Virus record (IMG/VR): IMGVR_UViG_3300027917_003468
Span: 1 to 64,000 of that record
Strand: one strand, 5' to 3'
Source: a virus
Lineage: Duplodnaviria > Heunggongvirae > Uroviricota > Caudoviricetes
Length of the DNA stretch: 64,000 nucleotides
Shown: one piece after another, positions 1 through 64,000 of the stretch
How the letters are laid out: each line of letters starts with the position of its first letter
Position numbering within the stretch: position 1 is the stretch's first letter
The notes under the pieces: generated by a model
What the model saw: only the letters and a program-made list of their open reading frames with translations
Databases searched by the model: none
Told to the model about the DNA's origin: nothing
Position numbers and translations under genes: made by a program

Positions 1-146
1 GTCGCCCCGCTACCCACCCCTATTCGCTATGCCACATCCTCCCGGCGGGGCGACTGGTCTTTATTGTAAGGTAGAACGTACTTCCTATTGAGATATTCAG
101 TACTGAAATAGTACGAGCTCGAACCAAAAAATCCTTGTGAAAGTTC

Positions 147-180
147 TTGACATGGTCGCTTGTATTTGAGAGAATGATAG
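147..180 (+). promoter_or_regulatory. sigma70-like promoter (TTGACA -17- GAGAAT/TATTTG) upstream of ORF 235
   Basis: TTGACA at 147-152; AT-rich -10 region; RBS AAAGGAG before ATG 235. Confidence 0.4.
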
Positions 181-234
181 TGGGAGGTATTCAGTTTAAC
201 CGGTTGCCCTTTAGGGGCGGAAAGGAGCATTATC

Positions 235-561
235 ATGACTAAAACAAAGCTTCCTAGTTTAGAACAATGGGTTGCGTACTTCAGGGAACAGGCACAATGT
301 GGTACATCAGGGTGCGTCTACAATCCCATGCACGAGAATGCCACCATCATACTGGGAGAGGCGGAGTTATTGCTGGCGGATTGGCTTCGGGTCGGCAAGA
401 CTACACCAGAAATCGAGGAGAGATGTTCTAATCTGCAAAAAATGATTCTTGACCACGAAAAAATTAAATATGAACTTGGAGCCGATGAGCCATTGTATCA
501 GTTATTAGAACTTGTTTCTAGTATTGACGTCGGCACCATACCTGACACGTCGCAAAACTAA
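235..561 (+). CDS. hypothetical early protein
   Basis: ORF with RBS aaaggagc, own promoter and downstream hairpin terminator. Confidence 0.55.
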   Translation: MTKTKLPSLEQWVAYFREQAQCGTSGCVYNPMHENATIILGEAELLLADWLRVGKTTPEIEERCSNLQKMILDHEKIKYELGADEPLYQLLELVSSIDVGTIPDTSQN

Positions 562-568
562 ACTAATT

Positions 569-606
569 GTGCCCAGTAGAATGCCTCCCCTACTGGGCAT
601 TTTTAT
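569..606 (+). terminator. intrinsic terminator hairpin (GTGCCCAGTAG..CTACTGGGCA + T5)
   Basis: 10-bp stem with 11-nt loop followed by TTTTTATT; member of a repeated hairpin family (also 1200, 1648). Confidence 0.6.
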
Positions 607-663
607 TGGCCCGTATCCCCAGTATAACACCGTATCCGCAAGCAAGATCCGTGCCACCGAGCT

Positions 664-679
664 TGGCACGGAATTTGCA
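664..679 (+). promoter_or_regulatory. sigma-54 (-24/-12) promoter consensus TGGCACGgaatTTGCA
   Basis: Exact TGGCAC-N5-TTGCA spacing (GG 665-666, GC 677-678). Confidence 0.5.
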
Positions 680-726
680 TTACAGGGGCGTTTTGCCTTT
701 TAGAACGAGGTTTGTGCGATTTTTTT

Positions 727-768
727 CCAATCACCCCACCATATCATATCAAAGGGTGGGGTGATTGG
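727..768 (+). repeat. perfect 14-bp inverted repeat CCAATCACCCCACC/GGTGGGGTGATTGG with 14-nt loop
   Basis: Seen directly; lies downstream of putative sigma-54 promoter in leader of gene 933. Confidence 0.6.
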
Positions 769-854
769 AACAGAGTTATTTATCTTGCTAATAAGTATGT
801 TATACCTAGTAGAACAGCTCCTCCTAGCCACCTAAAAATAATTTGCTAAACTTC

Positions 855-882
855 TTGACAATCTTATCCGATTCGTTAAAAT
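855..882 (+). promoter_or_regulatory. sigma70-like promoter TTGACA-16-TAAAAT
   Basis: 855-860 TTGACA, 877-882 TAAAAT, 50 nt upstream of ATG 933. Confidence 0.5.
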
Positions 883-932
883 AGAAGATAGGGAGGCTTT
901 CAACAACTAACTAGTCTAAGGGAGGAATCAAG

Positions 933-1190
933 ATGACGTTATGGAAAACAATTAAAGTCGAATTGCTGACAACAAAAGATCTTATTGAGATCTTCGAGAA
1001 ACTGTCATCATATCGTCCGGCAAGTGTAAGGGAATTCGAGGCGATTGAAATGGCTATGAAGATCCGTAATAGCTTGATAGACTGGTCGCAAGTAGAAGAC
1101 GATCCAACCATCGACCAGTTTATCCGAGAACGTATCGAGGAAGATCTTAACAACAGTATTTCGGCATACATCGAGGAATACTCAATATAA
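933..1190 (+). CDS. hypothetical protein
   Basis: RBS AAGGGAGG 8 nt before ATG. Confidence 0.55.
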   Translation: MTLWKTIKVELLTTKDLIEIFEKLSSYRPASVREFEAIEMAMKIRNSLIDWSQVEDDPTIDQFIRERIEEDLNNSISAYIEEYSI

Positions 1191-1246
1191 CCACTTTGAC
1201 TAGGTAGAACGCCTCCCCTACCTAGTCATTTAGGGAGGGTAAGATT

Positions 1247-1636
1247 ATGAGTAAACCGAGAGAAGTTATTAGTGACAACCCAATCTATGATGCACTTCAG
1301 GAATGTATGTATGCCATGTCTTCACTTAACATGGAGGATGAAATCAACCCTGACTATGATCCCGATTCCGATGACTTCAACGACCATTTCATTTCAAACA
1401 AGTTTGTCTATGGGAAACATAGTTATGAACACATGAGAGCGGTCATCGAGGCTTTGTTCGTGGCAGAAGAAGAGAAGAAAAAGACCAAGGTCAAATTCTA
1501 TCAGGCCCTTGAGAAGCTACATTCTATGAAGCAAAACAATGAGCCAATTCCAGAAGAAGATACTTGCCACTCGATTGATTGTGAGTGTATCGATTGTTTG
1601 ATCCTTATAACGTACCAAAGATTTAATAAGATCTAA
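1247..1636 (+). CDS. hypothetical acidic protein
   Basis: RBS AGGGAGGG; followed by terminator hairpin. Confidence 0.55.
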   Translation: MSKPREVISDNPIYDALQECMYAMSSLNMEDEINPDYDPDSDDFNDHFISNKFVYGKHSYEHMRAVIEALFVAEEEKKKTKVKFYQALEKLHSMKQNNEPIPEEDTCHSIDCECIDCLILITYQRFNKI

Positions 1637-1647
1637 ATAAACTGATT

Positions 1648-1687
1648 GTGCCCAATAGAACACTCACTCTATTGGGCACTTTCTTTG
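1648..1687 (+). terminator. intrinsic terminator hairpin (GTGCCCAATAG..CTATTGGGCAC + T-rich)
   Basis: 11-bp stem, loop aacactcactc, followed by TTTCTTT. Confidence 0.55.
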
Positions 1688-2002
1688 TCTTGTATTCGGT
1701 TTATAACGTCTTTATATTTGGTATAGGTGGCGTTTTATTTTTTACAACACTTTTATTCCGCTCGCCCCGCTTTTTCCCGCCACCATCCCCATACACCTAC
1801 CTGGCGGGGCGAATGGAATAGGTTTTATTTTTCATTTTTTTTTCGTTTTTTTTTCGTTTTATATGTACAAGAACAATGGTATATCCAAGCTGGTAAGTGG
1901 GATGCCAGGGAGATCCACAAGATTCCTACTCAAATAGTGTATGCTCAAATAATACGTGGTGAAATAGTCCGTAGTGAAATAGTACGAGTTCGTACTATCT
2001 CT

Positions 2003-2018
2003 TGGCACGATAATTGCT
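2003..2018 (+). promoter_or_regulatory. sigma-54 (-24/-12) promoter consensus TGGCACGataaTTGCT
   Basis: Exact TGGCAC-N5-TTGCT; about 90 nt upstream of ATG 2109; preceded by GAAATAGTACGAG motif. Confidence 0.5.
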
Positions 2019-2108
2019 TGTAAAAAATGGTTCGTGAATCCTCTTGACAAGATATATATTGTTCATGTAGGATAAAAGGAAAAAACCACGAAAGGGGGTC
2101 GGGAGGCC

Positions 2109-2342
2109 ATGGAAAAACCTATTTCACGAAAGGGGGTAGAAATGGATCGACGGGAACAGTTGCAAGTTCTTACCACGGGGATTGCGCTCGAAACGCTCAA
2201 GGCAAAAATTGAACTTGCCATACGTTCATATACACCAGAAGATTATGAACGTATGTATCTGGCGAGCGCATTGACAAAGGTCCGTGAGTGTATCGATTGG
2301 ATAGACGATCTAATCTTACTTGCCAAATCAGAAAGGGGGTAA
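2109..2342 (+). CDS. hypothetical protein
   Basis: ORF after promoters; RBS GGGAGG. Confidence 0.5.
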   Translation: MEKPISRKGVEMDRREQLQVLTTGIALETLKAKIELAIRSYTPEDYERMYLASALTKVRECIDWIDDLILLAKSERG

Positions 2343-2557
2343 TGATGAGTCAATTATCGATCCAATCCTTGTATGATGTATTGGGGTATCTAGATCGGGC
2401 AAAACGCCGACTAATGACGGTGTATTCGTCAGATCTAGACGATGGACAAAGGGAAATTCTAGACGATGCTAGATCGGCGATACGGGCAATCGAACCAGAT
2501 CTGAGAGAGGTATTGAATGAACTTAAAACCGGCCAAAAATGGATTGCGCCGGAATGA
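2342..2557 (+). CDS. hypothetical protein (start ATGATG overlapping upstream stop TAATG)
   Basis: Translational coupling geometry; the track ORF started earlier at 2288 inside the previous gene. Confidence 0.4.
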   Translation: MMSQLSIQSLYDVLGYLDRAKRRLMTVYSSDLDDGQREILDDARSAIRAIEPDLREVLNELKTGQKWIAPE

Positions 2558-2569
2558 AAGGGGGATATC

Positions 2570-2890
2570 ATGTATCTCAAGAACCTAAGGCAAAATAGTC
2601 CGTACCTGATTGACGAGAACGGTATCTCTGTTATTAGTCCGTTCGGTGACAAATCTTCCTTGTATCTAATCAAGGATGCGGCCATTGGCGCATTCAGGGC
2701 ATTTACCGCTTGTGATGCCAAGAACCAGAAAGAGTTTATCCGATTGCTTGCAGAACAGATGGTCAAATTTGCTGTCGATGAATATGATTGGAACCCTGAT
2801 AACGCCAATGAGAGAATCAAGAGGGTTGTTTTGAATCCAATAGCAGAAGCATATGCACAAGGCTGGGCAGACAGTAGAGAGAATCCTTAA
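2570..2890 (+). CDS. hypothetical protein
   Basis: RBS AAAGGGGG; terminator follows. Confidence 0.55.
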   Translation: MYLKNLRQNSPYLIDENGISVISPFGDKSSLYLIKDAAIGAFRAFTACDAKNQKEFIRLLAEQMVKFAVDEYDWNPDNANERIKRVVLNPIAEAYAQGWADSRENP

Positions 2891-2902
2891 GCACTTTTCA
2901 AA

Positions 2903-2942
2903 GGCCCGTGAAATGCCCATCGATTCACGGGCCTTTCTATTT
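2903..2942 (+). terminator. intrinsic terminator (GGCCCGTGAA..TTCACGGGCC + TTTCTATTT)
   Basis: 10-bp GC-rich stem followed by T-rich run. Confidence 0.6.
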
Positions 2943-3120
2943 GGTAAAAAGCTATTAGCACGGTGTTTCTATATACAAAACACTCTTGATAACATTTCAC
3001 CCTCTTTCTACTCCCACCCTACCCATATTTTTTTCCTTGACTTTACCTCTAACTAAATACTATAATCTAAGTATACAATTCATAACCATAATCAACCAGC
3101 AATCAGAGAAGGATACTTAC

Positions 3121-3951
3121 ATGACTCATTTTCAGTTATCAGCAAAACTAAATCACATACAATCCAGATACACTTACAACGCCCAAGCTTTTGACGAGCT
3201 AGATGGGGAGAGTGCATATTGGCTGGGGTTTATATATGCTGATGGGAACATGTACAACAATCGACTCACTATATGTTTACAGGCCAGGGATAGGTACGTA
3301 CTAGAACATTTTCGTTCGTTCATGCAAGCTGACATTTCCCTGCACTACCGGCCTCGCACAAATGCCTACGCCGTCAGTATCGGAAATCCGTATCTTGCTG
3401 CACGGTTGAAGATGTTAGGGGTAGTTCCAAGGAAGGCTAGAAAGATTCGTTATCCTGAGGTTATAAGTGAGTTAGGGTTAGATGGCGCTTTTATTCGGGG
3501 CTATTTTGATGGAGACGGATGGATTGCAATAGGTAAGCGTTCTACTCTAAGACTGGGGTTTGCATCGAACAGAGATTTCTTGGATGGGATTACAACAGTT
3601 ATAGAGGGGAAACTGGCGATAGTGAAACCCACATTCTTTGCAAACAAGCGTAAGCATCGAAATGGTTATTATGGTTCCATTAACTATTCAGGACGAGAGG
3701 ACATAAAAAAGATTGTGGATTTCATGTGTTCTGATATGGGATTCTTTATGGAACGGAAATTGGGGAAATTCTACAAGCTCTACATGCAGCTAGAAAACAA
3801 AAAAGGGAGACTAACAGGAAAAGAACGTAACGGTCGCCTTTACAAGAAATTCTATCTTCCTGAAGCACACCAGCAAGCCTATAGCCAGCTCCTTCTATTG
3901 AGCAGGGTACATGAGCCCCTTCCACCCTTTCCCTTTCAATCGGGGCACTAA
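3121..3951 (+). CDS. LAGLIDADG homing endonuclease (free-standing)
   Basis: Two LAGLIDADG-type motifs: WLGFIYADGN and IRGYFDGDGW. Start moved to the Met at 3121; the track start 2986 looks too far upstream. Confidence 0.75.
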   Translation: MTHFQLSAKLNHIQSRYTYNAQAFDELDGESAYWLGFIYADGNMYNNRLTICLQARDRYVLEHFRSFMQADISLHYRPRTNAYAVSIGNPYLAARLKMLGVVPRKARKIRYPEVISELGLDGAFIRGYFDGDGWIAIGKRSTLRLGFASNRDFLDGITTVIEGKLAIVKPTFFANKRKHRNGYYGSINYSGREDIKKIVDFMCSDMGFFMERKLGKFYKLYMQLENKKGRLTGKERNGRLYKKFYLPEAHQQAYSQLLLLSRVHEPLPPFPFQSGH

Positions 3952-4326
3952 ATGAGAATTAGTTATCAGGGCAAAGAGATGCGGTTGTCAGACTGGGCAA
4001 GGGAGACTGGCACAGGGACAAAAACGATCATGTACAGGATCAAAGCTGGATGGAGTGTGGGGGAGGCATTAGGATTTGTTGAGCGAGAAAAGAAGGGGCC
4101 GCAGGATTACGTGAAGGCCAAACGGTTAACTTACAATGGTCAAACTGCTACCTACAAAGAATGGAGCGAACTGACTGGACTGCCTATTACCACCATCAAT
4201 TCCAGAGTGCTTGCAAACTGGCCGGAGGAAGCAGTACTGAATACCCCTCAAGGAACCCGACTGGAAGATTACCTGCAAGCTAGACGTGTTCGGGGGCTGT
4301 GGCGATTCTTGAAGTTCATTCTTTAG
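3952..4326 (+). CDS. tandem ~35-aa repeat DNA-binding-like protein (homing-endonuclease-associated HTH module?)
   Basis: ATG immediately after the homing-endonuclease stop codon; two repeats of a ~35-aa W..TG....I..R...W pattern. Confidence 0.45.
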   Translation: MRISYQGKEMRLSDWARETGTGTKTIMYRIKAGWSVGEALGFVEREKKGPQDYVKAKRLTYNGQTATYKEWSELTGLPITTINSRVLANWPEEAVLNTPQGTRLEDYLQARRVRGLWRFLKFIL

Positions 4327-4390
4327 TTTGTATATGCAGGAAGGGACAGCCAAGAAAATTTTTGGAAATAAAATCACTACTTCATTTTAC

Positions 4391-4420
4391 TTGACAACCC
4401 CTTACTCTACATAATATAAT
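4391..4420 (+). promoter_or_regulatory. sigma70-like promoter TTGACA ... TAATATAAT
   Basis: TTGACA 4391-4396; -10 candidates at 4412-4420. Confidence 0.4.
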
Positions 4421-4553
4421 CATCTAAATACCCATCAAATAGAGCAGCCGGTAAAATAATCGGTAATATTTGGCTACTTACCGGCAATTGGGGGCACTTA
4501 TCGGTAATATCTGGCAGTTTAATAAGCAATAGGCAAGCAATAAGGAGGAGCGT

Positions 4554-5294
4554 ATGGAGCAAGCTAATACCGCCTTTGCAAGGGATTCTGGCGCTGTAGC
4601 TTTCGGAATGGAAGTTTACGAGGCCTTGAGATCGTATGCAATGGCTAGGAGAGAGTGGCCAAAGACATTACGAAAGCATTTAATAGAGATAATGGCATTT
4701 AGGATTTTAAGGGACCAGACCACAGACCAGAGAGAGCGAAACAGGTATACCGGTTATATCACTTATCGTTGGAATTTCTGGAATAACCAAGCAAAGAACA
4801 GGCGATATTACGAGAATACCCGAGAATGGCAACGAGCGAAGGCCAAGGTACATCTGGAGGAAAACTGGGAGGAGATAAATCACAGGAAGCGGAAAAATAA
4901 TCGTAGGAGGACAGCAGAGAACAGGAAATTGGCAGAGCAAGGAGATTGGCGAGGGATAGTACAAAGGATGGTTACGTCGGTTCGGTCCAGGTCCAAGAAG
5001 AAGAATGCTTGGGATGAGCCATTTGACATAACCGATGAATGGATACTAACAGAGATGGAGCGTAGTGAATATAGGTGTCCAGATGACTGGCTGATACCGA
5101 GCATTGACCGTATAGATTCTACAAGAGGGTATACACAAGAGAACTGTCAGATTACATGTTTGCTATATAACTATTTGAAGAGGGAAATGAATGACGTAAT
5201 AGCAAGGAGGATGATGGCTGATTTTTTAGATATGGCTTGCTTTTATTGGCCGCAGAAGAAGATAGCAATGGCACGGGAGCAGACGGCAGCGTAA
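4554..5294 (+). CDS. basic protein with degenerate HNH-like motif (IDRID...ENCQ)
   Basis: Strong RBS TAAGGAGGAG; C-terminal IDRIDSTRGYTQENCQ resembles the HNH DHID..N..NL motif with His changed to Arg. Confidence 0.45.
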   Translation: MEQANTAFARDSGAVAFGMEVYEALRSYAMARREWPKTLRKHLIEIMAFRILRDQTTDQRERNRYTGYITYRWNFWNNQAKNRRYYENTREWQRAKAKVHLEENWEEINHRKRKNNRRRTAENRKLAEQGDWRGIVQRMVTSVRSRSKKKNAWDEPFDITDEWILTEMERSEYRCPDDWLIPSIDRIDSTRGYTQENCQITCLLYNYLKREMNDVIARRMMADFLDMACFYWPQKKIAMAREQTAA

Positions 5295-5469
5295 ACTTGG
5301 GGGCAAGGGCAATAACCGGCCAGATCTTACGGCTTAATAGGAAAGGGACAAGCTAACAGGAAAGATATTGCTGATAAAAACGCTTACTGCAGTGGATAGA
5401 GGGCACTGTAAACTTGTGTATTCTCAAACTTACAATGCCCCTGATCCTTTGCTGGTTGCTCGTTTAAGT

Positions 5470-6500
5470 GGTATGGATTTCTTCTTCCCTCTGGTTCATT
5501 TTGGCGAGCTGGCGGTCTAACTCTTCATGATTCACTTCTACACATTGGGGGTCTTAGCATGGATGATTCACTTTATGCCATTGGGTTCCTTTTACTTTGT
5601 GATTCGCTTTAGTCATATGGGCCTCTAAACTATGCTGGCTCACTCTAGGACTTTGGGCTCCTATGTGGGGATGATTCACTTAACAACAATGGATTTCTTT
5701 GGCTGGGTGGTTCACTTCTTTTTCAAGGGTTTCTTAAGAGTCTTGGCTCGCTTCGCTTATCTGGGTTTCTTTAAATTATTGGCTCGCTTTTGGTATATGG
5801 GTTTCTTATGACCGGTGATTCACTTAATCGCCATGGGTTTCTTATGAAAGGTGATTCACTAAACGATAATGGTTGCCTTTATCTGGGTGGTTCACTTCTT
5901 CTCTCAATGGGGTTCTTTCTTGTCATGATTCACTAATGCTCTTTGGATTTCTTTGAGTGGGTGATTCATTTCGGAAAGTTGGGTTTCTTAGAGATTGTGA
6001 TTCACTAACCAACCCTGGGCTTCTTTGATGTATTGATTCATTTCAATATCTTAGGTTTCTTAGGACCATTGATTCACTTTATGCCATTAAGAACCTATGG
6101 GTTCCTTTTACTTTGTGATTCACTTAATCATTTTGGGTTCCTTTGTAGCATTGATTTAAACACTTGATTCACTTTGCTCAATTGGATTCCTTGGAGTTCA
6201 TGATTCATTTCGGCAGCTTGGGTTCCTGCGTCCTAATGGTTTATTTGGGGACTCTGGGGTTTTTTGCGTCTATGGTTCACTTTACGGTCATGGAGTTCTG
6301 TCTGTCAATGATTCACTTGATCTTCCTGGGTTTCTTGGTTCTTGTGATTCACTTTGCGCCTCTAGGTTTCTTGCTTCTGATGGTTCACTTGCTCAAATTG
6401 GGCGTCTTTGATTTTGTGATTCACTTAATGATCATGGGTTCCTTTGAGTTTGTGGCTCATTTAAGGAGCTTGGTTGTCTTGAAAGTTATGATTATTCCTT
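5470..6500. repeat. non-coding tandem array, ~28 copies of a 36-bp unit (alternating 18-bp half-units TGATTCACTT / TGGGTTTCTT)
   Basis: Seen directly; each conserved block is followed by 7-8 variable nt; no long ORF except a repeat-driven 114-aa frame. Confidence 0.8.
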
Positions 6501-6507
6501 GCAAATA

Positions 6508-6542
6508 AAAGAGGGGGATCTAATATTCCCCCCTCACCGGTC
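6508..6542 (-). terminator. hairpin GAGGGGG..CCCCCTC followed by T-rich run on minus strand
   Basis: Immediately downstream of minus gene 6544..7497. Confidence 0.5.
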
Positions 6543-6543
6543 T

Positions 6544-7497
6544 CTAATGCAACAATTTCATACCCTCATATACCCATCCTCGTTCTTCGGGCATAATCAT
6601 TCTATGAGCTCCTCCTAAAACTGCCACTGGATATACAGGATCGGTAGGCAGTCCTGATAGTGTTCTTCCTACGTACCAGTAATCGGCCAGGAAGTGTTTG
6701 GCAATCTCCCGGCATGCAGCATTATGGCGATGACCTTTGCTGGCATCTTTCCACATGACTTGCTTGTATCCCCCTTTGACTCTGGTGTGGGTAATACGCT
6801 CTGAGTCGATATACTTGGCTTTTACTTTTTCCTCAAGATAAGCATAAGGCCCTATCGGATCTTTGTTCTTGGCACGAATCTGAGACATGGCCATATTATA
6901 AAGCGCTGTTCTCAGGTTTCGGTTGCCGCCTCCTTTCTCTCCTCTTTTGTAGCGTTGGTAGGCAGGTTTGTCGTAGCCAGCATAAGCCCAAAGACTGGAG
7001 GCGTGATCGGCCTTTTCCAGATCGAGATATACCGTGCAATAAGCTACCGTAATGGGACCGATGTAGGGAACGCCCAAAGCAGAGGTAATAAGCGGGTTGT
7101 TCTCGCTCATCACCAGAATATGCTCTGAGACTTGCTGGGAGAGTTTATTCAGCCTATTTCGGTGAGGTTCCAGGTGTGCTTCGTAGTAGGCCAAGGTTTC
7201 GGGGTTTAAGTGATCGGTTCGGCGTTTTTTGAAGGCATCGATCCTGTTTTCAAGGGAGACCACAAGTTTCAGGATTTGATTACGGTCGTCTACAAGGCTC
7301 TTCAGGTGATCCAGCTCTTCGGTACGGTCTCGCCAGCTATCGTGATGTTTCAGATGCTCAACCGGTTCCATATATACAACATTTTCTTCTGAGTAAGTTC
7401 CTCCTTTCGATCCAGGTACTACACGGTGTTTGTCTCGACCTGCCTCCGACCCCTCTTCTAGTTCTTCTACTACTTTTTCATCTTCTAGTTTTGTCAT
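6544..7497 (-). CDS. IS110-family transposase C-terminal (Transposase_20-like) domain protein without recognisable DEDD N-domain
   Basis: GVPYIGPITVAY...AYAGYDKPAYQRYKRGEKGGGNRNLRTALYNMAMSQIR matches the IS110 C-domain pattern; N-terminus is acidic/coiled-coil. Confidence 0.5.
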   Translation of the reverse strand: MTKLEDEKVVEELEEGSEAGRDKHRVVPGSKGGTYSEENVVYMEPVEHLKHHDSWRDRTEELDHLKSLVDDRNQILKLVVSLENRIDAFKKRRTDHLNPETLAYYEAHLEPHRNRLNKLSQQVSEHILVMSENNPLITSALGVPYIGPITVAYCTVYLDLEKADHASSLWAYAGYDKPAYQRYKRGEKGGGNRNLRTALYNMAMSQIRAKNKDPIGPYAYLEEKVKAKYIDSERITHTRVKGGYKQVMWKDASKGHRHNAACREIAKHFLADYWYVGRTLSGLPTDPVYPVAVLGGAHRMIMPEERGWVYEGMKLLH

Positions 7498-7568
7498 TTC
7501 TCAGCTCCTTTATAGTGGTTGGCTTATACTATAAAGATGCATGAGAATGGCGTTTTTATCATCTCACC

Positions 7569-8036
7569 TCAAAAAAAATTGAAATTTTTTATATCCTTGA
7601 CAATATCCTGCCAGAATCTCTCTCGTAGCCACTTATCCATTACGGTGATAAGGTGTTGGTAGCTTTCGGTAGGCAGGGATACTTCATATTTTGCTGCTCG
7701 AACAATATCATCCCTCGTTCCTTTGATTTGGTCGGTTATAAGCCATTGAGCAGAGTCAAATAGCTTTCGGTTATGGATGATCTCGAACTTGAATTGCGGG
7801 TTTTCACTATCAGCCCAGAGACGGAAGAGATAGGGATAGGGACGGATACGTGGATGTTTGTAATCTTCGTATGCCCAGAGAACACGCCAGTACTCGATTA
7901 CGTCAGGGTTATATTCCGGTTCTACCCAATTAGTGTCTTCGTAATAGCGTGTGGTTTGGTCCTGGGTTTTAGGTATTGGTATTACAGGGATCAAGGCGGC
8001 TGCAGGTAGAGCTCGTAAGAATTCACGTCTTTTCAT
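7569..8036 (-). CDS. secreted protein with Tat-like signal (MKRREFLRALPAAALIP)
   Basis: Internal Met gives an RREFL twin-arginine-like signal peptide; the longer track ORF (to 8189) would overlap the upstream gene extensively. Confidence 0.4.
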   Translation of the reverse strand: MKRREFLRALPAAALIPVIPIPKTQDQTTRYYEDTNWVEPEYNPDVIEYWRVLWAYEDYKHPRIRPYPYLFRLWADSENPQFKFEIIHNRKLFDSAQWLITDQIKGTRDDIVRAAKYEVSLPTESYQHLITVMDKWLRERFWQDIVKDIKNFNFF

Positions 8037-9231
8037 CTTGGGACTCCTTTGTGGTTTCGGGTTTCGTTCTTCTAGGGTTGTCAGGGATTCTAAAGTTAGG
8101 GCCGGTCCAGCTTGATATACCACTCTTACGGGCAGAGTGGGCGTATCGGTAAGTATGTCGGTGACGTCCAAGGATTCGTGCTTGGGCATTTAGGTCTGCT
8201 TGTAATCTTCGGTCAGTCCTCATAAGATATCTAGTGCTTTTCTCCAGTAAGATTAATCCCTTGTCCAGACCCCTTACCACTTTTGCCTGTTCTGTCACAT
8301 ACTCATGCAGGTACTCTCTACTGGCTGTTAGCTGCCGTATTGTCTTCTCTATGCTGCTGGTCTTGTAAGTTTGCTCTCGTAACTCCCGGCCTAACCGTTT
8401 CACCTCCTTTTCTAGGGCGGCTACTTGCTCTTTCATTTGTATGTCCTCCATTTCCGGCGGGACTATGAAGATCTCGCCATCAGGTCTATCCACTTCTGCC
8501 CGTTCTCTTAAATACGCCCTTTTCAGCTTCTCCAGTCCTTCCCGTTCGATCTGCCGTACCCGTTCCTTTGTTATGTCCATCTTCTGAGCAAGGCATTCGA
8601 GGGATATAGGATCGTCTTCTAACCCATCTAAGCCAAATCGATTCCTGAGGATGTACTGGTATCGATAATCCAAGCCTCCTAATGCCATTTTGAGGTAGTA
8701 CTTGTCTTCTTCTTTTAGTAAGAGCTCTTCAGGGCTCTCGGGTAAGGTATGGACATTGGCAAAAGCAAGTGCCTCGGATTTGGATACTTCGAGCTCGTAA
8801 TAGTTCTGCTTGGGGCTTCGGAACTCCTCAGGGAATAGATCTTCAGGTAACACGCCTAATGCCTCGGCCAGAAGACCTGCCGATTTGATCCAGTACAGGC
8901 CTTCGTAGCCGATGACAGGCTTATTCTTGTGGCCTCTGTGCTTGGCGCTTTTGGTGATCAGATCTTTCTTGAAGTTGAGTAAGCCCCCTACGGTTGAAGC
9001 GTCGATACCGGTTCTCCTGGCAAGTTCGCTCTGGTTGATGTTGCCCCACTTGTTCTTGACCAAGGTCCAGATGCGGTTGTTCTGTAACCTGACCTTTACC
9101 AGGAGATCTTTGGAAATTGTACTGTACTGATCATAAATGAACGGGACAGGTAGATCGTCCATAGCCCTTCTTTTCCTTACACCCTCAAGCTGTAGGTTGT
9201 GGTTGTATGGGCTATCCTTTCTTACTGTCAA
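8023..9231 (-). CDS. sigma-70 region-4-containing transcription regulator (N-terminal HTH + sigma region 4 + coiled coil)
   Basis: ILRNRFGLDGLEDDPISLECLAQKMDITKERVRQIEREGLEKLKRA is a typical region-4 HTH. Confidence 0.6.
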   Translation of the reverse strand: MTVRKDSPYNHNLQLEGVRKRRAMDDLPVPFIYDQYSTISKDLLVKVRLQNNRIWTLVKNKWGNINQSELARRTGIDASTVGGLLNFKKDLITKSAKHRGHKNKPVIGYEGLYWIKSAGLLAEALGVLPEDLFPEEFRSPKQNYYELEVSKSEALAFANVHTLPESPEELLLKEEDKYYLKMALGGLDYRYQYILRNRFGLDGLEDDPISLECLAQKMDITKERVRQIEREGLEKLKRAYLRERAEVDRPDGEIFIVPPEMEDIQMKEQVAALEKEVKRLGRELREQTYKTSSIEKTIRQLTASREYLHEYVTEQAKVVRGLDKGLILLEKSTRYLMRTDRRLQADLNAQARILGRHRHTYRYAHSARKSGISSWTGPNFRIPDNPRRTKPETTKESQDEKT

Positions 9232-9637
9232 ATATATACCACAAAATTTTAAAACTTGTGGGATTGGAGGTACATACTCATTTGTTGACCCTCTTTATAC
9301 CACGAGAATTGCACCTTGTCAATATCTTTATTAAAAAATTTTATAGGCATATTCTAAATGGATGTTTTATACCATAAAACACTTTTGAGTAAATGGCTTC
9401 TTATTTTTTTGTGCGATTGCGTCATCCAGCTGTTCCTTAGCTCAACGCCACACATGATCAAATACTGTCTCAAAATCATCAAGCGGGTAGGTTTCTTGAA
9501 GGTTAAACTCATCTCCGTTTGTCTTTACCTGAATGCGCAGCTCGAAAGTGGATGGCCTTTCGAAGTATCTTACCACTCTAATTTTCACTTCATTCAGAAT
9601 CATCTACATCCTCCTCAAGTCTTGGTAGCATAGCATC

Positions 9638-10264
9638 CTAACAGTTCCCATCATGAACTTCGTAAATATAGCCACATACTGAACATCTCACTGTATAGTC
9701 CCATTCGATTGCGTTCATACAATCCATACTATAAACAGGGTAAGAATTATAATTATAGACGTTGATATTTCTGAAGATGGTAGTTCGGGGGCATCCGCAT
9801 TTGACCAGGTATGCTTCCTCCCAGACACGTTTGAGTTTGGAATGTTTATCATACCACTCCCTGTCTCTTGGAAGCATATAACTGACTCGGTCGGGTGCTG
9901 GTTTCATCCAGTCCCGTTTGAACTCATAAGCTACCCGTCTGGCTTCTGACAGGCATCGGTTGATCCACCAGTCTTCGTCTCCGTCTACTACAAACCGGTC
10001 GATATCATTACAGTGGCATCCTTTATGGTGTAGGGTAACTTCCTCAACACCGCCTGGATCATCTTCTAGTGGATCAGAAGCGCCACAATTAGGGCACCCG
10101 TTGTCAGGATAGTTACATACACCACATACAATACAGTCAAAAGAATGCCAATCATCTTTCTCATGTACAGTCAAGGCTTCACAACTACCGCACCAGCGAT
10201 AGCCTTCGGGTACTTGAACCACACCCTCTTTCACAGTTAATTCGGGATAGCTTTTTTTGTTCAT
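9638..10264 (-). CDS. cysteine-rich hypothetical protein
   Basis: Many CxxC pairs; no recognised family. Confidence 0.5.
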   Translation of the reverse strand: MNKKSYPELTVKEGVVQVPEGYRWCGSCEALTVHEKDDWHSFDCIVCGVCNYPDNGCPNCGASDPLEDDPGGVEEVTLHHKGCHCNDIDRFVVDGDEDWWINRCLSEARRVAYEFKRDWMKPAPDRVSYMLPRDREWYDKHSKLKRVWEEAYLVKCGCPRTTIFRNINVYNYNSYPVYSMDCMNAIEWDYTVRCSVCGYIYEVHDGNC

Positions 10265-10311
10265 CTCTCGAATTTGTTTATTCTATAGATTTTGCGGTCG
10301 GCGTCACAAAA

Positions 10312-11178
10312 TTACTTCACACCATCTAGACTGATAAGAAATCCGCCATTAGCTCCTGCCAGTCTCGGTACTGCTCCGTCCCATTTATCAATCATTCGAT
10401 ATTGTACAAGAGTATCTGTCAAAGATGCAGCTACAATTTTATTGGCTTTGGCCTGGGCTTCAGCTTCAATCAATGTAGATTCAGCATTTCCTCTCGCTTC
10501 GGCGATTTTCTTTTGAGCCTCGGCCTTTTTTTCTTTAATCTCATTTTCTCTTTGCTGAGCTCTTTGGACCGCCTCTATTTTTGCGTTTAGAGCTGCTACA
10601 ACACTGCCTGGAAGACGAAGACTGCCGATAAAATAAAGTCTTTCCAAGTCAATACCGATAGGAGCAACCTGTTCTCTAATCAGATCTTCGGCAGCACTTA
10701 ATATTTCCATTTTACCTGGACCGTAGACAAACTCAACTTCTTTTTGGCTACATATAGTATTAAGAGCATCACGAGCCATATTTCGTAGGTAAACGTCTGT
10801 AATCTCGTCAACACCACGGCGGTACTTCTGAAAGACCGTGTCTACTTTATCGGGCTCGATCTTGTAGGATATTCCAACATCTGCTCCGATAGTTAGTCCT
10901 TCCTTAGTCTGCATGGTAATGGATTCATCATCTGTTGAACCTTCCCGTGAATCGGCGGTCCAGACATAATTCTGCGTGAAGGTAGGAAACTGATAGACTG
11001 AATAAGTAATACCTAACCAGACATACCCTACACCAACTTCTTCAGTCTCCACTCCTTTCTCGCTCCCGAATTTGTTTACTTTCACTCCTCGATATCCCGG
11101 TTGAATCCGAACACATCCCAGAGCTGTCACTGCTATGATAAGTGACAGCATTAGCAAGATCTTTAAGTGCTTTGTCAT
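10312..11178 (-). CDS. SPFH/band-7 (HflC/stomatin-like) lipoprotein
   Basis: Signal peptide plus lipobox ALGC; SPFH-like core; C-terminal coiled coil. Confidence 0.65.
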   Translation of the reverse strand: MTKHLKILLMLSLIIAVTALGCVRIQPGYRGVKVNKFGSEKGVETEEVGVGYVWLGITYSVYQFPTFTQNYVWTADSREGSTDDESITMQTKEGLTIGADVGISYKIEPDKVDTVFQKYRRGVDEITDVYLRNMARDALNTICSQKEVEFVYGPGKMEILSAAEDLIREQVAPIGIDLERLYFIGSLRLPGSVVAALNAKIEAVQRAQQRENEIKEKKAEAQKKIAEARGNAESTLIEAEAQAKANKIVAASLTDTLVQYRMIDKWDGAVPRLAGANGGFLISLDGVK

Positions 11179-11347
11179 AATTGAACCTCCTTAAGATACG
11201 GGTTAAAAGGAATATGGTAAAGGCAGCGACGCCGACCGCTCCAATAGCAGCTGCGGGGGTGTTCTTCATTGAAATTAACCACGGACCTAAGAACCCATAA
11301 ACTAAAACACATGCAATAAGCCAAAAAAGGAAGGTTAAGATCTTCAT
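11042..11347 (-). CDS. small two-TM membrane protein (NfeD-like partner?)
   Basis: Two hydrophobic helices; overlaps the SPFH gene by ~137 nt so the extent is uncertain. Confidence 0.3.
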   Translation of the reverse strand: MKILTFLFWLIACVLVYGFLGPWLISMKNTPAAAIGAVGVAAFTIFLLTRILRRFNYDKALKDLANAVTYHSSDSSGMCSDSTGISRSESKQIRERERSGD

Positions 11348-11730
11348 ATTACTCTCCTTTTCTTTTCCAACTCCTTACGAAAATCTTCAAACATCTTCTT
11401 GTGGAGGGTCTGTAGGCAAAGGTCGATGTTTCTCATAGCCTCAAGTTTATCTACTACGAGGCTAGGTGCATTAAGGCAATAGTTCACCTCATATCGCTTT
11501 TCATCCGTTGTTTTCGACCACGCCAGTACATGAAGGCCATGGTCTATTACAGCTTCTGCCTTAGCCATAACACTGAAGCGAACCTCATGATATGGAATGG
11601 ATAACTCTATCTCAGAGGGTTCCCAGTATGGGGGGACAAAGCTAGGTTTGTTATATCTCTCTGAAAACTCCAATCGCTTTCGTAGCCTATCGTTTTCCTC
11701 TTCTAGAAACATTTCATATACTGTTTTCAT
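11344..11730 (-). CDS. hypothetical protein
   Basis: ORF in operon context. Confidence 0.45.
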   Translation of the reverse strand: MKTVYEMFLEEENDRLRKRLEFSERYNKPSFVPPYWEPSEIELSIPYHEVRFSVMAKAEAVIDHGLHVLAWSKTTDEKRYEVNYCLNAPSLVVDKLEAMRNIDLCLQTLHKKMFEDFRKELEKKRRVI

Positions 11731-12179
11731 AATTTGCGGTATCCTATTTTGACCAGCAATTTACACAGATATCAGTTTGTACAATCTCTGGATGCTGTTC
11801 TCTTAAGATATGTTTCTCCCCATCTGCATCTTCATATATTTTTACTACTATGAGTAACATTAACATTATTCTTTAATGTTAATGTTACTCATACAGATAT
11901 TAAAGGCAAAGCACCAATTCCATTTTGGATCAGGTAAACATAGAATACTTTCAGGTGTCACTAGTTTAAAGTAGCACCCAACAATAACCCAAGAAAATGG
12001 CGGTAAGTAAGTTTTCTCTGTGACGATAATACGTTCTTTATAGAGATAACCATGCCTCTTGAGTTTTTGGATCCAAGGCTGTTCTGTCCATGAAAGTGGT
12101 ATATGTATTGTTGCGGCGGTTGGTAGAATAATTGCACTTTTTAGAAACTCACGTCTGGTTACCACACCTTCTCCCCCAT

Positions 12180-12395
12180 TTAGAAACAGCTCGCCGGTTT
12201 TCCTGTTGAGCCTTGAGTAACACATCGAGAGCATACCATTCCTGTTTCGGTTTTCTCTCCGGTTCTTACTATCTTCTGTTTACCCTCCTCATCGGTTTGG
12301 ATCTCACAACACTCCACCATATACTCAGCTAGTACCATCTGCCCACCGCACCAGCACAGATCATTCAGGGGACATAGAACTCGTTCAAGTTTCAT
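12180..12395 (-). CDS. small Cys-rich protein
   Basis: CxxC..CC..C pattern. Confidence 0.3.
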   Translation of the reverse strand: MKLERVLCPLNDLCWCGGQMVLAEYMVECCEIQTDEEGKQKIVRTGEKTETGMVCSRCVTQGSTGKPASCF

Positions 12396-12904
12396 CTCTT
12401 ATCCTCTCTTATCCTCTTACAGTATCGTAGCCAACCTTCCTTATCTTTCTCTACGAGGAAAGGTTTGACCAACTCCCCAATTCTGATAGCATTTTGGTAC
12501 CAGATATATCCTTCTCCTTGTTCTCCCCAAAGGTTATCCATCCCTAAACACTTACCAAGAGCTGCAATACTGGCTCCAGGGAAAGATTTATTCAAGAGCT
12601 CTTCACTATGCTCAAATATCCAATCCAGATCCGACTGTTCAGCAATACGAGCTTCTATCTCAGCCTTCCACACATCGATAAGATCTGTACGCCCCTTTTC
12701 GATGAGGATCAGGTTTTCTTCGTCATACCAAGAGCATTGTCCCTTGTTTTTGATAAGAAGACAATACTCCGGTGCGTCGGTACCACCGTATTTGTCTGCA
12801 TATGAGTACATTACAATTGCATCAGCACCGGAGATAAAATGACTCATATACTCTGGTAGCTTATCAACTATCTTTACTAGATCTCCCCTTTGAAACTTCT
12901 GCAT
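12392..12904 (-). CDS. hypothetical protein
   Basis: ORF, operon context. Confidence 0.5.
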   Translation of the reverse strand: MQKFQRGDLVKIVDKLPEYMSHFISGADAIVMYSYADKYGGTDAPEYCLLIKNKGQCSWYDEENLILIEKGRTDLIDVWKAEIEARIAEQSDLDWIFEHSEELLNKSFPGASIAALGKCLGMDNLWGEQGEGYIWYQNAIRIGELVKPFLVEKDKEGWLRYCKRIREDKR

Positions 12905-13331
12905 CTGCTGGATCCTCTTTTCGCTGGAATATGCTTGCTCGGTGCTTTTCTATGTTAATCTTTTTCTGGTAGCAATAATCTCTTCCTTCTTCCAGAATTC
13001 CAATAAAGGAATTCAGGTGTTTCTCATCAATAATCATTAAGTCAGTATTCATCTCAAGATAACCGGTGAAGAGAAGACGTATTACAGCACCAAGTCTTCT
13101 CCAGTAATTTGTAATACGGTTCCGCAAGTCACAAAGGAATTTGCCATAACTATAATTAGGGTAGTAATACATATCACCATAGATTGTAAGTTGTACTCCC
13201 CATTCCTTATTAAGTTCTATATCTACTGTCCAATTGTGTCTCGGATCACTGCAATTACAAAGGAGCTGATAGGTTTTGGACATGTCAGTTTCGTAATCGA
13301 GCGCTACCTTATATACGGCCTTCTCTTGCAT
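12864..13331 (-). CDS. hypothetical protein
   Basis: ORF. Confidence 0.45.
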   Translation of the reverse strand: MQEKAVYKVALDYETDMSKTYQLLCNCSDPRHNWTVDIELNKEWGVQLTIYGDMYYYPNYSYGKFLCDLRNRITNYWRRLGAVIRLLFTGYLEMNTDLMIIDEKHLNSFIGILEEGRDYCYQKKINIEKHRASIFQRKEDPADAEVSKGRSSKDS

Positions 13332-13334
13332 TAC

Positions 13335-13526
13335 TTACTCCTCGTTGATGTGCTTATCCCACGCTTCACGATAGGTCAATTCTGTATGAATGGCACTGGC
13401 TCCTTCTGGATAGTTTTGAGAGAACCACATCTGATCAAGAAGCCATACAAGATAAGAGTTTGGTACATCCTCAATATCTTGTCCTTTGAATTTACCGAAA
13501 GGGAGTGTAAAAAGACTTTCTGCCAT
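13335..13526 (-). CDS. hypothetical small protein
   Basis: ORF tightly packed. Confidence 0.35.
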   Translation of the reverse strand: MAESLFTLPFGKFKGQDIEDVPNSYLVWLLDQMWFSQNYPEGASAIHTELTYREAWDKHINEE

Positions 13527-13537
13527 AGCTTATTCCT

Positions 13538-13825
13538 CTACTCCGGTATAGTCTTTAGCCATTCACCAACATCCCACACAGAAATGAGGAACATCATCTT
13601 ATTATAGGATGGAAGAGATTCATACCAGTCGTAATACCGTTTCCAGTTCCCATCTTCATTCTCGATAGCTTCTTTCGCCTTTATGCTGGCTGCTCGAAGT
13701 AGTATCTGTCTGGCATTGAATACCCATCGATTTCTAATAAAGAATATAATAGAGATGCCGAATCCTGTAATAGCTCCAAGAAATAATATCTGTGTAGCGG
13801 TCAAAACTGAGCCTTCTATAGTCAT
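13538..13825 (-). CDS. small membrane protein
   Basis: One TM segment. Confidence 0.4.
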   Translation of the reverse strand: MTIEGSVLTATQILFLGAITGFGISIIFFIRNRWVFNARQILLRAASIKAKEAIENEDGNWKRYYDWYESLPSYNKMMFLISVWDVGEWLKTIPE

Positions 13826-13849
13826 GATTGAATTCCTCTTTTCTTATGT

Positions 13850-14182
13850 CTAGAAATAATCCTTGTCTACATTGGGGAGTTTTACCTCCTTGAACCATAA
13901 CGACAAGAGATAGGCGCATCCCGCTTCTTTGTGCTCGTGCTTAGGTTCGAAAGAGCGTAAGACAGCGGCAATGTGTCGAAGCGCTTTTTCTGCATTAATC
14001 CCATCTTTGGCGATAAAGTTGGTGTTTTTGGGCAGTCCATCAAAGAACCACTTGGAAATAATCCTGTTCCAGTCAGTCTTAAATCGCTGAAATTCTTCGG
14101 GAAGATCTTCATAAGGAGGCAAGAGCTCTTTGATCCTACCACCAAATGCCAATTCAACATCAGTGACTTCTTGTGGTTCCAT
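13850..14182 (-). CDS. hypothetical protein
   Basis: ORF. Confidence 0.4.
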   Translation of the reverse strand: MEPQEVTDVELAFGGRIKELLPPYEDLPEEFQRFKTDWNRIISKWFFDGLPKNTNFIAKDGINAEKALRHIAAVLRSFEPKHEHKEAGCAYLLSLWFKEVKLPNVDKDYF

Positions 14183-14205
14183 AGCCTTCCCCTATTGAAG
14201 ATTTA

Positions 14206-14658
14206 CTATAATTCTATATCCTTGGAATTGTCAACTTTTAATTTGGAGGATTTGGGCTTATTTGTGGGTTTAGACTGCTTTATTACAGGTGCTTCAGAAT
14301 CGATTGTATCTTCAATACTTAGCTCAATTAGTTGTATTTCGTCATTCCATTTTACAGTATGGAGAGTTCTTTCATTAGGAGTAAGCCCATAATGTTTCAA
14401 GAAGGCTCGTCCATGTACAGTACCATATCTCGTATTGGATCTCTTTTGGATACTATAGGTATATTGGGCTTTTCTGTTTACTGGCATAATACCTACTTTT
14501 TTACTTTCATCGTCATAATATAACTCAACGTACTGATGATCTTTGATAAACTTTTCTAAACATTGCTCGTTAAGATTAAACATTCCATTTTTTGTAATTG
14601 ATATCGCTGGAAATGGAAGAGCTCTGTAATTACTTGTCTTGAATTGTTTGAATGCCAT
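14206..14658 (-). CDS. hypothetical protein (start at internal Met MAFKQF)
   Basis: Trimmed to avoid a large overlap with the sigma-54 activator gene. Confidence 0.4.
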   Translation of the reverse strand: MAFKQFKTSNYRALPFPAISITKNGMFNLNEQCLEKFIKDHQYVELYYDDESKKVGIMPVNRKAQYTYSIQKRSNTRYGTVHGRAFLKHYGLTPNERTLHTVKWNDEIQLIELSIEDTIDSEAPVIKQSKPTNKPKSSKLKVDNSKDIEL

Positions 14659-15664
14659 GACCAATCTCCTTTCCCGTCCGTTCTCGGTACCGTTGAAGTT
14701 TGTAATGCAATTTACTTTTACTAATACCCAGTTCACATGCTGCAGCCTTTTGTACAAATCCAGTCTTTTTTAGACTACGTAAGATCCATTCCAATTCTAT
14801 ATCCTCTAGTGCCTCTGTCATCTTGTTAGTGTAGCCGTTCGTACTTAGATGTTCTACAGTATGTGTTATGAGCTTCTTGGTGTCCGTAGGGATGGTGCTT
14901 GCAAGAACAGCATCTTTCTTGTGGAATAATATATGATCTTCCTTAATCTGATCATCAAAACAGAATAACACTGCTTGTTCCAGTACGCTTTTCAGTTCTC
15001 GTATATTTCCAGGCCATAGGTAGTGTTGTAATTTTTCTATAGCTGCTTTAGAGAACGATTTTATTGTACGCTGTTTATTGTATCTCTCTCTGAATATGGT
15101 TACATAGTGTTTTACTAATAGTGGGATATCTTCTAATCTATCTCTTAATGTCGGAACCTGTATTGTTGTGGTATTCAAACGGTAAAAGAGATCATCTCTA
15201 AATTTGTTCTGGTTAATCAACGTAATCATATCTTTGTTTGATAACGAAATAAATCGAGTATTGATATGAAAGGATTCGGTCCCACCTACCATTTCAAATT
15301 GCTGATTCTCCACTACTCTTAAAATCTTGGCTTGTACTGCCCAGCTCATATTCGAAATTTCATCCAGTACCAATGTTCCCTGGTCGGCAATGTGTAGCTT
15401 TCCTAATTTTCTTGTACTGGCATCTGTGAAGGCTCCTTTTACATGTCCAAACAATTCGGATTCTAATAGAGAGTCTTGTATAGCAGCGCAGTTTACTTTG
15501 ACTAGTTTATTTCTTATCCTTGCACTTTGTCTGTGCAGCTCATCTGCCACTAATTCTTTTCCTACTCCTGTTTCTCCTAGAACCAGTACAGGAATGGAGG
15601 AAGGAGCAACAAGCTTTATTTTTTCTTTTACTTCTTTGATTGCTTCACTTTTTCCTACTATCAC
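14630..15664 (-). CDS. sigma-54-dependent transcriptional activator (bEBP AAA+ domain + C-terminal Fis-type HTH; no receiver domain)
   Basis: Walker A GETGVGKE; ESELFGHVKGAFTDA (GAFTGA-like); Walker B LVLDE; C-terminal HTH AAACELGISKSKLHYKL. Confidence 0.8.
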   Translation of the reverse strand: MIVGKSEAIKEVKEKIKLVAPSSIPVLVLGETGVGKELVADELHRQSARIRNKLVKVNCAAIQDSLLESELFGHVKGAFTDASTRKLGKLHIADQGTLVLDEISNMSWAVQAKILRVVENQQFEMVGGTESFHINTRFISLSNKDMITLINQNKFRDDLFYRLNTTTIQVPTLRDRLEDIPLLVKHYVTIFRERYNKQRTIKSFSKAAIEKLQHYLWPGNIRELKSVLEQAVLFCFDDQIKEDHILFHKKDAVLASTIPTDTKKLITHTVEHLSTNGYTNKMTEALEDIELEWILRSLKKTGFVQKAAACELGISKSKLHYKLQRYRERTGKEIGHGIQTIQDK

Positions 15665-15765
15665 AAACTGTTCCGTCCTTGTTCACCTCATTTTGTGGAT
15701 CTGCCGATAACTCCATCCGCATATACAGAGCGTATCCCAACAATGCTCACAATCAGCCATTCCCA

Positions 15766-16140
15766 TTATTTATCCTCTCCTGCCTGTTCCCAGATACAAT
15801 GTTGGCAACGAGTCATAAACCAGCCGTTCTTATCATGGAGGGTTGCCCAGGTACTTCCACATCTCTCACATATGTAACTAGAGAGCCATTCGACAAAATG
15901 AATAGTTTTATGTGCAGCCTCATTTCCTCCCTCATAATAAAACCGTAGAGTCCCGAATTTTTCTTTTACCTGGATGGCTTTGACCTGTGGCATATTCTGT
16001 TGGTCGGTTAGATGCTGTAAGTACTTTGAGAGCCGGTCAATTAACCAGCTCCATCCGTCCAAATGCTCGAAGATGAAGTCTTTGTCGTAAATCTTTGAAT
16101 ACTTCCAGATAAGTTCTTTACGTAGTTCGTGACTCAGCAT
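15766..16140 (-). CDS. hypothetical Zn-binding protein
   Basis: CERCG...CQHC. Confidence 0.4.
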   Translation of the reverse strand: MLSHELRKELIWKYSKIYDKDFIFEHLDGWSWLIDRLSKYLQHLTDQQNMPQVKAIQVKEKFGTLRFYYEGGNEAAHKTIHFVEWLSSYICERCGSTWATLHDKNGWFMTRCQHCIWEQAGEDK

Positions 16141-16158
16141 GTTGTCTCCTATCTACGT

Positions 16159-16368
16159 CTACCAGTCCGTATTTTTTCTATATTTAAGAATTTGCTCTAC
16201 TGCTGTACTTATTACTTGAGAGAATTCATGGATAGAGTAGGCTATTGCAAGTAACCCACGAGAAATCATTCTACCGTCACTAGTAAGACCACGGTCGATT
16301 TTTTCTTCTATCACTTGTAACTTTGATTCGGTAAACCCCCGAATATATGATCTCTCCTCCAAATCCAT
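16159..16368 (-). CDS. hypothetical small protein
   Basis: ORF. Confidence 0.3.
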   Translation of the reverse strand: MDLEERSYIRGFTESKLQVIEEKIDRGLTSDGRMISRGLLAIAYSIHEFSQVISTAVEQILKYRKNTDW

Positions 16369-16371
16369 TTA

Positions 16372-17343
16372 CTATGTCTCCGCTTTTTTAATTTGTTTTG
16401 CGGGAACTCCAGCCACAACTACATTAGGGGGGACATCATCAATTACAACGGCTCCCATACCCACTACACAATCCTTTCCGAGTCTTAGGCCGTTAAGGAT
16501 GGAAGCGCTGGGACCAACCCATACACAGTCTCCCATCTCAACACTTCCTCCAATCATGGCAAGAGCTACAATAGCGCAGCTTTTGCCAATCTTACAGTTA
16601 TGCGCTATATGCACCAAGTTATCGATTTTACTTCCTTCCCCTATTATAGTATCTCCTAGAGCTCCTCTGTCCACACAGGTATTTGCTTGTATCTCAACAC
16701 GATCCTCAATGATTACTCGACCTAGTTGTGGAAATTTTATAAGGTTGCCAGATGAAGTTCGCCACATTCCAAATCCGTCTGCTCCAATAATCGTACCAGC
16801 GTGGATAGTAACATCTTTACCTATTACTGTTTTAGGATGAATATGTGTATGTCCATGGAGACAACAATGGCTACCTACTTCACAGTTATTACCTACATAT
16901 GCAAATGGGCCTATGTAAGAGCTCGGATCGATTTTTGCTGAGGGCTCTATGATAGCTGAAGGATGGATCCCACCTAAGAATATGGAGCTGAAAAGTTTTG
17001 CTACCTCAATAAAGGCAAGTCTTGGGTTATCAACAAAAATTAATGTACTTGAAGTTATCCCACTGCAAACACGTTGGAGACTTGTTGGGCATATAATAGC
17101 TGATGCACGGCTGGTTTTAATTTTCTCCTGGCTTTGTATCATTTGATCTTGAGTGAATTCGGGGATCTCATCAATTATATCTAAGGGTCTCCGCTTTCGA
17201 TTACTAATACCTGGGAAATCGCAAAATGTAATTGTCCCTGTATCAGCCTCATGAATCGGCGCAACACGGTGGATTTCTATATCGAGATTGCCCCAGGTTG
17301 TATAAGGACAGCTAATTCTCTGGAGGATTACTTGTAGATTCAT
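16372..17343 (-). CDS. left-handed beta-helix (hexapeptide-repeat) sugar N-acyltransferase, LpxD/PglD-like
   Basis: Long run of [LIV]GxxxxI hexapeptides; C-terminal [10 protein letters not shown]. Confidence 0.7.
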
Positions 17344-17949
17344 CTAGTCAACCCACCTTTTTATAATAAATGCCTCTGCGTGGACTACTCCGATATGCTG
17401 CCCACGTAAACGAGCCAATGCTTCAATCTGTTCTAAGGATCGGTGCTGTCTAACTAATGTTTTATAGCGTCTGTAGGCTTCTAACTTTTGCTCTATATTG
17501 ATAGGTACAAAGTAATTAACTTCATAGTCCATGTTGTACCAGAAACAATCGAGCAGTTCATAGACAAGTACCTTCTTTACAAAAAATATTTCATCGTGTG
17601 GCCTGAGAGCTGTCATAGCAGTATCGTAGATAAGACGGTGATCTTGATTGTACGAAGGATATGGCAAGAAGATGCGGTCAGGTTGCTGCTCATTGATAAT
17701 TTTTTGGAACACATTAACCCAATATTGTTCGCCATAGTACTGGTAGCGATTAGCTTCTATACGGAACTCGCTATCCCAGGAGTATTTTAGAAATTCAGCA
17801 ACAGTTTTGAGATCGTCGATTAGATGTTCCTTGGTTACGTGGGGGAGTAGATTAAGACCACAAAAATACACATGGGAAGAAGAACTGAGTATGCCTCCGC
17901 ACCCAAGTACTTCGTCATCTACGTGGGGAGATATAATAAGATCTTTCAC
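17344..17949 (-). CDS. PIG-L/LmbE-family deacetylase
   Basis: N-terminal SPHVDDEVLGCGG motif. Confidence 0.65.
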   Translation of the reverse strand: MKDLIISPHVDDEVLGCGGILSSSSHVYFCGLNLLPHVTKEHLIDDLKTVAEFLKYSWDSEFRIEANRYQYYGEQYWVNVFQKIINEQQPDRIFLPYPSYNQDHRLIYDTAMTALRPHDEIFFVKKVLVYELLDCFWYNMDYEVNYFVPINIEQKLEAYRRYKTLVRQHRSLEQIEALARLRGQHIGVVHAEAFIIKRWVD

Positions 17950-18257
17950 TCTTCTTCTCCCTTCACATAATTGTCTATCAATCCATCAACATCTTCATCA
18001 AGCTCAAATTCAAAATTCTGTGGGAGTGCTTTCTTCTCTTCTGCTGTAAATCCTTTGTCATTACTTACTCTCTCACACACCCATTCCCTGTAGTCTAATT
18101 CTGGAATGAAGCATATTCGACAACATATTCCGTCAAATGAGGGCGAGTTCATATTGCAGTTAACCCAGTCTCCGCACTCTTCACTGTACGCTGTATTTAC
18201 TATAATTCCAGTAAGTACGAGTATTATTCCTATAAGTAGTATAGTTAGTTTATCCAT
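17946..18257 (-). CDS. small secreted Cys-rich protein
   Basis: Signal peptide MDKLTILLIGIILVLTGIIVNTAYS. Confidence 0.45.
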   Translation of the reverse strand: MDKLTILLIGIILVLTGIIVNTAYSEECGDWVNCNMNSPSFDGICCRICFIPELDYREWVCERVSNDKGFTAEEKKALPQNFEFELDEDVDGLIDNYVKGEEE

Positions 18258-18697
18258 GCGCCTTTTCCTCTCTTTAATGTTTTTCTATGGGAGGTTGATA
18301 ACTTTTTCTGCTTTTTGTATCCTAGATCATCTTCTAACTCTTTTAAGATTATGTTCCATCTCTTCTTGATGTATTTCCTAAAGGTGGGATCATTCTTGAA
18401 TAGTATTGCCATTGCACACATAAGCTGCATATGTTCTGGTACTGGATCATCATCTCCTAAGTGAGCGGGTAGAAAAAGAGTACTCTCTTTCTCTCCGATA
18501 ACTAAGGCTACATCCCCCTCATTCAGTTCGATGGATGCGGGTGTGTCTTCCGTTGTCTGGGAAGTTTTTATTAGTGGCTCCTTCTTAGTTATTTTACTTT
18601 TTTGTTTTGGCTGTGCTTTTGGCATTTTGCCTCCATTTATTCCGCAGGAATAGTAACCCACCAAAGACAATTCTTGTTGTGATCCCGTTTTTGACAT
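18245..18697 (-). CDS. hypothetical protein
   Basis: ORF. Confidence 0.4.
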   Translation of the reverse strand: MSKTGSQQELSLVGYYSCGINGGKMPKAQPKQKSKITKKEPLIKTSQTTEDTPASIELNEGDVALVIGEKESTLFLPAHLGDDDPVPEHMQLMCAMAILFKNDPTFRKYIKKRWNIILKELEDDLGYKKQKKLSTSHRKTLKRGKGAWIN

Positions 18698-18912
18698 ATG
18701 CTTTTGGAAAGTACAGGTTGGGTTCTAATCGTTTCCCAAGTCATGCATTGACCCGTGCTTTTGGAATATTCCTTGCAGATCCGCTCTACCTGAATCGGTC
18801 CCATATTGTACCTTATTTCTTCCTGGCCCATTTGTGTAGATTGGGCTGAAATTATAACCGGCAGTAAAATTCCAATTCCTGTCAGTAGGCATATTGTCTT
18901 TACTAGTCTCAT
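18637..18912 (-). CDS. small secreted protein (start MRLVKTI, RBS GGAGAA)
   Basis: Signal peptide begins at an internal Met of the track ORF. Confidence 0.4.
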   Translation of the reverse strand: MRLVKTICLLTGIGILLPVIISAQSTQMGQEEIRYNMGPIQVERICKEYSKSTGQCMTWETIRTQPVLSKSICQKRDHNKNCLWWVTIPAE

Positions 18913-18934
18913 GGTATTCTCCTTCTTGGATTTT

Positions 18935-19291
18935 CTACTTTTTTTGAATGATGTGAGTAATAAAATACCGACTCTCTCCTCTCCATGGAATTTGAGGTAT
19001 GATCTCCCTATATCCGAGTGTAGCCAACTTTCCACTTCTTGCCACATCTTCCACCTGTTTGATGAGGTCTAGATTACCGCCGCCCATCTTTTCCACAGAG
19101 AATTTCCAGATGTTTTCAAGAGTTCCTGATGCTCCTTCTGCCCCTAACGTCATTGTTCCTTCCCATGTTTTGAATATCACCCCCTTCCGGCTGAATTTTG
19201 TAATTACCCCTGTACGTTCTCCTTCACTGTAAGTACATGCCTGTACTGTGATAAATCCAATTAGTAATACTCCGTAAACTAGTTTCTTCAT
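18935..19291 (-). CDS. lipoprotein
   Basis: Signal plus lipobox VQAC. Confidence 0.45.
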   Translation of the reverse strand: MKKLVYGVLLIGFITVQACTYSEGERTGVITKFSRKGVIFKTWEGTMTLGAEGASGTLENIWKFSVEKMGGGNLDLIKQVEDVARSGKLATLGYREIIPQIPWRGESRYFITHIIQKK

Positions 19292-19662
19292 TCTTCTCCT
19301 CCTTTCTGTTTGTCTTCATCTTCTATCTTATCAAGTTCTTCTGCCCATATCTCTTCATATCCATGCAAAGAATAACCGATATCTCTGTAAAACTGCATAA
19401 AGTCATCTATTATGGTAGGATCGTCAAGTTGTGGCATAAAGTAACCCCACATATCATTTAGATTTATTTTATCTGCTAACCATCGAATAGTTGGTCTTGC
19501 TTGGTATCGGTATGTTCCATGATCATCAAGTATGATTGGATGGTCTGAAAGGGAGGCCGTGAATTGGAAACGTTTTGGAATATCCTTGAGACTTACAATC
19601 TTTCCTTTTCTCATTTCCTCCTCCCAGTTAAAGTAAAATAGCTCCTTGATACTGCCAGTCAT
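19288..19662 (-). CDS. hypothetical protein
   Basis: ORF coupled to the radical-SAM gene. Confidence 0.4.
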   Translation of the reverse strand: MTGSIKELFYFNWEEEMRKGKIVSLKDIPKRFQFTASLSDHPIILDDHGTYRYQARPTIRWLADKINLNDMWGYFMPQLDDPTIIDDFMQFYRDIGYSLHGYEEIWAEELDKIEDEDKQKGGEE

Positions 19663-20512
19663 ATCGTAAATGTCCGTCAGGAAAGAATATGAGTTGCCTT
19701 AACTTTTCTTCACTGGGATCTATGGTAAGACAATCAGTAAGGCATATATTCTGGCCGTCCCACTCATATACTGTAGCTCCATGCATCAGATCCATGAGTT
19801 TGACTGCCTTTTCATCAAAGAAGTGCCTGATGTCATTTATTTGGAAATTAGATAATTTGTGGGCCTCGATGAAGTCAGTGATATTCCCAGGTGCGGTTGA
19901 TACTTGAGGCCTTCCAATCCGTCTGAAGGTGAGTTGCTCGACACGATTGTACCGACAGAAATCAGCAAGTTTGAGCATGTGATCCACCGAATCAATGTAA
20001 TTCTTCATAAGTATACAAGAGAGCCGGATGCTGTACCCAATACCATGGAGTAGGTTGATTACATCTTCCAGGTTGATATAGTCTGAGTTCGGGCAAAAAA
20101 TTCTCTTATTTTTCTCTTGTCGGTAATCTGCTATAGAAAGGGCAATGGTTGTTAGTCCATTATTATACCAACGCTGTAGGTAGCTGTCTATATTTTTCTT
20201 GGGATTTCCAAATAAAAGTCCATTGGTCTGAAGCTCAATAAATGGGAACTCATATTTTTTTATTGCATCTAAATACCAATTGATTTCTAGAGGATGTAAA
20301 GTAGGTTCCCCCTTTCCAGTGAGAAGAACTGTGGAGACATTACTTTGCTGGGCATAACGGCATGCAATCTGAAAATTTCTACGGTTTAACTGGTCCAGCG
20401 ATCTTTGTTTTAGCTCAACACCCATTTTCGGTGTCATTTTCGAGACGCAGAAGGGGCAGTGTGCATTACAGGCTCTGGTTCCTATACAGATCGAGAACGT
20501 TTGGATCTTCAC
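19628..20512 (-). CDS. radical SAM enzyme
   Basis: CNAHCPFC (CxxxCxxC) near the N-terminus. Confidence 0.7.
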   Translation of the reverse strand: MKIQTFSICIGTRACNAHCPFCVSKMTPKMGVELKQRSLDQLNRRNFQIACRYAQQSNVSTVLLTGKGEPTLHPLEINWYLDAIKKYEFPFIELQTNGLLFGNPKKNIDSYLQRWYNNGLTTIALSIADYRQEKNKRIFCPNSDYINLEDVINLLHGIGYSIRLSCILMKNYIDSVDHMLKLADFCRYNRVEQLTFRRIGRPQVSTAPGNITDFIEAHKLSNFQINDIRHFFDEKAVKLMDLMHGATVYEWDGQNICLTDCLTIDPSEEKLRQLIFFPDGHLRYDWQYQGAILL

Positions 20513-20698
20513 TATTTACCCTTTCTCTTGGTAGGCTCTCCTGATATGTTTCGTTCAGTAGCACATATAGTACATCGATAAATGAATCCTTCTGGAGCCT
20601 TCTTCGTGGGATTATGCCACCTATTTCCCTTTCCGTACTTCTGGTCTTGGAATTCATGCTGGCATGTACATTTTAGAACCATAGTCTTCTCTTATGAC

Positions 20699-21826
20699 CT
20701 AATCTTTTCCAAGTATCTTTTTGAGATACGTCACCAACTGTTTTGCTCTTATATCTACTGTATGATAACGATGTACTAGCTCGAATCCAGCTTTTGTTAT
20801 ACGTTCCAATTCTTCTGATTGCCCTAACCAATGTATGATCTTATCTTTGATGCTCTTATCATTTAATGATATCTCTATCATGTTATTATCTGGAATAAAG
20901 CCTAATCTTCCTAGTTCTGGTGTATAATCGGAGAGTAGAGCCGAATTACAGGCTGGTATCTCAAAAGTTTTCAACACGGAATAGTTTAATATACTTGTAC
21001 AGGAAACCGCCATGAAAGAGCTGTTAATCATCTTAGCGTATTTTTTGCCGGTATATGTCCCTAACTCTCTTTTTGTGTATATCTCATGTGGGAGAGGAAG
21101 GTGCATGCAGAACGATTCCTCTTTAAGTTCTTGGCTCATACGATATCGGAGAGGGTATACTTCTGAATTGTTATGTCCAGTTAATAGACATCCAATAGAT
21201 TTTTCATGTCTATAGTCTTTATAGATTGTAGGAGATATACATAGAGGTAACCACATTACCTGTTCCATATTTATGTCTGGAAGGAGTGTATTGAATGGAT
21301 CATAATAAGCAGCCAACATGACTTCAAATCCAAATTCAGTATTAACCTTTCTAATTTGCTTTTGTAGTCTAGATCCGTGGATGTCAACTAATCTTAGGAC
21401 TTTGAGCTGATCGTATTTTTTCCACTTTTCTGTCATGAATGCCCAGATCGCATCACAGATAATGACATCGCAATTTTCTACCTTGCGTTTGGATAACAGT
21501 GGTTCTGATTCAATTGTCCCATTCCATACCTTATCTCTCCAAACAGAATGCTCCAGTTTTATATTACGCTCTTCGAGATATACATTGGCATATTTGGCCA
21601 CAGCTCTGGGCAACGGTGTAAAATATTGTGAATCCCATCTTTTAGAGCGATCAACGGTCAGCCATAAAATTGTAATATCATGATTACTGCTGCTAATAAG
21701 TTTACTGTGTGGTTCAAGATACCTATAAAATCCTTTTTCTACCCTCCTTTTGGCAACGCTCTCGGAAACACTCTTGATAGCTCCATCAGCAATTCTTTCG
21801 ATCTTGACTACTGGTTGTTTGGCCAA
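20699..21826 (-). CDS. CgeB-like/DUF3880-like glycosyltransferase-family protein; paralog of 51844..52854
   Basis: Shared C-terminal block FEIPACNSALLSDYTPELGRLGFIPDNNMIEI with the paralog. Confidence 0.5.
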   Translation of the reverse strand: MAKQPVVKIERIADGAIKSVSESVAKRRVEKGFYRYLEPHSKLISSSNHDITILWLTVDRSKRWDSQYFTPLPRAVAKYANVYLEERNIKLEHSVWRDKVWNGTIESEPLLSKRKVENCDVIICDAIWAFMTEKWKKYDQLKVLRLVDIHGSRLQKQIRKVNTEFGFEVMLAAYYDPFNTLLPDINMEQVMWLPLCISPTIYKDYRHEKSIGCLLTGHNNSEVYPLRYRMSQELKEESFCMHLPLPHEIYTKRELGTYTGKKYAKMINSSFMAVSCTSILNYSVLKTFEIPACNSALLSDYTPELGRLGFIPDNNMIEISLNDKSIKDKIIHWLGQSEELERITKAGFELVHRYHTVDIRAKQLVTYLKKILGKD

Positions 21827-21835
21827 ATAATTCTC

Positions 21836-22105
21836 CTATAGGAGGCTTTGTATAGCTGTTGTTCTGGTTCTTGGCTTTGCTTTTCTTGATCGGGAAAGTT
21901 TTTTTACTTTCTTTGTCTGATGAGTGGTGCTGCAGTTAGGGCAAAGCCAATGTGCTACAGAGCCGTCAGTTTTGGTTTCTCTCCACCCACAAATTGTAGC
22001 AAGTCTGAAAAGATCTTTAGTAGTTACGTGCTCGATCTTCCTGCTACAGTTCCGATCATCACACTCAATGTAGTTAAAGTGTCCCATTGTCTTTACAACT
22101 GGCAT
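21836..22105 (-). CDS. small Zn-ribbon protein with basic tail
   Basis: C..C ... CPNC; KK-rich C-terminus. Confidence 0.4.
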   Translation of the reverse strand: MPVVKTMGHFNYIECDDRNCSRKIEHVTTKDLFRLATICGWRETKTDGSVAHWLCPNCSTTHQTKKVKKLSRSRKAKPRTRTTAIQSLL

Positions 22106-22394
22106 GACTCTCTCCTTTTTCTCTGTTTTTGCTGGTAGTGCTGGGCTTTGTTAAATTATCTCAAAATTCTTTATAAAGTACTTTAATATATGAATACAAC
22201 ATCTTATGTCCGTGAGTTAATATCAAATGACTTTGTAATCCAGAAGGTTTTTATAAAAATCAATTTAGAATGAACTCTCCCATTGGTACTGATTTTTGGT
22301 ATTTTATTGCCTATACCAATACCAATGGGGAGATTGTTTGCACGGTTAAGAAATACAGGACTTTTACTTCAGTAAATGGCATCATCCACTCTGT

Positions 22395-22859
22395 TTATGA
22401 GATGACATTAATTGCAAGAACCGTCCCCTGTTGTGCTGCTTTAGGGAGTTTCTTCTTTGAACCATTAACTGGTTGTGTGTGGAGCTTCCATCTGTTCTTG
22501 TCCTGGTATAAGAAAAGGCGGAGCTCCTGTTTCTTGATCTTCTTCTTCTGGGCCGTGAGAATCTCCTCTCGATTTTTTTTGTAGTAGTCTTTTAGATAGG
22601 CTTGGATCTCCTTTCTATACTTCCTGTAACGCTTTTGTTGATAGGCAATGATTTTGTCTTTGTTCTTTTGGTAGTACTCCGCACGTTCTGCCTTGTGTAT
22701 CTGGTAGTATCTTTTCTGATACTCCCGCACCTTCTTGGGGGTGCGGTAAGCCTTCTTTGGCTTACCTGTAGTGCGTGTCTTTCTCATTTTCCTCCCCTTT
22801 GTTTGAAGTTGTCGTTTCCTACCTACTTTGATGCCTTCCGGCCAAGGAAAGTACCGCAA
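22395..22859 (-). CDS. highly basic Lys/Arg/Tyr-rich protein (nucleic-acid-binding?)
   Basis: KRYRKYRKEIQAYLKDYYKK repeats. Confidence 0.45.
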   Translation of the reverse strand: MRYFPWPEGIKVGRKRQLQTKGRKMRKTRTTGKPKKAYRTPKKVREYQKRYYQIHKAERAEYYQKNKDKIIAYQQKRYRKYRKEIQAYLKDYYKKNREEILTAQKKKIKKQELRLFLYQDKNRWKLHTQPVNGSKKKLPKAAQQGTVLAINVIS

Positions 22860-23151
22860 GTGTGCGAATTTTTTGTATTTTCTACGGTGGCTTTTTAATC
22901 ATAACTTATCCTCCTATTTTAGTGGGTTATAAAAAATATGTTACACTCTACTTGAATTTAATTAATTTTATTTTTAGTTGAGCTCGTTAGAGTAGAGTAG
23001 TTGTCGAACCGCCTCTATTTCATGCCAACGTTCAAGAGCTATCTGCAATTTATGAATAGTAGTTTCTAAAATGTCTCCTTCGGGAATCGTATATTTTGAT
23101 ATGTGCCCATTCATAGTTATGATAAGTGCGAGTGCAGTAAGTAAGGCATCT

Positions 23152-24111
23152 TCAATTTTGTCTACTTCTGGCACTTTCACTATTCCTCTTTCTCTTGTGA
23201 TATTTTAAAATCCTGGCAAGGGAATCAGAGTAGGGAAGTGTCCTAGCGGTTTTAGATTTTTTCATAGCAAGTAACTGTGCCACAATCTTTGCCTCTTCTT
23301 GGCTGTATCGCAACCGTTTGGGATCTACTTTAGTACCTTTTGTTCCTGTCATATCACTGAGCATTTTATTTATATCATCAAGAAACTTTGGGTTGGCAAC
23401 TACGTCTAGATCGTAGCCACCTACAATTCTAGTAGCTGTTCCTCGCCCATCAAAATAGCCTCTTATGAATGACGTATGCAGTAAAGAATTGTTTAGGATA
23501 TTAGGATACTTGATATGTACAATGGGACGGACACCTAATTCAGAGAGCTTACTAACCAGTTCCTTACAGGTTATGGTAAAACGGATCCGAGTATCAGTTG
23601 TGATCCAAGGCTGTTTTGTATTTAGGAACTCTCGAAATCTATTAATTCGCATGGTGTGGAATCTGTCACTTGGAGCATTCACCTCAAAATGGTATTTGGA
23701 CTTGAGAAACCCTCTAGAATAAAGATATCCTAACCAATACACGGAGTGAATGTTGAGAGTATCAAATGCCTTATAGTTTATATCGTATTTTCTTCTTTTA
23801 ACGGGCTCTACTTTATTGCTCTTGAATATACGGGAGATGGTACTTGGACATACGTTATATTGTCTTGCTAGTTCTTCCAGGGTTTCTCCATTATACTTTT
23901 GGCACATGGTCTTAATTTGTTCAGGTGATAATTTTCTCCAACTACCACGCTTTCTAATAGGTTCCCCCCAAGCAATTAAATTTTTGGACACAGTCTCATG
24001 GGAAACACCATACTTTCTTCCTATAGCTCTGAGGGAACGACCTCTTTGGTAATCTTGTATTATTCTAGTTTTGAATCTCTCTACGGTGCTCACCGGTAAT
24101 ACCTCTTTCAA
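23152..24111 (-). CDS. LAGLIDADG homing endonuclease with N-terminal HTH domains
   Basis: VYWLGYLYSRGF and FIRGYFDGRGT motifs; N-terminal HTH repeats; paralog of 3121..3951. Confidence 0.75.
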   Translation of the reverse strand: MKEVLPVSTVERFKTRIIQDYQRGRSLRAIGRKYGVSHETVSKNLIAWGEPIRKRGSWRKLSPEQIKTMCQKYNGETLEELARQYNVCPSTISRIFKSNKVEPVKRRKYDINYKAFDTLNIHSVYWLGYLYSRGFLKSKYHFEVNAPSDRFHTMRINRFREFLNTKQPWITTDTRIRFTITCKELVSKLSELGVRPIVHIKYPNILNNSLLHTSFIRGYFDGRGTATRIVGGYDLDVVANPKFLDDINKMLSDMTGTKGTKVDPKRLRYSQEEAKIVAQLLAMKKSKTARTLPYSDSLARILKYHKRKRNSESARSRQN

Positions 24112-24124
24112 AGAACACTGTTCT

Positions 24125-24460
24125 TTATTCAGGATCTTCTTGTTCTAGAAGTAGTTCTTTGCGCCCACAGTTAGGACATTTTTTATCAGGATCCTTCTCA
24201 TAGTCTTTATAAGTGTACCAATACATGTGTGTTATTGTCTCGGCTATATATTGCAACTCACAAGCGGTATGTAAGAAGATATCGATGGCTTCAATGTTTT
24301 GCCCGTTGATTCTAGGTGTGATTGATCGGACCTTGGGGTCATTAATGGCAAGTTCGAATATTCCTTTGATAGCAGAAAAGGTGTCGTTTTTGAATGGATG
24401 GTATTCATCATTCCAAAAATGATCTTGCGCCCAGCTACAACTCTGGCATGCAACAAACAT
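24125..24460 (-). CDS. hypothetical Zn-ribbon protein
   Basis: CPNCG motif. Confidence 0.4.
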   Translation of the reverse strand: MFVACQSCSWAQDHFWNDEYHPFKNDTFSAIKGIFELAINDPKVRSITPRINGQNIEAIDIFLHTACELQYIAETITHMYWYTYKDYEKDPDKKCPNCGRKELLLEQEDPE

Positions 24461-24488
24461 TTCGCCCCCCTTCTTTTGTCAAAAGATA

Positions 24489-24845
24489 TCATCTGACAAC
24501 ATCCCCCTTTTCTTGTGCAGCTTGATTTTCCTCCTCCTTCATTAACTTCGGAAGGTTAATTAGATTGGTTATTTGCTCGTCCTGCAATCTAATAATAGTA
24601 CAGAGTTTGTATACAAGTTCTGGAGATTGAGCGAGGAATTCCAACAGAGTGGCACTAGTAATTTTTCTAACTTGTTGTAAGGTCAATGGTGGGTTGATTT
24701 GTTCGACGGCCTCTTCTATAACTTCAATATCTTTTATGGTAATCAGTTCGGGTCTTTTATTGATGAAGGTTCGCAGATTAGTTATAGGCATTTTTATTAT
24801 TCCCTGTATGTCTTTTGGCTGGCGTGAGTGGATTCGAACCACCAT
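24489..24845 (-). CDS. hypothetical protein
   Basis: ORF; the track end overlaps tRNA-Asn slightly. Confidence 0.35.
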   Translation of the reverse strand: MVVRIHSRQPKDIQGIIKMPITNLRTFINKRPELITIKDIEVIEEAVEQINPPLTLQQVRKITSATLLEFLAQSPELVYKLCTIIRLQDEQITNLINLPKLMKEEENQAAQEKGDVVR

Positions 24846-24892
24846 ATTCCTGATTAACAGTCAGGCTCCATTGCCGAGTCGGACACACGCCA
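24816..24892 (-). tRNA. tRNA-Asn (anticodon GTT), CCA encoded
   Basis: Hand-folded cloverleaf: acceptor TGGCGTG/CACGCCA, T-loop GGTTCGAATCC, anticodon loop CTGTTAA. Confidence 0.75.
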
Positions 24893-24971
24893 GGATTGGG
24901 GCATATCTCTAATCTGGACTGCGATCCGACTATTCTCGTGTTGATGAATACAGAATGTCATCTTTTCCTCC

Positions 24972-25045
24972 CTTTAACTGGCTTGGGGAAAAGGACTCGA
25001 ACCCTTATTTCTGGAGCCAAATTCCAGCGTCCTGCCGTTGGACGA
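24972..25045 (-). tRNA. tRNA-Gln (TTG), CCA encoded
   Basis: Acceptor TTGGGGA/TCCCCAA, T-loop GGTTCGAGTCC, anticodon loop ATTTGGC. Confidence 0.7.
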
Positions 25046-25210
25046 TCCCCAAACTCTTTCGCTGGTTAATTTATTCATGGTCTGACGGTACCATAGCTCT
25101 GGATTCTTGTCAATACCTTTTAGAAAAAAAATTGAATCCCAAGAAAATATTTGATTCGGTTACAGAGAGTGTTATAATAAAATAACTAAATAATATAACA
25201 GGGGAATTCC

Positions 25211-25837
25211 ATGGATAATAAACCTTTCCTAACTGTTGTAACTCGTTGCTTTAAAAGGCCTTTGTTGTTACGAGAAAATGTAAAATCTCTTAAATCACAA
25301 ACGGACCCAGATTATGAACAGATTTTTATCATAGATCGTAAAGGTAAAGGTCTTGCTGCTGCTGATCGAGTCTTGGATGAGTACAAGGATCTCAATACGG
25401 GCCAGTACATTCTTGTATTAGATGACGATGACATGGTTCTAGAATCCGAGTTTATTGCTACTGTCAAGGAGGTGGCAAAAGATAAAGATCCAGATGTAAT
25501 TATATGGAGAGGTCGGTTTGGTAAAGGATATCAAACCGACCTTCCACCTAAAGATACTAATTGGGGAAAGACTATTGTAAAAGCTAAAATAGGCAGTTTC
25601 AACTATGCCATAAAAAATGAACTTTATAAAAAACATATTCATGTCTGCAAAACCGGAGTGGCTGGTGACTTTGATTTTCTAAAAAAAGTTCTTAATCAAT
25701 GTCCTCCTCAAAAGGTTGTGTGGCTTGATACTACCTTTGTTGGAATACAGGTAAAGAGTAAAGGTAGAGCCGTTCAAAGTGTACGTAAGATTGGTAACAA
25801 AAGAGTTCTCAGTCGCCATAAGAATCGCTGGCGGTAA
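25211..25837 (+). CDS. GT-A-like glycosyltransferase-family protein; paralog of 53621..54238
   Basis: FLTVVTRCFKRP...DPDYEQIFIIDRKGKGL matches FLTIITRAYKKP...DADYEHIILEDKIGKGL; isolated + strand gene with extended -10 TGTTATAAT upstream. Confidence 0.55.
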   Translation: MDNKPFLTVVTRCFKRPLLLRENVKSLKSQTDPDYEQIFIIDRKGKGLAAADRVLDEYKDLNTGQYILVLDDDDMVLESEFIATVKEVAKDKDPDVIIWRGRFGKGYQTDLPPKDTNWGKTIVKAKIGSFNYAIKNELYKKHIHVCKTGVAGDFDFLKKVLNQCPPQKVVWLDTTFVGIQVKSKGRAVQSVRKIGNKRVLSRHKNRWR

Positions 25838-25839
25838 TA

Positions 25840-26235
25840 TTACTTGATCTCAATCTTCTTTACGTATTTCTCTTTCTTTGGAATCGTGATTAGTAGGATA
25901 CCGTTCTTTAGCTCTCCCTCAATCTGATCTACTATAATATTATCTGGTAGGGAATAGGTTCTAGAGAAGGCTCCGCTAAAATCCCATTCGTCGCTCTTTT
26001 CTTTCTTCTCGCCCCGAATACTTATAATACCATCAGAAATTTCTACTGTAACTTCATCCTTCTCAAATCCAACCGCTTCTGCACGAATAAGATACTCTTT
26101 GTCGGTTTCTTTCGTTTTCAGTTCAAAAGATGCATTCCCAGCCCCTCCCCAGGTAGTATCCATATCTGACCAGTAGGGAAAAAGAGACTGGTTGAAATCA
26201 AACAATGATTTTAATGGATTGTATTTTACTATCAT
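25840..26235 (-). CDS. small heat-shock protein (Hsp20/alpha-crystallin domain)
   Basis: Alpha-crystallin pattern: AEAVGFEKDEVTVEI..ISIRGEK...F.R...LP...V....GILLITIPKK. Confidence 0.65.
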   Translation of the reverse strand: MIVKYNPLKSLFDFNQSLFPYWSDMDTTWGGAGNASFELKTKETDKEYLIRAEAVGFEKDEVTVEISDGIISIRGEKKEKSDEWDFSGAFSRTYSLPDNIIVDQIEGELKNGILLITIPKKEKYVKKIEIK

Positions 26236-26438
26236 GGTTTTATCCCCCTATCTTAGTATGTTTGTATGCCGCAGTAAAGGACAGCACCTAGATAACCAGT
26301 GACGAGTAGAGTTGCTATTGTAAGCCCAACTTCAGCTATTTTTTCTTTGGTACATTTACTCATCTTTAATTCCTCCCGGTTTGTTTTTACTAGATATATT
26401 CCAGTATACCTAGTAAAATAATCATTAATTTAAACCGG

Positions 26439-26933
26439 TCAACCTTTTGTTTTGAGATATTCTAAAATTTTACACATCCGATTATATGTGCGCTCATGAA
26501 TATCTGTGTAACCTTTTCTTCCTTCGGAATTACCAGCTACATTGAGTACGTGAATTGAATTTTTTTCAATCCACATAGCTACCTTCTCAGTTTCCTTGTC
26601 ATCCTCTTTTTTTAGATCAATATCAAAATGGGGCTTGTTACAGTATTTTATTGCCTGTCTGGTACATCGTTCTCCAGCAGTATTAAATGTTACAGCAAAT
26701 CGTATAGTACCGTCAGATATGATTACATTTGCCCATGTACGTTGAGGATATCCCCCCCCTTTAAGTTCAGCAAGTCCAAATCTATTTTTCAATAGTTTCT
26801 TGTTCGGGCCATCTAGAGTCATCCAACCTTCAGGGGCAAATCCGCCAGTTTTGATCTTATATTTTTTAGCTGCAAATAAACCGGCCTGATCTGCTCCTGT
26901 TTGACCTCCAGATATAATCATTTCTAATGGCAT
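26439..26933 (-). CDS. SLOG-superfamily protein (putative molybdenum-cofactor-carrier-like, GGQTGAD motif)
   Basis: MIISGGQTGADQAGL N-terminal motif. Confidence 0.45.
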   Translation of the reverse strand: MPLEMIISGGQTGADQAGLFAAKKYKIKTGGFAPEGWMTLDGPNKKLLKNRFGLAELKGGGYPQRTWANVIISDGTIRFAVTFNTAGERCTRQAIKYCNKPHFDIDLKKEDDKETEKVAMWIEKNSIHVLNVAGNSEGRKGYTDIHERTYNRMCKILEYLKTKG

Positions 26934-26948
26934 CTTCTTACCTCTTGA

Positions 26949-27446
26949 TCATGTCTTTCTTTTCACCTTGTATACTCTTCTTTTCTTTACTATCGGTTCT
27001 TGTACTTTCTTCACAACAGGAGCAGATTTGAGAGCCCCCGCTTTCTTGAGTTTGACATACTCCTGATACTCCTGCCAAATTTTGTCTACTCGTATCTTCT
27101 TCTTTGTCTTACCGAAACTACTGATGGCCATCTTCTTTATATTTTTGAATTCTTTCTTTGCCACTTCAGAGCTATCTCCTATTCTCATGTCCTCCACCGA
27201 TTTACAAACATGATGGAACCCGAGAAAGTACATAGGACAGTAAGTACAGACAGCAGTAGTAGCTTTTGTTTGTTGATGTATATTCTGGCAGAGGGGACGT
27301 AATACTGTAGCCTGATCGATATACTGGAAGTTAAACGCCATCCAGATATCCAGAGTTCTGTCAATAGCTTTTAGTAGGTCCTCACGATCTACACCTTTGA
27401 AACCCATATGATTTCTCCTTATAGAAGTACTAATAACATAATACAA
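26949..27446 (-). CDS. hypothetical protein with Lys-rich tail
   Basis: ORF. Confidence 0.4.
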   Translation of the reverse strand: MYYVISTSIRRNHMGFKGVDREDLLKAIDRTLDIWMAFNFQYIDQATVLRPLCQNIHQQTKATTAVCTYCPMYFLGFHHVCKSVEDMRIGDSSEVAKKEFKNIKKMAISSFGKTKKKIRVDKIWQEYQEYVKLKKAGALKSAPVVKKVQEPIVKKRRVYKVKRKT

Positions 27447-27523
27447 ATAAGACCAAAAATTGTTGACAAAAGAATTAGGTCTTCGATTTCTCTGGGGTCC
27501 ATTTTATTGCCTTCCTGTATTAC

Positions 27524-27607
27524 GGAGGATAGAGGATTTGAACCCCTACTGGTGTTACCCAGACTTCCGATTTCGAGTCGGATACCTTACCATTCAGTCA
27601 ATCCTCC
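27524..27607 (-). tRNA. tRNA-Ser (CGA), long variable arm, no encoded CCA
   Basis: Acceptor GGAGGAT/ATCCTCC; anticodon arm TCCGA-CTCGAAA-TCGGA; long extra arm; T-loop GGTTCAAATCC. Confidence 0.7.
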
Positions 27608-27789
27608 AATTTTTTGAGAATGTTTTTATAATGCTCTAAAGCTTTTATAGTGTCCCAATAAGTATAAGTAGATAGAATATCCTCGCTTTTTGTAATTTCC
27701 CATATTTCATCGTCAACATCTCTTGGGTCCATAAATTCACTTCTGGGATAAAGTAAATAGGCTAAAGCTTTCATAACTGGATCAATCAT

Positions 27790-28188
27790 TTAATTCTCCT
27801 TATTTATCTCTTCTCGCATCCAGTTACTTAATGGGCAATCCTGTTTTAAGAGCTCTTCAAAATAACCTGGTGCGTGAGAGAGGTAGACACGAGTGTGTTT
27901 ATCATTTTGGATTAGCACACTTTTGAATGTGGGAGTCCAAACATGGCCACACCCAGAAGGTTCGGTTTCGAAGTCTTTCTCCTTACAGATCCTTTCCTTC
28001 TCTACCCATTTCTTTGCACTCATGTAATATTCATATAACTCATTGTAAGTTGGCTCTCTACCATTTAGAGACCAATCATAATCACAACAGATATCATCGA
28101 TCTCTTTGCCGCACTTTGGACAATCAATATAACCCATCATAATAGTCAATCCTCCACAATATTTTTTGCTGCTTCTTCCCCAGCCCAT
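27790..28188 (-). CDS. hypothetical Zn-binding protein
   Basis: CPKCG..CC. Confidence 0.4.
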   Translation of the reverse strand: MGWGRSSKKYCGGLTIMMGYIDCPKCGKEIDDICCDYDWSLNGREPTYNELYEYYMSAKKWVEKERICKEKDFETEPSGCGHVWTPTFKSVLIQNDKHTRVYLSHAPGYFEELLKQDCPLSNWMREEINKEN

Positions 28189-28344
28189 AGTATTAGGTCG
28201 TCTGAAAGCTGCGGGTTTTCTTTTGAGATTATCTGTGCATAGGTTATCATGGCTTTTCTTGAGGCTACTGCGTATATGTCAGTACCCTTTGGCTTGAGAA
28301 CAAAATACTTCATTACTAGACCTTCCATTTCTTCCTCCTTCCAT

Positions 28345-28422
28345 TGGCAGGTGGGACAGGATTCGAACCCGCACAGTCTCTGGATTTGGAGTCCAGTGCC
28401 TTACCAGTTTGGCTACCCACCT
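28345..28422 (-). tRNA. tRNA-Trp (CCA), CCA encoded
   Basis: T-loop GGTTCGAATCC; anticodon loop CTCCAAA; acceptor pairs. Confidence 0.7.
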
Positions 28423-28598
28423 ATGTTATCTTTCTTATACCTGTGAAGTCCATTTCTTGCTCCACAGATAGGACATTTTTTCCATTCGTTCACTAACATC
28501 ATATCACATTTGTCGCACCAAAACTTCCCCTTTTTTGGTGTGAATCTTTCTTCTCTATTTGATTGTTTATACTTGTAGAGCTCTAATACTGTTGCCAA
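28413..28598 (-). CDS. small Zn-ribbon protein
   Basis: CDKCD...CPICG; 3' end overlaps tRNA-Trp by ~10 nt. Confidence 0.35.
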   Translation of the reverse strand: MATVLELYKYKQSNREERFTPKKGKFWCDKCDMMLVNEWKKCPICGARNGLHRYKKDNIGG

Positions 28599-28618
28599 TG
28601 TTTACCTCCTGCATGTCA

Positions 28619-29023
28619 TTAAAAGGTATAGAGACTTTCCTTTTTTTCTTTTGCTCGTTGCTGTTGGATTTTGAGGGTTTCGCAGCTCTGTTGTAGTACT
28701 GTGTCATTTGGAGTCCTGCGTAATTCTCTCAGGCAATTATTGTAGTCCCTTTCAAGTGAGTCCTCTAAATAATCATATTGCTGATACTGCTGCCCCTTTT
28801 GGAAATCCTTCATAGTTTGAACTGTTTCAAGTTCTAGTTGTACGATTTTTTGTTCCAATTTCTCTTCAATATGTAAAAATCCTTTCTTCACTTCTTCACA
28901 CTTTGCAAGCCGATCATCGTATTTGATAAATCCAAAAATAAGTCCAAATGCGACACCAACACCAGTAACCGTTTTCCAAATTCTACCGTTAGTTTTCTTT
29001 CTGTTATTATTGTTCTCAGTCAT
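28619..29023 (-). CDS. membrane-anchored coiled-coil protein
   Basis: N-terminal TM segment. Confidence 0.4.
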   Translation of the reverse strand: MTENNNNRKKTNGRIWKTVTGVGVAFGLIFGFIKYDDRLAKCEEVKKGFLHIEEKLEQKIVQLELETVQTMKDFQKGQQYQQYDYLEDSLERDYNNCLRELRRTPNDTVLQQSCETLKIQQQRAKEKKESLYTF

Positions 29024-29079
29024 GGTTCTCTCCTTCTATCCTATTACTGATACTTGACAACAACACTAGTGCTTTCCTC

Positions 29080-29110
29080 TTGACTTTCGATTTTTCTTGC
29101 GTTATTATAT
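29080..29110 (+). promoter_or_regulatory. sigma70-like promoter TTGACT-17-TATTAT(ATAAT)
   Basis: Upstream of + gene 29192. Confidence 0.5.
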
Positions 29111-29191
29111 AATACATAGCTCGTAATGTGCAACCTCAAAACAGAGGCTGGTTAAACAAAAAAGGCCAGTGTAGACAAAGGAGAAGGCTCA

Positions 29192-29656
29192 ATGACAGAA
29201 CAAGATCTAAAGTACCAACAAGAACGTGAATTCGAAACTGGTATGGATGAGTTCTTCAAAGCACACACGCTAGGAAGATCGAGTTCAGAGGCCGAGAATC
29301 TAAGAAATCTGTATGCAAACATCAAGAGAACATTTGATGAGTACCAGCAAGAAAGTCTGGAATCCATCAAGAGAAATCGGACATTTGTAGATAAGGTGCT
29401 TACAGATGCGCAGCAAAATGATAATGCTCGGCAAAACATTGCCAACCAAGCGCTACAGAATGCAGTAGAAACAGCGAATATGGTAGGCAAACAGGCTGTA
29501 CGGCATAGTGACATTGCGATTGATCGGCAGTGGAATGTGGATGAGCAAGGATATACAGCACAGAAAATCCTAGCTGCGATCCAAGATCCCGCAGTGATTG
29601 CTGCTATGGCTGCGTCGATTGCGAAGGCTATGACTGACATGGCCGGTAACAAGTAA
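29192..29656 (+). CDS. hypothetical protein (moron-like: own promoter and terminator, opposite strand to neighbours)
   Basis: RBS AAGGAGAAGG; followed by terminator 29686-29720. Confidence 0.55.
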   Translation: MTEQDLKYQQEREFETGMDEFFKAHTLGRSSSEAENLRNLYANIKRTFDEYQQESLESIKRNRTFVDKVLTDAQQNDNARQNIANQALQNAVETANMVGKQAVRHSDIAIDRQWNVDEQGYTAQKILAAIQDPAVIAAMAASIAKAMTDMAGNK

Positions 29657-29685
29657 CCTGTTCTATTTATAAGAGCTGGAGATAG

Positions 29686-29720
29686 GCGTGGGGCATTGTG
29701 TTCCACGCCTATTTTTTGAT
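29686..29720 (+). terminator. intrinsic terminator ATAGGCGTGG..CCACGCCTAT + T6
   Basis: 10-bp stem plus TTTTTTG. Confidence 0.65.
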
Positions 29721-29791
29721 AGAGACGAAGGGAATTGAACCCCCATATCACGGTTCGTAGCCGTGCGCTCTATCCTTTGAGCTACGTCTCT
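29720..29791 (-). tRNA. tRNA-Arg (ACG)
   Basis: D-arm TAGCTCAAAGGATAGAGC; anticodon arm CACGG-CTACGAA-CCGTG. Confidence 0.75.
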
Positions 29792-30128
29792 ATGGTACGA
29801 AATTGTAACCAAGGTATTCTATCACTCCGTGTACAATTTGCTTTGCTATTTTTTTGTTGGGAGCTGCCTTGATAAATTCATTAATGGCAACTAGAGGAAT
29901 CCTACCATCTTCCAACTTCTCATCCAGAAACCATCCAATATTGTATACTATTGCATCTGCATCTGACATAATCATATACGTTCCAGGGGTGTAGGTGGGT
30001 GGATCGTCTGGACGTTCTTGTGTATTGAATTCCTTATTTTCTTTGAGTGCTTCTCCAATTTCTTTTATCACGAACTCAGATACTTCATCTCCCCATTGCC
30101 AGACTTCTTTGCTCAAATGTGCTGTCAT
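29790..30128 (-). CDS. hypothetical protein
   Basis: ORF between tRNAs. Confidence 0.4.
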   Translation of the reverse strand: MTAHLSKEVWQWGDEVSEFVIKEIGEALKENKEFNTQERPDDPPTYTPGTYMIMSDADAIVYNIGWFLDEKLEDGRIPLVAINEFIKAAPNKKIAKQIVHGVIEYLGYNFVP

Positions 30129-30146
30129 AAGACTCCTCCCGTTTTA

Positions 30147-30222
30147 TGGTGGTGACGATAGGATTCGAACCTATGCTCTCTGGATTATCGGTCCAACGCT
30201 TTACCAGCTAAGCTACGTCACC
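30147..30222 (-). tRNA. tRNA-Ile (GAT) tentative, CCA encoded
   Basis: Acceptor GGTGACG/CGTCACC; D-arm GCTTAGCTGGTAAAGC; anticodon loop CCGATAA (C at position 33 is unusual). Confidence 0.65.
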
Positions 30223-30499
30223 AATTACATTAAATAAAATCCTTCTGTAAACTGCTCAATGAATACGGGGGTACTATCGCCGACCCACGCACCTAAAACA
30301 TTGTATTCAAAATATTCCATAGCTTCATCGTTGGTCATACCTTTTCCTATTAATATCTGGATACAATTGTCATAATCATAACATGCCACTGCAGGTTGCC
30401 CCGCTCGATAACATATTCCTATTAAAGCCTCTTCAAATCCATCAGCAAGTAAAGCATCTTCATTTGCATCGGTAAGCATCTCAACCTTCTCCTCAAATT

Positions 30500-31261
30500 T
30501 CATAAGATATGTACTCCCAATGAATGTCTGAATGCTTTTGATATCACAGTCTTTCCTGTGAGTAATTTGGTTCTTCCTAGGGTTTTAAATTTTTTGGGAA
30601 AGATACTATTGTACAAGGTGAAGCAGAGAGTATCTTCACTAATCAATGACATCATACGTTTCTCTTCCTTAAAGAACAGACCTGCATTTTCGATTTTTAC
30701 AGGATATACCTTTCTCTGTTCCACCTTGTAACATTTTTTGTGAAGCTTTTGGACTATTGGTGTTAATGATTTGTGGCCAAGATCTCCCCATTTGAACTTC
30801 GTCTTGTTTTTGATTAGATAATCTAGTATATTGACGTAAGCTGAAATAATCTTTCCACCCTTCTGACTGCCCATAAAGCAAGCACCTACATACTGTTTCT
30901 TGTACGCCTCTTGAATACTGTAAACAAAATCCTTTTTCATTTTATGTAGTGCCGCATGAACCTCCTCAAAATCTCTTATAACCAATGTATCTGAATCTAG
31001 CCACACACCACCATATTTTTTTAGAAGAGCGGCTCGTATATAATTGGATCTGGCTGTAACTGTATGTACTGGATTAGTGTCGTACCCAACTTGATATACT
31101 CTTTCATTCAGATCTGGTAAAAATTTTCTCAGATTTTTGGGAGTTATGTGATTAACTGTAAAGTGCTTGCTGCAGTGCTTTGTTATAGTCTCCTCACATA
31201 CACTTATATATCCAGGTTTTGATGATCCTTTAGGCGTTTCCCAATAAGTAAATAAGTGCAT
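30500..31261 (-). CDS. DxD-type glycosyltransferase (capsule-synthesis/Gly_transf_sug-like)
   Basis: AALLKKYGGVWLDSDT motif. Confidence 0.45.
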   Translation of the reverse strand: MHLFTYWETPKGSSKPGYISVCEETITKHCSKHFTVNHITPKNLRKFLPDLNERVYQVGYDTNPVHTVTARSNYIRAALLKKYGGVWLDSDTLVIRDFEEVHAALHKMKKDFVYSIQEAYKKQYVGACFMGSQKGGKIISAYVNILDYLIKNKTKFKWGDLGHKSLTPIVQKLHKKCYKVEQRKVYPVKIENAGLFFKEEKRMMSLISEDTLCFTLYNSIFPKKFKTLGRTKLLTGKTVISKAFRHSLGVHIL

Positions 31262-31413
31262 AATATTAGCTCATGCACTGGCACATCTGGCATATAACAA
31301 TAATAAACATTACAACTCCCAGCTCATTTAGATGCCTTTCGATTTGGGTCAGCAACTCAATAATTTGGTTAGCACTTTCAGGATCCATATATACTATATC
31401 TCCATTCTGCTGA

Positions 31414-31896
31414 TTATGGTAAACTTATTGATACAACTGGTGAATTGTTGTTTGTCTCATCTGATTCATCCACTCGACAATGTTCTGGCATGAATTCATC
31501 ACCAGCACAGCTATCACCTTCGGCCCACATATCAACAGTTATACCATGTGTCTGGGGTATAAAGGTAACTACTCCAACAAATGTCTCCTCATATCCTTCT
31601 CTTAATGAGGCTGTAGTAGACGGATACCAAAAATTCGTTTGCCCAGGAACAGCAAATGAGACTACAAAAGGTGGATGATAGGCTTCTGTACTATTGGCCC
31701 ACATAGCTGTTTTGAATGTACCAGCACTTCCATCACCTTGATTCCTTACTGTTACTGTTGCTGGAACTTGAACAGATCCAGCCGCATTGATTGATGGAGT
31801 TCCTAATATAAGATTAGGTACCACTATGTCAGGTGTGCAACCAAACAAAGTGATTATAAGGAGGAAAATTGATGTTAAGATGTAATATGATTTCAT
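31414..31896 (-). CDS. lipoprotein
   Basis: Signal plus lipobox LFGC. Confidence 0.45.
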   Translation of the reverse strand: MKSYYILTSIFLLIITLFGCTPDIVVPNLILGTPSINAAGSVQVPATVTVRNQGDGSAGTFKTAMWANSTEAYHPPFVVSFAVPGQTNFWYPSTTASLREGYEETFVGVVTFIPQTHGITVDMWAEGDSCAGDEFMPEHCRVDESDETNNNSPVVSISLP

Positions 31897-31995
31897 AATG
31901 CATGCTCCCTTCTATTATGATAATTATGTAACTACTGCCTACAAACTTAACCTTTTATTTTATATTTATAAGGCACTTTTATGTGCTCTTGTTTT

Positions 31996-32070
31996 TGGGA
32001 GCAGGGAGGGGATTCGAACCCCTGTAGACTGGCGTATGAGACCAGTGAGAAACCACTTCTCCACCCTGCT
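31996..32070 (-). tRNA. tRNA-Met/CAT-anticodon tRNA (could be initiator, elongator or lysidine-Ile)
   Basis: Acceptor AGCAGGG/CCCTGCT; anticodon arm CTGGT-CTCATAC-GCCAG; T-loop GGGGTTCGAATCCCC; CCA encoded. Confidence 0.7.
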
Positions 32071-32248
32071 ATATTAGTTCAGGTGGCCCATAAGGTCCAG
32101 ATACTTCGATATGTCTGATATTTAGTATTGTTACTCCCTCGTACATCAGTTCTCTCCTTGCCTTCATCTCTGCTTCTTTTACAGATCCAGCGTCTATCAA
32201 AAAGGAGTCGATTGCTTCATACACGATTTCTACTTGATATTCGGGCAT
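32069..32248 (-). CDS. small protein between tRNAs (start MPEYQVE, RBS AAAGGGGGGA)
   Basis: Trimmed so it does not overlap the tRNAs. Confidence 0.35.
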   Translation of the reverse strand: MPEYQVEIVYEAIDSFLIDAGSVKEAEMKARRELMYEGVTILNIRHIEVSGPYGPPELI

Positions 32249-32269
32249 GGTCTGTTCTCCCCCCTTTAA

Positions 32270-32345
32270 TGGAAGGCGTGGCGGGACTCGAACCCACAAC
32301 TTTCAGCTTAGAAGGCTGATACTCTTTCCGTTGAGTTACACGCCT
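32270..32345 (-). tRNA. tRNA-Arg (TCT), CCA encoded
   Basis: Acceptor AGGCGTG/CACGCCT; anticodon arm TCAGC-CTTCTAA-GCTGA; T-loop GGGTTCGAGTCCCG. Confidence 0.7.
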
Positions 32346-32791
32346 ACTTATTATTTCTTTAAAAGTTTTCCTATTGTACTGTTCTTCCCATACCATTCAT
32401 AACTGCAAAGTATCCTCTCATCCCACTCGTAACTGTGATGTAGTAACTTTCCATCCTGCCTTCTCCTTTTCGTACCTTTCTATTAGCCGAGATCTTATCC
32501 TTGTGGTATATTTTGATCTCCATATCCATCTTGAAACTAAATCCCTAAATATGGTTATAGGTGATGTCACTAGTCTCAATGGAAAAATTTGAAAGGCACA
32601 GATATTACAATGGAGGACGCAACTGCCTTTCCTCAGCTCATTGAAAAATGATATGGATTTTGGGGGAACACATTTATTATCTGCTATCCAAGGTGTTTCA
32701 AATCCAAAGTAAGTTACCCACGACCAACTTTCATATATGTGGTAGATCCTTGGGAATTTTTCTTTGAGTGCCATTCTATTCTCCTTTGGTA

Positions 32792-32879
32792 TGGCGGAGG
32801 GTAGAGGATTCGAACCCCTGCAGGTGTCACCCTGATGTCGATTTTCAAGACCGCTACCTTACCACTCGGTCAACCCTCC
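32792..32879 (-). tRNA. tRNA-Ser (TGA), long variable arm, CCA encoded
   Basis: Acceptor GGAGGGT/ACCCTCC; anticodon loop CTTGAAA; long extra arm. Confidence 0.65.
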
Positions 32880-33307
32880 TATCGTACTACTTCCTCTAAG
32901 ATAGTTCTGAATTTAGCTCTGTATGTAATATTACCGCACCACTTTCCTTTTTCAAATATATCTTCAAATAAGCATCTGATAACAACAATATCACGATACC
33001 TATTACCACCTAAATTTTTCAACTTTAGAGCGCCGTGTTTAGTTGGAAAGAAATAAAATCCGCCAACTTTGGAATTTTTTCTAATTGCTATTTCCTTACA
33101 GATTATTCCCTCCTCATCAGTTGTATAACTCCGATACGTTGCTCTATATCGTTTTTCTTTCTCATAGTTATAAGAAACGCAGTAAAACGGTATATAATAA
33201 TCATCACGCTTCTCGGTTACGGCATAGCCGATCTTCTTATCAATATGAACTCTTTCTCCTGTTCCGAGATCTAAACACATATTGATGCCTTTCTTATTAA
33301 TTAGCTC

Positions 33308-33577
33308 CTATTCATATCCAAGAGTCCTATCGATTTCATCTTTTATTTGTTGCAGTCCTTCCTCAGTATAATACATCAAATGCATACTGCCATCTTTACA
33401 TTTATACACACGCCCAAGTTCCTCTGAATCTAGTGGTTCGTAAAAAATTATAATACACTCGCAATTCAATGGTACAAAGTTTTCTAGCTTTCGTTCTTTT
33501 ATTTGTCGGCTTTCTGATGGGGTATATGAGAGAAGCAGTAGTATCAAAAGGACAAGCATAGATAGCTTGTTTCTCAT
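33308..33577 (-). CDS. small secreted protein
   Basis: Signal peptide MRNKLSMLVLLILLLLS. Confidence 0.4.
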   Translation of the reverse strand: MRNKLSMLVLLILLLLSYTPSESRQIKERKLENFVPLNCECIIIFYEPLDSEELGRVYKCKDGSMHLMYYTEEGLQQIKDEIDRTLGYE

Positions 33578-33615
33578 GGTATCTCTTATGTGTTGTAAGG
33601 TTCATCTTATTTTCT

Positions 33616-33795
33616 TTATATATCCTTCCCCAACCAAATTTCTGCTTCGTCCTCTGCCTTGTAATCGTCGGATTTTTTGTAGCACTCATCACTACAATAG
33701 ATCCACCACCAATCTTCCCAGAATTCACTGTATTTGTCAAATCTTTGTGTGGGACGTTTACATATGGGACAAATAAATTTATACCATCCACTCAT
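33616..33795 (-). CDS. 59-aa Zn-ribbon protein (MSGWYKFICPICKRPT...), ATGA-coupled to upstream gene; not in the ORF track (below its length threshold)
   Basis: Read by hand from the minus strand; C..C...C..C pattern; the end coordinate is approximate by ±1 nt. Confidence 0.35.
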   Translation of the reverse strand: MSGWYKFICPICKRPTQRFDKYSEFWEDWWWIYCSDECYKKSDDYKAEDEAEIWLGKDI

Positions 33796-35060
33796 ACTGC
33801 TCTTATTCCAATCCTTGCCTTTTCAATCTGTTGCTTGGGTAGAGTATTTTTATTTATTTCTGCATAGAGAGTAGACAGTGTGTATGTATCCTTATCCTTA
33901 ATCCAAGTACTCTTCTTACCTCTGTCCTTTAGCCATTTTTTAGCTTGAGAACTTGTAAACGGCTCGAATTTGAGTTTTTGTAAGCATCTTCCAGATCTAA
34001 GAAAAGCTGGATCAATATCTTGTTCTTTTTCATTAGAGGTTATGAGAAAGAGTAGTCGTAATCCCTGCCCTAAAATACCGTCTGTAAGATTAAGCAGCCG
34101 AGACATCGCACCACTTTCATGTACTCTGGATTCCTTCAAAAGAAAGTTCAGACCGTCTTCAATGATAAAAAGCTTGAGTGCAGCGTTTTCTTTTCTTTCC
34201 TGTTGTCTGCTACTCTCTCCAAATGCTGTTAGTGGTATCTCCGAGTCAGAGCGGAAATCTGATATGATGATCTCTTTCATATATCCACCGTCATTAAAGA
34301 AACGTTCTGGGTCAATTACATAAATAAAATCAACATCGTTTTTCCATTCTCTCATCAGAGCACGGATGAGAAAGCTCTTCCCAGTACCTGGATCTCCGTG
34401 CCAAAATATAAATTTTCCAAGATCATCGGGTTGTTCTGCATGCAGTAAACTTTCTACATGCTCTTCAAGTAGAGGATAATTCGGTTTGATCTCTCCCCAT
34501 GACGGACAAATAATCTCTCGGCTTGATATGTTTGCATCACCAGAACTATCCATATAGGTAAAGGTTACTCTTACAATTCTAGGATCTTTCGGTAAGGCAA
34601 TATATTCTTCCAAAAGTTTATTAAAAAAAGGAAGGAGCTGTTGATGAAAATAAGCCTGTCCTTGTACTAGATCTTGTGCATATAAATCTACTACGAATGT
34701 TCCTATATGAAATGTAAGTTTAAGGACTATAGTTCCCTCTACTGGAGTACTAATCCATCTACTAGGTATGACTTTATAAATATACTGGTACTTATATCCA
34801 CTGTATCGATAATTAATTATTGTGTATTGATCTCTATCAAGTTTATTGATAACTATATCTCTACGAAATGTATCAGATAGTTTTTGCCACATCGCACTAT
34901 CAATATAACGTATATGTTCACCTTTAAACTCGTCGAGAATACTTGTATACTTTGCAAATTCTTCAATATCGTTTGCAAAAATCGTATGAGTTTCTTTTTT
35001 CATGCCTCCCCTTTCAGATATATGCCTGTTGACGCCCCATTGGGGCGTAGTCAACCACAC
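33792..35060 (-). CDS. AAA-family ATPase
   Basis: Walker A GDPGTGKS; Walker B FIIED; RSGRCLQKLKF arginine-finger/sensor region. Confidence 0.65.
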   Translation of the reverse strand: MWLTTPQWGVNRHISERGGMKKETHTIFANDIEEFAKYTSILDEFKGEHIRYIDSAMWQKLSDTFRRDIVINKLDRDQYTIINYRYSGYKYQYIYKVIPSRWISTPVEGTIVLKLTFHIGTFVVDLYAQDLVQGQAYFHQQLLPFFNKLLEEYIALPKDPRIVRVTFTYMDSSGDANISSREIICPSWGEIKPNYPLLEEHVESLLHAEQPDDLGKFIFWHGDPGTGKSFLIRALMREWKNDVDFIYVIDPERFFNDGGYMKEIIISDFRSDSEIPLTAFGESSRQQERKENAALKLFIIEDGLNFLLKESRVHESGAMSRLLNLTDGILGQGLRLLFLITSNEKEQDIDPAFLRSGRCLQKLKFEPFTSSQAKKWLKDRGKKSTWIKDKDTYTLSTLYAEINKNTLPKQQIEKARIGIRAV

Positions 35061-35223
35061 CTGTCACAGAGGTATTGGTAACACATATGTCCTGTTCCTG
35101 TATCAGGCATGCCAGATATCACCCCCTTTCATATATAGAAGGATGAGGCACAGATGATCCGACCGTGGTGATGTTTTTGCAGTACAAGGAGAAATATCTC
35201 TGTGCCCCATCCTATGCACTTAT

Positions 35224-35637
35224 TTATTTTACATCAGTTACTTGTAGATTTGTACATCCTTGTGGTGGCTCAATAGCAGGTGTAGTAGCTTGAATGATGT
35301 TCGTCCAACAAAATATGATGCCTGTCCCATAATGAGCACCAACACGAATCTCATACGTCGTTTCTGGCGGAAGATCTTGAATAGTAAAGGTCTTTTGTCT
35401 GTCAGTACTATCAGAAGTATTCCAGATTGTAGAACCCAAAACTCGCCACTGCACTCGTGAAATGATTGGCTTATCTGGAGGGATAGGGTATCCTGCTATT
35501 GAACAATCCCCATCTGAAACTGTAGTTAATGGTAAATCCCATGCTAGGCTAATAGAGTGGGAGTTTGCCGCTTGCGTAACACTTCCAATCAAACTACACA
35601 CTAAAATGGCAATTAGTAGTAACCTGTACAATCTCAT
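35224..35637 (-). CDS. secreted protein, possible FN3-like fold
   Basis: Signal peptide ending VTQA. Confidence 0.4.
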   Translation of the reverse strand: MRLYRLLLIAILVCSLIGSVTQAANSHSISLAWDLPLTTVSDGDCSIAGYPIPPDKPIISRVQWRVLGSTIWNTSDSTDRQKTFTIQDLPPETTYEIRVGAHYGTGIIFCWTNIIQATTPAIEPPQGCTNLQVTDVK

Positions 35638-35849
35638 TTTTTATTCCTCCGTTCTTGTTTGGGTTTACCTACGATAAGTGACATTGGAATTTGATGGTAG
35701 TCGAGCTCTTCTACAATGGCTTCTGCAATTTCTCTTGGTTGTTCTTCAATGTGTCTGTAAATAATAAATACTATCTCGTCTACTTTTGATTCCATGAAAA
35801 TTTTGAGCTCTTCGGGTGTCACGTTTTTGCTAATTTCTCCAATGCACCT

Positions 35850-36731
35850 TTATATTTTTACTATATGTTGTTGCAGAAGCAAAGCAAACTCACTTTCACG
35901 ATCAAGTTCTCTCATATCTATTTTCCATGGTACAAGTTCGGCTCCATCACCTCTAATGGTATAGAATTCTCCACATTCGTCGCACACATAAATACAATGG
36001 TATCTATTTTGCTCTACTCCTACAGCGTTTTGGAGCTCAGGTAATACAATTTTAAGAAGACCAGTACTTTTCATGGTATGTATCATATTGCTGGGTACTG
36101 GATATTTCATTCCTTTTATGAGCTCCATCCTCAGCCTTTCTGCAGAGATACGTCTAATCTGCCGTGCATTTCTCCTTATACCGTTGAAGGTTTCTGGTGC
36201 TATGCTCATGTCCATGTCCAACGCCATGAACCGGCAAGCTCTCAACATTCTTAAGTAATCTTCCTGAAACCGTTTGTCTGCATTCCCTACAGTACGAATG
36301 ACTTTGTGGGAAATATCACGCTGTCCACCAAAGGGATCTAAAATACCATCGGTCTCCAAATCCAGTGCTATGGCATTCATAGTAAAATCTCGACGTTCAA
36401 GGTCGTCATTAATACTGTTAGAGAATTTTACAATGGGTTTCCTACCATTACATTGGAGATCCTTCCTAAAAGTAGTAATTTCAACTGCGTAATTTCGTTC
36501 TTTGCAGTAGATACCTAAAGTGCCGAAACTCTTACCAACACTGTAAATATAATAATCAGAGAATAACTTTTCGATTTCGTGCGGTTTCGCATTAGTGGCA
36601 AGATCTATATCTAATGGTTCTCTCTTGAGGTAAAGATCCCGCAGATATCCGCCGACAATATATGCCTTGTATCCTCTGCATATAAGCCTCTCGCCTATAA
36701 TCTGTGCAAATTCACCTAGTACGACACTCAT
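35850..36731 (-). CDS. cca: tRNA nucleotidyltransferase (CCA-adding enzyme) head/neck domain
   Basis: VGGYLRDLYL...DIDLAT (GGxxRD..DxD) and RRDFTMNA motifs. Confidence 0.8.
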   Translation of the reverse strand: MSVVLGEFAQIIGERLICRGYKAYIVGGYLRDLYLKREPLDIDLATNAKPHEIEKLFSDYYIYSVGKSFGTLGIYCKERNYAVEITTFRKDLQCNGRKPIVKFSNSINDDLERRDFTMNAIALDLETDGILDPFGGQRDISHKVIRTVGNADKRFQEDYLRMLRACRFMALDMDMSIAPETFNGIRRNARQIRRISAERLRMELIKGMKYPVPSNMIHTMKSTGLLKIVLPELQNAVGVEQNRYHCIYVCDECGEFYTIRGDGAELVPWKIDMRELDRESEFALLLQQHIVKI

Positions 36732-37392
36732 ATAAATATCTCTTTACCCTGTGTAGGAGTAGTTCTTTCTTATTGATCTCTGGATGTTCTAGTACCTGTT
36801 CGAGTAGGTGATTCAGAAGCTTTCCAAATACAGGTCCAGGTTTCAGTCCTAACTCGATCAGGTCATGCCCATTGATATCCAAATCGGTTACCTGCATCGG
36901 TGGTTGTTCAGTTTCAATCTCTCTAATTTTCTTTATGAGCTCTTTCAGATGAAAGTTGATTGGGGGTAAACCAGCCTTTGCCAGATTCCCTTTTCGGTCT
37001 GCAATCCGTAACCTTAAGTTGTCTCGGTAATCAGGATTGTTTACCATCCACCTCTTGATACTCTTGGGCTTTGTATCAGGAGTTACGAAATGCATGTGAT
37101 TCCTGACAACTCTGCAGATGTACTCCGTCTCGTTGTTACTGAATTTTAACCGGTCGCAGATCTCTCGGACCATCTTTTCACCCTCTACTTCGTGGGCAAA
37201 GAAATGATAGTCACCAGTATCTTTATCAACAGTACGAGTAGGCACTTTTCCAATATCATGGAGTAGTGCTGCTAACCGTAGAAGTGGGAATCGAGGGTTA
37301 ATTGCGTCCATTGTACGTACACTATGGCTGTACACGTCAGATACCTCTTCCACGCACTTTAGGTTCTCGTATTTGCATTTGTGCTTTTTCAT
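36712..37392 (-). CDS. HD-domain plus CCA-enzyme C-terminal tail domain protein (separate ORF upstream of, and overlapping by 20 nt, the NTase head)
   Basis: LAALLHDIGK ... NHMHF HD motifs; tail TDLDINGHDLIELGLKPGPVFGKLL resembles CCA/poly(A) polymerase C-terminal domains. Confidence 0.65.
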   Translation of the reverse strand: MKKHKCKYENLKCVEEVSDVYSHSVRTMDAINPRFPLLRLAALLHDIGKVPTRTVDKDTGDYHFFAHEVEGEKMVREICDRLKFSNNETEYICRVVRNHMHFVTPDTKPKSIKRWMVNNPDYRDNLRLRIADRKGNLAKAGLPPINFHLKELIKKIREIETEQPPMQVTDLDINGHDLIELGLKPGPVFGKLLNHLLEQVLEHPEINKKELLLHRVKRYLYECRTR

Positions 37393-37440
37393 TTTTTCCT
37401 TGCGTGTTTTTACCCTGCATTTGCGTACTATCTCTACGCA

Positions 37441-37515
37441 TGGTGGTGGTGTCGGGGATCGAACCCGAATCTTGCCGTTATAAGCGACCTACTCTGCCCA
37501 TTGAGTTACACCACC
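37441..37515 (-). tRNA. tRNA-Ile (TAT) tentative, CCA encoded
   Basis: Acceptor GGTGGTG/CACCACC; D-arm ACTCAATGGGCAGAGT; anticodon loop CTTATAA (top stem pair mismatched); T-loop GGGTTCGATCCCC. Confidence 0.6.
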
Positions 37516-38328
37516 AAAATAGAAGTTCTCCAGACATTCCTGTAGGAGATCTCTTATTTCTTCGTGGTGTATTTCTGGCCCCCAAGGAAGTGCGGAGTTC
37601 TCATAGATATGCTGCAATCTCGTCTCCATTTGTTTGAAATATATATGCACTTCCTCTAGGGTATAGAATCCTTTCATAACGGATTTTAGCTGCTCTCTGT
37701 TACGAGTCAGGTCAATATTGCCTCCCAGTAGAATTTGCTCGACCTCATCAAGAAGCCGGAAGATATGAACAGCAAACTTCGTGTCATATCCATACTTCTC
37801 GATCAGTGCCTTTCTTTCTGGACTTTCCCTGCCGTCTGGATCGGTTTTGATCTTGTTCAATTGGCTGAATGCGTATCCTTTAAATTTGTGCCAGGATCCT
37901 TTATGCAAGAACAGGTGCCGATTCTTCCGCACTAGTGTTGCGATTTCTGTTTCAATCAGCACACAATTCCTGGCAGTGAACAAGCTATCAACCATATTTG
38001 GGTTATTTGCTTCTACCAGTTTAAAATACTTTGCGATGTTGTAAATCTGGAAGTCCAAACTATCTTTTTTTGTTTCCCCTTCTACCTCTCCCCTAAACTG
38101 GTCAAATTTAGGAAAGTCATCGTAACCATAGATAAACCCAGATGAACTAGGGTAAACATATTCAATGGGTGGAATGGTAAATCCGTACACATCCCAGTCA
38201 CTGTTCTCGTGATGAGTTCCATATGCGTGACTACCCATAAGAGTCAGGTACTGGATGTTATCAACCATCCACTCCTGCCCCTCGGTAACACGACTTCTAA
38301 TTTTCTTGAGGATCGTGTCTTTATTCAT
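37489..38328 (-). CDS. Pol-beta-superfamily nucleotidyltransferase (YcgL-like)
   Basis: MGSHAYGTHHENSDWDV = GS-x10-DxD minimal nucleotidyltransferase motif; last ~8 codons overlap tRNA-Ile(TAT). Confidence 0.55.
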   Translation of the reverse strand: MNKDTILKKIRSRVTEGQEWMVDNIQYLTLMGSHAYGTHHENSDWDVYGFTIPPIEYVYPSSSGFIYGYDDFPKFDQFRGEVEGETKKDSLDFQIYNIAKYFKLVEANNPNMVDSLFTARNCVLIETEIATLVRKNRHLFLHKGSWHKFKGYAFSQLNKIKTDPDGRESPERKALIEKYGYDTKFAVHIFRLLDEVEQILLGGNIDLTRNREQLKSVMKGFYTLEEVHIYFKQMETRLQHIYENSALPWGPEIHHEEIRDLLQECLENFYFGGVTQWAE

Positions 38329-38437
38329 TTTGTCCTAAGGAATAAGAGGAGGAGAGGGGCGAAACTCCCCTCCCCTTTAGATATCAGATTTAGACTTCGC
38401 CCATAACAAAGCTGCGGATAATTCGAGGTACGTCGGT

Positions 38438-38623
38438 TCATATGTGCGCCCATGTATACCTGTGAACAATATTCCAAACGTTTGTCCGTTTAGCTCCTGT
38501 CAATTGTGCTATTTTCCAAATCGGTACGCTCTTTTGATACAAACTCCGAATCTCTTTTACTTGCTCCTCGGTCAGTTTGGCTTGGAAGTTCTTCTCTCCG
38601 CCTAGTGATTGTTTTTGGTTCAT
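38438..38623 (-). CDS. small HTH protein translationally coupled to rsr
   Basis: ATGA overlap with the rsr stop; HTH-like IWKIAQLTGAKRTNVWNIV. Confidence 0.4.
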   Translation of the reverse strand: MNQKQSLGGEKNFQAKLTEEQVKEIRSLYQKSVPIWKIAQLTGAKRTNVWNIVHRYTWAHI

Positions 38624-40233
38624 ATTTTATCTGTAACAAACGCCTCGATAACACGGGGAACCTCTGCCGAGAAGCCAACACAATCAAGCATCCCAGCATC
38701 TGTAGGATCGGCAATGGAGAAGTTGGTTGCAGTCATACCCATTACAATCAACTTCGCATCTGGATTTACAGCCTTACGGTAGTTGCGCAGTGCCTGATAT
38801 GGATGTGTACGCCCATACCATGTCTCGTTATCAGTAATTACGAGAAAGGTATCGAACTCTGCTCCCATTTTCTGTGCGTGAATCATTGGTAGCGCACAGT
38901 CCGTAGAACCGAAGTTACTGTCCCTCATCTTCCGCACAACTGTATCTAGCCGTTGTTTTGGGCTAATATCCAGTGGCTTGAACTGGTGAGAGAACTTGTA
39001 TACCGCATAGTCCTTCTCCGTATTGGCTGTAACCAGTGCCATTGCTCCTGCTGCTTCCACGCATCGTAGGTTGCTGTTCATGAGGTGCCAACTCATGGAT
39101 CCAGATACGTCAACAGCAATCATGAACCGCTTTCCTGTAGGTTCCACCGCCTTGAATGCTAGATAGAAAGCGCTGTCCAAAGCATCCACGACTCTCTGTA
39201 CTGGCTTCCAAGATAGGCTTCCCCTGAACCCCTGCCCTTCTGCATATGTCTTCAGGGCGAACAGGATTGCGATTGGATGTACACGAGCCTTTTGTAGGGC
39301 CTTCACGTCTCCCAGACTGTCCTCAATTTTTCTTACTAGGTCTAGGTTGTCAGTAGTCAGAAGTCCAACAGAGCTCATTACTCCCAAGTTCCTGATCATC
39401 GCTGTCATGGGCATCTTCTCGGCAAGAGTTTCCCACACCTTTTTACTTTTCTTGAACTTGGTAGGAAGCATCTCATGAGTCAGACCATGATCTCTGACGA
39501 TCTCGGTCAGTCTCTTTTCTGTCATGCCTTCCTCATGTGCTCTCATGTAGGCATCCAGCAAAAGAATACCGGTAGGCTTCACTTTCTTTTCCTTACCCTT
39601 GCCTTCGTAGAAAGCATCCCTATCGGTTACCCATTTGAACAGTAAGGATTCTTTCTCATCACGAGGCTTACGATGGATGACCCTCAGAGCATCTCGTTGA
39701 GACCAGTCGCCTCGGCTTTGGTACTTCACCATCTGGTAGGCCAACTTGTCCAGTGGCTTCTGGTACCAGTTCCACATCAGTCTCCGTACCTTCCGGTTCC
39801 AGCTTGTCAGTTCGTTCAGGTATCCAACAAAGGTTAGAAAATGTGTACCGGTTCTGACCACCTTGTTGATGTTATCAGGAGAGACGGACTGTCCCTTCGG
39901 CTGATTCGCCACGCAAAGAGCAAGAGCAAACAATGCTGGATCGTTCTTGTGTGCCAGACCTTGATCAGAAACCTCAACGATCTCTTTCACTGTGCGGTCG
40001 AAATCAGTACTGATACACTCAAGAACATTCTGGGCGCTCTTGACTGTGAGTGGATGCTCCTTTGTGTAATAGGTTCCACCCTCTGTTCCAAGGATGAGGA
40101 ACCTACGAAGTGTCTGCCACTCGTCAACCTGGAAGACATACCCACCGGCATAGTTCTTGACCTGATCTTTTCTGGCTTTTGTTCGCTGGTTTGTGTTTGT
40201 TACAGCCTTTGCGTAGTTTAGTTTCCGTGCCAT
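38620..40233 (-). CDS. rsr: Ro60/Rsr orthologue (TROVE domain + von Willebrand factor A (vWA) domain with metal-ion-dependent adhesion site (MIDAS) motif)
   Basis: GYVFQVDEWQTLRRFLILGTEGGTYYTKEHPL and PALFALALC match the Ro60 N-terminus as recalled from memory (no alignment run); vWA MIDAS MIAVDVSGSM. Confidence 0.9.
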   Translation of the reverse strand: MARKLNYAKAVTNTNQRTKARKDQVKNYAGGYVFQVDEWQTLRRFLILGTEGGTYYTKEHPLTVKSAQNVLECISTDFDRTVKEIVEVSDQGLAHKNDPALFALALCVANQPKGQSVSPDNINKVVRTGTHFLTFVGYLNELTSWNRKVRRLMWNWYQKPLDKLAYQMVKYQSRGDWSQRDALRVIHRKPRDEKESLLFKWVTDRDAFYEGKGKEKKVKPTGILLLDAYMRAHEEGMTEKRLTEIVRDHGLTHEMLPTKFKKSKKVWETLAEKMPMTAMIRNLGVMSSVGLLTTDNLDLVRKIEDSLGDVKALQKARVHPIAILFALKTYAEGQGFRGSLSWKPVQRVVDALDSAFYLAFKAVEPTGKRFMIAVDVSGSMSWHLMNSNLRCVEAAGAMALVTANTEKDYAVYKFSHQFKPLDISPKQRLDTVVRKMRDSNFGSTDCALPMIHAQKMGAEFDTFLVITDNETWYGRTHPYQALRNYRKAVNPDAKLIVMGMTATNFSIADPTDAGMLDCVGFSAEVPRVIEAFVTDKI

Positions 40234-40263
40234 GACCGTCCCTCCCTATTATGGGGGTTTCAA

Positions 40264-41022
40264 GGAGCGAAGTGGTTAAGGCCTATCCCTAACCTCGGCT
40301 CCTCATTAAAAATAGAGAACTGGATATTATACTTGAGTGGCGTGGGTTGCTTATCGATCTTGGCTATCTCAGTTCTCTGAAAAAGTTGGGAGCAAATTTG
40401 AAAGAGGAAGTTGCCCGAAGGCATTGCGGGTTTGATTAAATGTCAAATGCGATAATCCTCTTTCCCCGGCTCCCCAAACTGGTTTAGATAAAAAAATGAG
40501 GGCAAATAAACTTTGGAAGGAGGTATCATTATAAGTGATAACCTTCCAAATTCGGCCCTCCATCTTACTCAAGAACTAGGTGCGCTTTTTGGAGGTGAGT
40601 TCCTTTCACCTAATGGCTTTCCTAGTTCTGTTTTAAAAGTTGAGAGCTAAACCCGACCAAAGATCTGCCATTTAACACTGGGGTTGGGCGGCAAAACCCT
40701 CCGTTAACCTTTGACCCTCGGCTCTCCATATCATTTATTCCAAAAAAGTGAGAGCAAATCTTAGAGACGATGCCTTTTCCAATTAGGCTATCGCCCCATA
40801 TGTGGGGCGAAATAGATTCGAACTATTAATAACCATCTCTATCCGGCTCTCCAAAAAATTTAGGAGCAAAATTTAGTAAGGGGATCGACATGATCGACAT
40901 GTATGATAACCCTTTACCATCGGCTCCTCAAATTGTCAGATATATATAAGGTTGAGAGCAAAAATTGTTAGAGGGAGCGTTCGCACCATTGCAAGGTAAC
41001 CCTCTACCATTCGGCTCTCCAA
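40264..41022 (-). ncRNA. tandem array of 6-7 small structured RNA genes (Y-RNA-like candidates) immediately 5' of rsr
   Basis: Units on the + strand (co-oriented with rsr; minus-strand reading favoured) at ~40264-40302, 40388-40474, 40498-40560, 40642-40736, 40750-40851, 40863-40927, 40954-41019. Each has a terminal stem GAGAGC/GCTCTC with compensatory variants (GAGGGC/GCCCTC, GGGAGC/GCTCCC, GGAGC/GCTCC) and a second co-varying inner stem. On the minus strand one unit carries a canonical T-arm AATAG-TTCGAAT-CTATT and another a GCC-UUCG-GGC tetraloop. Confidence 0.55.
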
Positions 41023-41042
41023 ACCTTTTATTTCAAGGGGGC

Positions 41043-41098
41043 GGGAGAAATGGACTGGAATCAAGATATTTGGTATTGGTTATATCTCCATTTCTCCC
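41043..41098. repeat. 12-bp perfect inverted repeat GGGAGAAATGGA/TCCATTTCTCCC with ~32-nt loop
   Basis: Seen directly, just beyond the RNA array. Confidence 0.5.
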
Positions 41099-41146
41099 TA
41101 TGTTAACTTGGACATGTAATACAATTGCCCAAGGGAACTGTTACAA

Positions 41147-41205
41147 GCTTGACTCTATTTGTAACACGGTATAAAAATCGTGTCAAGCTTTTTTTTGAAA
41201 AATTT
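41147..41205 (+). terminator. hairpin CAAGCTTGAC..GTCAAGCTTG followed by T8 (A8 precedes on the opposite strand)
   Basis: 10-bp stem plus TTTTTTTT; orientation is puzzling because the neighbouring genes are on the minus strand. Confidence 0.45.
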
Positions 41206-41213
41206 AAATTTTT

Positions 41214-41912
41214 TTATTTCCTTGGTTTATAAGCTGCAGCAATCTCTTTATCTATTTCACCTGTACCTACTTGAGCTTTGAAAATGGGCTCTTCCCGTTT
41301 TACCCATGGAACTCCAACAGAGGCCAGAACCTGCCGTGCTTCTGTACGTTTTACAGGCATGCAACTCATCCCGGCCATGATTGCTGCAATGGCTCTATCA
41401 AAGGCAATCTTACGTCCGGTAGCTTTACAGAATTTTTGCTTGCCACCAGGAAATTGAGAGACGTGTTCTAATGGTGAACAAATAGAAATGCCTCTGTAAG
41501 TAGCCCCAAAGTAAATAATATCGCATATACATACTACGGGTCTGTTGTTATCATCCCGTAAGAAGAAGAATCTGGGCTTTTTGATGTCTGGATCTTCACT
41601 GTTTGGGTCTACCAGTTCATTCAGGTTATCAGTAGCTTCCTTTATTTCCTCCTTAATATCCCTCCATTTCCTCTCAAGTTCTGTGTATTCCTCAACTGTC
41701 TTTATATGTTGTGTCTGTTCCATCTCTTTCTTAGCCTCTTCCGCATCCTTTTTAAGTCTCGTTACCTTCTGTCTGAGGCTGTCAACTATTGAGTACTTCT
41801 TGATGGTATCTACAATGTGTTTTCGACGTTCTTTTCTCTCCTTTTTTCTTGGGAATTGGGTTGCCTTTGTAGCGTCGTCTTGTGCTTCGACTTTACGCTC
41901 TCCTGGTTCCAT
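41214..41912 (-). CDS. hypothetical coiled-coil protein
   Basis: ORF; promoter-like TTGACA-15-TATAAA on the minus strand at ~42005-41975. Confidence 0.5.
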   Translation of the reverse strand: MEPGERKVEAQDDATKATQFPRKKERKERRKHIVDTIKKYSIVDSLRQKVTRLKKDAEEAKKEMEQTQHIKTVEEYTELERKWRDIKEEIKEATDNLNELVDPNSEDPDIKKPRFFFLRDDNNRPVVCICDIIYFGATYRGISICSPLEHVSQFPGGKQKFCKATGRKIAFDRAIAAIMAGMSCMPVKRTEARQVLASVGVPWVKREEPIFKAQVGTGEIDKEIAAAYKPRK

Positions 41913-42312
41913 GATCTTCTCCTTTCCTGATTGACATGGGGGAATAGTGATATACTATTCCTTTACTGAGTGAAGAGTTTATAGGAATTATCAAAGCCTG
42001 TCAACTAAATTTTTCTACATTTGGTAGTTGACATTATATATATTAACATACCATTATGATTTTTCTGGCAATTTGACTCCTCTCGGGCGTCTCTCTTTGC
42101 TTGACTTGTCCTCCTTTTGGGGTAGTAAAGGACCTTTAAGAGGGTTTTTGCATGAGATCGTGGAGGAAAGTAGACATTACCAGCTCCAGGTCTCCTTGAC
42201 AACCATGTATTTCTGGTCATGTACACGTTCCTTCTCCAAAGATTGCGATAAAAATGCCCCTGTTTCTATTATAAGTGACTTGACAGTTGGTCGTCTCTTC
42301 ACCTGATAGTAG

Positions 42313-43134
42313 TTATTCCTCTTCAGCTCCTCCAGGTTCAACGATTTCAATTGGATGTTCCTCTACGGTGGCTTCAATTTCTTTTTCGGGGGGACTCTCA
42401 ATCACTTCCTTTTGCGGCTCTTCCTTTAGCAGTGGATTTCTTAAGATTATCCAGTTCTCATTGATCGTGTAATCAACTTTGAGATCTTTACAGATTGTAT
42501 CTACACTGTGATAATTGTGGATATTAGCCCACAATTCTAGTTTTTCGCCAAAATAATCTGGAATGGTACGTTTTGCAGTAGTAGTTTCCTCGATTTCAGA
42601 AAAGGGCTTCACATCGATATGAACAACGGTTTTCCCAATAAGTAGGCTGCGCCGAAGGAATCTTTCTAGATCCTCTTGCTGTCGTATTACATGCCGTGTG
42701 AAAAGCAGATCAAAAGATTGTGGTGGTGGACGTTTGTAAAGATTTAGTTCGGTAAATGATATGCCAGGATTGTATACTCGTGCCATGGCCAATACAGAGG
42801 GTCTTATATCGAACCCGCTATATTCTACCCCTTTGAGATGTGCTCCATACTCCTTATAGAACAGACCGGCTCCACATCCTAGTTCAGCTACAGATTTAAA
42901 TCCCTCCTTCTTTATAAACTCTACGATGTTTGCGTGATCCTCTTTGATGCCATGCTGATACATCTTGTTGAAATGGTAGAGCATTCCTAGGTGATCCTTA
43001 CAGAGAGTTCCTGGGAATTTTATAGGAATACCTCCACGTTTGATTTGAGGTGGTCGTAGGTTTACTCTGGGGGTTTTTAAAGTCTTTTCACAAGCAGCAC
43101 ATTTGAAAGTTTCTATAGTTTCTATGATCTCCAT
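42313..43134 (-). CDS. class I SAM-dependent methyltransferase
   Basis: Motif I VAELGCGAGLF. Confidence 0.6.
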   Translation of the reverse strand: MEIIETIETFKCAACEKTLKTPRVNLRPPQIKRGGIPIKFPGTLCKDHLGMLYHFNKMYQHGIKEDHANIVEFIKKEGFKSVAELGCGAGLFYKEYGAHLKGVEYSGFDIRPSVLAMARVYNPGISFTELNLYKRPPPQSFDLLFTRHVIRQQEDLERFLRRSLLIGKTVVHIDVKPFSEIEETTTAKRTIPDYFGEKLELWANIHNYHSVDTICKDLKVDYTINENWIILRNPLLKEEPQKEVIESPPEKEIEATVEEHPIEIVEPGGAEEE

Positions 43135-43223
43135 GGTTTTCTCCTTTTAAATTGTATGTTTGTTTCCATTTGAGTAGCGACTTTGACTCTGCCATGTTCC
43201 AGTAAGTAATATTTTCTTGTTTT

Positions 43224-44408
43224 CTATTTCCATTTGTATCCTCTAAAAATAGCGTCTTTATTTACTCTATATATGAATGCGTTTATAAGACGCAATATTT
43301 CTACTAGCACTTCTGTTGTTAGAAGATTAGGTTTGAGGCCAAGATCTAATAGCTTTGTGTGTGTAGGATTGTAATAATGCTTCTCCTTCTCTACTCTGGG
43401 ATTTGGAATATGAGAGATCTTAACTTTCTTGTTTCCTTTACTTATAGTCTCATACGCCTCCTTGACCTTCTCTGCCAGTTCATTCACAGAAAATATCTCG
43501 GTTATCTGGTTATAGATCTCTAATTTTCCTGATTGTGGTGGATTCATTGCTGCTAGGTAAACACACTGCATTGTATCCTTAATGTTCAAGTATCCTCGTG
43601 TCTGACCGCCTTCTCCGTATATGGTAAGAGGATGATCAATCAGTGCTTGAACAAGAAAGCGATTCAAGACAGTACCAAAGACTTCATCATAATGGAAATT
43701 GGTAAGTAGTTCTATATCAATCTCTTTTTTATCCCCATCTTCTCTCATCTCGTCCGTCACAAGGCCGTAGACTGGACCCTGCATTAGGTCTGTAACACGC
43801 AATCCCCAAGTTCTCACGTAAAACCATAACATATCTGTATCCATCACCTTTGTTGTGTGATAAAGACTTCCAGCTGCTCGTGGAAATAAAAGTGTGTCTT
43901 TGCGCCCTTTGTAATCTAACTCAAACCAACCTTCAGGAATATCGACATTAGGTGTACCAAACTCACCCATGGTCCCCAGTTTGATAATGTGACAATTAGG
44001 ATTCGTGTCTTTTACAACATATGCGACATTTAAAGTACTGACAAGATTGTTTCGTAAGGTTTGCTCAGCACGTTTTCTGTCAATCATAGACCATGGACCC
44101 GATGGTTGTTCAGCATAATGTATAACAGCTTCGGGTTGGCAATACTCAAATACTCCTCGTAAAAAATCGTAATCAGTAACGTCACCGATTTCTAGTCCAA
44201 TTACTGTATTACTATCTGCTGAAGTATTCCAATGTTTTACTCGTTGATGAAGATTGGGGTTAGGAATAAGAGCTTCTACATCCAGATCCCTCGAAGCATT
44301 ACGTCTGAAATAGTTATCAACACCATAAACTGAATGTCCTCGTTTTGCGAAGTACATTGCAGTTGGCCACCCAAGATATCCGTCCATTCCTAGTATTAAG
44401 ATTCGCAT
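43224..44408 (-). CDS. NAD-dependent sugar epimerase/dehydratase, SQD1/SqdB-like (UDP-sulfoquinovose synthase family)
   Basis: GMDGYLG Rossmann motif; YHTTK catalytic motif; ~394 aa; WGLRVTDLMQGPVYG resembles SQD1. Confidence 0.6.
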   Translation of the reverse strand: MRILILGMDGYLGWPTAMYFAKRGHSVYGVDNYFRRNASRDLDVEALIPNPNLHQRVKHWNTSADSNTVIGLEIGDVTDYDFLRGVFEYCQPEAVIHYAEQPSGPWSMIDRKRAEQTLRNNLVSTLNVAYVVKDTNPNCHIIKLGTMGEFGTPNVDIPEGWFELDYKGRKDTLLFPRAAGSLYHTTKVMDTDMLWFYVRTWGLRVTDLMQGPVYGLVTDEMREDGDKKEIDIELLTNFHYDEVFGTVLNRFLVQALIDHPLTIYGEGGQTRGYLNIKDTMQCVYLAAMNPPQSGKLEIYNQITEIFSVNELAEKVKEAYETISKGNKKVKISHIPNPRVEKEKHYYNPTHTKLLDLGLKPNLLTTEVLVEILRLINAFIYRVNKDAIFRGYKWK

Positions 44409-45187
44409 TTGTTTTTGCTCTCCCGATTTTTAGTAACTCTTTTAGATTCTTCGATGAATTGCTGTAGCTTCTCAGCCGCTGCTTTTGGCCCGAGTTTGGG
44501 ATGCGCCATTAGTCGTTGGAATTGTCGTCTGTTATAGTGGCTTCCTTTCCCTTTTGAGTTCTTTCCTTGATAAGTACTTGTTCCATCACCACGAACCTTG
44601 ATTAATGCTTTATGTTCGTCAGTTTTTCCAAATGACCAACGCATATGCTCGATTAGTACACCTTTCACTAATGCTGTTCTATTGATGAGCTGGGCAGTTT
44701 GTGTGAACCAGTTATCGATTCCGTGAAAAGGGAGTGGAGGCGCATAATAACCGACGGCCCTTACCCAATTTTGATGAACAAATCCGTGTGTGCCCCAGTA
44801 TTGGTAATTCTTCCATCCATCGTTTGTCCATACATATTTTATTCTATCTAGAGGTTTCATGAATCGTGCTATGATTTGAGAATCCCAATTACGAGTCCTG
44901 AATACAATGTCATCAGATGAAAGCATGAGGATGTCACCAGTTGCTTTTTTGTAGGCTTCGTTCCACATATCACTTCCATTCTCCTGATGTGGGCCTATTG
45001 TACCAGTAACATTGGCATGTTCTGTTTGCATCTCATTAAATTTTTCAATTCCAACTTCATCGTCCTCGTCCAAATAGAATACTATCTCTAGATTTTCAGG
45101 GGCATGAGCCGTCTCTATTGCTGAGCCCCACACGCCATCCATATTCTTAGGACGCCCACGAGTAGGGGTGAGAAGTGATATTCTCAT
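44396..45187 (-). CDS. GT-A-like glycosyltransferase (putative)
   Basis: LLTPTRGRP N-terminus and DD motifs. Confidence 0.4.
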   Translation of the reverse strand: MRISLLTPTRGRPKNMDGVWGSAIETAHAPENLEIVFYLDEDDEVGIEKFNEMQTEHANVTGTIGPHQENGSDMWNEAYKKATGDILMLSSDDIVFRTRNWDSQIIARFMKPLDRIKYVWTNDGWKNYQYWGTHGFVHQNWVRAVGYYAPPLPFHGIDNWFTQTAQLINRTALVKGVLIEHMRWSFGKTDEHKALIKVRGDGTSTYQGKNSKGKGSHYNRRQFQRLMAHPKLGPKAAAEKLQQFIEESKRVTKNRESKNKCES

Positions 45188-46149
45188 TATTTGTTCTCCT
45201 TTAATTTTGGAAGGTTCAGGTGCTCAGTAATAGTTGTTAATATTACCTCAACGATATTCTGCCAGTTAAGATGAATAACACCTTGTCTTATTTTGGCTAC
45301 ATCGATATTTTCTATGGCATGTATAAAGGCAGACTCTAATGAATCAAAGCGATGTGCTGCAAAATGTTGTAAGCCTTTTAATAATTCTGGATTGATATAA
45401 CTTTTATTTGCTAAGAATAGTTGAGCTCCACACATTGAACTTTCTATTACAGAGAGACCTAGCGTTTCTTTGTGGGTGGGGCAGAAAAGGTGAGCTCTTC
45501 GGTAGTAAGGAAGATATACTTCATCCCAAGGCCCTGAGATACGTTTCGGTTTTCGATAGTTGTTGACATCATGGACTGTAGGATCTTCAAGGATCTTCAG
45601 TTCTAGCGTTATTCCTTTAGAGGCTACTTTTTCGAGAGCTTTGAAGTAACGCTCATATATCTTATAATTCTCTTTATTAGAGATATGGTCGAGCAGTATA
45701 CTAATGCGGTCGGTGGGCTGATTAGGCATACATCTCTTTGGATCTGCAGCCCAACTGATCTTTGTATCTCCGTAAGTTTCCAACATTGCAAATGCATGCT
45801 CATATTTCTTTGATTTTCTTGTAGATCCATTGACGGTATATATTTTCTTACTTCTAACTTTATTTAATAGTGGCTTCATGAATTTATCGTTCGCATATAA
45901 TTTACCAAACTTACGACTGCTGGAGAGTGGTTTGCAAGAAAGGATAGCATCTGCTTTAGGAAGAGCTTTTATTCGATTGATTACCTGTTTGCTATTTAGC
46001 GTTGGCCACTTTGCAATATCTTCCCTTGTAACTTCAATACCACGGCGTTCTAATTCCTCACAGATGAAGAATGAGGTGTTGCTGCTAAAGTTTTTAATAT
46101 CCTTCAGGGAACTGGCTTTTCCGTCGGATAGGAATATTATCCTTTTCAT
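45187..46149 (-). CDS. GT-B (family 1/4-like) glycosyltransferase
   Basis: C-terminal GLSVIESSMCGAQLF motif. Confidence 0.5.
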   Translation of the reverse strand: MKRIIFLSDGKASSLKDIKNFSSNTSFFICEELERRGIEVTREDIAKWPTLNSKQVINRIKALPKADAILSCKPLSSSRKFGKLYANDKFMKPLLNKVRSKKIYTVNGSTRKSKKYEHAFAMLETYGDTKISWAADPKRCMPNQPTDRISILLDHISNKENYKIYERYFKALEKVASKGITLELKILEDPTVHDVNNYRKPKRISGPWDEVYLPYYRRAHLFCPTHKETLGLSVIESSMCGAQLFLANKSYINPELLKGLQHFAAHRFDSLESAFIHAIENIDVAKIRQGVIHLNWQNIVEVILTTITEHLNLPKLKENK

Positions 46150-46766
46150 TTACCCACTCCCTTTAAGAGATAGAGATTACAGCTAGTAATTGGAGGTTTG
46201 CTCCATGTCCAAACTCTGGCTTGAGTATAGAACTTCTTGCAATGTTCATAAAAGGAATTATCAAGTACGCACGAAGGATGCCATAGATTTTTTGGCACAT
46301 AGTAAAGTTGTTTGTAGATTTCTGGCATACTGTTTACGTAAGACCAATTACTCTTCAAGAATATATCACTGATTATGGTGTTCATCCCAATAGTGGTTAT
46401 GACTATGTTGTGTAATAATATATGATCCATCATTCCATATTCACCAATTGGGTTGTGTGTATATATATAATCATAAGTTTTAGCTCTTATAGTTTTTTCT
46501 ATATGCTTCGCTAGTTCCTTGAGTTCTCCTCTACGAGCATCAACTTTGTAAAAGGCAGAATCATAGGCAAGACATGTGCAAGGAATCTTTAATGATTTGC
46601 AAAGATCAAATAGGGAGTATTTTCTTTTAGCGCACCAGGACCTATTGGGATTTCTCTCATCGCTAGCGCATATTAAGATTTCCTTCTCGCAGTCCTTGTT
46701 CTGTAATATAGGCCAACCGAAGATTATTTCGTCGTCAGGATGTGCCAGTACCATTAAAACCTTCAT
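46146..46766 (-). CDS. PIG-L/LmbE-family deacetylase (paralog of 17344..17949)
   Basis: MVLAHPDDEIIFGWP. Confidence 0.65.
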   Translation of the reverse strand: MKVLMVLAHPDDEIIFGWPILQNKDCEKEILICASDERNPNRSWCAKRKYSLFDLCKSLKIPCTCLAYDSAFYKVDARRGELKELAKHIEKTIRAKTYDYIYTHNPIGEYGMMDHILLHNIVITTIGMNTIISDIFLKSNWSYVNSMPEIYKQLYYVPKNLWHPSCVLDNSFYEHCKKFYTQARVWTWSKPPITSCNLYLLKGVGK

Positions 46767-46772
46767 GATAGA

Positions 46773-47573
46773 CTAACTCCTAAATTTCTGATCCTGCTTC
46801 TCCATTATAGGTTTATAAAAATCTTGTACTTTTTTATGCCCTACATGGAGTACTATCTCGTCTCCAATACCAGCATGTTTTTTGCAGACACACCATTGAG
46901 GAGGAAGTACATACGGATTGAAGTTATGACCTGATTCATATGTAGCTCGCCACAGTGCGATTGTTCCTCGTCCTGTTTGTTTCCTGTGTTTCATGTAGCA
47001 TTCTAAAAATTGAAGTGCTTTTGAATTGGTAGGATCTGTAGCCATGAAACCATTATTTACTGCTAATCCATAGCCCCCAGTTCCATCCAGTATCTTATCA
47101 CTATCTGCCCCAACTAAAGTATCTGTTTTAACCAAAAATCTTGGGTTGAGAGGAAAGCACACTCCAAATCGTTCAACTAAAGGTATGATCATTTTAACAG
47201 CATCAGAAATAACATATAGATCGGCATCCGCAGCAATTGCAATTTTATGTTCTGAATTTGCTAGTCCATATGCTCTAAAATATGAACTCGCTCTCCAACC
47301 ATATCGAGGATGAGATGGATCAAATGGAACAACTGGTCGAACAATCTCAATATTTGACTTATTAAGAGAATACCAGGGCTTCGATAATGAGATGTCTTCA
47401 AATAAAAGATCGGTATAAATAGTTAATCTCATATCGGGAAAATAACGCAGCATTGTTTTTAGTGTTGGGTTGAACCTATCATGTTTGGATAGATTTGCAT
47501 CCCCACTATTACGACGCCGCCTACCAAATTCCGACATTATTAAGTTAATCACTTTTCGATCCACCATACACAA
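46773..47573 (-). CDS. hypothetical (DxD-containing, possible glycosyltransferase)
   Basis: AADADLYV motif only. Confidence 0.35.
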   Translation of the reverse strand: MCMVDRKVINLIMSEFGRRRRNSGDANLSKHDRFNPTLKTMLRYFPDMRLTIYTDLLFEDISLSKPWYSLNKSNIEIVRPVVPFDPSHPRYGWRASSYFRAYGLANSEHKIAIAADADLYVISDAVKMIIPLVERFGVCFPLNPRFLVKTDTLVGADSDKILDGTGGYGLAVNNGFMATDPTNSKALQFLECYMKHRKQTGRGTIALWRATYESGHNFNPYVLPPQWCVCKKHAGIGDEIVLHVGHKKVQDFYKPIMEKQDQKFRS

Positions 47574-48118
47574 TTGTCTTCGATGTTAATTGTGTGCGTA
47601 CTTTCAAAAGCTTCATGTACAGCTTTTGCTACGCCCCAGTTACGTTCTGCTTCACGATTTTTGTAGTCGTGCCCTGCTAAGATTCCTCCTTTTCTAATCT
47701 TGGGCAACCATAAACTAATATCAAGTCTAACTGATTCATAGTGGTGGTCGGCGTCAATGAAAGCCCAATCGAATATTTCATCCTTAAATAGCTTACTAGC
47801 TTCTTCACTGGAAAGGCATAAGTATGAAATCTTTGGAGGTGCGTCTTTATATCTCTCACTAAGTCCAGTAATAAATTGTTGATAGGATTCAATATTCCCG
47901 CCTCCCTTTTGTTCTTTTGTTCTACCATAAGGATCAATACCAATAATAGTTTTCAGGTTGGGTAGATTCTTGTATAGACCGAAGAGATTAAGCGCTCGAT
48001 TCACACCAACCTCCACTCCGTATTCATGGTTACGATCCTTGAGTAAATTTTCCAATACTTCCCAACGTATCAATGGAGACATTGTGTAACTCCTTTTATT
48101 TTTCAATCCACCACACAA
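47549..48118 (-). CDS. TylF/MycF-type (Methyltransf_24-like) class I O-methyltransferase
   Basis: VEVGVNRA; FIDADHHYESVRLDISLWLP; tandem paralog of the next gene. Confidence 0.6.
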   Translation of the reverse strand: MCGGLKNKRSYTMSPLIRWEVLENLLKDRNHEYGVEVGVNRALNLFGLYKNLPNLKTIIGIDPYGRTKEQKGGGNIESYQQFITGLSERYKDAPPKISYLCLSSEEASKLFKDEIFDWAFIDADHHYESVRLDISLWLPKIRKGGILAGHDYKNREAERNWGVAKAVHEAFESTHTINIEDNCVWWIEK

Positions 48119-48605
48119 AATCGTCTTCTAGTTGAATATTATAATTACTATCTAATACTTCATGAACCGCCTGTCTAACTCTCCAACCACGTTCCTTCTC
48201 ATGCCTGTTATAATCATGCCCAATAAGAAGCCCTCTAGTTTTGACTTTAGGAAGCCACGCTAAAATATCTGCTTTAACAGCTTTATAAGTGTGATCACCA
48301 TCTATAAAAATGAAATCGAATATTTCATTTGCAAAGAGAGTAGCAGCTCTAATACTAGATAACTTAATAATGGACAATCTTATTTGGGGATGTTTGATAA
48401 GTTCTCTGAGTACTGTCTGATAACTTTTTTGGTTTCCTGGTTCTCCAGTAGGTGCTTTGTACGGATCAACACCAATAATCCTTTCTAGTTTTGGTAATCG
48501 TTGGGCTATATATATTATATTCCTCCCTTGATTAACTCCAATTTCCACTCCTAATTTATGACATCTAGATGTTAATAACTCCGTAAGAACTTCCCATCGT
48601 TTCAT
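48096..48605 (-). CDS. TylF/MycF-type O-methyltransferase (tandem paralog)
   Basis: VEIGVNQG; FIDGDHTYKAVKADILAWLP. Confidence 0.6.
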   Translation of the reverse strand: MKRWEVLTELLTSRCHKLGVEIGVNQGRNIIYIAQRLPKLERIIGVDPYKAPTGEPGNQKSYQTVLRELIKHPQIRLSIIKLSSIRAATLFANEIFDFIFIDGDHTYKAVKADILAWLPKVKTRGLLIGHDYNRHEKERGWRVRQAVHEVLDSNYNIQLEDDFVWWIEK

Positions 48606-48608
48606 TAG

Positions 48609-49436
48609 TTAACTCCTAGGATCAAACTTGAAAATTTTGGAGGAGAGTGCTGCTAGTTCACTATAGTTATTGAGTAGTTTCCAATCGCTATTGTCCAGAG
48701 TTTTCCAGCGAGATAATGTTTGCATTTTTTTAGCATTGTTTTGAAATTTGAATCTGTCAAAAGAAGATCCCATACTACTGACACGATTGATACCTTTGTC
48801 AGAGAATGGTTCTTCGATATATTTTGAAATCAGCTGGCGATATTCTTGATCCTTGCAAAATTGGTTGTAACTAACTGCAAACCAATCTTCTGTTGGATCC
48901 AAGAAAAATGTCTTTGCATATTGAATCCACAGCTCTATTCTTCTACGAGCTCTACCTTCTTCTAGTTCTTGCTGATCAACTTTTACTATACCTGTTTTCC
49001 AGCTCGCAAACCAATTGAATGGATCTCGTAAAATAACCAAAGCGTATTTTTTAGTTTTTCTTCTCCCTGTATCACCTTTCAATTTAGTTGGATCTCTACA
49101 AATATCTGTTTGACTGCGATATGTGTAGCGTTCTTGCTCTTTGCAGCTTCCGTTTTCGTAGCTAATAATTTGCGTACTGCCGTGTTTTGGTGTGGGAAAG
49201 GGAATACGCAATTTTGGTTCGGGCAATTTGTATCGTGGGCCATCTATATTGTAGCGTTGATCACTCAAGTAATTATTTAGGAATATATGGTGCCGTCTTA
49301 ATGTAGTATCAAGAGTTCGAGAGTCTAATCGCAAGAAGTTCTTTGGAAACGTGTGGTAGTAATGGCCAAATAAAAATTCAGTTAGTGCATGATTACCACA
49401 TCTAGAAATTCCCCATACAAAAATCTCTTTTAACAT
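48609..49436 (-). CDS. hypothetical; weak resemblance to sulfotransferase 5'-PSB P-loop (GISRCGNHAL)
   Basis: Motif-level only. Confidence 0.3.
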   Translation of the reverse strand: MLKEIFVWGISRCGNHALTEFLFGHYYHTFPKNFLRLDSRTLDTTLRRHHIFLNNYLSDQRYNIDGPRYKLPEPKLRIPFPTPKHGSTQIISYENGSCKEQERYTYRSQTDICRDPTKLKGDTGRRKTKKYALVILRDPFNWFASWKTGIVKVDQQELEEGRARRRIELWIQYAKTFFLDPTEDWFAVSYNQFCKDQEYRQLISKYIEEPFSDKGINRVSSMGSSFDRFKFQNNAKKMQTLSRWKTLDNSDWKLLNNYSELAALSSKIFKFDPRS

Positions 49437-49437
49437 T

Positions 49438-50199
49438 TTAGGCTTCCAATTTCAATCTTTTAAGTTCTTTTTGGAATATCTCTAAATTTTTCCACTTGCT
49501 TTCTTTATGCCCGTGCCAAACTTCTGACTCTTTATTAAGAAAGCCGTCATTCAGTGATAGCGGTAAAGCTTTGAATTTCATTTTCCTCTTTTCAAGGCAC
49601 TGTTTAAGAAGAAGTTGATCTCCTGATACGGATCTACCCTTAGAACGGGGGCGCATAAAATTAGTAATTTGAGATTCCATCAGCTGTTGCCACTCCTGTA
49701 CAAAAGCTAATACATTGTCATTGTGCCCAAATCCTACTAGTCCTGTTGCATAATGTTTATCTTTAGGCATATAAGGTCGGTAGAGGCACGTAATCTCAGC
49801 TTTGTTTTCTATCATGTTTTGAATACGAGTAATTTTCTTTCGTATCAGGACATCAACATCGAAGTAAATGAGAGGTTTTTGCTGTTCTTGGAGCGTCTTT
49901 AAAATATGTGCTCCCTTTGTGGCCATGAGCCAACCTTTATAGTGCTGTTGTGAGTAAGCACTGAAATCTTCTTTTCTTTCTGTAAATATAATTGAAGGAT
50001 TAAGCTGTAATAACTGCTGTTTAAAATCTTCTGGGAAATTTACAGCATAAAAATGAACTGCTTCGTTAGGATGCTGCATATGAAGACTCTCGGCCATAAT
50101 TAGAGTAAACTGTTTGTAGAGAGGAGTATCGTCTTTCTTGGGACCTTTGTATGCCCAGTTGTGAGGACTATTAATTCCTAGGAATGCAATAAAAGACAT
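49438..50199 (-). CDS. hypothetical (DVD motif, possible nucleotide-sugar transferase)
   Basis: YFDVDVL. Confidence 0.35.
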   Translation of the reverse strand: MSFIAFLGINSPHNWAYKGPKKDDTPLYKQFTLIMAESLHMQHPNEAVHFYAVNFPEDFKQQLLQLNPSIIFTERKEDFSAYSQQHYKGWLMATKGAHILKTLQEQQKPLIYFDVDVLIRKKITRIQNMIENKAEITCLYRPYMPKDKHYATGLVGFGHNDNVLAFVQEWQQLMESQITNFMRPRSKGRSVSGDQLLLKQCLEKRKMKFKALPLSLNDGFLNKESEVWHGHKESKWKNLEIFQKELKRLKLEA

Positions 50200-50214
50200 T
50201 ACTCGCTCGCTCCC

Positions 50215-51096
50215 TTACAGGTCTAAAGTCTCTTTGAACATTTTACGATAGTTTTCAGCTTGTATTTCCCATGACCACGCAGTTTCTGCTGTTTTTCTAG
50301 CTTCCCAACCCATACGCTTAACTGCCTGTTTATTATACCTGAAATACTTGAGTTTTTCAACGTACTCTGGAATTGCCAGCGATATTTGAAATCCGTTAAC
50401 ACCGTCTATAATAAATTCAGGCATATTACCAATAGAATTAGAAATAAGAGGTCTGCCGGTTGCAGCAGCTTCTAGTGCAGGATTCGGAGTACCATCAATG
50501 GTACTTGCTACTAAATATAGATCAATAGTTCGGTAAAATTCTGGGATTGTAATAATAGGATCAGCGTCTTTCCATGATTTGGTGAATGTCCTTAACTCTA
50601 CACCAGGAACCTTTCGGATAGCAGGAATTATGAATCTCCTTAATCCTTTTTCTGGCATTGGCTTTCCCAGGTAACCAACAACTATATTCGGGTTTCGTGT
50701 GGGCTCCTGATATTTAAATAAAGTACAATCAACACCATTTGGAGTGTAGTAAATCCTCTCATGCCGCCCATCCAATGCTCTAGTCAGTATACGACTATTA
50801 ACATGTAAACCTGCACAAACATCATTAAAATTCTTCTGTCCGATATGTTTCCTAAGAGCAAGATGTCCTGTGATCCCAGTCAGTTTACGATTTCTATCTA
50901 TATTCTGGATATATCTCAGATGGACAGGAGTGTAGGTGAGGTAGATATCATATTCATCTTTAATTCTGCTATTCAACTCCAGGTATTGAATTTGTACATC
51001 AAATTCATCGGAAAGATATTTTTGTAGGTAGCGGCTCTTTATTCCCCATGCCCATTGTGGAACATCTGGCATAAGTAAAATCTTTGGTTTCTTCAT
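50215..51096 (-). CDS. GT-B family-1-like glycosyltransferase (start at internal Met MKKPKIL)
   Basis: EAAATGRPLISNSIGNMPEFIIDGVNGF motif; start trimmed to remove a 152-nt overlap. Confidence 0.6.
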   Translation of the reverse strand: MKKPKILLMPDVPQWAWGIKSRYLQKYLSDEFDVQIQYLELNSRIKDEYDIYLTYTPVHLRYIQNIDRNRKLTGITGHLALRKHIGQKNFNDVCAGLHVNSRILTRALDGRHERIYYTPNGVDCTLFKYQEPTRNPNIVVGYLGKPMPEKGLRRFIIPAIRKVPGVELRTFTKSWKDADPIITIPEFYRTIDLYLVASTIDGTPNPALEAAATGRPLISNSIGNMPEFIIDGVNGFQISLAIPEYVEKLKYFRYNKQAVKRMGWEARKTAETAWSWEIQAENYRKMFKETLDL

Positions 51097-51100
51097 ACTA

Positions 51101-51847
51101 TTACCTAGCAATATACTCAAGCAGTTTTCTATTAGGATCTTTTTTACTTTTATCTCTACCTTCCTTGCCTTTGAAATGAATAATGTAAGGATGATGTATG
51201 AGCCACTCTGGTTTGTAGCAATTATACTTTTCGCAGGGAAGCTTTTGTACATTCATGGAAAGAAATTCAGGTTCTTCCATCAAATGCAAGAAGATGTTTT
51301 GTTCGTATTGACCTGTGTTATCAGGGACGTGCTTCTTAATCTTTGCCCACTTATTCCAAAGAGTTTCAGTCTGATTGGACAGACGCCAGAATACAACTCC
51401 TAAATTAGGATAGGCATCTTTGTGCTTGCGGAATTTTAGAATATAGCTTGAATCTTTACGTACTGTTAAAACAATCTCTGCATTAGGATCGATGTCTGGA
51501 AATTGTCCGTCTGCGATAGCCGTATCAGCATCTAGTTGTAGAATAGCTCCCTTTCGATCTATTCTTTTAATTGTTCTTAGAAATTCTACTCGATTATTTA
51601 TGATCATCTTATACTGAGGAGATTGTGTTCTGAAGGTTCCTTTATTCTTGTGAGGGAGGTCAATAACACTTACTTTATACTTATGTACTAAGAGCTCAAT
51701 TTCGCTCTCTGATAGTCCCACATCCCCTATAAATATCTGCTTTCGGTCTACATCAAATTTCCACAGGGACTCTAACAGTATCTTCAAGAATCTGATTACG
51801 TTATGACTGGCGATGATTCCTATTGAGTAGTCATGGATCGTTTTCAT
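51101..51847 (-). CDS. hypothetical (DAD motif; possible glycosyltransferase)
   Basis: LQLDADTAI. Confidence 0.4.
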   Translation of the reverse strand: MKTIHDYSIGIIASHNVIRFLKILLESLWKFDVDRKQIFIGDVGLSESEIELLVHKYKVSVIDLPHKNKGTFRTQSPQYKMIINNRVEFLRTIKRIDRKGAILQLDADTAIADGQFPDIDPNAEIVLTVRKDSSYILKFRKHKDAYPNLGVVFWRLSNQTETLWNKWAKIKKHVPDNTGQYEQNIFLHLMEEPEFLSMNVQKLPCEKYNCYKPEWLIHHPYIIHFKGKEGRDKSKKDPNRKLLEYIAR

Positions 51848-52854
51848 ATATACTTCTTCATACTTGCAATAAATTCTTTAGCCCTGATTTCTGTGGTGTG
51901 TCGTTCTAAAATGAGAGAATAGCCATTTCGGGTTATTTGTTCTAATTGGGAAGAAGCTAGCCATTTTTTAATCAAGATTTTAGAGTTATCCGTGTGCTTT
52001 ATCTCAATCATATTCTTACCAGGTACAAAACCAAGTTCTCCTAATTCAGGAATAAAGTCTGAGCATAAAGCAGTAGCACATGCAGGGATTTCAAAAAGTT
52101 TCATAACAGGATAGCCAAACCGAGAAGTACAACCAACCGCAATTTTGCATTCATTCAGTAGTCTTGCATAATCAATGCCTGATGGCCATGCTCTACCTTT
52201 TCCTGGCATTCTCTCGGAAGGCCGCTCGATTCGTTTATAAAAAGAGGCATTCTTCAATTCTTTGTCAATCTTGGCTCGAATGGGATAAACTTTGGAGTTA
52301 TTTATACCGGTAGAAAGGCACCCAATAGGTTTTTGGCGTCCATAGTCTCTAAATACCTCCCACGGAATTGAATGTGGTAACCAAATAATTGAATGGTTAT
52401 TTAAATAGGGGTGGAACTTCTTTGTGGCATTTTTATATCGCATGCAGAATATATTAAATTTGAAGTTGTTGTGGGCTTGTTCTACATATCGTCGTACCAT
52501 TGGCCCATGTTGATCTTCTATGAGTATTGCTTTGGGTATTTTAATATCTTTCCACCTTTCAGACATGAACCCAAAAATAGCATCTGTAAAAACTAAATCG
52601 TAATCATTAACCGTATCTAAATTTATCATAGAGGGTAATTTACGTCCCTGCATGACAACTTGCCTACAAAATGTACCTGCTACCGTATCGGGTTTTCGAA
52701 TAACAAAATCTACATGAACTAATTGTCTTACTGCTTGTTGTAATCCGGCAAATATATGAGAAGCAACTCGATTCGTTCTATCTATTGTCAGCCATAATAT
52801 CTTCATATCTATTTCCCAATCCTTACATTCCATTTTTTGTAGAAACGATCCCAA
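51844..52854 (-). CDS. CgeB-like/DUF3880-like glycosyltransferase-family protein (paralog of 20699..21826)
   Basis: LFEIPACATALCSDFIPELGELGFVPGKNMIEI. Confidence 0.5.
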   Translation of the reverse strand: MGSFLQKMECKDWEIDMKILWLTIDRTNRVASHIFAGLQQAVRQLVHVDFVIRKPDTVAGTFCRQVVMQGRKLPSMINLDTVNDYDLVFTDAIFGFMSERWKDIKIPKAILIEDQHGPMVRRYVEQAHNNFKFNIFCMRYKNATKKFHPYLNNHSIIWLPHSIPWEVFRDYGRQKPIGCLSTGINNSKVYPIRAKIDKELKNASFYKRIERPSERMPGKGRAWPSGIDYARLLNECKIAVGCTSRFGYPVMKLFEIPACATALCSDFIPELGELGFVPGKNMIEIKHTDNSKILIKKWLASSQLEQITRNGYSLILERHTTEIRAKEFIASMKKYI

Positions 52855-53621
52855 CTTCTTTTTGCGTGTTCTGCGTTGTGCCTAATCTTTTTGTACTTCG
52901 GATTCTTCTCATTTGGGTTATAAGCAGCGTAACCTCCTATGTTGAGGTATCCAATCTTCCAGTTAGCTTTTTTCATTTGCATACAGAAATCCATATCTCC
53001 CCATCCAATGTAGTAGTTTTTATCGAGATCACATTTATCGAATACTTCTTTTCGTATCATCATTGTAGCAGAACCTACCCCATCTAACTGTCCGAACGGT
53101 TTTGGAGCGGGTCTATTTAGAAGACGATCACCTTCTAATCTAGCTGTCATTGATGGAGGTCGACAAGATAAGGCAACAGCACCAAATTGGGACTTTCTTT
53201 CAAGTATAGAGGCTAAAACCTCTACTGCATAAGGTGGAAGAATAATGTCATCATCCAAAGTCATGATATAAGGAGTGCCAAAATGCTGACGGGCTCTAGT
53301 AACAACATCATTTCTTGGAACTCCAGAACCATGATTTCTATGTGTGAATTGTAGATCATATGCCCTGTAATATTTAGTAAGTGTTTGTACAAGCTTGATT
53401 TTGAAAGCTAGTGGCATAACTTCCGCAGCTTGTACACGTAGGCAAAGATACAATGGGGTCTTTATTGCTTTGTGAGTATTCTCCAATTGTTTGAATAATA
53501 GTTCGTAACGATAAAGTGATAGTGTGGCCATTGTAACAAGTGGTTCTTTTGCTTCTGCTATTTTCATTATAGTATTGGGATTTAGCCCTTCCCACTTCTT
53601 AGCCAATTCTTTAATTTCCAC
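52809..53621 (-). CDS. family-2-like glycosyltransferase
   Basis: MTLDDDIILP DxD motif; PRNDVVTRAR. Confidence 0.55.
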   Translation of the reverse strand: MEIKELAKKWEGLNPNTIMKIAEAKEPLVTMATLSLYRYELLFKQLENTHKAIKTPLYLCLRVQAAEVMPLAFKIKLVQTLTKYYRAYDLQFTHRNHGSGVPRNDVVTRARQHFGTPYIMTLDDDIILPPYAVEVLASILERKSQFGAVALSCRPPSMTARLEGDRLLNRPAPKPFGQLDGVGSATMMIRKEVFDKCDLDKNYYIGWGDMDFCMQMKKANWKIGYLNIGGYAAYNPNEKNPKYKKIRHNAEHAKRSWDRFYKKWNVRIGK

Positions 53622-54238
53622 TAAATATCCTTCCGATCCATTGCTTTACCGAATGATTTTTGCTGAGTTCTTACTAGAATCTTTCTTACCCAATGAATTT
53701 TATCTTTAGGTAATTCCTGGTACATGGCCAGGAGAAAATCGTAGTCTCCTGCGATTCCACTTTTACAGAGATGGATATGCTTGTTATAGAGCTCTTTCTT
53801 GGAACAGTAATTGAAGGATCCAATCAGGCCCCGAGCTGGGACGGTACCAAATCTATAATCGATAGGGGGCAAAGAGTATTCGATCTCAGAAAAGTACCCT
53901 CTCCATAAGATAAGACTAGGAGCATACTGCTGATCGAGGAATTTAAGAAGGGCAATGAAACCATGATTTGTAATTTCGTCGTCATCATCCAGAACCATAA
54001 TAAATTTTCCATGGCTTAAATCTTTCTTTTCATTTAATAACTGATCTGCCCATGCCAATCCCTTTCCTATTTTATCCTCTAATATTATATGCTCGTAATC
54101 CGCATCTGTTTGCATTTCCACAGAGGCAATGCAGCGGTGGAGGCAATTAGGCTTTTTATAGGCTCTTGTGATAATCGTTAAGAAGGGCTGCTTATCCAGG
54201 GGAGCAGCTTTTCCTCTATGACATTTGATATCAAGCAT
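53621..54238 (-). CDS. GT-A-like glycosyltransferase-family protein (paralog of 25211..25837)
   Basis: Aligned by eye to the 25211 protein; start placed at the Met just before LDKQPF. Confidence 0.5.
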   Translation of the reverse strand: MLDIKCHRGKAAPLDKQPFLTIITRAYKKPNCLHRCIASVEMQTDADYEHIILEDKIGKGLAWADQLLNEKKDLSHGKFIMVLDDDDEITNHGFIALLKFLDQQYAPSLILWRGYFSEIEYSLPPIDYRFGTVPARGLIGSFNYCSKKELYNKHIHLCKSGIAGDYDFLLAMYQELPKDKIHWVRKILVRTQQKSFGKAMDRKDI

Positions 54239-54804
54239 TTTCGCCCTTCTAAATCTCTGATGTGGATGTAGTAGACAATATGAGGATGCGTAGCTTCTAT
54301 CAGATTCAAGAGTCCACATATTGTAAAATAGACTTTATATTTATTTATTGCACTAGGGGGTGACAGAGGATCTTCGGGGGTATCGAGTAGTGGTGATAAG
54401 CAAAAGATAATATCATAAGTCTTTTTTGCATGTTCCACTCCTTTTGTAATATATTTCCAAACTTCTCGGGTCTCTACATTATGTTCAGAGAAGGTAAGAA
54501 AATATGCTACATTATCAAGTGTTGTCCTGTCAGAAACAAATCCGTACTTCTTATGTTTCCTTTCCCAATATACTTTCTTGTTTATCAAGCTCGACTGAAA
54601 TTCAAAGTTATCTTTCCTTGCCAATTCCAAGTCACCTTTATATACTGTATTGATTAATCTTCTAGTTTGATTCAAATAAGTATATTTAAATCCGTATTTT
54701 TCTACTATGTAATTAGCGGAAACTGTTTTCCCCGAACCTTGTCCCCCACAGAATGCGACACACAGTTTTGGATCCTCCCTATAGACACCTGTTTTTTCCC
54801 GCAC
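54178..54804 (-). CDS. P-loop nucleoside/nucleotide kinase-like protein
   Basis: Walker A CGGQGSGKTV. Confidence 0.45.
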   Translation of the reverse strand: MREKTGVYREDPKLCVAFCGGQGSGKTVSANYIVEKYGFKYTYLNQTRRLINTVYKGDLELARKDNFEFQSSLINKKVYWERKHKKYGFVSDRTTLDNVAYFLTFSEHNVETREVWKYITKGVEHAKKTYDIIFCLSPLLDTPEDPLSPPSAINKYKVYFTICGLLNLIEATHPHIVYYIHIRDLEGRKCLISNVIEEKLLPWISSPS

Positions 54805-55141
54805 GGCCCAATGCCTCCTCTATTTTTGTTGTAAGCAGTGAAATCCTTTCCAGCTTGATTATTAGCATAGCAGAATAATTTATGACATCTATGAGCTCAG
54901 AAATAGCTTCTGTAGATAAAGAGCGATTATCCTCATCAGGATCATAGGTACCATGCTTCCTTACACCATCCCTGAATTTCTGCACTGCCAATCCATGTAT
55001 ACGATGGAACTCTCTCTCGATATCTTCTTCTAGTACTCTATCTAATTTCTCATTAATGATATTAGTAGTTCTTCGTATACTATAACCAAGAACAGATTTT
55101 AATGGAGTTTGTCTTAATAGGTGTTTTATGAAATTAAACAT
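54779..55141 (-). CDS. hypothetical protein
   Basis: ORF. Confidence 0.35.
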   Translation of the reverse strand: MFNFIKHLLRQTPLKSVLGYSIRRTTNIINEKLDRVLEEDIEREFHRIHGLAVQKFRDGVRKHGTYDPDEDNRSLSTEAISELIDVINYSAMLIIKLERISLLTTKIEEALGRAGKNRCL

Positions 55142-55149
55142 AATAAATC

Positions 55150-55938
55150 CTACAGTGGCACATTAAATCCACTTGCTTGTTTATGCCCACCGCCTCCATA
55201 TTTTACAGCTATTTCGGAAACATCGATATCTGAACGGGATCGGAGTGAGAATATACGTTTCTCTCCATGGTCATAGTATACAACACCGAATGTGCCGATC
55301 TCTGCTAGTTTCCCTGCAATCTCGCTTTGATAGAGTGGACAATTAACAGCTTTTACCTGATGACCATCTATAACTATATCCCTCTTATTGATAGCTACAA
55401 GCCGATCTACATTCATATCAATGTGCCTCATGATTGCGGTACCGTCACTTATTAATTGCCCGATAGACGCATTCCCGCCTTCGATGAGTGTATCCCAAAC
55501 TTTAAAATCAAATGGATAACTACCAAGTCCATAAGTTACTTCTCTGGAGTTAGGAAGATCAAATTTCCACAGGTCTCGATCTTCGATATATTGAATTAAT
55601 GGTGGAATTTCTAGTCCCGGCATAAAAAGTATCCATGCCATAACAGCACCTGCCCGATCCGAAAATTTACAGTATGGTAAATCTTCGAGAACTGTTTTGG
55701 CTGAAATGTGGTGATCAAGTACGGTTAGAGATTTGGCAATGGAATGTATCTTTTCTATTTCTTCACGTTCAAAACTGAAGTCGAGTATATAGACGTCGTT
55801 GTCTTTACAAATATCGAATTTAGGAGGCTCGCCATACTGCCAGGAGTAGTATTCTGCTTTGGATCCAAACTTTTTCCATGCACAATAGGCAGCACCAAAA
55901 CCATCAGCATCCCGGTGATAAATTATTATTGTACTCAT
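55150..55938 (-). CDS. DHH/DHHA1 phosphoesterase (NrnA-like nanoRNase / pAp phosphatase candidate)
   Basis: HRDADGFGAAY (DHH motif I); VLDHH; C-terminal GGGGH. Confidence 0.65.
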   Translation of the reverse strand: MSTIIIYHRDADGFGAAYCAWKKFGSKAEYYSWQYGEPPKFDICKDNDVYILDFSFEREEIEKIHSIAKSLTVLDHHISAKTVLEDLPYCKFSDRAGAVMAWILFMPGLEIPPLIQYIEDRDLWKFDLPNSREVTYGLGSYPFDFKVWDTLIEGGNASIGQLISDGTAIMRHIDMNVDRLVAINKRDIVIDGHQVKAVNCPLYQSEIAGKLAEIGTFGVVYYDHGEKRIFSLRSRSDIDVSEIAVKYGGGGHKQASGFNVPL

Positions 55939-56033
55939 ACTTCTATCCTCCTTCTAGAATGCGCCATACATGGATAAGAGATTAATAATACAATATGTGG
56001 CTGCAAAATATAGTAGGATACGTTCGAAATTGG

Positions 56034-56964
56034 TCACTTTTTCTTTCTCCCTCTTTTCTTCTTTACCTTTGTCTTGGTTCGTTTTTTCACTTTTGTTTTG
56101 GATCGCTTCTTCACTTTCGATTTGGATTTTCTAGTAATCTTTTTACTTTTCCGTTTCTGCTGTTTTATTTCATTGATGGGGGGATGGGATTCCCAGTCAG
56201 TAAGAAACTCTATATAGCCGCATGTACACCTCCACTTTTCTTTATCTCTCCCTTCCCCCCGTTGCGCTATTCCTTTGAATTTTAGATTCTTGCCGCATTT
56301 GCCGCAAAGCATTTTTTTCCTTTCTTAGCGTATGTCGATTTCTTCGTGTCCTTCCAGTAAACGCTGAATTGATTGTTTGGGGTATTTAATCTTCTTTCTT
56401 ATTTTCGGTCTGTGAGTTTTCTCAGATCGTTGGATGGTTGGTTTGGATTTCCTACGTAGATATTTGTTTGTTTCACGCATGCATTTTACCTCTGTTGTGA
56501 TAAAAAAGGACGTAGATAGTTTTGGAGTTGAGTAAAATAGTTGGTAAGGGTGGAGATCTGGTGAAGACAAATTTCGATATTTTCAGTATCCAGGTGTTTG
56601 CGTAGAGTGTTACATATCTCTATCTGTAGAGATACAGTTTTTAGTTCCCCAAGTATTTCCTGTTGGCGTTTTTGTAGCGAGGCGAGCCGATAGGTATTGA
56701 AGTTAATAGGGCGCTCCTCTTTAATAGGTGCCTGATTGTAAGCGGCTATAACATCTTTTCCCATCGATTCCTTGTCTCTCTAAGATCTACGATGGAACGA
56801 TCTACTTTCGAAGCTGGATTTCGACTTTTAATTTTTTCCAGTTTCTTTAGATACTTAGTAATTTTTCTAATTTTGTTCTTGCGCCGCCTATCTTCTATTA
56901 TGTAACGCTGATTTTTCCTACTATCTTTTTTTGACCGTTTCTGGCTTCTACCTTGACGTGCCAC
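56034..56964 (-). CDS. cluster of 3-4 very small, extremely basic Lys/Arg-rich ORFs (56034..56312, 56325..56570, 56486..56764, 56746..56964)
   Basis: ORF track; overlapping alternatives, so the exact gene set is unclear. Confidence 0.3.
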
Positions 56965-57016
56965 AGAGTCTCCTTCTTAGTATAAAGATGAATGAAAACT
57001 AAGAATTTTTCAACTT

Positions 57017-57514
57017 TTATACAAAATCATCAAATTTTTCTTCTTCATCATCGTTAAATGACATGGATTGTGTAAGGATTTCAATGGCTTTATTCTCACA
57101 TTGTCGTATGTACTCCCTTGTGACTCCACGTTTTTTGCCGATCTCGTCCAGGGTTTTGTCACGATAGTAATATCTTTCAACAAGTATTTCTAACAACTTC
57201 TTTTGTTTTGGTTTGAAAAAGTGTTCTAGATAAGTAAATGCCTTATCACTGGTCTCAAACTTATCTAACATTGGTTTGAGGTCCTTATATTTGTTATCTA
57301 AAATTTCTACTCTTTTTGGCACTTTCGTTACCTCCTCTAATACTTCTCTACACGGTTTACAAATGCCTTTCTGATTTTTCATGATCACTTTGTCACAGAT
57401 ATCGCAATATTCGATAGGATTGGTTTTCCGTCGATGAAACCATCTGTAGCATATGATACACAGATCGAAGGCATAGAGCTCCTTATCCTTATGGCACCAC
57501 CAACATTTTGCCAT
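57017..57514 (-). CDS. sigma-70 region-4-like regulator with N-terminal Cys4 zinc ribbon
   Basis: CWWC..C..C..C..C; C-terminal RGVTREYIRQCENKAIEIL HTH. Confidence 0.55.
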   Translation of the reverse strand: MAKCWWCHKDKELYAFDLCIICYRWFHRRKTNPIEYCDICDKVIMKNQKGICKPCREVLEEVTKVPKRVEILDNKYKDLKPMLDKFETSDKAFTYLEHFFKPKQKKLLEILVERYYYRDKTLDEIGKKRGVTREYIRQCENKAIEILTQSMSFNDDEEEKFDDFV

Positions 57515-57534
57515 TGCTCTGCTCCTTCTTTTAA

Positions 57535-58002
57535 TTAAACATATCTCTGTATGCCTTCTTTATCCAAAAGAATAAGTTTACCCCATGTAGATTGTACGAT
57601 GAAAACTTTTTTCTCATCATTCAATATTGCATAGAAGACATCGAATTTTTTCTTGTCTGCGTCCGGTGATGATTGGTCATGCCAAACATTTATAATCGGA
57701 TACAGATACTCATTTGAGAATTTACCTACCTTACCCAATTGTTCTGAGGCACTATCATTTAGTTCAAAAGCAAGATCACAATCATCTACATCACTAACCT
57801 CTTCACACCACTTCGCAGGAATGACAAAAGTATTACCTCTATCATCAGGGATTGCGAAATAGAGAATAAACTTACGTGGTTCAGGATGGTGAAGATCGTG
57901 CCAGACATGGACTATTGGGTAACGGGGGTGCTTTTCATACTTGGCCAGGTTTTTTAGTTTATCTTTACCATAATCATTAATCTGCGCTTCTAACATCAGC
58001 AT
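57535..58002 (-). CDS. hypothetical protein
   Basis: ORF. Confidence 0.4.
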   Translation of the reverse strand: MLMLEAQINDYGKDKLKNLAKYEKHPRYPIVHVWHDLHHPEPRKFILYFAIPDDRGNTFVIPAKWCEEVSDVDDCDLAFELNDSASEQLGKVGKFSNEYLYPIINVWHDQSSPDADKKKFDVFYAILNDEKKVFIVQSTWGKLILLDKEGIQRYV

Positions 58003-58042
58003 TACCTCCTTTTAAATATCAGAACAGTTCACAAATTCGGAT

Positions 58043-58071
58043 TGACAATTCTAGGAATATTATATATTATA
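58043..58071 (+). promoter_or_regulatory. sigma70-like promoter TTGACA-17-TATTAT
   Basis: 40 nt upstream of gene 58112; marks the strand switch to the packaging module. Confidence 0.5.
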
Positions 58072-58111
58072 GAATATAGTTTTGCAACAAAAATAAATAA
58101 AAAGGTGGCGT

Positions 58112-58714
58112 ATGAGTAAATTGGTACGTTCGACTCGTAGTTTGGATGAGCATGTTGACAACCTGCTAAAAGTGCGGGAGCTCAGAAATGCTGGTAAGAG
58201 TAATCGTAGTATTTGTAAAGAGCTTAATATTAGCTACATCGTATTGAAGAATTACGAAACGATACTTGTTAAAAAAGAGCTTGAAGGATTATCAGATGAG
58301 TTCCAAAATGAAAAACGTTTGCTGTTAGATGATCAGGTTCTATCAGTAATAGGAAAATTAAATGAGGCTGGGAAAGCTGTCGAACAAGAACATGATAATT
58401 TAGTGGAACAAATCAATACCCTACTTGCAGATGATAAAATAGATGTGTTGGTAAAGGCCAAACTAAGAAGATTTGTTCGGTACCCTGTCAATGATATAGC
58501 ACACATTCAAAAACTTATACTCAATGCTGTCGAGCTGCGTTCAAAAATATGGGGGCTTGATAAGGAGCACAAAGAAACAGCTTCCATCACAAATAATAGG
58601 AAAATAGTTTTTCAGTTGAATGAAAAAGTCGAGACAGATGCCAATAAGTTAAACTCTATAGCAGATTCAATTATAGAAAATACACATGGGATGCGGATGC
58701 AAAAAGAGAACTAA
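58112..58714 (+). CDS. candidate small terminase subunit (HTH N-terminus, coiled coil)
   Basis: Position immediately upstream of the large terminase; N-terminal HTH-like NRSICKELNISYIVL. Confidence 0.4.
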   Translation: MSKLVRSTRSLDEHVDNLLKVRELRNAGKSNRSICKELNISYIVLKNYETILVKKELEGLSDEFQNEKRLLLDDQVLSVIGKLNEAGKAVEQEHDNLVEQINTLLADDKIDVLVKAKLRRFVRYPVNDIAHIQKLILNAVELRSKIWGLDKEHKETASITNNRKIVFQLNEKVETDANKLNSIADSIIENTHGMRMQKEN

Positions 58715-58934
58715 TGGTACGAGGGCAACAGCAACAGAGAATGCTTTACGATTTGTTTATTGTCCTCAGTGCGATGTGGTAAAAGCAAAAAGGGGCATAG
58801 CTTCTGAAATAGCGAAGTATAGATGCCCCCAATGTGACCACAAGCCGGTAATTTTTGCTAGGCCACCAACAGCACAAAGACTGCGTAGAGAGAAGGAGAG
58901 GCGAGGGATTGATGAGCCTTCAATCGGTAGCTAA
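58686..58934 (+). CDS. small Zn-ribbon protein
   Basis: CPQCD...CPQCD. Confidence 0.3.
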   Translation: MGCGCKKRTNGTRATATENALRFVYCPQCDVVKAKRGIASEIAKYRCPQCDHKPVIFARPPTAQRLRREKERRGIDEPSIGS

Positions 58935-61710
58935 TGATCAAATTACTGACAAACCAGTTCAAGTCGAATTGGATATGGATGAATGGTATAACTTGTGCCG
59001 TGAACGTCCTGATGCCTTTGCACACTATTATTTCAAACATATTCTTAGATCTCCTAGTAGCGACTTCCACTTCTTATTGTATTCTCTTATCAAAAAAATA
59101 AATGAGACACCCTATCCTAATAATATTGCTATTGCAGCCCCACGAGGAAGTGCCAAGACACAAATTATAAATGTAATCCTCCCTATCTGGTGTGCAGCCT
59201 TCGAACTAAAAAAATTTATTGTGGTTATGAGTGAAACAAGCAGATTGGCAGAAGCAAACTTAGAATCTATTAAGTATGAGCTTACGTCCAATGAACTTCT
59301 TGCTGAGCACTTTCCGCATCTTGTTGGTGAGGGAGCAACTTGGAGAAAGGAAGTTATTGATACTTGTAATGATATACGAATCATTGCAGTGGGCAGTGGT
59401 AAACAGGTACGAGGAAGTCAGAAGAAGGGAGGACACAGGCCTGATTTGACATTGTGCCATCCTGCTGGAACTAAAATACTAGGTACCAAAAATAATATTG
59501 ATGTATCTATGTTAACAGTAGGAGATAAAGTTTATAACCATAATTGGGAAGAGGATGAGATTATAGCCTGGAAACCTCATACTTGGACTGGTGATTACTA
59601 TAAATTCAAACTCTACGGGCACCCAGAAGAAATTGTAGCTACAGCAGGGCACCAATTTTTTGTAAGGAAGAGGGTAGGAAAAAAATATATAAGAACCGGT
59701 AATCACATGAAATGTTTAGATAGAGGAAAATGGAAGAGAAACCAATATGAATGCCTGGTAACATATTCAGAGCCCAAAAAATTGAATGTAAGAGAAATAG
59801 AAAAGGGGGATATGGTAGGGTATAAAATAAATACTAAAATAATTCCCATAGAAGAAATAGCAAGAAAAGAAAATTGGAATATATACAAACCTGGGGGGGA
59901 GATAATAAATAGGGATGATAAAGGTAGGATTGTACAAGGCGGTAAAGGATCATATAAGCCAGTAAATATTGGTGGTAAAGAGTGGTGGCTGGCTTCGAAG
60001 GAGTTTTGGTGGCTTGCAGGAGTATTTTTAGGAGATGGGACAGTAGATAGAAAAACAGGTTATAGTACTAGATTCTCTTGTAATCCGTCAGAAATAGACC
60101 ATATTAATAAAATTATTAGAAGTATCGAATTTTTGGGGAATACGCCCTCTAAAATCCGAGAGAAAACAGTTGTAAGTATACACCTATCAAATAGACTCAT
60201 AAATTATATTTTTAATCAATGGAAAAGAGAAAAGAACTCCCACAAAGTACCTTCAAGAAATATTGAGTTTTTAGATCCAGAATTACAAAGGCAATTAATC
60301 TTAGGTTATATTGCCGCAGATGGTTGGGTTTCTAAAGAGCAGGGGGTTAGAATTACATCGGTGTGTTTTGAGCTCCTAGAATTTATACAGAGGATCCTTC
60401 TTCGGCAGGGAATAGTTAGTAGTATTAGGAATGGAATAAAAGGAGGAGAGGTTAAAATATTTGACCGTATTGTAAACACTCAAGATAAGTATGATCTCTA
60501 TTTTAAACAAGATGCCTGGAAACTCGGTCTACTACCAAAACCAAAAAGCAAACTTAAATTGAATAAGCGCTGGTTTATTGAAGATGATACTGTGTGGAGA
60601 AAAGTTAAAAGTATAGGTTCAGAATATAAGACAGATATTGTATTTCCATTTAAAGTAAGAGATGAGCATTCTTATCTAACTACCCAATTTTATAGCCTAA
60701 ATTGTGATGACCTTTCCTCGGACGAGATGGTAAGAACAAAGAAAAGACGTGATGATCATGAGGATTGGTTTAGGAGGGCTGTTATGGGAATGGAAGGAAC
60801 GGCTGATACAAAAATGGATGTTATTGTCACAGGTACTATTCTACACCCCCATTGTCTTCTTTCCAAGTTACTAGATCCTAAAATATTTGCTGGTTGGGAA
60901 TCCTATAAATATAAAGCCATATACGAATTTTCTAAATCACCTCTATGGAAAACGTGGGAGCACCTTTATACAAGTTATGAGGATGAGAAGAGAGAAGAAA
61001 CTGCATACAATTTTTTTAAAGCGCATGAAAAAGAAATGCTAGAGGGTACTAAAGTGCTTTGGCCAGAGGGAGATGGGTACTATAAACTGATGGTTTATAA
61101 AATTAAAGCTGGACCAAGAGCTTTTGCTAGTGAGAAACAAAATACTGCAATTGATCCTTCACAAACTCTATTTGACCCACAAAGAATAGTTTACTTCGAC
61201 CGCAGGGACATAGATCTAGATAAATTGGTTATATATGGTGCTATAGATCCTGCTAGTGGTGAGGCAAAACGACAAGGAGACTTATCAGCAGTTGTAACTA
61301 TTGGCAGGGATCCAAAGTCAGGCATTATATATGTATTAGATGTAATGGCCGCAGCGAAGGGTCCTAGTTACTGTATTAAGTATATTAAAAGAGTGCATGA
61401 GCTCTATGACTACCGAAAGTTTGGAGTGGATCAGGACGCACTAAAAATGCTAAAGGATTTCATCGAGAAGGACATACCAGATTTACAGGGAAAATTAACC
61501 TTGTATGATTTGAGACTACCTAAACCTAAACGTATTGATCGATTAGAACCTATTATTCATAGTGGGCTCTTACGTTTTCAAAGGAATCAGTTAGAGGCGA
61601 CGGAGGAATTAACATTTTATCCCAATAGTGAGCATGACGATGTTCTGGATGCCTTAGAGATTGCTGTAAGACTTACAGGACACCGAGGTTACAGACTCTT
61701 AACATATTAG
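58912..61710 (+). CDS. terL: terminase large subunit interrupted by an intein
   Basis: Walker A AAPRGSAKT; exteins join to give RPDLTL-CDDL (Walker B-like); C-terminal nuclease region; start placed at MSLQSV after RBS GGAGAGG. Confidence 0.85.
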   Translation: MSLQSVANDQITDKPVQVELDMDEWYNLCRERPDAFAHYYFKHILRSPSSDFHFLLYSLIKKINETPYPNNIAIAAPRGSAKTQIINVILPIWCAAFELKKFIVVMSETSRLAEANLESIKYELTSNELLAEHFPHLVGEGATWRKEVIDTCNDIRIIAVGSGKQVRGSQKKGGHRPDLTLCHPAGTKILGTKNNIDVSMLTVGDKVYNHNWEEDEIIAWKPHTWTGDYYKFKLYGHPEEIVATAGHQFFVRKRVGKKYIRTGNHMKCLDRGKWKRNQYECLVTYSEPKKLNVREIEKGDMVGYKINTKIIPIEEIARKENWNIYKPGGEIINRDDKGRIVQGGKGSYKPVNIGGKEWWLASKEFWWLAGVFLGDGTVDRKTGYSTRFSCNPSEIDHINKIIRSIEFLGNTPSKIREKTVVSIHLSNRLINYIFNQWKREKNSHKVPSRNIEFLDPELQRQLILGYIAADGWVSKEQGVRITSVCFELLEFIQRILLRQGIVSSIRNGIKGGEVKIFDRIVNTQDKYDLYFKQDAWKLGLLPKPKSKLKLNKRWFIEDDTVWRKVKSIGSEYKTDIVFPFKVRDEHSYLTTQFYSLNCDDLSSDEMVRTKKRRDDHEDWFRRAVMGMEGTADTKMDVIVTGTILHPHCLLSKLLDPKIFAGWESYKYKAIYEFSKSPLWKTWEHLYTSYEDEKREETAYNFFKAHEKEMLEGTKVLWPEGDGYYKLMVYKIKAGPRAFASEKQNTAIDPSQTLFDPQRIVYFDRRDIDLDKLVIYGAIDPASGEAKRQGDLSAVVTIGRDPKSGIIYVLDVMAAAKGPSYCIKYIKRVHELYDYRKFGVDQDALKMLKDFIEKDIPDLQGKLTLYDLRLPKPKRIDRLEPIIHSGLLRFQRNQLEATEELTFYPNSEHDDVLDALEIAVRLTGHRGYRLLTY
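59455..60702 (+). mobile_element. intein (~416 aa) with LAGLIDADG homing-endonuclease domain inside terL
   Basis: Starts with CHPAGTKILG and ends ..FYSLN just before CDD; blocks LAGVFLGDGTV and LGYIAADGWVS. Confidence 0.75.
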
Positions 61711-61723
61711 AAGGATAACCAAG

Positions 61724-63334
61724 ATGCAAAAAGTACATGAGAGACGTCACCCACTGTACGAGGAATATCAGGATGACTGGGAATTTTATATGCAGAGTTT
61801 CAAAGGTGGTGATACATACCTGGAAAAATATCTCGCCACTCATCGTCTTGAGAATGCTGCAGACTATGGCCGACGTAAGCAAAGAGCCTACTACTTGAAT
61901 TACTGTGCTCCTATTGCAATGATTCCGTCAGATTTTATATTTAAGAAGGAAGCAACACGTCCCGCAGATGATACTTTAACTGCTATCCGAGAAGACGTGG
62001 ATATGAGAGGAACGAATATACATGAATTTATGCGGCGTATTTGTACATTAAGTTCTATCTACGGTCATATACATATTCTTATAGACCGACCCAGACCTCC
62101 ACAAGAATTTGAAGAATTAATTCTCAATGGTAAGACAACTAAATTAGATAGTATAGTTTTAAGACCCTATGCAACAATCATCGAACCACCAAATCTGTTA
62201 GACTGGTCAGTGAATGCGGAGACACAAGAACTTAATTGGATATTATTATATGAGGAAGTATATGACGATGAAAACTTCGAAGAAGAACGTGAGGTAAAAG
62301 CTCGATATAAAATATGGACAAAAGATGAATGGATTATCTACGATGAGGATAATAACATTACAGATAGAGGAATGCATGGTCTAGGATTTGTGCCGCTAAT
62401 TACATGTTATCATAAAGATATTGATCTTGATATGATTGGTGAAAGTATGTTGAAAGATGTGGCCGATGCAAACAAAGCTATCTTTAATTGGTGCAGTAAC
62501 ATTGATGAGATGATTGCACGTCAAACATTTTCGCAATTAATATGCCCTGATGATGGTTCCATGCTTACAGAGGAAGTAGATGAACAAGGCAAGTCGGCAG
62601 CATTGAAACAAGTAGGATCATCCACAATATTCACGTTCCCAGCCGATGCAAGACACGCACCAGCTTTTATTTCCCCAGATACTCGCCAAATTAGTACGAT
62701 ATGGGAAATGATACAAAACCATGTGAGAGAGATGTTTCGTATGGCAGGACTAGTATCCGCAAAAACATCCCTTGTACAACTCCAACAGCGTACAGGTCGA
62801 GCTCAAGAATTCGAATTTCTAGATATGGCAGTATTCTTTTCAGCAAAAGCAAAAAAACTTGAAAGTACAGAAAATAAAATGAATCGAGTTTTTTATAAAT
62901 GGATGGCTGTATATGATAGAAGTCCAGAACGATGCTACTATCCAGAAAAATTTGACATTACATCACCTAATGAAATTGTAGAACTATTCACGAAGGTAAC
63001 TCTCAATGCAATCTCAGGAACACTAAATAAAGAAATGGCAAAGAGACTGACACATCAAGTATTACCAAATGCTGAAGACGAAATAGTCGAGAAGATCTAT
63101 AAAGAGATTGAAGCAAATCAAGTACTTGAAGATCCAACACTATTAATGAAGGAGCAGCAAAAACCTAATATTAAGACTCCTCCTTCCCAAGACGAGGAAA
63201 GTAGTGAGGAGCAAGAAGAGGAGGAAGAAGAGGAGGAAGAAGAAAAAAAGCAAGGACAACCCAAAAAGGAACGAGTACCTAATACCAAAAATCCAACACG
63301 TAGAGCAAAATGGAGGAACCAACAAAATAAGTAA
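61724..63334 (+). CDS. portal protein (acidic poly-Glu C-terminus)
   Basis: Size and position directly after terL; no motif proof. Confidence 0.6.
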   Translation: MQKVHERRHPLYEEYQDDWEFYMQSFKGGDTYLEKYLATHRLENAADYGRRKQRAYYLNYCAPIAMIPSDFIFKKEATRPADDTLTAIREDVDMRGTNIHEFMRRICTLSSIYGHIHILIDRPRPPQEFEELILNGKTTKLDSIVLRPYATIIEPPNLLDWSVNAETQELNWILLYEEVYDDENFEEEREVKARYKIWTKDEWIIYDEDNNITDRGMHGLGFVPLITCYHKDIDLDMIGESMLKDVADANKAIFNWCSNIDEMIARQTFSQLICPDDGSMLTEEVDEQGKSAALKQVGSSTIFTFPADARHAPAFISPDTRQISTIWEMIQNHVREMFRMAGLVSAKTSLVQLQQRTGRAQEFEFLDMAVFFSAKAKKLESTENKMNRVFYKWMAVYDRSPERCYYPEKFDITSPNEIVELFTKVTLNAISGTLNKEMAKRLTHQVLPNAEDEIVEKIYKEIEANQVLEDPTLLMKEQQKPNIKTPPSQDEESSEEQEEEEEEEEEEKKQGQPKKERVPNTKNPTRRAKWRNQQNK

Positions 63335-63350
63335 AACTATAGGAATTTTA

Positions 63351-63378
63351 TTGACTTTATAATATTTTTCTATATAAT
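63351..63378 (+). promoter_or_regulatory. sigma70-like promoter TTGACT-16-TATAAT
   Basis: Upstream of ATG 63456. Confidence 0.5.
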
Positions 63379-63455
63379 GAAAATGATGGGTATTACTAGA
63401 TGTCTTACCCGTTGATTACAAACTACATCCCGAAGAGTCGGGAGAGGAGGTAAAA

Positions 63456-64000
63456 ATGCCAGAAGAGACGAAACAAGAAGACGGAAAGACCGGAGTAAGC
63501 GCCTCTGAAAAAAAGGTGGATGATCTCGAAAAACAGATTGAGTTAGAGAGAAAACGTCAGGAAAATTTGAAGGCTAAAGAAGAAGAAGACAAACTGCGTA
63601 AAGTAGAAAACGAAGAAGAGAAAGTAGCTGCCGCAAAAAAACCTGAAGAAGATCCTAACAAAATTACTGTTGAACGAGCATACCTTTCACAAATCAGAGA
63701 TGAGGCCAAGGGATATCGGAAAGAGCTAGAGAGCCTTAAAGAACAATTCACGAATGTGCAGTCCGTATTGAAGAATCAATTTGGAGTTGATTCTGCATCG
63801 GCTCTGCAAGAAAAATTGGAGGAAGCAAAAAAGGCAAAAGAGAAAGAAGAAGAAACAAAACTAAGTAAGGTTGAATTAGCTGAGAAACGTGCCCAAAGTT
63901 TAGAAAAACAACTCGAAGAGGAAAGAATCAAAAGTGAGACAAGAGTGAACGAGCTAATTAAATCTAGGGATGACATGATCATCCAACATTCACTAATCCA
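63456..64000 (+). CDS. scaffold-like coiled-coil protein (5' partial; runs off the window)
   Basis: RBS GGAGAGGAGG; Lys/Glu-rich heptad-like sequence; position after the portal. Confidence 0.45.
   Translation, partial: MPEETKQEDGKTGVSASEKKVDDLEKQIELERKRQENLKAKEEEDKLRKVENEEEKVAAAKKPEEDPNKITVERAYLSQIRDEAKGYRKELESLKEQFTNVQSVLKNQFGVDSASALQEKLEEAKKAKEKEEETKLSKVELAEKRAQSLEKQLEEERIKSETRVNELIKSRDDMIIQHSLI

What the first reader, a model, noticed from the sequence alone, without database searches (positions are those of the whole stretch)
42313..55938. 13-kb sugar-modification cluster: SqdB-like dehydratase, two TylF-type O-methyltransferases, 6+ glycosyltransferases, LmbE deacetylase, P-loop kinase and an NrnA-like pAp phosphatase
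The combination is:
- a 394-aa SQD1/SqdB-like enzyme (UDP-sulfoquinovose synthase family);
- a possible sulfotransferase-like P-loop protein (48609..49436, weak);
- a nucleoside/APS-like kinase (54178..54804);
- a DHH/DHHA1 enzyme of the type that hydrolyses pAp, the by-product of PAPS-dependent sulfation.

This hints at synthesis of a sulfated and/or O-methylated glycan in a phage. The target could be the virion surface, host envelope remodelling, or conceivably DNA hypermodification. No structural-protein glycosylation sites can be inferred from sequence.
Basis: inference. Interest (0 to 1): 0.6.

Follow-up and report, generated by a model that had tools for sequence, protein, structure and literature searches.

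The report
Phage gene cluster for sulfo-sugar glycan
An uncultivated tailed phage carries about 15 tightly packed genes that most likely build an acidic, methylated sugar chain containing sulfoquinovose and sulfate; sulfur-bearing sugar chemistry of this kind was not found in any sequenced phage isolate, and what the chain is attached to is still unproven.

Summary
Window 42313-55938 is 18 co-oriented, tightly packed minus-strand ORFs in a phage contig.

- **Sulfoquinovose synthase:** 43224-44408 belongs to the SQD1/SqdB/Agl3 family, not the epimerases. It is 47% identical to Arabidopsis SQD1 over the full length, and the catalytic Thr and Tyr-His-x-x-Lys are conserved.
- **Other sugar genes:** the cluster also holds eight or nine glycosyltransferases, a PIG-L deacetylase and three methyltransferases.
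- **Not supported:** the kinase is not an APS kinase. The DHH protein belongs to a common phage family found in 104 phages; in the three whose neighbourhoods were inspected it had no sulfation context.
- **Relatives back PAPS-dependent sulfation:** one has a Sulfotransfer_2 gene beside sqdB. Another has a true APS kinase.
- **Target:** none of the 18 proteins has a predicted membrane segment. In another phage the core trio (GT-A, PIG-L, GT4) sits inside the head-gene block.

I favour glycosylation of virion proteins (about 0.45). Host envelope remodelling is the main rival.

Caveat: Arg101, essential in Agl3, is Pro here and across the closest bacterial clade.

Verdict: new variant of a known kind; interest 0.62.

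The parts
42313..43134 (-). Class I SAM-dependent methyltransferase (third methyltransferase of the cluster)
   Evidence: Methyltransf_11 29.3 bits (cut-off 21.2), Methyltransf_12 and Methyltransf_25 also above cut-off.
43224..44408 (-). SQD1/SqdB/Agl3-type UDP-sulfoquinovose synthase homologue (bacterial 'EQPS' clade)
   Evidence: NF041015 450.8 bits over the full length, next SDR model 36 bits. 394 bits to SQD1 structure 1qrr; 47% identity. T146, Y183, H184 and K187 are invariant. About 63% identical to bacterial homologues. Pro102 stands where Agl3 and SQD1 have the essential Arg101.
44396..45187 (-). Glycosyltransferase (GT-A/GT2-like)
   Evidence: phrog_14945 'glycosyltransferase' E 2.3e-31. 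GT2 22.8 bits, just under the cut-off. Homologues are annotated as glycosyltransferases in Pelagibacter and Streptomyces phages.
45187..46149 (-). Conserved cluster protein of unknown family, possibly a GT-B-type transferase (inference only)
   Evidence: No Pfam, NCBIfam or PDB hit. phrog_2518 (unknown function) E 8.6e-07. Homologues occupy the related clusters L007 (30%) and L141 (25%).
46146..46766 (-). PIG-L/LmbE-family de-N-acetylase
   Evidence: PF02585 37.1 bits against 28.2. AHPDDE motif in the sequence. Orthologues in L001, L007, L141 and L142.
46773..47567 (-). Retaining GT-A-fold glycosyltransferase of a family without a Pfam model; the most conserved cluster gene
   Evidence: AF2 model pLDDT 92.4. 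Foldseek top hits are alpha-1,3-GalT, ABO GTA/GTB, LARGE1 and XXYLT1, E 1e-8. D116-x-D118 is invariant. Present in L001, L007, L141 and L142.
47549..48082 (-). Methyltransf_24 SAM methyltransferase (paralogue 1)
   Evidence: PF13578 51.3 bits. 48% identical to the neighbouring gene.
48096..48605 (-). Methyltransf_24 SAM methyltransferase (paralogue 2), probably a sugar O-methyltransferase
   Evidence: PF13578 70.6 bits; sub-threshold RMNT_CmcI hit. Homologues lie next to SqdB-like genes in 8 IMG/VR contigs.
48609..49436 (-). Sulfotransferase-fold protein, member of a large family without a Pfam model
49438..50199 (-). Probable GT-A transferase (GT8/Nucleotid_trans-like, weak)
   Evidence: PF03407 21.1 bits (cut-off 22) and PF01501 19.4 bits. 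Homologue follows the sulfotransferase-like gene in L007.
50215..51120 (-). GT4 (GT-B) glycosyltransferase
   Evidence: Glyco_trans_1_4 40.5 bits and Glycos_transf_1 34.6 bits. Weak C-terminal NCBIfam matches to BshA, MshA and Agl16. Orthologues in L007, L141 and L142.
51101..51847 (-). Nucleotide-diphospho-sugar transferase (GT-A)
   Evidence: PF03407 37.6 bits against 22.
51844..52854 (-). GT-B glycosyltransferase (Glyco_trans_1_2)
   Evidence: PF13524 44.3 bits against 25. Its paralogue at 20699-21826 is 37% identical.
52809..53621 (-). Possible GT-A transferase (sub-threshold)
   Evidence: Glyco_tranf_2_3 19.8, TAGT 17.3 and GT2 16.5 bits, all below cut-off. 51% identical homologue in L007.
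53621..54238 (-). GT2 glycosyltransferase
   Evidence: PF00535 27.3 bits against 23.3. Paralogue at 25211-25837(+) is 45% identical.
54178..54804 (-). P-loop kinase (AAA_28) of unknown substrate; neighbouring gene, not shown to belong to the pathway
   Evidence: PF13521 30.9 bits. phrog_2107 'thymidylate kinase' E 1.8e-13. No APS_kinase hit. Only a P-loop match to a true APS kinase. Best PDB hit is adenylate kinase, E 0.056.
54779..55141 (-). DUF1599-like small ORF; corresponds to the C-terminal part of full-length phage DHH proteins
   Evidence: Sub-threshold DUF1599 hit. It is fused to the DHH domain in the L007 homologue (345 aa).
55150..55938 (-). DHH/DHHA1 phosphoesterase of the common phage family phrog_4771; neighbouring gene, probably nucleotide or oligonucleotide metabolism
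   Evidence: phrog_4771 E 1.1e-75. Present in 104 phage records; in the three inspected it lay beside replication or early genes. NrnA equivalog 23.6 bits against a cut-off of 350.

Best explanation
The block 42313-54238 is a phage-encoded cytoplasmic pathway. It makes a sulfo-sugar donor and assembles an anionic, partly O-methylated oligosaccharide.

Proposed steps:
1. The SQD1/SqdB homologue (43224-44408) converts host UDP-glucose plus sulfite into UDP-sulfoquinovose. The family assignment is shown; the activity is inferred.
2. The GT4 enzyme and the PIG-L deacetylase act as a pair, as GT4/PIG-L pairs do in the mycothiol, bacillithiol and GPI pathways. A GlcNAc is transferred and then de-N-acetylated to GlcN. 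This is inferred from the conserved GT4 + GT-A + PIG-L core.
3. The retaining GT-A enzyme 46773-47567 and five to six further GT-A/GT-B transferases extend the chain, one of them using UDP-sulfoquinovose (inferred).
4. The sulfotransferase-fold protein 48609-49436 adds sulfate from host PAPS to a hydroxyl or to the freed amine. The fold is shown; donor and acceptor are inferred.
5. The two Methyltransf_24 enzymes and the third methyltransferase cap hydroxyls (inferred).

All 18 proteins are predicted soluble, and no flippase, polymerase, ligase or oligosaccharyltransferase was found in the window. The acceptor is therefore most likely a cytoplasmic phage protein, giving virion proteins a negatively charged glycan coat. 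A candidate acceptor is the poly-serine-tailed protein at L009:20333-20863 in the structural module, just outside the window. The target step is the least certain.

The kinase, the DUF1599-like ORF and the DHH gene (54178-55938) are a neighbouring nucleotide-metabolism block, not demonstrated pathway members.
For: Enzyme identities:
- SQD1 family.
- Sulfotransferase fold, with 5'-PSB-like and 3'-PB-like motifs in the expected strand-loop-helix positions.
- Retaining GT-A fold with an invariant DxD.
- PIG-L, GT4, GT2, Nucleotid_trans, Glyco_trans_1_2 and the methyltransferases.

The cluster is a conserved unit:
- L007 is syntenic from the DHH gene to SqdB.
- L001 keeps GT-A, PIG-L and SqdB (78% identical).

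Sulfation recurs by different means in relatives:
- A Sulfotransfer_2 gene (32.9 bits against a cut-off of 22) lies directly upstream of sqdB in L001.
- A bona fide APS kinase (E 1.3e-41 to APK1) lies three genes from the SQD1-like gene in L141.

Soluble machinery:
- No predicted transmembrane segment in any of the 18 proteins, and no plausible polytopic membrane gene in the window.

Link to virion genes:
- In phage contig L142 the GT-A, PIG-L and GT4 trio sits between the capsid/decoration genes and the Mu-F-like minor capsid and tail genes.
- In the source contig a weak GT2/Anp1-like ORF lies two genes after the major capsid gene.
- Also in the source contig, a protein on the structural-module side carries a C-terminal serine tract of about 50 residues. 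Its paralogue lacks the tract.

Precedent, from my own knowledge (those papers were not read here): mycobacteriophage virion glycosylation by phage glycosyltransferases, and chlorovirus-encoded capsid glycans carrying methylated sugars.
Against: - No activity, glycan or acceptor has been observed; everything past the family assignments is inference.
- Arg101, whose replacement by Ala inactivates Agl3 (PMC4388408), is Pro102 here. It is also Pro in 119 of the 120 closest homologues. No member of this 'EQPS' clade was shown here to make UDP-sulfoquinovose.
- The protein scores below the NCBIfam equivalog cut-off (450.8 against 575).
- The sulfotransferase-like protein has no sequence-level match to Pfam or PDB sulfotransferases. 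It has Arg where the canonical 5'-PSB motif has Lys.
- No sulfate-activation or sulfite-forming gene was found on the parts of the contig examined. The contig (78 kb) may be an incomplete genome.
- The cluster is transcribed divergently from the structural module, not inside it.
- The same phage also carries envelope-type genes (an LpxD-like gene).
- The GT-A family also occurs in a cellular Wzx/EpsG polysaccharide locus (L144). Both facts fit the host-surface rival.
Confidence: 0.5

Rival explanations
1. Host envelope remodelling. The same enzymes build or modify a host surface glycoconjugate (LPS/O-antigen, capsule, EPS or S-layer glycan) on a host lipid carrier. The host's own flippase and ligase export it, for example to block superinfection or to alter the cell surface during infection.
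For: - The phage carries further envelope-type genes outside the cluster. These are an LpxD-like N-acyltransferase above the subfamily cut-off, next to a second PIG-L gene, plus a GT32/Caps_synth-like gene, more glycosyltransferases and a radical SAM gene.
- The GT-A family occurs in a cellular polysaccharide locus with a Wzx-type flippase and EpsG (L144), and in a cellular GT4/GT-A/PIG-L trio (L143).
- Known sulfoquinovose glycoconjugates are cell-surface molecules, such as the Sulfolobus N-glycan made with Agl3 (PMC4388408).
- From my own knowledge: cyanophage P-SSM2 carries an LPS-like gene cluster.
Against: - No priming phosphoglycosyltransferase, flippase, polymerase, ligase or oligosaccharyltransferase was found. 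No predicted membrane segment exists in any cluster protein.
- In L142 the core trio is embedded in the head-gene block.
Confidence: 0.25
2. The SQD1-like enzyme is not a UDP-sulfoquinovose synthase. The 'EQPS' clade (Pro in place of Arg101) would carry out a related 4-keto/5,6-ene chemistry, giving another C6-modified UDP-hexose. The only sulfur in the glycan would then be sulfate ester. This rival concerns one step and is compatible with any target.
For: - R101A inactivates Agl3. The equivalent residue is Pro in the window protein, in 119 of the 120 nearest homologues, and in 70 of 80 genome loci.
- The score is below the equivalog cut-off.
- The nearest cellular homologues are from non-phototrophs such as Jettenia, Desulfobacterota and Nitrospirae. 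I know of no sulfoquinovose glycoconjugate reported from these groups.
Against: - All other catalytic residues are invariant, including the SQD1-specific His next to the Tyr and the GTMGE segment.
- Identity to SQD1 is 47% end to end with no domain change.
- Rhizobiaceae MAGs also carry the Pro type. From my own knowledge, sqdB is genetically tied to sulfolipid synthesis in Sinorhizobium.
- By alignment (my inference), the position matches the NAD-ribose-contacting Lys84 of GalE. That position varies among extended SDRs.
Confidence: 0.15
3. Sulfolipid auxiliary metabolism. SqdB together with the GT4 (SqdX/SQD2-like) or the GT8-like (SqdD-like) transferase makes sulfoquinovosyl-diacylglycerol in the infected cell, for example to spare phosphate for phage DNA. 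The other genes would serve an unrelated glycan.
For: - The known sulfoquinovose transferases belong to GT4 (SQD2, SqdX, Agl16) and GT8 (SqdD) (my own knowledge). The cluster has a GT4 with a weak Agl16 match (E 6.2e-07) and a weak GT8-like gene.
- A solitary viral UDP-sulfoquinovose synthase has been reported as an auxiliary metabolic gene (PMC7785012).
Against: - No SqdX, SQD2 or SqdD model was matched above noise.
- sqdB is embedded among about 14 other glycan genes that are conserved with it in L007 and L001.
- A sulfotransferase, a deacetylase and methyltransferases have no role in sulfolipid synthesis.
Confidence: 0.06
4. DNA hypermodification. The transferases glycosylate, and then sulfate or methylate, hydroxymethylated bases in phage DNA. 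The kinase and the DHH/DUF1599 genes would act on modified nucleotides.
For: - Sub-threshold hits to TAGT (17.3 bits against 27.5) and to DUF1599, 'nucleotide modification associated domain 1' (21.6 against 25).
- The kinase's only phage relative (25% identity, E 7e-4) lies near a dCMP hydroxymethylase gene.
- The DHH-kinase-glycosyltransferase order is kept in L007.
Against: - No thymidylate-synthase-like hydroxymethylase, TET/JBP or aGPT-Pplase was found among the scanned ORFs.
- All supporting hits are below their cut-offs.
- As far as I know, known DNA glycosylations use one to three sugars. They do not involve eight or nine transferases plus a deacetylase and a sulfoquinovose synthase.
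- The core trio sits among head genes in L142.
Confidence: 0.04

Closest known systems
SQD1 (Arabidopsis) / SqdB (bacteria) / Agl3 (Sulfolobus) UDP-sulfoquinovose synthases
   Same: - Full-length extended-SDR architecture, 47% identity to SQD1.
- GxxGxxG motif, catalytic Thr, Tyr-His-x-x-Lys and the GTMGE segment are all conserved.
   Different: - Encoded by a phage.
- Pro replaces the Arg101 that is essential in Agl3.
- An insertion of 5-9 residues is shared by the phage copies only.
- Below the NCBIfam equivalog cut-off.
- It sits in a multi-transferase glycan cluster rather than next to sqdX or sqdD.
PAPS-dependent sulfotransferases (SULTs, TPST, heparan sulfate NST/3-OST, CurM/OLS ST domain, Stf0)
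   Same: - Strand-loop-helix phosphate-binding loop at the N-terminus.
- The Arg...Ser pair is spaced 8 residues apart, as I recall for the 3'-PB motif of SULT1E1.
- An invariant Glu at the end of a strand could serve as the base, as I recall Glu does in NST, 3-OST and TPST.
   Different: - No detectable sequence similarity to Pfam or PDB sulfotransferases.
- The loop reads R-S/C-G-N-H rather than K-x-G-T-T.
- It is a separate family of about 2,900 representative clusters, often fused to GT2, GT8 or GT9 domains.
Phage-encoded virion glycosylation (mycobacteriophage Che8/Corndog type) and chlorovirus capsid glycan machinery
   Same: - Virus-encoded soluble glycosyltransferases and methyltransferases that act without the host secretory or periplasmic machinery.
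- The related phage contig L142 has the core transferases inside the head module.
   Different: - Far more genes (about 15).
- A sulfo-sugar synthase, a sulfotransferase and a deacetylase are added.
- The cluster is divergently oriented to the structural genes, not inside them.
- No glycosylated virion has been demonstrated.
Solitary viral UDP-sulfoquinovose synthase gene reported from a Mu-like viral contig, Cariaco Basin (PMC7785012)
   Same: A virus-borne gene annotated as UDP-sulfoquinovose synthase. A further 23 IMG/VR loci carry SqdB-like genes, most at 39-53% identity in the best aligned segment.
   Different: There it was reported as a lone auxiliary gene proposed to alter host N-glycosylation. 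Here it is one step of a conserved multi-enzyme cluster with a sulfotransferase. None of the IMG/VR loci has the sulfotransferase-like or GT-A genes.
GT4 + PIG-L pairs of mycothiol (MshA/MshB), bacillithiol (BshA/BshB) and GPI (PIG-A/PIG-L) synthesis
   Same: A GT4 transferase and a PIG-L-family deacetylase co-occur as a conserved core (window, L007, L141, L142, L143). The GT4 has weak C-terminal BshA and MshA matches.
   Different: Not orthologues, since scores are far below the equivalog cut-offs. The acceptor is unknown. Here the pair is always joined by a retaining GT-A enzyme.

Membership tests
SQD1/SqdB/Agl3 UDP-sulfoquinovose synthase | Full-length homology to the ~390-aa extended SDR with both NAD and UDP-sugar domains, clearly separated from GalE/RmlB-type SDRs | tested here: met
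   Residues 2-394 align to SQD1 3-383 at 394 bits, 47% identity. NF041015 scores 450.8 bits, against 36 bits or less for every other SDR model.
SQD1/SqdB/Agl3 UDP-sulfoquinovose synthase | Catalytic Thr145, Tyr182 and Lys186, plus the SQD1-specific His183 next to the Tyr | tested here: met
   T146, Y183, H184 and K187 are invariant in the 10-sequence alignment. The triad residues are as listed in PMC4388408; the His183 role is from my own recollection of the SQD1 structure paper.
SQD1/SqdB/Agl3 UDP-sulfoquinovose synthase | Arg101 (AEQRSAP), whose Ala replacement inactivates Agl3 | tested here: not met
   The window protein has Pro102 (AEQPSGP). So do 119 of the 120 closest homologues and 70 of 80 genome loci.
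SQD1/SqdB/Agl3 UDP-sulfoquinovose synthase | NCBIfam equivalog cut-off for NF041015 | tested here: not met
   450.8 bits against a cut-off of 575.
SQD1/SqdB/Agl3 UDP-sulfoquinovose synthase | Formation of UDP-sulfoquinovose from UDP-glucose and sulfite | not testable with these tools
   Needs an enzyme assay.
PAPS-dependent sulfotransferase superfamily | Sulfotransferase fold, distinguishable from generic P-loop kinases | tested here: met
   [not shown]
PAPS-dependent sulfotransferase superfamily | 3'-phosphate-binding motif: Arg at the end of a strand and Ser 8 residues later in the following helix | tested here: met
   R137 follows strand 128-136 and S145 lies in helix 139-153. R137 is invariant and S145 nearly invariant in 64 diverse members.
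PAPS-dependent sulfotransferase superfamily | 5'-phosphosulfate-binding loop with the catalytic Lys (PKxGTTW-type) | tested here: inconclusive
   A strand-loop-helix lies at the right place, with invariant R12, G14 and H16 (R-S/C-G-N-H). It has Arg, not Lys, and no Thr-Thr.
PAPS-dependent sulfotransferase superfamily | Sequence membership in a Sulfotransfer_1-5 Pfam family or similarity to a solved sulfotransferase | tested here: not met
   No Pfam, NCBIfam or PHROG hit. Profile searches of the PDB found nothing. Only 1 of 64 family members hit Sulfotransfer_1, and I did not establish which domain was hit.
APS kinase (CysC) | PF01583 match or similarity to solved APS kinases, for 54178-54804 | tested here: not met
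   Only AAA_28 and AAA_17 were hit. NCBIfam gave nothing. The best PDB hit is adenylate kinase, E 0.056. The match to the genuine APS kinase of L141 is a 23-residue P-loop stretch only.
NrnA bifunctional oligoribonuclease / pAp phosphatase | DHH and DHHA1 domains with DHH and GGGH motifs | tested here: met
   PF01368 27.1 bits and PF02272 28.3 bits. 'LDHH' and 'GGGGH' are present in the sequence.
NrnA bifunctional oligoribonuclease / pAp phosphatase | Equivalog-level similarity to NrnA, and a context tied to sulfur metabolism | tested here: not met
   NF053633 scores 23.6 bits against a cut-off of 350. The protein belongs to phrog_4771 (E 1.1e-75), present in 104 phage records. In the three neighbourhoods inspected it lay beside DNA polymerase/primase or among early genes.
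PIG-L/LmbE de-N-acetylase | Pfam PF02585 above the gathering score, and the AHPDD metal-binding motif | tested here: met
   37.1 bits against 28.2. 'LAHPDDE' occupies residues 7-13.
TylF/MycF-type sugar O-methyltransferase | Match to the TylF family model | tested here: not met
   Only Methyltransf_24 was matched (51.3 and 70.6 bits), with sub-threshold RMNT_CmcI and Methyltransf_3 hits.
Phage virion glycosylation systems | Glycosyltransferases encoded within or next to the structural operon | tested here: inconclusive
   The cluster ends about 2 kb from the structural module and is divergent to it. A weak GT-like ORF lies two genes after the capsid gene. The core trio lies inside the head module in phage contig L142.
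Phage virion glycosylation systems | Glycan demonstrated on capsid or tail proteins | not testable with these tools
   Needs virions. The only sequence hint is the poly-Ser tail of L009:20333-20863.
Wzx/Wzy- or ABC-dependent surface polysaccharide loci | Priming phosphoglycosyltransferase, flippase, polymerase or ligase (polytopic membrane proteins) | tested here: not met
   A Kyte-Doolittle scan found no transmembrane segment in any cluster protein. The window ORFs it flagged are short (101-205 aa) and mostly antisense, not plausible membrane genes. No such Pfam family appeared among the scanned ORFs.

The most novel reading that the evidence does not exclude
This phage lineage coats its own virion proteins with an O-linked glycan that carries both a C-S bonded sulfonate sugar (sulfoquinovose) and sulfate esters or N-sulfate, plus O-methyl caps. 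A possible acceptor is the poly-serine tail of a structural-module protein. The glycan would be built entirely by phage enzymes in the cytoplasm. That would be the first sulfated or sulfonated viral glycan outside eukaryotic viruses. It would be the first bacterial-virus use of sulfoquinovose. It would also be the founding functional assignment for a sulfotransferase family of about 2,900 representative clusters that has no Pfam model.
Probability: 0.3. Interest if true: 0.8.

Novelty: new variant of a known kind. Interest (0 to 1): 0.62.

Why it matters
- **Phage glycobiology:** phage-encoded glycosylation of virions is a recent discovery. So far it involves neutral sugars added by one to a few transferases. 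A conserved cluster of about 15 genes that adds sulfoquinovose, sulfate and methyl groups would extend phage glycan chemistry to strongly anionic, heparin-like surfaces. This has consequences for adsorption, immune or predator evasion and particle stability.
- **A testable enzyme family:** the cluster gives a concrete handle on a very large uncharacterised family with a sulfotransferase fold.
- **The Pro-type SQD1 clade:** it bears on whether this clade, widespread in non-phototrophic bacteria, really makes sulfoquinovose. That matters for the sulfoquinovose part of the sulfur cycle.

Tried and rejected
- **Close relatives among isolates.** A near-identical DNA search of the cluster against 50,697 phage genomes found nothing. 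The portal protein is only about 26% identical to known phages.
- **SqdB in viral collections.** tblastn of SqdB against phage isolates found only about 24%-identical epimerases. The exact-pattern IMG/VR scan found nothing. The alignment-based scan then found 23 loci, but none shares the sulfotransferase-like or GT-A genes.
- **Sequence route to the sulfotransferase assignment.** Profile searches of the PDB with 12 and with 64 members gave no hit. hhalign against the L001 Sulfotransfer_2 protein gave nothing. Only the fold comparisons worked.
- **APS kinase reading of 54178-54804.** Rejected.
- **pAp phosphatase reading of the DHH gene.** Not excluded biochemically, but rejected as evidence for sulfation because of its wide phage distribution.
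- **Metagenome scan with the sulfotransferase-like family.** It returned 27 loci. None has SqdB, so the pairing is specific to this lineage.
- **Promoter and terminator scan.** Counts are at or below chance. It is uninformative apart from a divergent promoter-like pair at 58042-58087.
- **PDB searches.** 45187-46149 gave nothing. The Methyltransf_24 enzyme gave one weak hit, 6g7d at E 0.0075.
- **Poly-Ser protein domain.** A search against phage isolates found no match.
- **Y RNA near the Ro60 gene.** No Y RNA reached the Rfam gathering threshold.

Full report
**Setting**

The window is part of a 78,120-bp metagenomic contig (ENA ERZ27279932, k141_3111640) from a tailed phage.
- A large terminase with an inserted LAGLIDADG/intein-like segment lies at 58855-61710(+), and a portal gene at 61724-63334(+).
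- A major capsid gene follows just beyond the window.
- Ten tRNA genes lie at 24816-37515.
- There is no near-identical DNA in 50,697 phage genomes. The portal protein is only about 26% identical to those of 108-122-kb Pseudomonas, Rhizobium and Escherichia phages.
- G+C in the flagged interval (0.37-0.40) matches its surroundings, so it is not an assembly chimera.

**The observation**

The interval 42313-55938 holds 18 minus-strand ORFs with overlaps or gaps of at most 89 nt. The interval has fewer terminator-like sites than shuffled sequence (5 against 12 expected). The only convincing promoter-like pair sits in the divergent gap at 58042-58087, between the minus-strand block and the structural genes. 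Several mechanical ORF starts need trimming to the gene calls.

**The sulfoquinovose synthase homologue (43224-44408)**

- Among NCBIfam models it matches UDP-sulfoquinovose synthase NF041015 end to end at 450.8 bits. Every other SDR model scores 36 bits or less; GalE scores 28.9.
- Against the PDB it aligns over its whole length to Arabidopsis SQD1 (394 bits), at 47% identity. The next hits are UDP-glucuronate decarboxylases at 37 bits.
- The catalytic Thr, the Tyr-x-x-x-Lys pair and the His next to the Tyr are invariant (T146, Y183, H184, K187). The triad is the one listed for SQD1 and Agl3 in PMC4388408.
- The closest cellular homologues are 60-66% identical. They come from Jettenia/Brocadiia, Thermodesulfobacterium, Desulfobacterota, Nitrospirae and similar non-phototrophs.

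Two caveats apply.
- The score is below the equivalog cut-off of 575.
- The Arg of the AEQRSAP segment, whose Ala replacement inactivates Agl3, is Pro102 here. It is also Pro in 119 of the 120 closest homologues and in 70 of 80 genome loci, including Rhizobiaceae MAGs.

By alignment this position matches the NAD-ribose-contacting Lys84 of GalE. That is my inference, and the position varies among extended SDRs. I therefore treat UDP-sulfoquinovose as the likely product, but not a shown one.

**The sulfotransferase-like protein (48609-49436)**

- It has no Pfam, NCBIfam or PHROG hit. A word-indexed search found only 12 close homologues.
- An AlphaFold model built from their alignment is confident (pLDDT 90.2).
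- The Foldseek top 50 PDB matches are all PAP(S)-binding sulfotransferase-fold enzymes.
- The conserved residues sit where the cofactor motifs of sulfotransferases sit.
  - Strand 2-9 is followed by the loop R12-S/C-G14-N-H16 and a helix.
  - Strand 128-136 is followed by R137-D-P and, eight residues on, S145 in the helix.
  - An invariant E94 closes strand 88-94.
- A full HMM scan finds 2,903 representative relatives at E up to 0.001. Some are fused to GT2, GT8 or GT9 domains, which fits a carbohydrate-modifying role.
- Sequence-level links to known sulfotransferases remain absent. One of 64 members hit Sulfotransfer_1.
- The assignment rests on fold and motifs.

**The rest of the sugar genes**

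- *Above Pfam cut-offs:* PIG-L deacetylase (46146-46766), GT4 (50215-51120), Nucleotid_trans (51101-51847), Glyco_trans_1_2 (51844-52854), GT2 (53621-54238), two Methyltransf_24 paralogues and a third methyltransferase.
- *44396-45187:* matches a phage glycosyltransferase PHROG at E 2.3e-31.
- *46773-47567:* no family hit, but it gives a confident model (pLDDT 92.4). The model matches retaining GT-A enzymes (alpha-1,3-GalT, ABO transferases, LARGE1, XXYLT1) at E 1e-8, with an invariant DxD.
- *Weak or unknown:* 49438-50199 and 52809-53621 are weak GT-A candidates. 45187-46149 is unknown.
- *TylF:* the label is not supported, since only Methyltransf_24 matched.

**The kinase and DHH genes**

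- *Kinase.* 54178-54804 is an AAA_28 P-loop protein, placed in a PHROG annotated as thymidylate kinase. It has no APS-kinase signal. It shares only a 23-residue P-loop stretch with a genuine APS kinase.
- *DHH protein.* It matches phrog_4771 at E 1.1e-75. Homologues occur in 104 phage records, including Caulobacter, Vibrio and Pseudomonas phages. In the three neighbourhoods I inspected they lay beside DNA polymerase/primase or among early genes, with no sulfation genes nearby. It scores 23.6 bits against the NrnA cut-off of 350.
- *Small ORF.* In the relative L007 the small ORF 54779-55141 is fused to the DHH domain.
- *Conclusion.* These three genes look like an adjacent nucleotide-metabolism block. 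Their adjacency to the cluster in L007 is explained by shared ancestry.

**Relatives**

- *L007* (JGI 3300070897, 20.8 kb) is syntenic over the whole block. It holds the DHH gene, the kinase, six homologous transferases, the GT-A gene, the sulfotransferase-like gene, PIG-L and SqdB (55% identical), followed by RlaP.
- *L001* (Logan SRR11241200) keeps the GT-A gene, PIG-L and SqdB (78% identical). It places a Pfam-grade Sulfotransfer_2 gene directly upstream of sqdB.
- *L141* (JGI 3300028920) shares the GT-A gene (54%), PIG-L (58%), GT4, the 45187-like gene and an SQD1-like gene (35%, Tyr-His-x-x-Lys kept). It also carries a bona fide APS kinase (E 1.3e-41 to APK1) three genes away.
- Sulfate activation or transfer therefore recurs in this cluster family through three unrelated proteins. 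This is the strongest comparative argument that these clusters sulfate their product as well as making a sulfo-sugar.

Distribution of the individual genes:
- SqdB-like genes occur on 23 IMG/VR loci, most at 39-53% identity in the best aligned segment. Eight of these have Methyltransf_24 neighbours. None has the sulfotransferase-like or GT-A genes.
- No phage isolate has homologues of the sulfotransferase-like or GT-A genes.
- One earlier paper reports a solitary putative UDP-sulfoquinovose synthase on a Mu-like viral contig (PMC7785012).

**What is glycosylated?**

- None of the 18 proteins has a predicted membrane segment, and the window holds no plausible polytopic membrane gene. The phage supplies only soluble enzymes.
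- The conserved core is GT4 + GT-A + PIG-L (window, L007, L141, L142, L143). In the unrelated phage contig L142 this trio lies inside the head-gene block. It follows the terminase, decoration and presumed capsid genes, and precedes the Mu-F-like minor capsid and tail-terminator genes.
- In the source contig a weak GT2/Anp1-like ORF lies two genes after the major capsid gene.
- Further along, L009:20333-20863 encodes a 176-aa protein whose last 50 or so residues are almost pure serine, written with mixed Ser codons. Its paralogue L009:19852-20244 lacks the tail.
- These observations favour virion proteins as acceptors, by analogy with mycobacteriophage virion glycosylation (my own knowledge).
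- The evidence is circumstantial. The same phage also has an LpxD-like acyltransferase next to a second PIG-L gene, and further transferases elsewhere. The GT-A family also occurs in a cellular Wzx/EpsG locus. Host-surface remodelling therefore remains a serious rival.
- A sulfolipid-only role and DNA hypermodification have only sub-threshold support.

**Mechanism I commit to**

Shown:
- the family or fold of the SQD1 homologue, the sulfotransferase-like protein, the GT-A enzyme, PIG-L, GT4, the other transferases and the methyltransferases;
- the conservation of the cluster;
- the soluble nature of all its products.

Inferred:
- UDP-glucose plus sulfite gives UDP-sulfoquinovose.
- GT4 transfers a GlcNAc, which PIG-L de-N-acetylates, as in the MshA/MshB, BshA/BshB and PIG-A/PIG-L pathways.
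- Further transferases extend the chain, one using UDP-sulfoquinovose.
- The sulfotransferase-like enzyme uses host PAPS to sulfate a hydroxyl or the freed amine. The latter would mimic the N-deacetylase/N-sulfotransferase logic of heparan sulfate.
- The methyltransferases cap the chain.
- The product decorates virion proteins.

My confidence that the cluster makes a sulfur-bearing, methylated glycan is about 0.8. My confidence that virion proteins are the target is about 0.45.

**Novelty and score**

Phage sugar clusters, virion glycosylation and a lone viral sqdB are known. Not described in what I could search is a conserved phage cluster joining a sulfoquinovose synthase, a sulfotransferase of an unmodelled family, a deacetylase, three methyltransferases and eight or nine transferases. 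I rate it a new variant of a known kind, interest 0.62.

Noticed in passing
window 35850-40233 (-), tRNAs at 24816-37515 (-): An RNA repair and quality-control module in a phage. It comprises a Ro60 orthologue (TROVE + Ro60 vWA, 38620-40233), an RlaP nucleotidyltransferase (37489-38328) and an HD-domain protein plus CCA-adding enzyme (36712-37392, 35850-36731). Ten tRNA genes accompany it. No Y RNA reached the Rfam gathering score.
   Followed up: partly
window 16372-17949 (-): An LpxD-like UDP-3-O-acylglucosamine N-acyltransferase (NF002060 252.6 bits, cut-off 207) lies immediately downstream of a second PIG-L deacetylase. This deacetylate-then-N-acylate pair suggests an N-acylated amino sugar or lipid A-like product made by the phage.
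   Followed up: partly
window 19628-21826 (-), 25211-25837 (+), 30500-31261 (-): More sugar genes lie outside the flagged interval. They include a radical SAM gene, a Glyco_trans_1_2 paralogue of 51844-52854 (37% identical), a GT2 paralogue of 53621-54319 (45% identical) and a GT32/Caps_synth-like transferase.
   Followed up: partly
L009:20333-20863 and L009:19852-20244 (same contig, about 9 kb beyond window position 64000): Two paralogous small proteins lie on the structural-module side. One ends in a nearly pure serine tract of about 50 residues, encoded by mixed AGT/TCN codons. It is a candidate O-glycan acceptor. No homologue was found in phage isolates.
   Followed up: partly
L009:14595-15467 (same contig, beyond the window end): A 290-aa ORF two genes downstream of the major capsid gene (L009:13283-14071) has sub-threshold GT2/Anp1 hits. 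It may be a glycosyltransferase inside the head module.
   Followed up: partly
window 14630-15664 (-); 8023-9231 (-); 57017-57514 (-): The phage encodes a sigma-54 enhancer-binding-type activator (Sigma54_activat 205 bits + HTH_8, no receiver domain). It also has two sigma-factor-like proteins.
   Followed up: no
window 58855-61710 (+); L009:15802-17232: The large terminase is 951 aa and carries an internal LAGLIDADG/intein-like insert (a ribonucleotide-reductase-like PHROG hit at residues 381-621). A second intein-containing gene (Intein_splicing) lies in the structural module.
   Followed up: no
window 54779-55938 (-): The DHH gene (262 aa) and the following 120-aa ORF are in different frames here. 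They correspond to one fused 345-aa protein in L007 and to the 337-349-aa DHH proteins of other phages. This is either a split gene or a frameshift.
   Followed up: partly
window 41214-41912 (-): A 232-aa protein with no family hit has a charged N-terminus and a Cys-containing C-terminal domain. It is conserved just downstream of the cluster in L001 (49%) and L007 (30%). Its role is unknown.
   Followed up: no
L010, L011, L013-L018 (IMG/VR loci): In eight viral contigs a Methyltransf_24 homologue lies within about 1.5 kb upstream of the SqdB-like gene. This hints at a recurrent SqdB and methyltransferase pairing.
   Followed up: no
window 6544-7497 (-), 2986-3951 (+), 10312-11178 (-), 26439-26933 (-): An IS110-family transposase-like ORF, a free-standing LAGLIDADG endonuclease, an SPFH/Band 7 protein and a circularly permuted YpsA SLOG protein.
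   Followed up: no
L145 (ENA ERZ28576367, 24 kb) and L008 (JGI 3300025133, 316-kb contig): Other probable phage contigs carry large sugar clusters with the GT-A or sulfotransferase-like families. L145 has PhoH, ClpP, two GT4 genes, an AsnB-like gene, a radical SAM gene, methyltransferases, a faint PIG-L hit and DegT. L008 has a GT4-tubulin fusion next to the sulfotransferase-like gene.
   Followed up: no

Follow-up and report, generated by a model that had tools for sequence, protein, structure and literature searches.

The question raised by this locus is what the 416 codons are that split the gene for the large terminase (TerL) of a phage recovered from a metagenome. The window that we analyzed is a stretch of 64,000 nucleotides, in which a previous sequence-only reading had described a LAGLIDADG intein of about 416 amino acids within terL, with junctions RPDLTL/C and N/CDDL (here and below, a slash marks the junction). 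Both the coordinates and the interpretation are confirmed by our analysis: the segment is an optional insert with class 1 residues and a HINT plus LAGLIDADG fold, and the protein predicted after its removal is a contiguous TerL. We consider it very likely that the segment is a class 1 intein, lying in frame within the Walker B strand of TerL, that contains a two-motif LAGLIDADG endonuclease and is expected from its residues and modeled fold to splice. The features on which this reading is based are listed in Table 1.

Table 1. Features of the interrupted terL gene, in coordinates of the window; functional assignments are predictions from sequence and structural models.
Feature	Position	Strand	Details
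TerL precursor gene	58912..61710	+	932 codons + stop; predicted precursor of 108.1 kDa; ORF + Shine-Dalgarno-like stretch
N-extein	58912..59454	+	181 aa; N-terminal part of TerL ATPase, ends ...RPDLTL; gapless alignment with intein-less P0003/P0004/P0005
Walker A/P-loop AAPRGSAKT	59134..59160	+	TerL residues 75-83
Walker B split by intein	59446..60711	+	L-T-L (59446-59454), intein, C-D-D (60703-60711); spliced reading RPDLTLCDDL
Intein	59455..60702	+	416 aa, 48.6 kDa; predicted class 1 with nested LAGLIDADG homing endonuclease; tgc (Cys) 59455-59457, aat (Asn) 60700-60702
N-terminal HINT part + extra beta-rich region	59455..59979	+	residues 1-175; mostly beta in model
Block A C1-H-P-A-G-T	59455-59472	+	in N-terminal HINT part
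Block B T63-A-G-H66	59641-59652	+	T-x-x-H present
LAGLIDADG homing endonuclease domain (predicted)	59980..60519	+	residues 176-355
Motif 1 LAGVFLGDG	60013-60039	+	Asp194
Motif 2 LGYIAADG	60301-60324	+	Asp289
C-terminal HINT part	60520..60702	+	residues 356-416
Blocks F and G VFPFKVRDEHSYLTTQFYSLN	60640-60702	+	Pro398 F:4, His405 F:13, Leu415 G:6, Asn416 G:7
C-extein	60703..61710	+	335 aa + stop; Cys+1 (tgt, 60703-60705), Walker B acidic pair D-D (60706-60711), remaining ATPase domain, RNaseH-like nuclease domain
Site b, second intein site, empty in window	61126..61131	+	RAFA/SEKQN; relatives with a different intein here

The host gene has the hallmarks of terL. The start in the ORF list (TTG 58855) is not the likely one: ATG 58912 is preceded by a Shine-Dalgarno-like stretch (GAAGGAGAGG), and the gene beginning there has 23 nt in common with an 82-aa zinc-ribbon ORF upstream, the same arrangement as in the syntenic contig L002. 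From this ATG, the predicted spliced protein has 516 aa (59.5 kDa) instead of the approximately 535 aa previously proposed, and is as long as the TerLs of the intein-less relatives P0003, P0004 and P0005. It matches phrog_38 over one uninterrupted alignment (E = 4e-81) and its AF2 model (pLDDT 88.4) retrieves in Foldseek the terminases of PhiV-1, T4 (gp17), HK97, Sf6 and D6E (E = 1e-16 to 1e-9) and that of T7. P77, R78 and K82 of the Walker A segment are invariant in 48 TerL homologues; this segment aligns with AFRGIGKS of T7 gp19 and is modeled as a strand (71-75), a loop and a helix (82-96). A profile of the exteins matched the G20c/P74-26 TerL nuclease domains (5tge/5m1q) among PDB sequences, in which phmmer searches with the intein and with the spliced TerL returned nothing useful, and the Pfam match of the C-extein to Terminase_6C (E = 0.004) is below the cut-off. 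An ASCE ATPase with Walker A and B motifs, an RNaseH-like nuclease domain and the overall TerL fold can all be recognized in the sequence and the model, which identifies the host protein as TerL.

With tblastn, the spliced protein gave single-piece matches to the TerLs of Pseudomonas Mu-like phages, and the closest deposited TerLs, which are of the Mu-like/Terminase_6 type, share 33-35% identity with it. A megablast search of the terL region found no match among deposited phages, so no cultured phage is closely related to this one. Downstream of terL lies a 536-aa ORF, and in the syntenic L002 and L004 a Phage_capsid_2 gene comes next. Pfam searches with this ORF and with an upstream 200-aa ORF had no hit.

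The insert has exact boundaries. It covers 1248 nt, or 416 codons, from CHPAGT to FYSLN, and is followed by CDDL; the Cys read previously as its first residue and the Cys at +1 are both correct. Its other two forward frames contain 39 and 52 stops, and given the base composition of the region the chance of 416 codons without a stop is about 6e-17. Its GC content is 34.4%, compared to 39% in the exteins. When the insert is removed, the remaining 1551 nt correspond to the length of the syntenic intein-less genes of L003 and L002 without any indel (80% and 76% nucleotide identity, 86% and 84% amino acid identity, respectively), and a gap occupies its place in 9 of 11 aligned relatives. The comparison with intein-less TerLs that had been suggested from the sequence therefore finds the insert absent with exact boundaries. 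Although the window is metagenomic, and the IMG/VR contig L005, which comes from the same phage, breaks in terL just downstream of the intein, these results leave a negligible probability that we are looking at an artefact of assembly or annotation, such as a chimeric contig or a free-standing homing endonuclease gene or intron misread as in-frame. One uninterrupted frame of 932 codons crosses both junctions, and the same architecture recurs in the independent samples ENA ERZ925377 (L004) and JGI 3300009169 (L001) and in the fragment P0058. In addition, an Rfam search detected no intron in the window, including no group I intron near its two other LAGLIDADG ORFs.

The insertion point is within the Walker B beta-strand and not in the coupling (C) motif. 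Of the two locations named in the sequence-only reading, only the former holds. AF2 models LTLCD of the spliced protein (residues 179-183) as a single beta-strand followed by D184, and among 48 TerLs D183 is invariant and D184 nearly so (spliced numbering). The HMM alignment places RPDliilDDlE over RADIIIADDVE of T7 gp19, and we take LTLCDD to represent the Walker B consensus hhhhD[DE]. After splicing, the sequence across the ligated junction is predicted to be ...RPDLTLCDDLSSDE..., giving the expected junction peptide ...RPDLTLCDDLSSDEMVR (LTLCDDL). In the intein-less L003 allele, the empty site is flanked by ...CCCGATTTGGTACTT on the left and TGTGATGACCTTTCC... on the right, with GATTTGGTACTT/TGTGATGACC at its centre; among P0004, P0006 and P0009 the +1 codon varies as GGT, GCT and AAT. 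We looked for a co-conversion tract as a rise in nucleotide identity beside the insertion between the window and L003 and saw no clear peak, with 17 identical nucleotides directly 3' of the site. The gene would be translated as a precursor of 932 aa and 108 kDa, and this precursor is very probably inactive, since 416 residues split the L-T-L/C-D-D strand of the ATPase core.

The residues at the splice junctions assign the element to class 1. Cys1, the T-x-x-H motif, Asn416/Cys+1, the HINT fold and the exact in-frame optional insertion are all present, while the usual penultimate His is missing. The penultimate His (G:6) is typical of class 1 inteins but not obligatory. At this position the window has Leu415, in agreement with the SLN end noted before, and Pro takes the place of Asp at F:4. 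In an alignment of 36 homologues, C1 and H66 are invariant, and G5, Y407, N416 and Cys+1 are nearly invariant. Class 3 inteins lack an N-terminal nucleophile and have a Trp(B:12)-Cys(F:4)-Thr(G:5) triad; we rejected this assignment on the presence of Cys1, Pro398 at F:4 and Ser414 at G:5. The AF2 model of the intein has a pLDDT of 92.5 and a pTM of 0.90, with residues ~81-100 low (pLDDT 56-60), and its best full-length Foldseek match is PI-SceI (1vde, E = 8e-18), together with the Tli and Pho VMA inteins, PI-PfuI and the intein homing endonuclease II (2cw7).

Splicing would follow the standard four-step class 1 pathway, with an N-S acyl shift at Cys1 aided by Thr63 and His66 of block B, trans-thioesterification to Cys+1, cyclisation of Asn416 to free the 48.6-kDa intein, and an S-N shift that restores a normal peptide bond. 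Since Leu replaces the usual penultimate His, the third step is probably aided by His405 of block F. The product would be a 516-aa, 59.5-kDa TerL with its Walker B motif (LTLCDD) whole.

The two assisting residues that are not canonical (Leu at G:6 and Pro at F:4) could make splicing slow or conditional. They could also mark a degenerate ex-intein, which no longer splices and remains as an additional domain of the mature terminase, and the Pfam Intein_splicing match (E = 3e-5, 24.1 bits), which is below the curated cut-off of 35.8 bits, goes in the same direction. We regard such a remnant as highly improbable, because the nucleophiles C1, N416 and C+1 are all in place, as are the Thr and His of block B, and purifying selection acts on the HINT parts. 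A 48-kDa domain splitting a core ATPase beta-strand just before the catalytic D-D would also be incompatible with the Walker B fold, and functional inteins with other residues at G:6 are documented (PMC4031507, PMC5050341). Moreover, homologous TerLs either are without the segment or carry it with a terminal Asn or Gln and a Cys or Ser at +1, so the intein assignment withstands the comparison with a non-intein insertion devoid of this chemistry.

Several of the same features would suit an intein whose splicing is gated, either by redox state through Cys1 and Cys+1 or by slow cyclisation of Asn without the His, so that active terminase forms only late or under particular conditions. The Cys1/Cys+1 pair could act as a redox trap, as established for other inteins (cited in PMC7156551), throughout the sub-clade G:6 is a residue other than His (L, Q, G), the G:6 residue of a phage intein was shown to set how far its precursor accumulates (Kelley et al., PMC5050341), and an intein located in the ATPase active site necessarily leaves the precursor inactive. 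Nevertheless, gating of this kind seems improbable to us, as no regulatory need is apparent, the close relatives P0003, P0004 and P0005 thrive without an intein, and a purely selfish element targeting conserved motifs is expected to have the same features. We are equally doubtful that the penultimate His was lost through selection to slow or gate Asn cyclisation, which would turn the intein from a purely selfish passenger into a device that times or switches the packaging ATPase after translation. The inteins at this single orthologous Walker B site do form a natural series in the chemistry of their C-terminal junctions, as given below.

The nested domain is predicted, from its sequence and model, to be a monomeric two-motif LAGLIDADG homing endonuclease. 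The two blocks recognized previously are indeed present, and both keep the metal-binding acidic residue (D194 and D289). In the 36-sequence alignment, G189, G195, K264, G284, Y285, D289 and G290 are invariant and D194 nearly so. Residues 277-343 match Pfam LAGLIDADG_3 (PF14528) above the cut-off (E = 6e-15), residues 177-350 of the model match the duplicated alpha-beta-beta-alpha-beta-beta-alpha fold, and Foldseek relates the central domain to I-DmoI and I-Tsp061I (E ~5e-7, TMt 0.63-0.70). Site-specific cleavage of the intein-less allele and homing are accordingly predicted activities of the domain. Two further ORFs of the window had been read as free-standing homing endonucleases. The first (3121-3951) has a good LAGLIDADG_3 match and keeps this annotation; the second (23152-24111) is an HTH fusion with the acidic residues of the motifs replaced, and is probably degenerate and nuclease-dead. 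The two resemble each other (E = 3e-14) but show no significant similarity to the intein, so we rejected the idea that they are copies of its endonuclease.

To describe the relatives of the intein we relied on an exhaustive HMMER search instead of a word-indexed protein search, which returned two distant hits and missed P0011, 65% identical. With phmmer, 599 hits were found among 1.84 billion representative sequences, and among the best 150, from which all site counts derive, at least 46 have the insert at the same TerL site, RPDxxx/C...N/C(x)DD. Extein identity in these same-site relatives falls from 43% to a level at which similarity can barely be detected; we took this diversity of hosts from BLASTP, because Pfam assigned almost no family to the exteins of ten scanned host proteins. 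The terminal residue is Gln in two of the 46 and Asn in the other 44, and one has Ser at +1 where the other 45 have Cys. Most relatives end in SHN/C, compared to SLN/C in the window, SQN/C in P0057 and GQ/S in P0011. Together with P0058, these three form a sub-clade that has lost the penultimate His, starts with CHPxGT and has a longer N-terminal half. The unusual end of P0011 (...SAGQ/S) was also considered as a frameshift artefact and this was rejected, since the +1 frame reads ...VVQGN and only frame 0 is in register with block G of the window and the downstream DDL.

The distribution of the element is sporadic. In the extein tree, site a is filled in the window and P0057 and separately in P0011, each beside intein-less sisters, and 80 IMG/VR relatives, searched with a 14-sequence alignment, are almost all intein-free. 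P0013, P0018, P0021 and P0057 have C...HN/SEKQN insertions in the column of site b; in P0057/L004 both sites are occupied, in the window only site a, and the insertion of P0021 is a mini-intein of 188 aa. Compared to L004, the closest intein-bearing relative, the intein shares 87% identity and the exteins 89-92% (88.9% for the N-extein, with dN/dS 0.05); compared to L001, both intein and extein share 65%. Inheritance in these lineages looks mostly vertical, because the divergence of the intein tracks that of the exteins. Relative to L004, dN/dS is 0.089 for the whole intein, 0.045 for its endonuclease domain and 0.08-0.09 for the HINT parts (0.076 for the C-terminal part), and these substitution ratios indicate purifying selection on the intein.

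Once spliced, the element would cost the phage little and hence persist. Its endonuclease could cut intein-less terL alleles at co-infection, with repair copying the intein in, and such homing fits the patchy distribution among close relatives. The near equality of intein and extein identities is also what co-divergence predicts, and the scarcity of the element among the IMG/VR relatives implies that it is not sweeping through the population. Both observations agree with an intein that still splices but whose endonuclease no longer homes, a vertical passenger that is kept since its imprecise loss kills TerL. We find this unlikely for several reasons: the intein retains both acidic residues (D194 and D289) as well as the invariant K264, the dN/dS of the endonuclease domain is the lowest of the intein, which is hard to explain if it is dead, and dS relative to L004 is lower in the intein (0.83) than in the exteins (1.4-2.3, near saturation), with a patchy distribution in the tree. 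Furthermore, the mini-intein of P0021 demonstrates that dead endonuclease domains get deleted in this clade.

An active splicing element with a homing endonuclease, as we favor, leaves current understanding unchanged. TerL is the most frequent intein host in phages, and TerL inteins, including those in Walker B and those without a penultimate His, are already published, so the element is of an ordinary and well-described selfish kind. Its main consequence is for annotation: terL of this phage should be read as a 932-aa precursor maturing to a 516-aa enzyme, and the 1.25-kb insert should not be treated as host-gene sequence in TerL phylogenies or in predictions of packaging strategy. The window also adds a well-delimited new intein, from one lineage that occupies the RPDxxx/CDD Walker B site of very divergent terminases, with intein-less and doubly invaded orthologues both at hand. 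The sub-clade that replaces the penultimate His, and in one case also the terminal Asn and Cys+1, provides a natural set to study compensation in the third step of splicing.

Among inteins of known structure, the best Foldseek matches (PI-SceI from Sce VMA1, the archaeal VMA inteins, PI-PfuI and 2cw7; E = 8e-18 to 1e-10, TM ~0.5-0.6) share with the window a HINT domain, extra beta-rich DNA-recognition elements and a nested two-motif LAGLIDADG domain. They differ in sequence (11-15% identity) and in their hosts, which are V-ATPase, RNR and polymerase. PI-SceI and these archaeal inteins have the canonical penultimate His. Among 50,697 deposited phage records, tblastn with the intein hit only the portal of Eggerthella phage LE2-3 (over 100% of the query), NrdD of the Lactococcus 949 group, thymidylate synthase of Corynebacterium phage P1201 and TerL of crAss-like cr118_1, at 22-26% identity, and phrog_26446, an NrdD carrying an intein, also matches. 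In these very distant relatives the host genes or the sites differ. The sub-clade thus appears so far to be known from metagenomes only, as no close relative is found among deposited phage genomes.

The TerL inteins of mycobacteriophages, none of which was hit in the same tblastn search, are inserted in the P-loop, Walker B (TerL1-e) and the C-motif, and splicing and endonuclease activity have been demonstrated experimentally for several of them (Kelley et al. 2016, mBio, PMC5050341). Like the window intein, they are class 1 elements with Cys1/Cys+1, a homing endonuclease, a site in an ATPase motif, a sporadic distribution and a frequently replaced penultimate His, which phage inteins often lack (PMC5050341; PMC4031507). 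That TerL inteins, those in Walker B among them, do splice and home is also documented in this literature. TerL1-e differs in residing in an actinophage terminase_1 host, whereas the TerL of the window is of the Mu-like/Terminase_6 type, and the likeness between the two is one of description. Microcystis cyanophage Mic1 has a doubly invaded TerL, with one intein in the ATPase and the other closer to the nuclease domain, the large one with a homing endonuclease domain (PMC7156551); in architecture it resembles P0057/L004, with sites a and b filled, while the window has site a only. Also close is the metagenomic CH(E/K)KGT...SHN/CDD lineage found in our searches (for example P0060, P0063, P0066 and P0080), with homology over the full length at 25-37% identity (E down to 1e-34), the common site RPDxxx/C(x)DD and invariant C1, H66, GDG, K264, GYxxADG, Y407, N416 and C+1. 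The penultimate His is kept there in 41 of 46 same-site homologues, whereas the window sub-clade starts with CHPxGT and ends in SLN, SQN or GQ/S.

We sought relatives of the large terminase (TerL) among 5.8 billion proteins and found three intein-less orthologues of exactly 516 aa: P0003 (86% identity), P0004 (84%) and P0005 (80%). This is also the length of the window's TerL after in-silico removal of the 416-codon segment, counted from its likely start, and not the ~535 aa of the sequence-only reading. In the alignment, the short relatives lack the extra segment, with a clean gap in its place; longer relatives have 901 aa (P0011), 873 aa (P0013 and P0018) and 784 aa (P0021). The spliced gene (1551 nt) is as long as terL of two intein-less loci, L003 and L002 (80% and 76% nucleotide identity, respectively), and aligns without indel. 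Both loci share the gene order sigma70_r4, ~155-aa, 200-aa and 82-aa genes, terL and ~530-aa gene. The spliced protein matches the PHROG large terminase family in a single stretch (residues 22-505, E=4e-81) and, by tblastn, aligns in one piece with TerL of Pseudomonas Mu-like phages (33-35% identity). Its AF2 model is confident (pLDDT 88.4) and matches the solved large terminases of PhiV-1, T4 (gp17), HK97, T7, Sf6 and D6E. In the large terminase the intein is an optional insertion with exact boundaries.

The gene lies in a single long frame (table). The junctions read RPDLTL/CHPAGT and FYSLN/CDDL (slash, splice point), and the initial Cys, the Cys at +1 and both LAGLIDADG blocks first reported from the sequence were all recovered in DNA and translation. 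The chance of an open frame as long as the intein segment, given its own base composition, is ~6e-17; the two remaining forward frames are interrupted by 39 and 52 stops. The likely start codon is preceded by GAAGGAGAGG, makes terL overlap the upstream 82-aa ORF by 23 nt, as in L002, and gives spliced TerL the length of its orthologues. The Cys-rich 82-aa ORF (two CxxC pairs, zinc-ribbon-like; conserved in L002 and in L004, the locus of the intein-bearing P0057) and a 200-aa ORF without Pfam match sit where the small terminase subunit would be expected. The IMG/VR contig L005 (IMGVR_UViG_3300001687_000124) begins inside the C-extein, with its break in terL ~650 nt downstream of the intein, and matches the window's TerL at 100% identity from residue 218 (spliced numbering) onward; the same phage was therefore assembled in sample 3300001687.

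Coordinates of the intein, its host gene and other elements of the window
Feature	Position	Strand	Basis or remark
LAGLIDADG_3 ORF	3121-3951	+	E=1e-8
Sigma-70 region 4 ORF	8023-9231	-	E=8e-11
HTH-LAGLIDADG ORF	23152-24111	-	
10 tRNA genes	24816-37515	-	Asn, Gln, Ser x2, Trp, Arg x2, Ile x2, Met
Ro60/TROVE + vWA gene	38620-40233	-	PF25045 E=6e-65, PF05731 E=2e-37
NAD-dependent epimerase/dehydratase ORF	43224-44408	-	PF01370 E=4e-21; within ~43200-55900
Sigma-70 region 4 ORF	57017-57514	-	E=4e-9
200-aa ORF	58112-58714		
82-aa ORF	58686-58934	+	
Single long frame	58855-61710	+	ORF list of window
Likely terL start	ATG 58912	+	
Intein first residue, Cys	59455-57	+	DNA reading and translation
Block LAGVFLGDG	60013-60039	+	translation
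Block LGYIAADG	60301-60324	+	translation
Intein last residue, Asn	60700-02	+	segment of 416 codons
Cys immediately after	60703-05	+	
Second TerL site (b), empty	61126-61131		
Match to L005	~61354-61710		

As first proposed, the insertion is an intein that carries a LAGLIDADG endonuclease; besides the gap in orthologues, domain, residue and fold evidence supports this. Pfam returned LAGLIDADG_3 above cut-off (E=6e-15) and a sub-threshold Intein_splicing match over residues 36-411. Searching 1.84 billion representatives exhaustively with phmmer yielded 599 matches, and the inspected homologues are larger host proteins with the homologous segment between C…[HN]N/C junctions. In an alignment of 36 intein sequences, C1, the block B His (H66), the GDG and GYxxADG glycines, Asp289 and K264 are invariant, and G5, D194, Y407, N416 and Cys+1 nearly so. 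The AF2 model built on this alignment (pLDDT 92.5, pTM 0.90) has as best full-length PDB matches PI-SceI (E=8e-18), the Tli and Pho VMA inteins, PI-PfuI and an intein homing endonuclease II (2cw7); for the central domain alone, the match is I-DmoI. From its residues, the intein is assigned to class 1 and not class 3, because Cys1 is present and F:4 is Pro instead of Cys. It is more AT-rich than the exteins (34.4% and 39% GC, respectively).

In the spliced TerL model, residues 179-183 (L-T-L-C-D) form a single beta-strand followed by D184, and the P-loop AAPRGSAKT is flanked by strand 71-75 and helix 82-96. RPDliilDDlE of the TerL profile is aligned with RADIIIADDVE of T7 gp19, and among 48 TerL homologues D183 is invariant, D184 nearly so. 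L-T-L-C-D-D is the Walker B motif, whose consensus is hhhhD[D/E]. The junction falls between its hydrophobic positions 3 and 4, with Cys+1 directly before the acidic pair. The initial label of the site, 'Walker-B/coupling', should read Walker B alone, since the coupling (C) motif lies elsewhere and, as judged from alignment and model, is probably the invariant G225-T226 that follows strand 220-225. Intein-less relatives tolerate various residues at +1, namely C, S, G, A, N, L and I. P0003, the closest of these, also has Cys at +1 and matches the window over 17 nucleotides directly 3' of the site; this orthologue either is ready to receive the intein by homing or once carried it.

Tailed phages cannot do without TerL, and its ATPase core would be disrupted by a domain of 48.6 kDa within the Walker B strand; no reading other than splicing would therefore fit a viable phage. 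Compared with the closest intein-bearing relative, P0057 (exteins 89-92% identical, intein 87%), the whole intein has a dN/dS of 0.089 at dS 0.83, with 0.045 for the endonuclease domain, 0.091 and 0.076 for the N- and C-terminal parts of HINT, and 0.02-0.05 for the exteins. These low values indicate that splicing and endonuclease domains are both under purifying selection.

The unusual C-terminal end noticed from the sequence is real: the window's intein ends S-L-N/C, while 41 of the 46 same-site TerL homologues among the best 150 of the 599 phmmer matches have His at G:6. In the same His-less sub-clade, P0057 ends S-Q-N/C and P0011 ends A-G-Q/S, with terminal Gln and Ser+1. All three keep the F:13 His (DEH405SY in the window). 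Absence of the penultimate His is a known variation; His-less and Gln-Ser variants at one orthologous site add modest interest.

In a neighbour-joining extein tree, the Walker B site (a) is occupied in the pair of window and P0057 and separately in P0011, each with intein-less sisters. Of the 80 IMG/VR relatives retrieved, almost none carries an intein. In the window's own clade, intein and exteins have diverged to about the same degree, which suggests mostly vertical recent descent. Exteins of the TerLs that host the Walker B lineage share from 43% identity down to hardly any detectable similarity with the window's TerL, so the lineage is widely spread across terminases. A second site (b), RAFx/C…HN/SEKQN, holds a different intein in P0057, P0013, P0018 and P0021 (a 188-aa mini-intein), again with intein-less sisters. 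This intein, unrelated to that of site a, lies between the ATPase and nuclease parts of TerL, at 4722-5825 in L004, where both sites are filled and the precursor reaches 1289 aa. The Walker B lineage (CHxxGT…SHN/C) is also found in a DUF932 protein (P0083; PF06067 E=2e-30) and at a different site of other TerLs (…YGLxx/C…SHN/[C or S]-x-TQxQAD); a single lineage has thus colonised several target sites. Proteins with such off-site inteins form two sets: P0083, P0101, P0103, P0114, P0123 and P0142; and P0078, P0093, P0096 and P0173.

The two other LAGLIDADG elements initially taken for free-standing homing endonucleases are both LAGLIDADG ORFs. The plus-strand ORF retains the acidic residue of both motifs (YADG, FDGDG). 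The minus-strand ORF fuses two N-terminal HTH domains to a LAGLIDADG half homologous to the plus-strand ORF (32% identity, E=3e-14), and is probably nuclease-dead because its acidic residues are replaced (YSRG, FDGRG). Neither has significant similarity to the intein's endonuclease, and no surrounding group I intron was found with Rfam. L004 carries an extra LAGLIDADG_2 ORF (9213-10052, +) just upstream of its Phage_capsid_2 gene, where intein-less L002 has no ORF. This phage group appears generally rich in homing elements. The window further encodes a 537-aa Ro60/TROVE protein adjoining the tRNA genes, with no Y-RNA-like partner at Rfam gathering score, and two sigma-70 region 4 ORFs, one just upstream of the packaging module and conserved in the related loci L001-L004. 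Upstream of this module the syntenic locus L002 has a run of glycosyltransferase genes.

The TerL intein finding is well supported and has precedents. In mycobacteriophages TerL is the commonest intein host, with insertions in P-loop, Walker B and C-motif, and for several of these inteins both splicing and cleavage of intein-less alleles have been demonstrated (PMC5050341). TerL inteins, sometimes two per gene, also occur in crAss-like phages and cyanophage Mic1 (Mic1: PMC7156551). In 50,697 deposited phage genomes, this intein's nearest relatives are just 22-26% identical and lie in other host genes or sites; the sub-clade is therefore new as sequence, not as kind.
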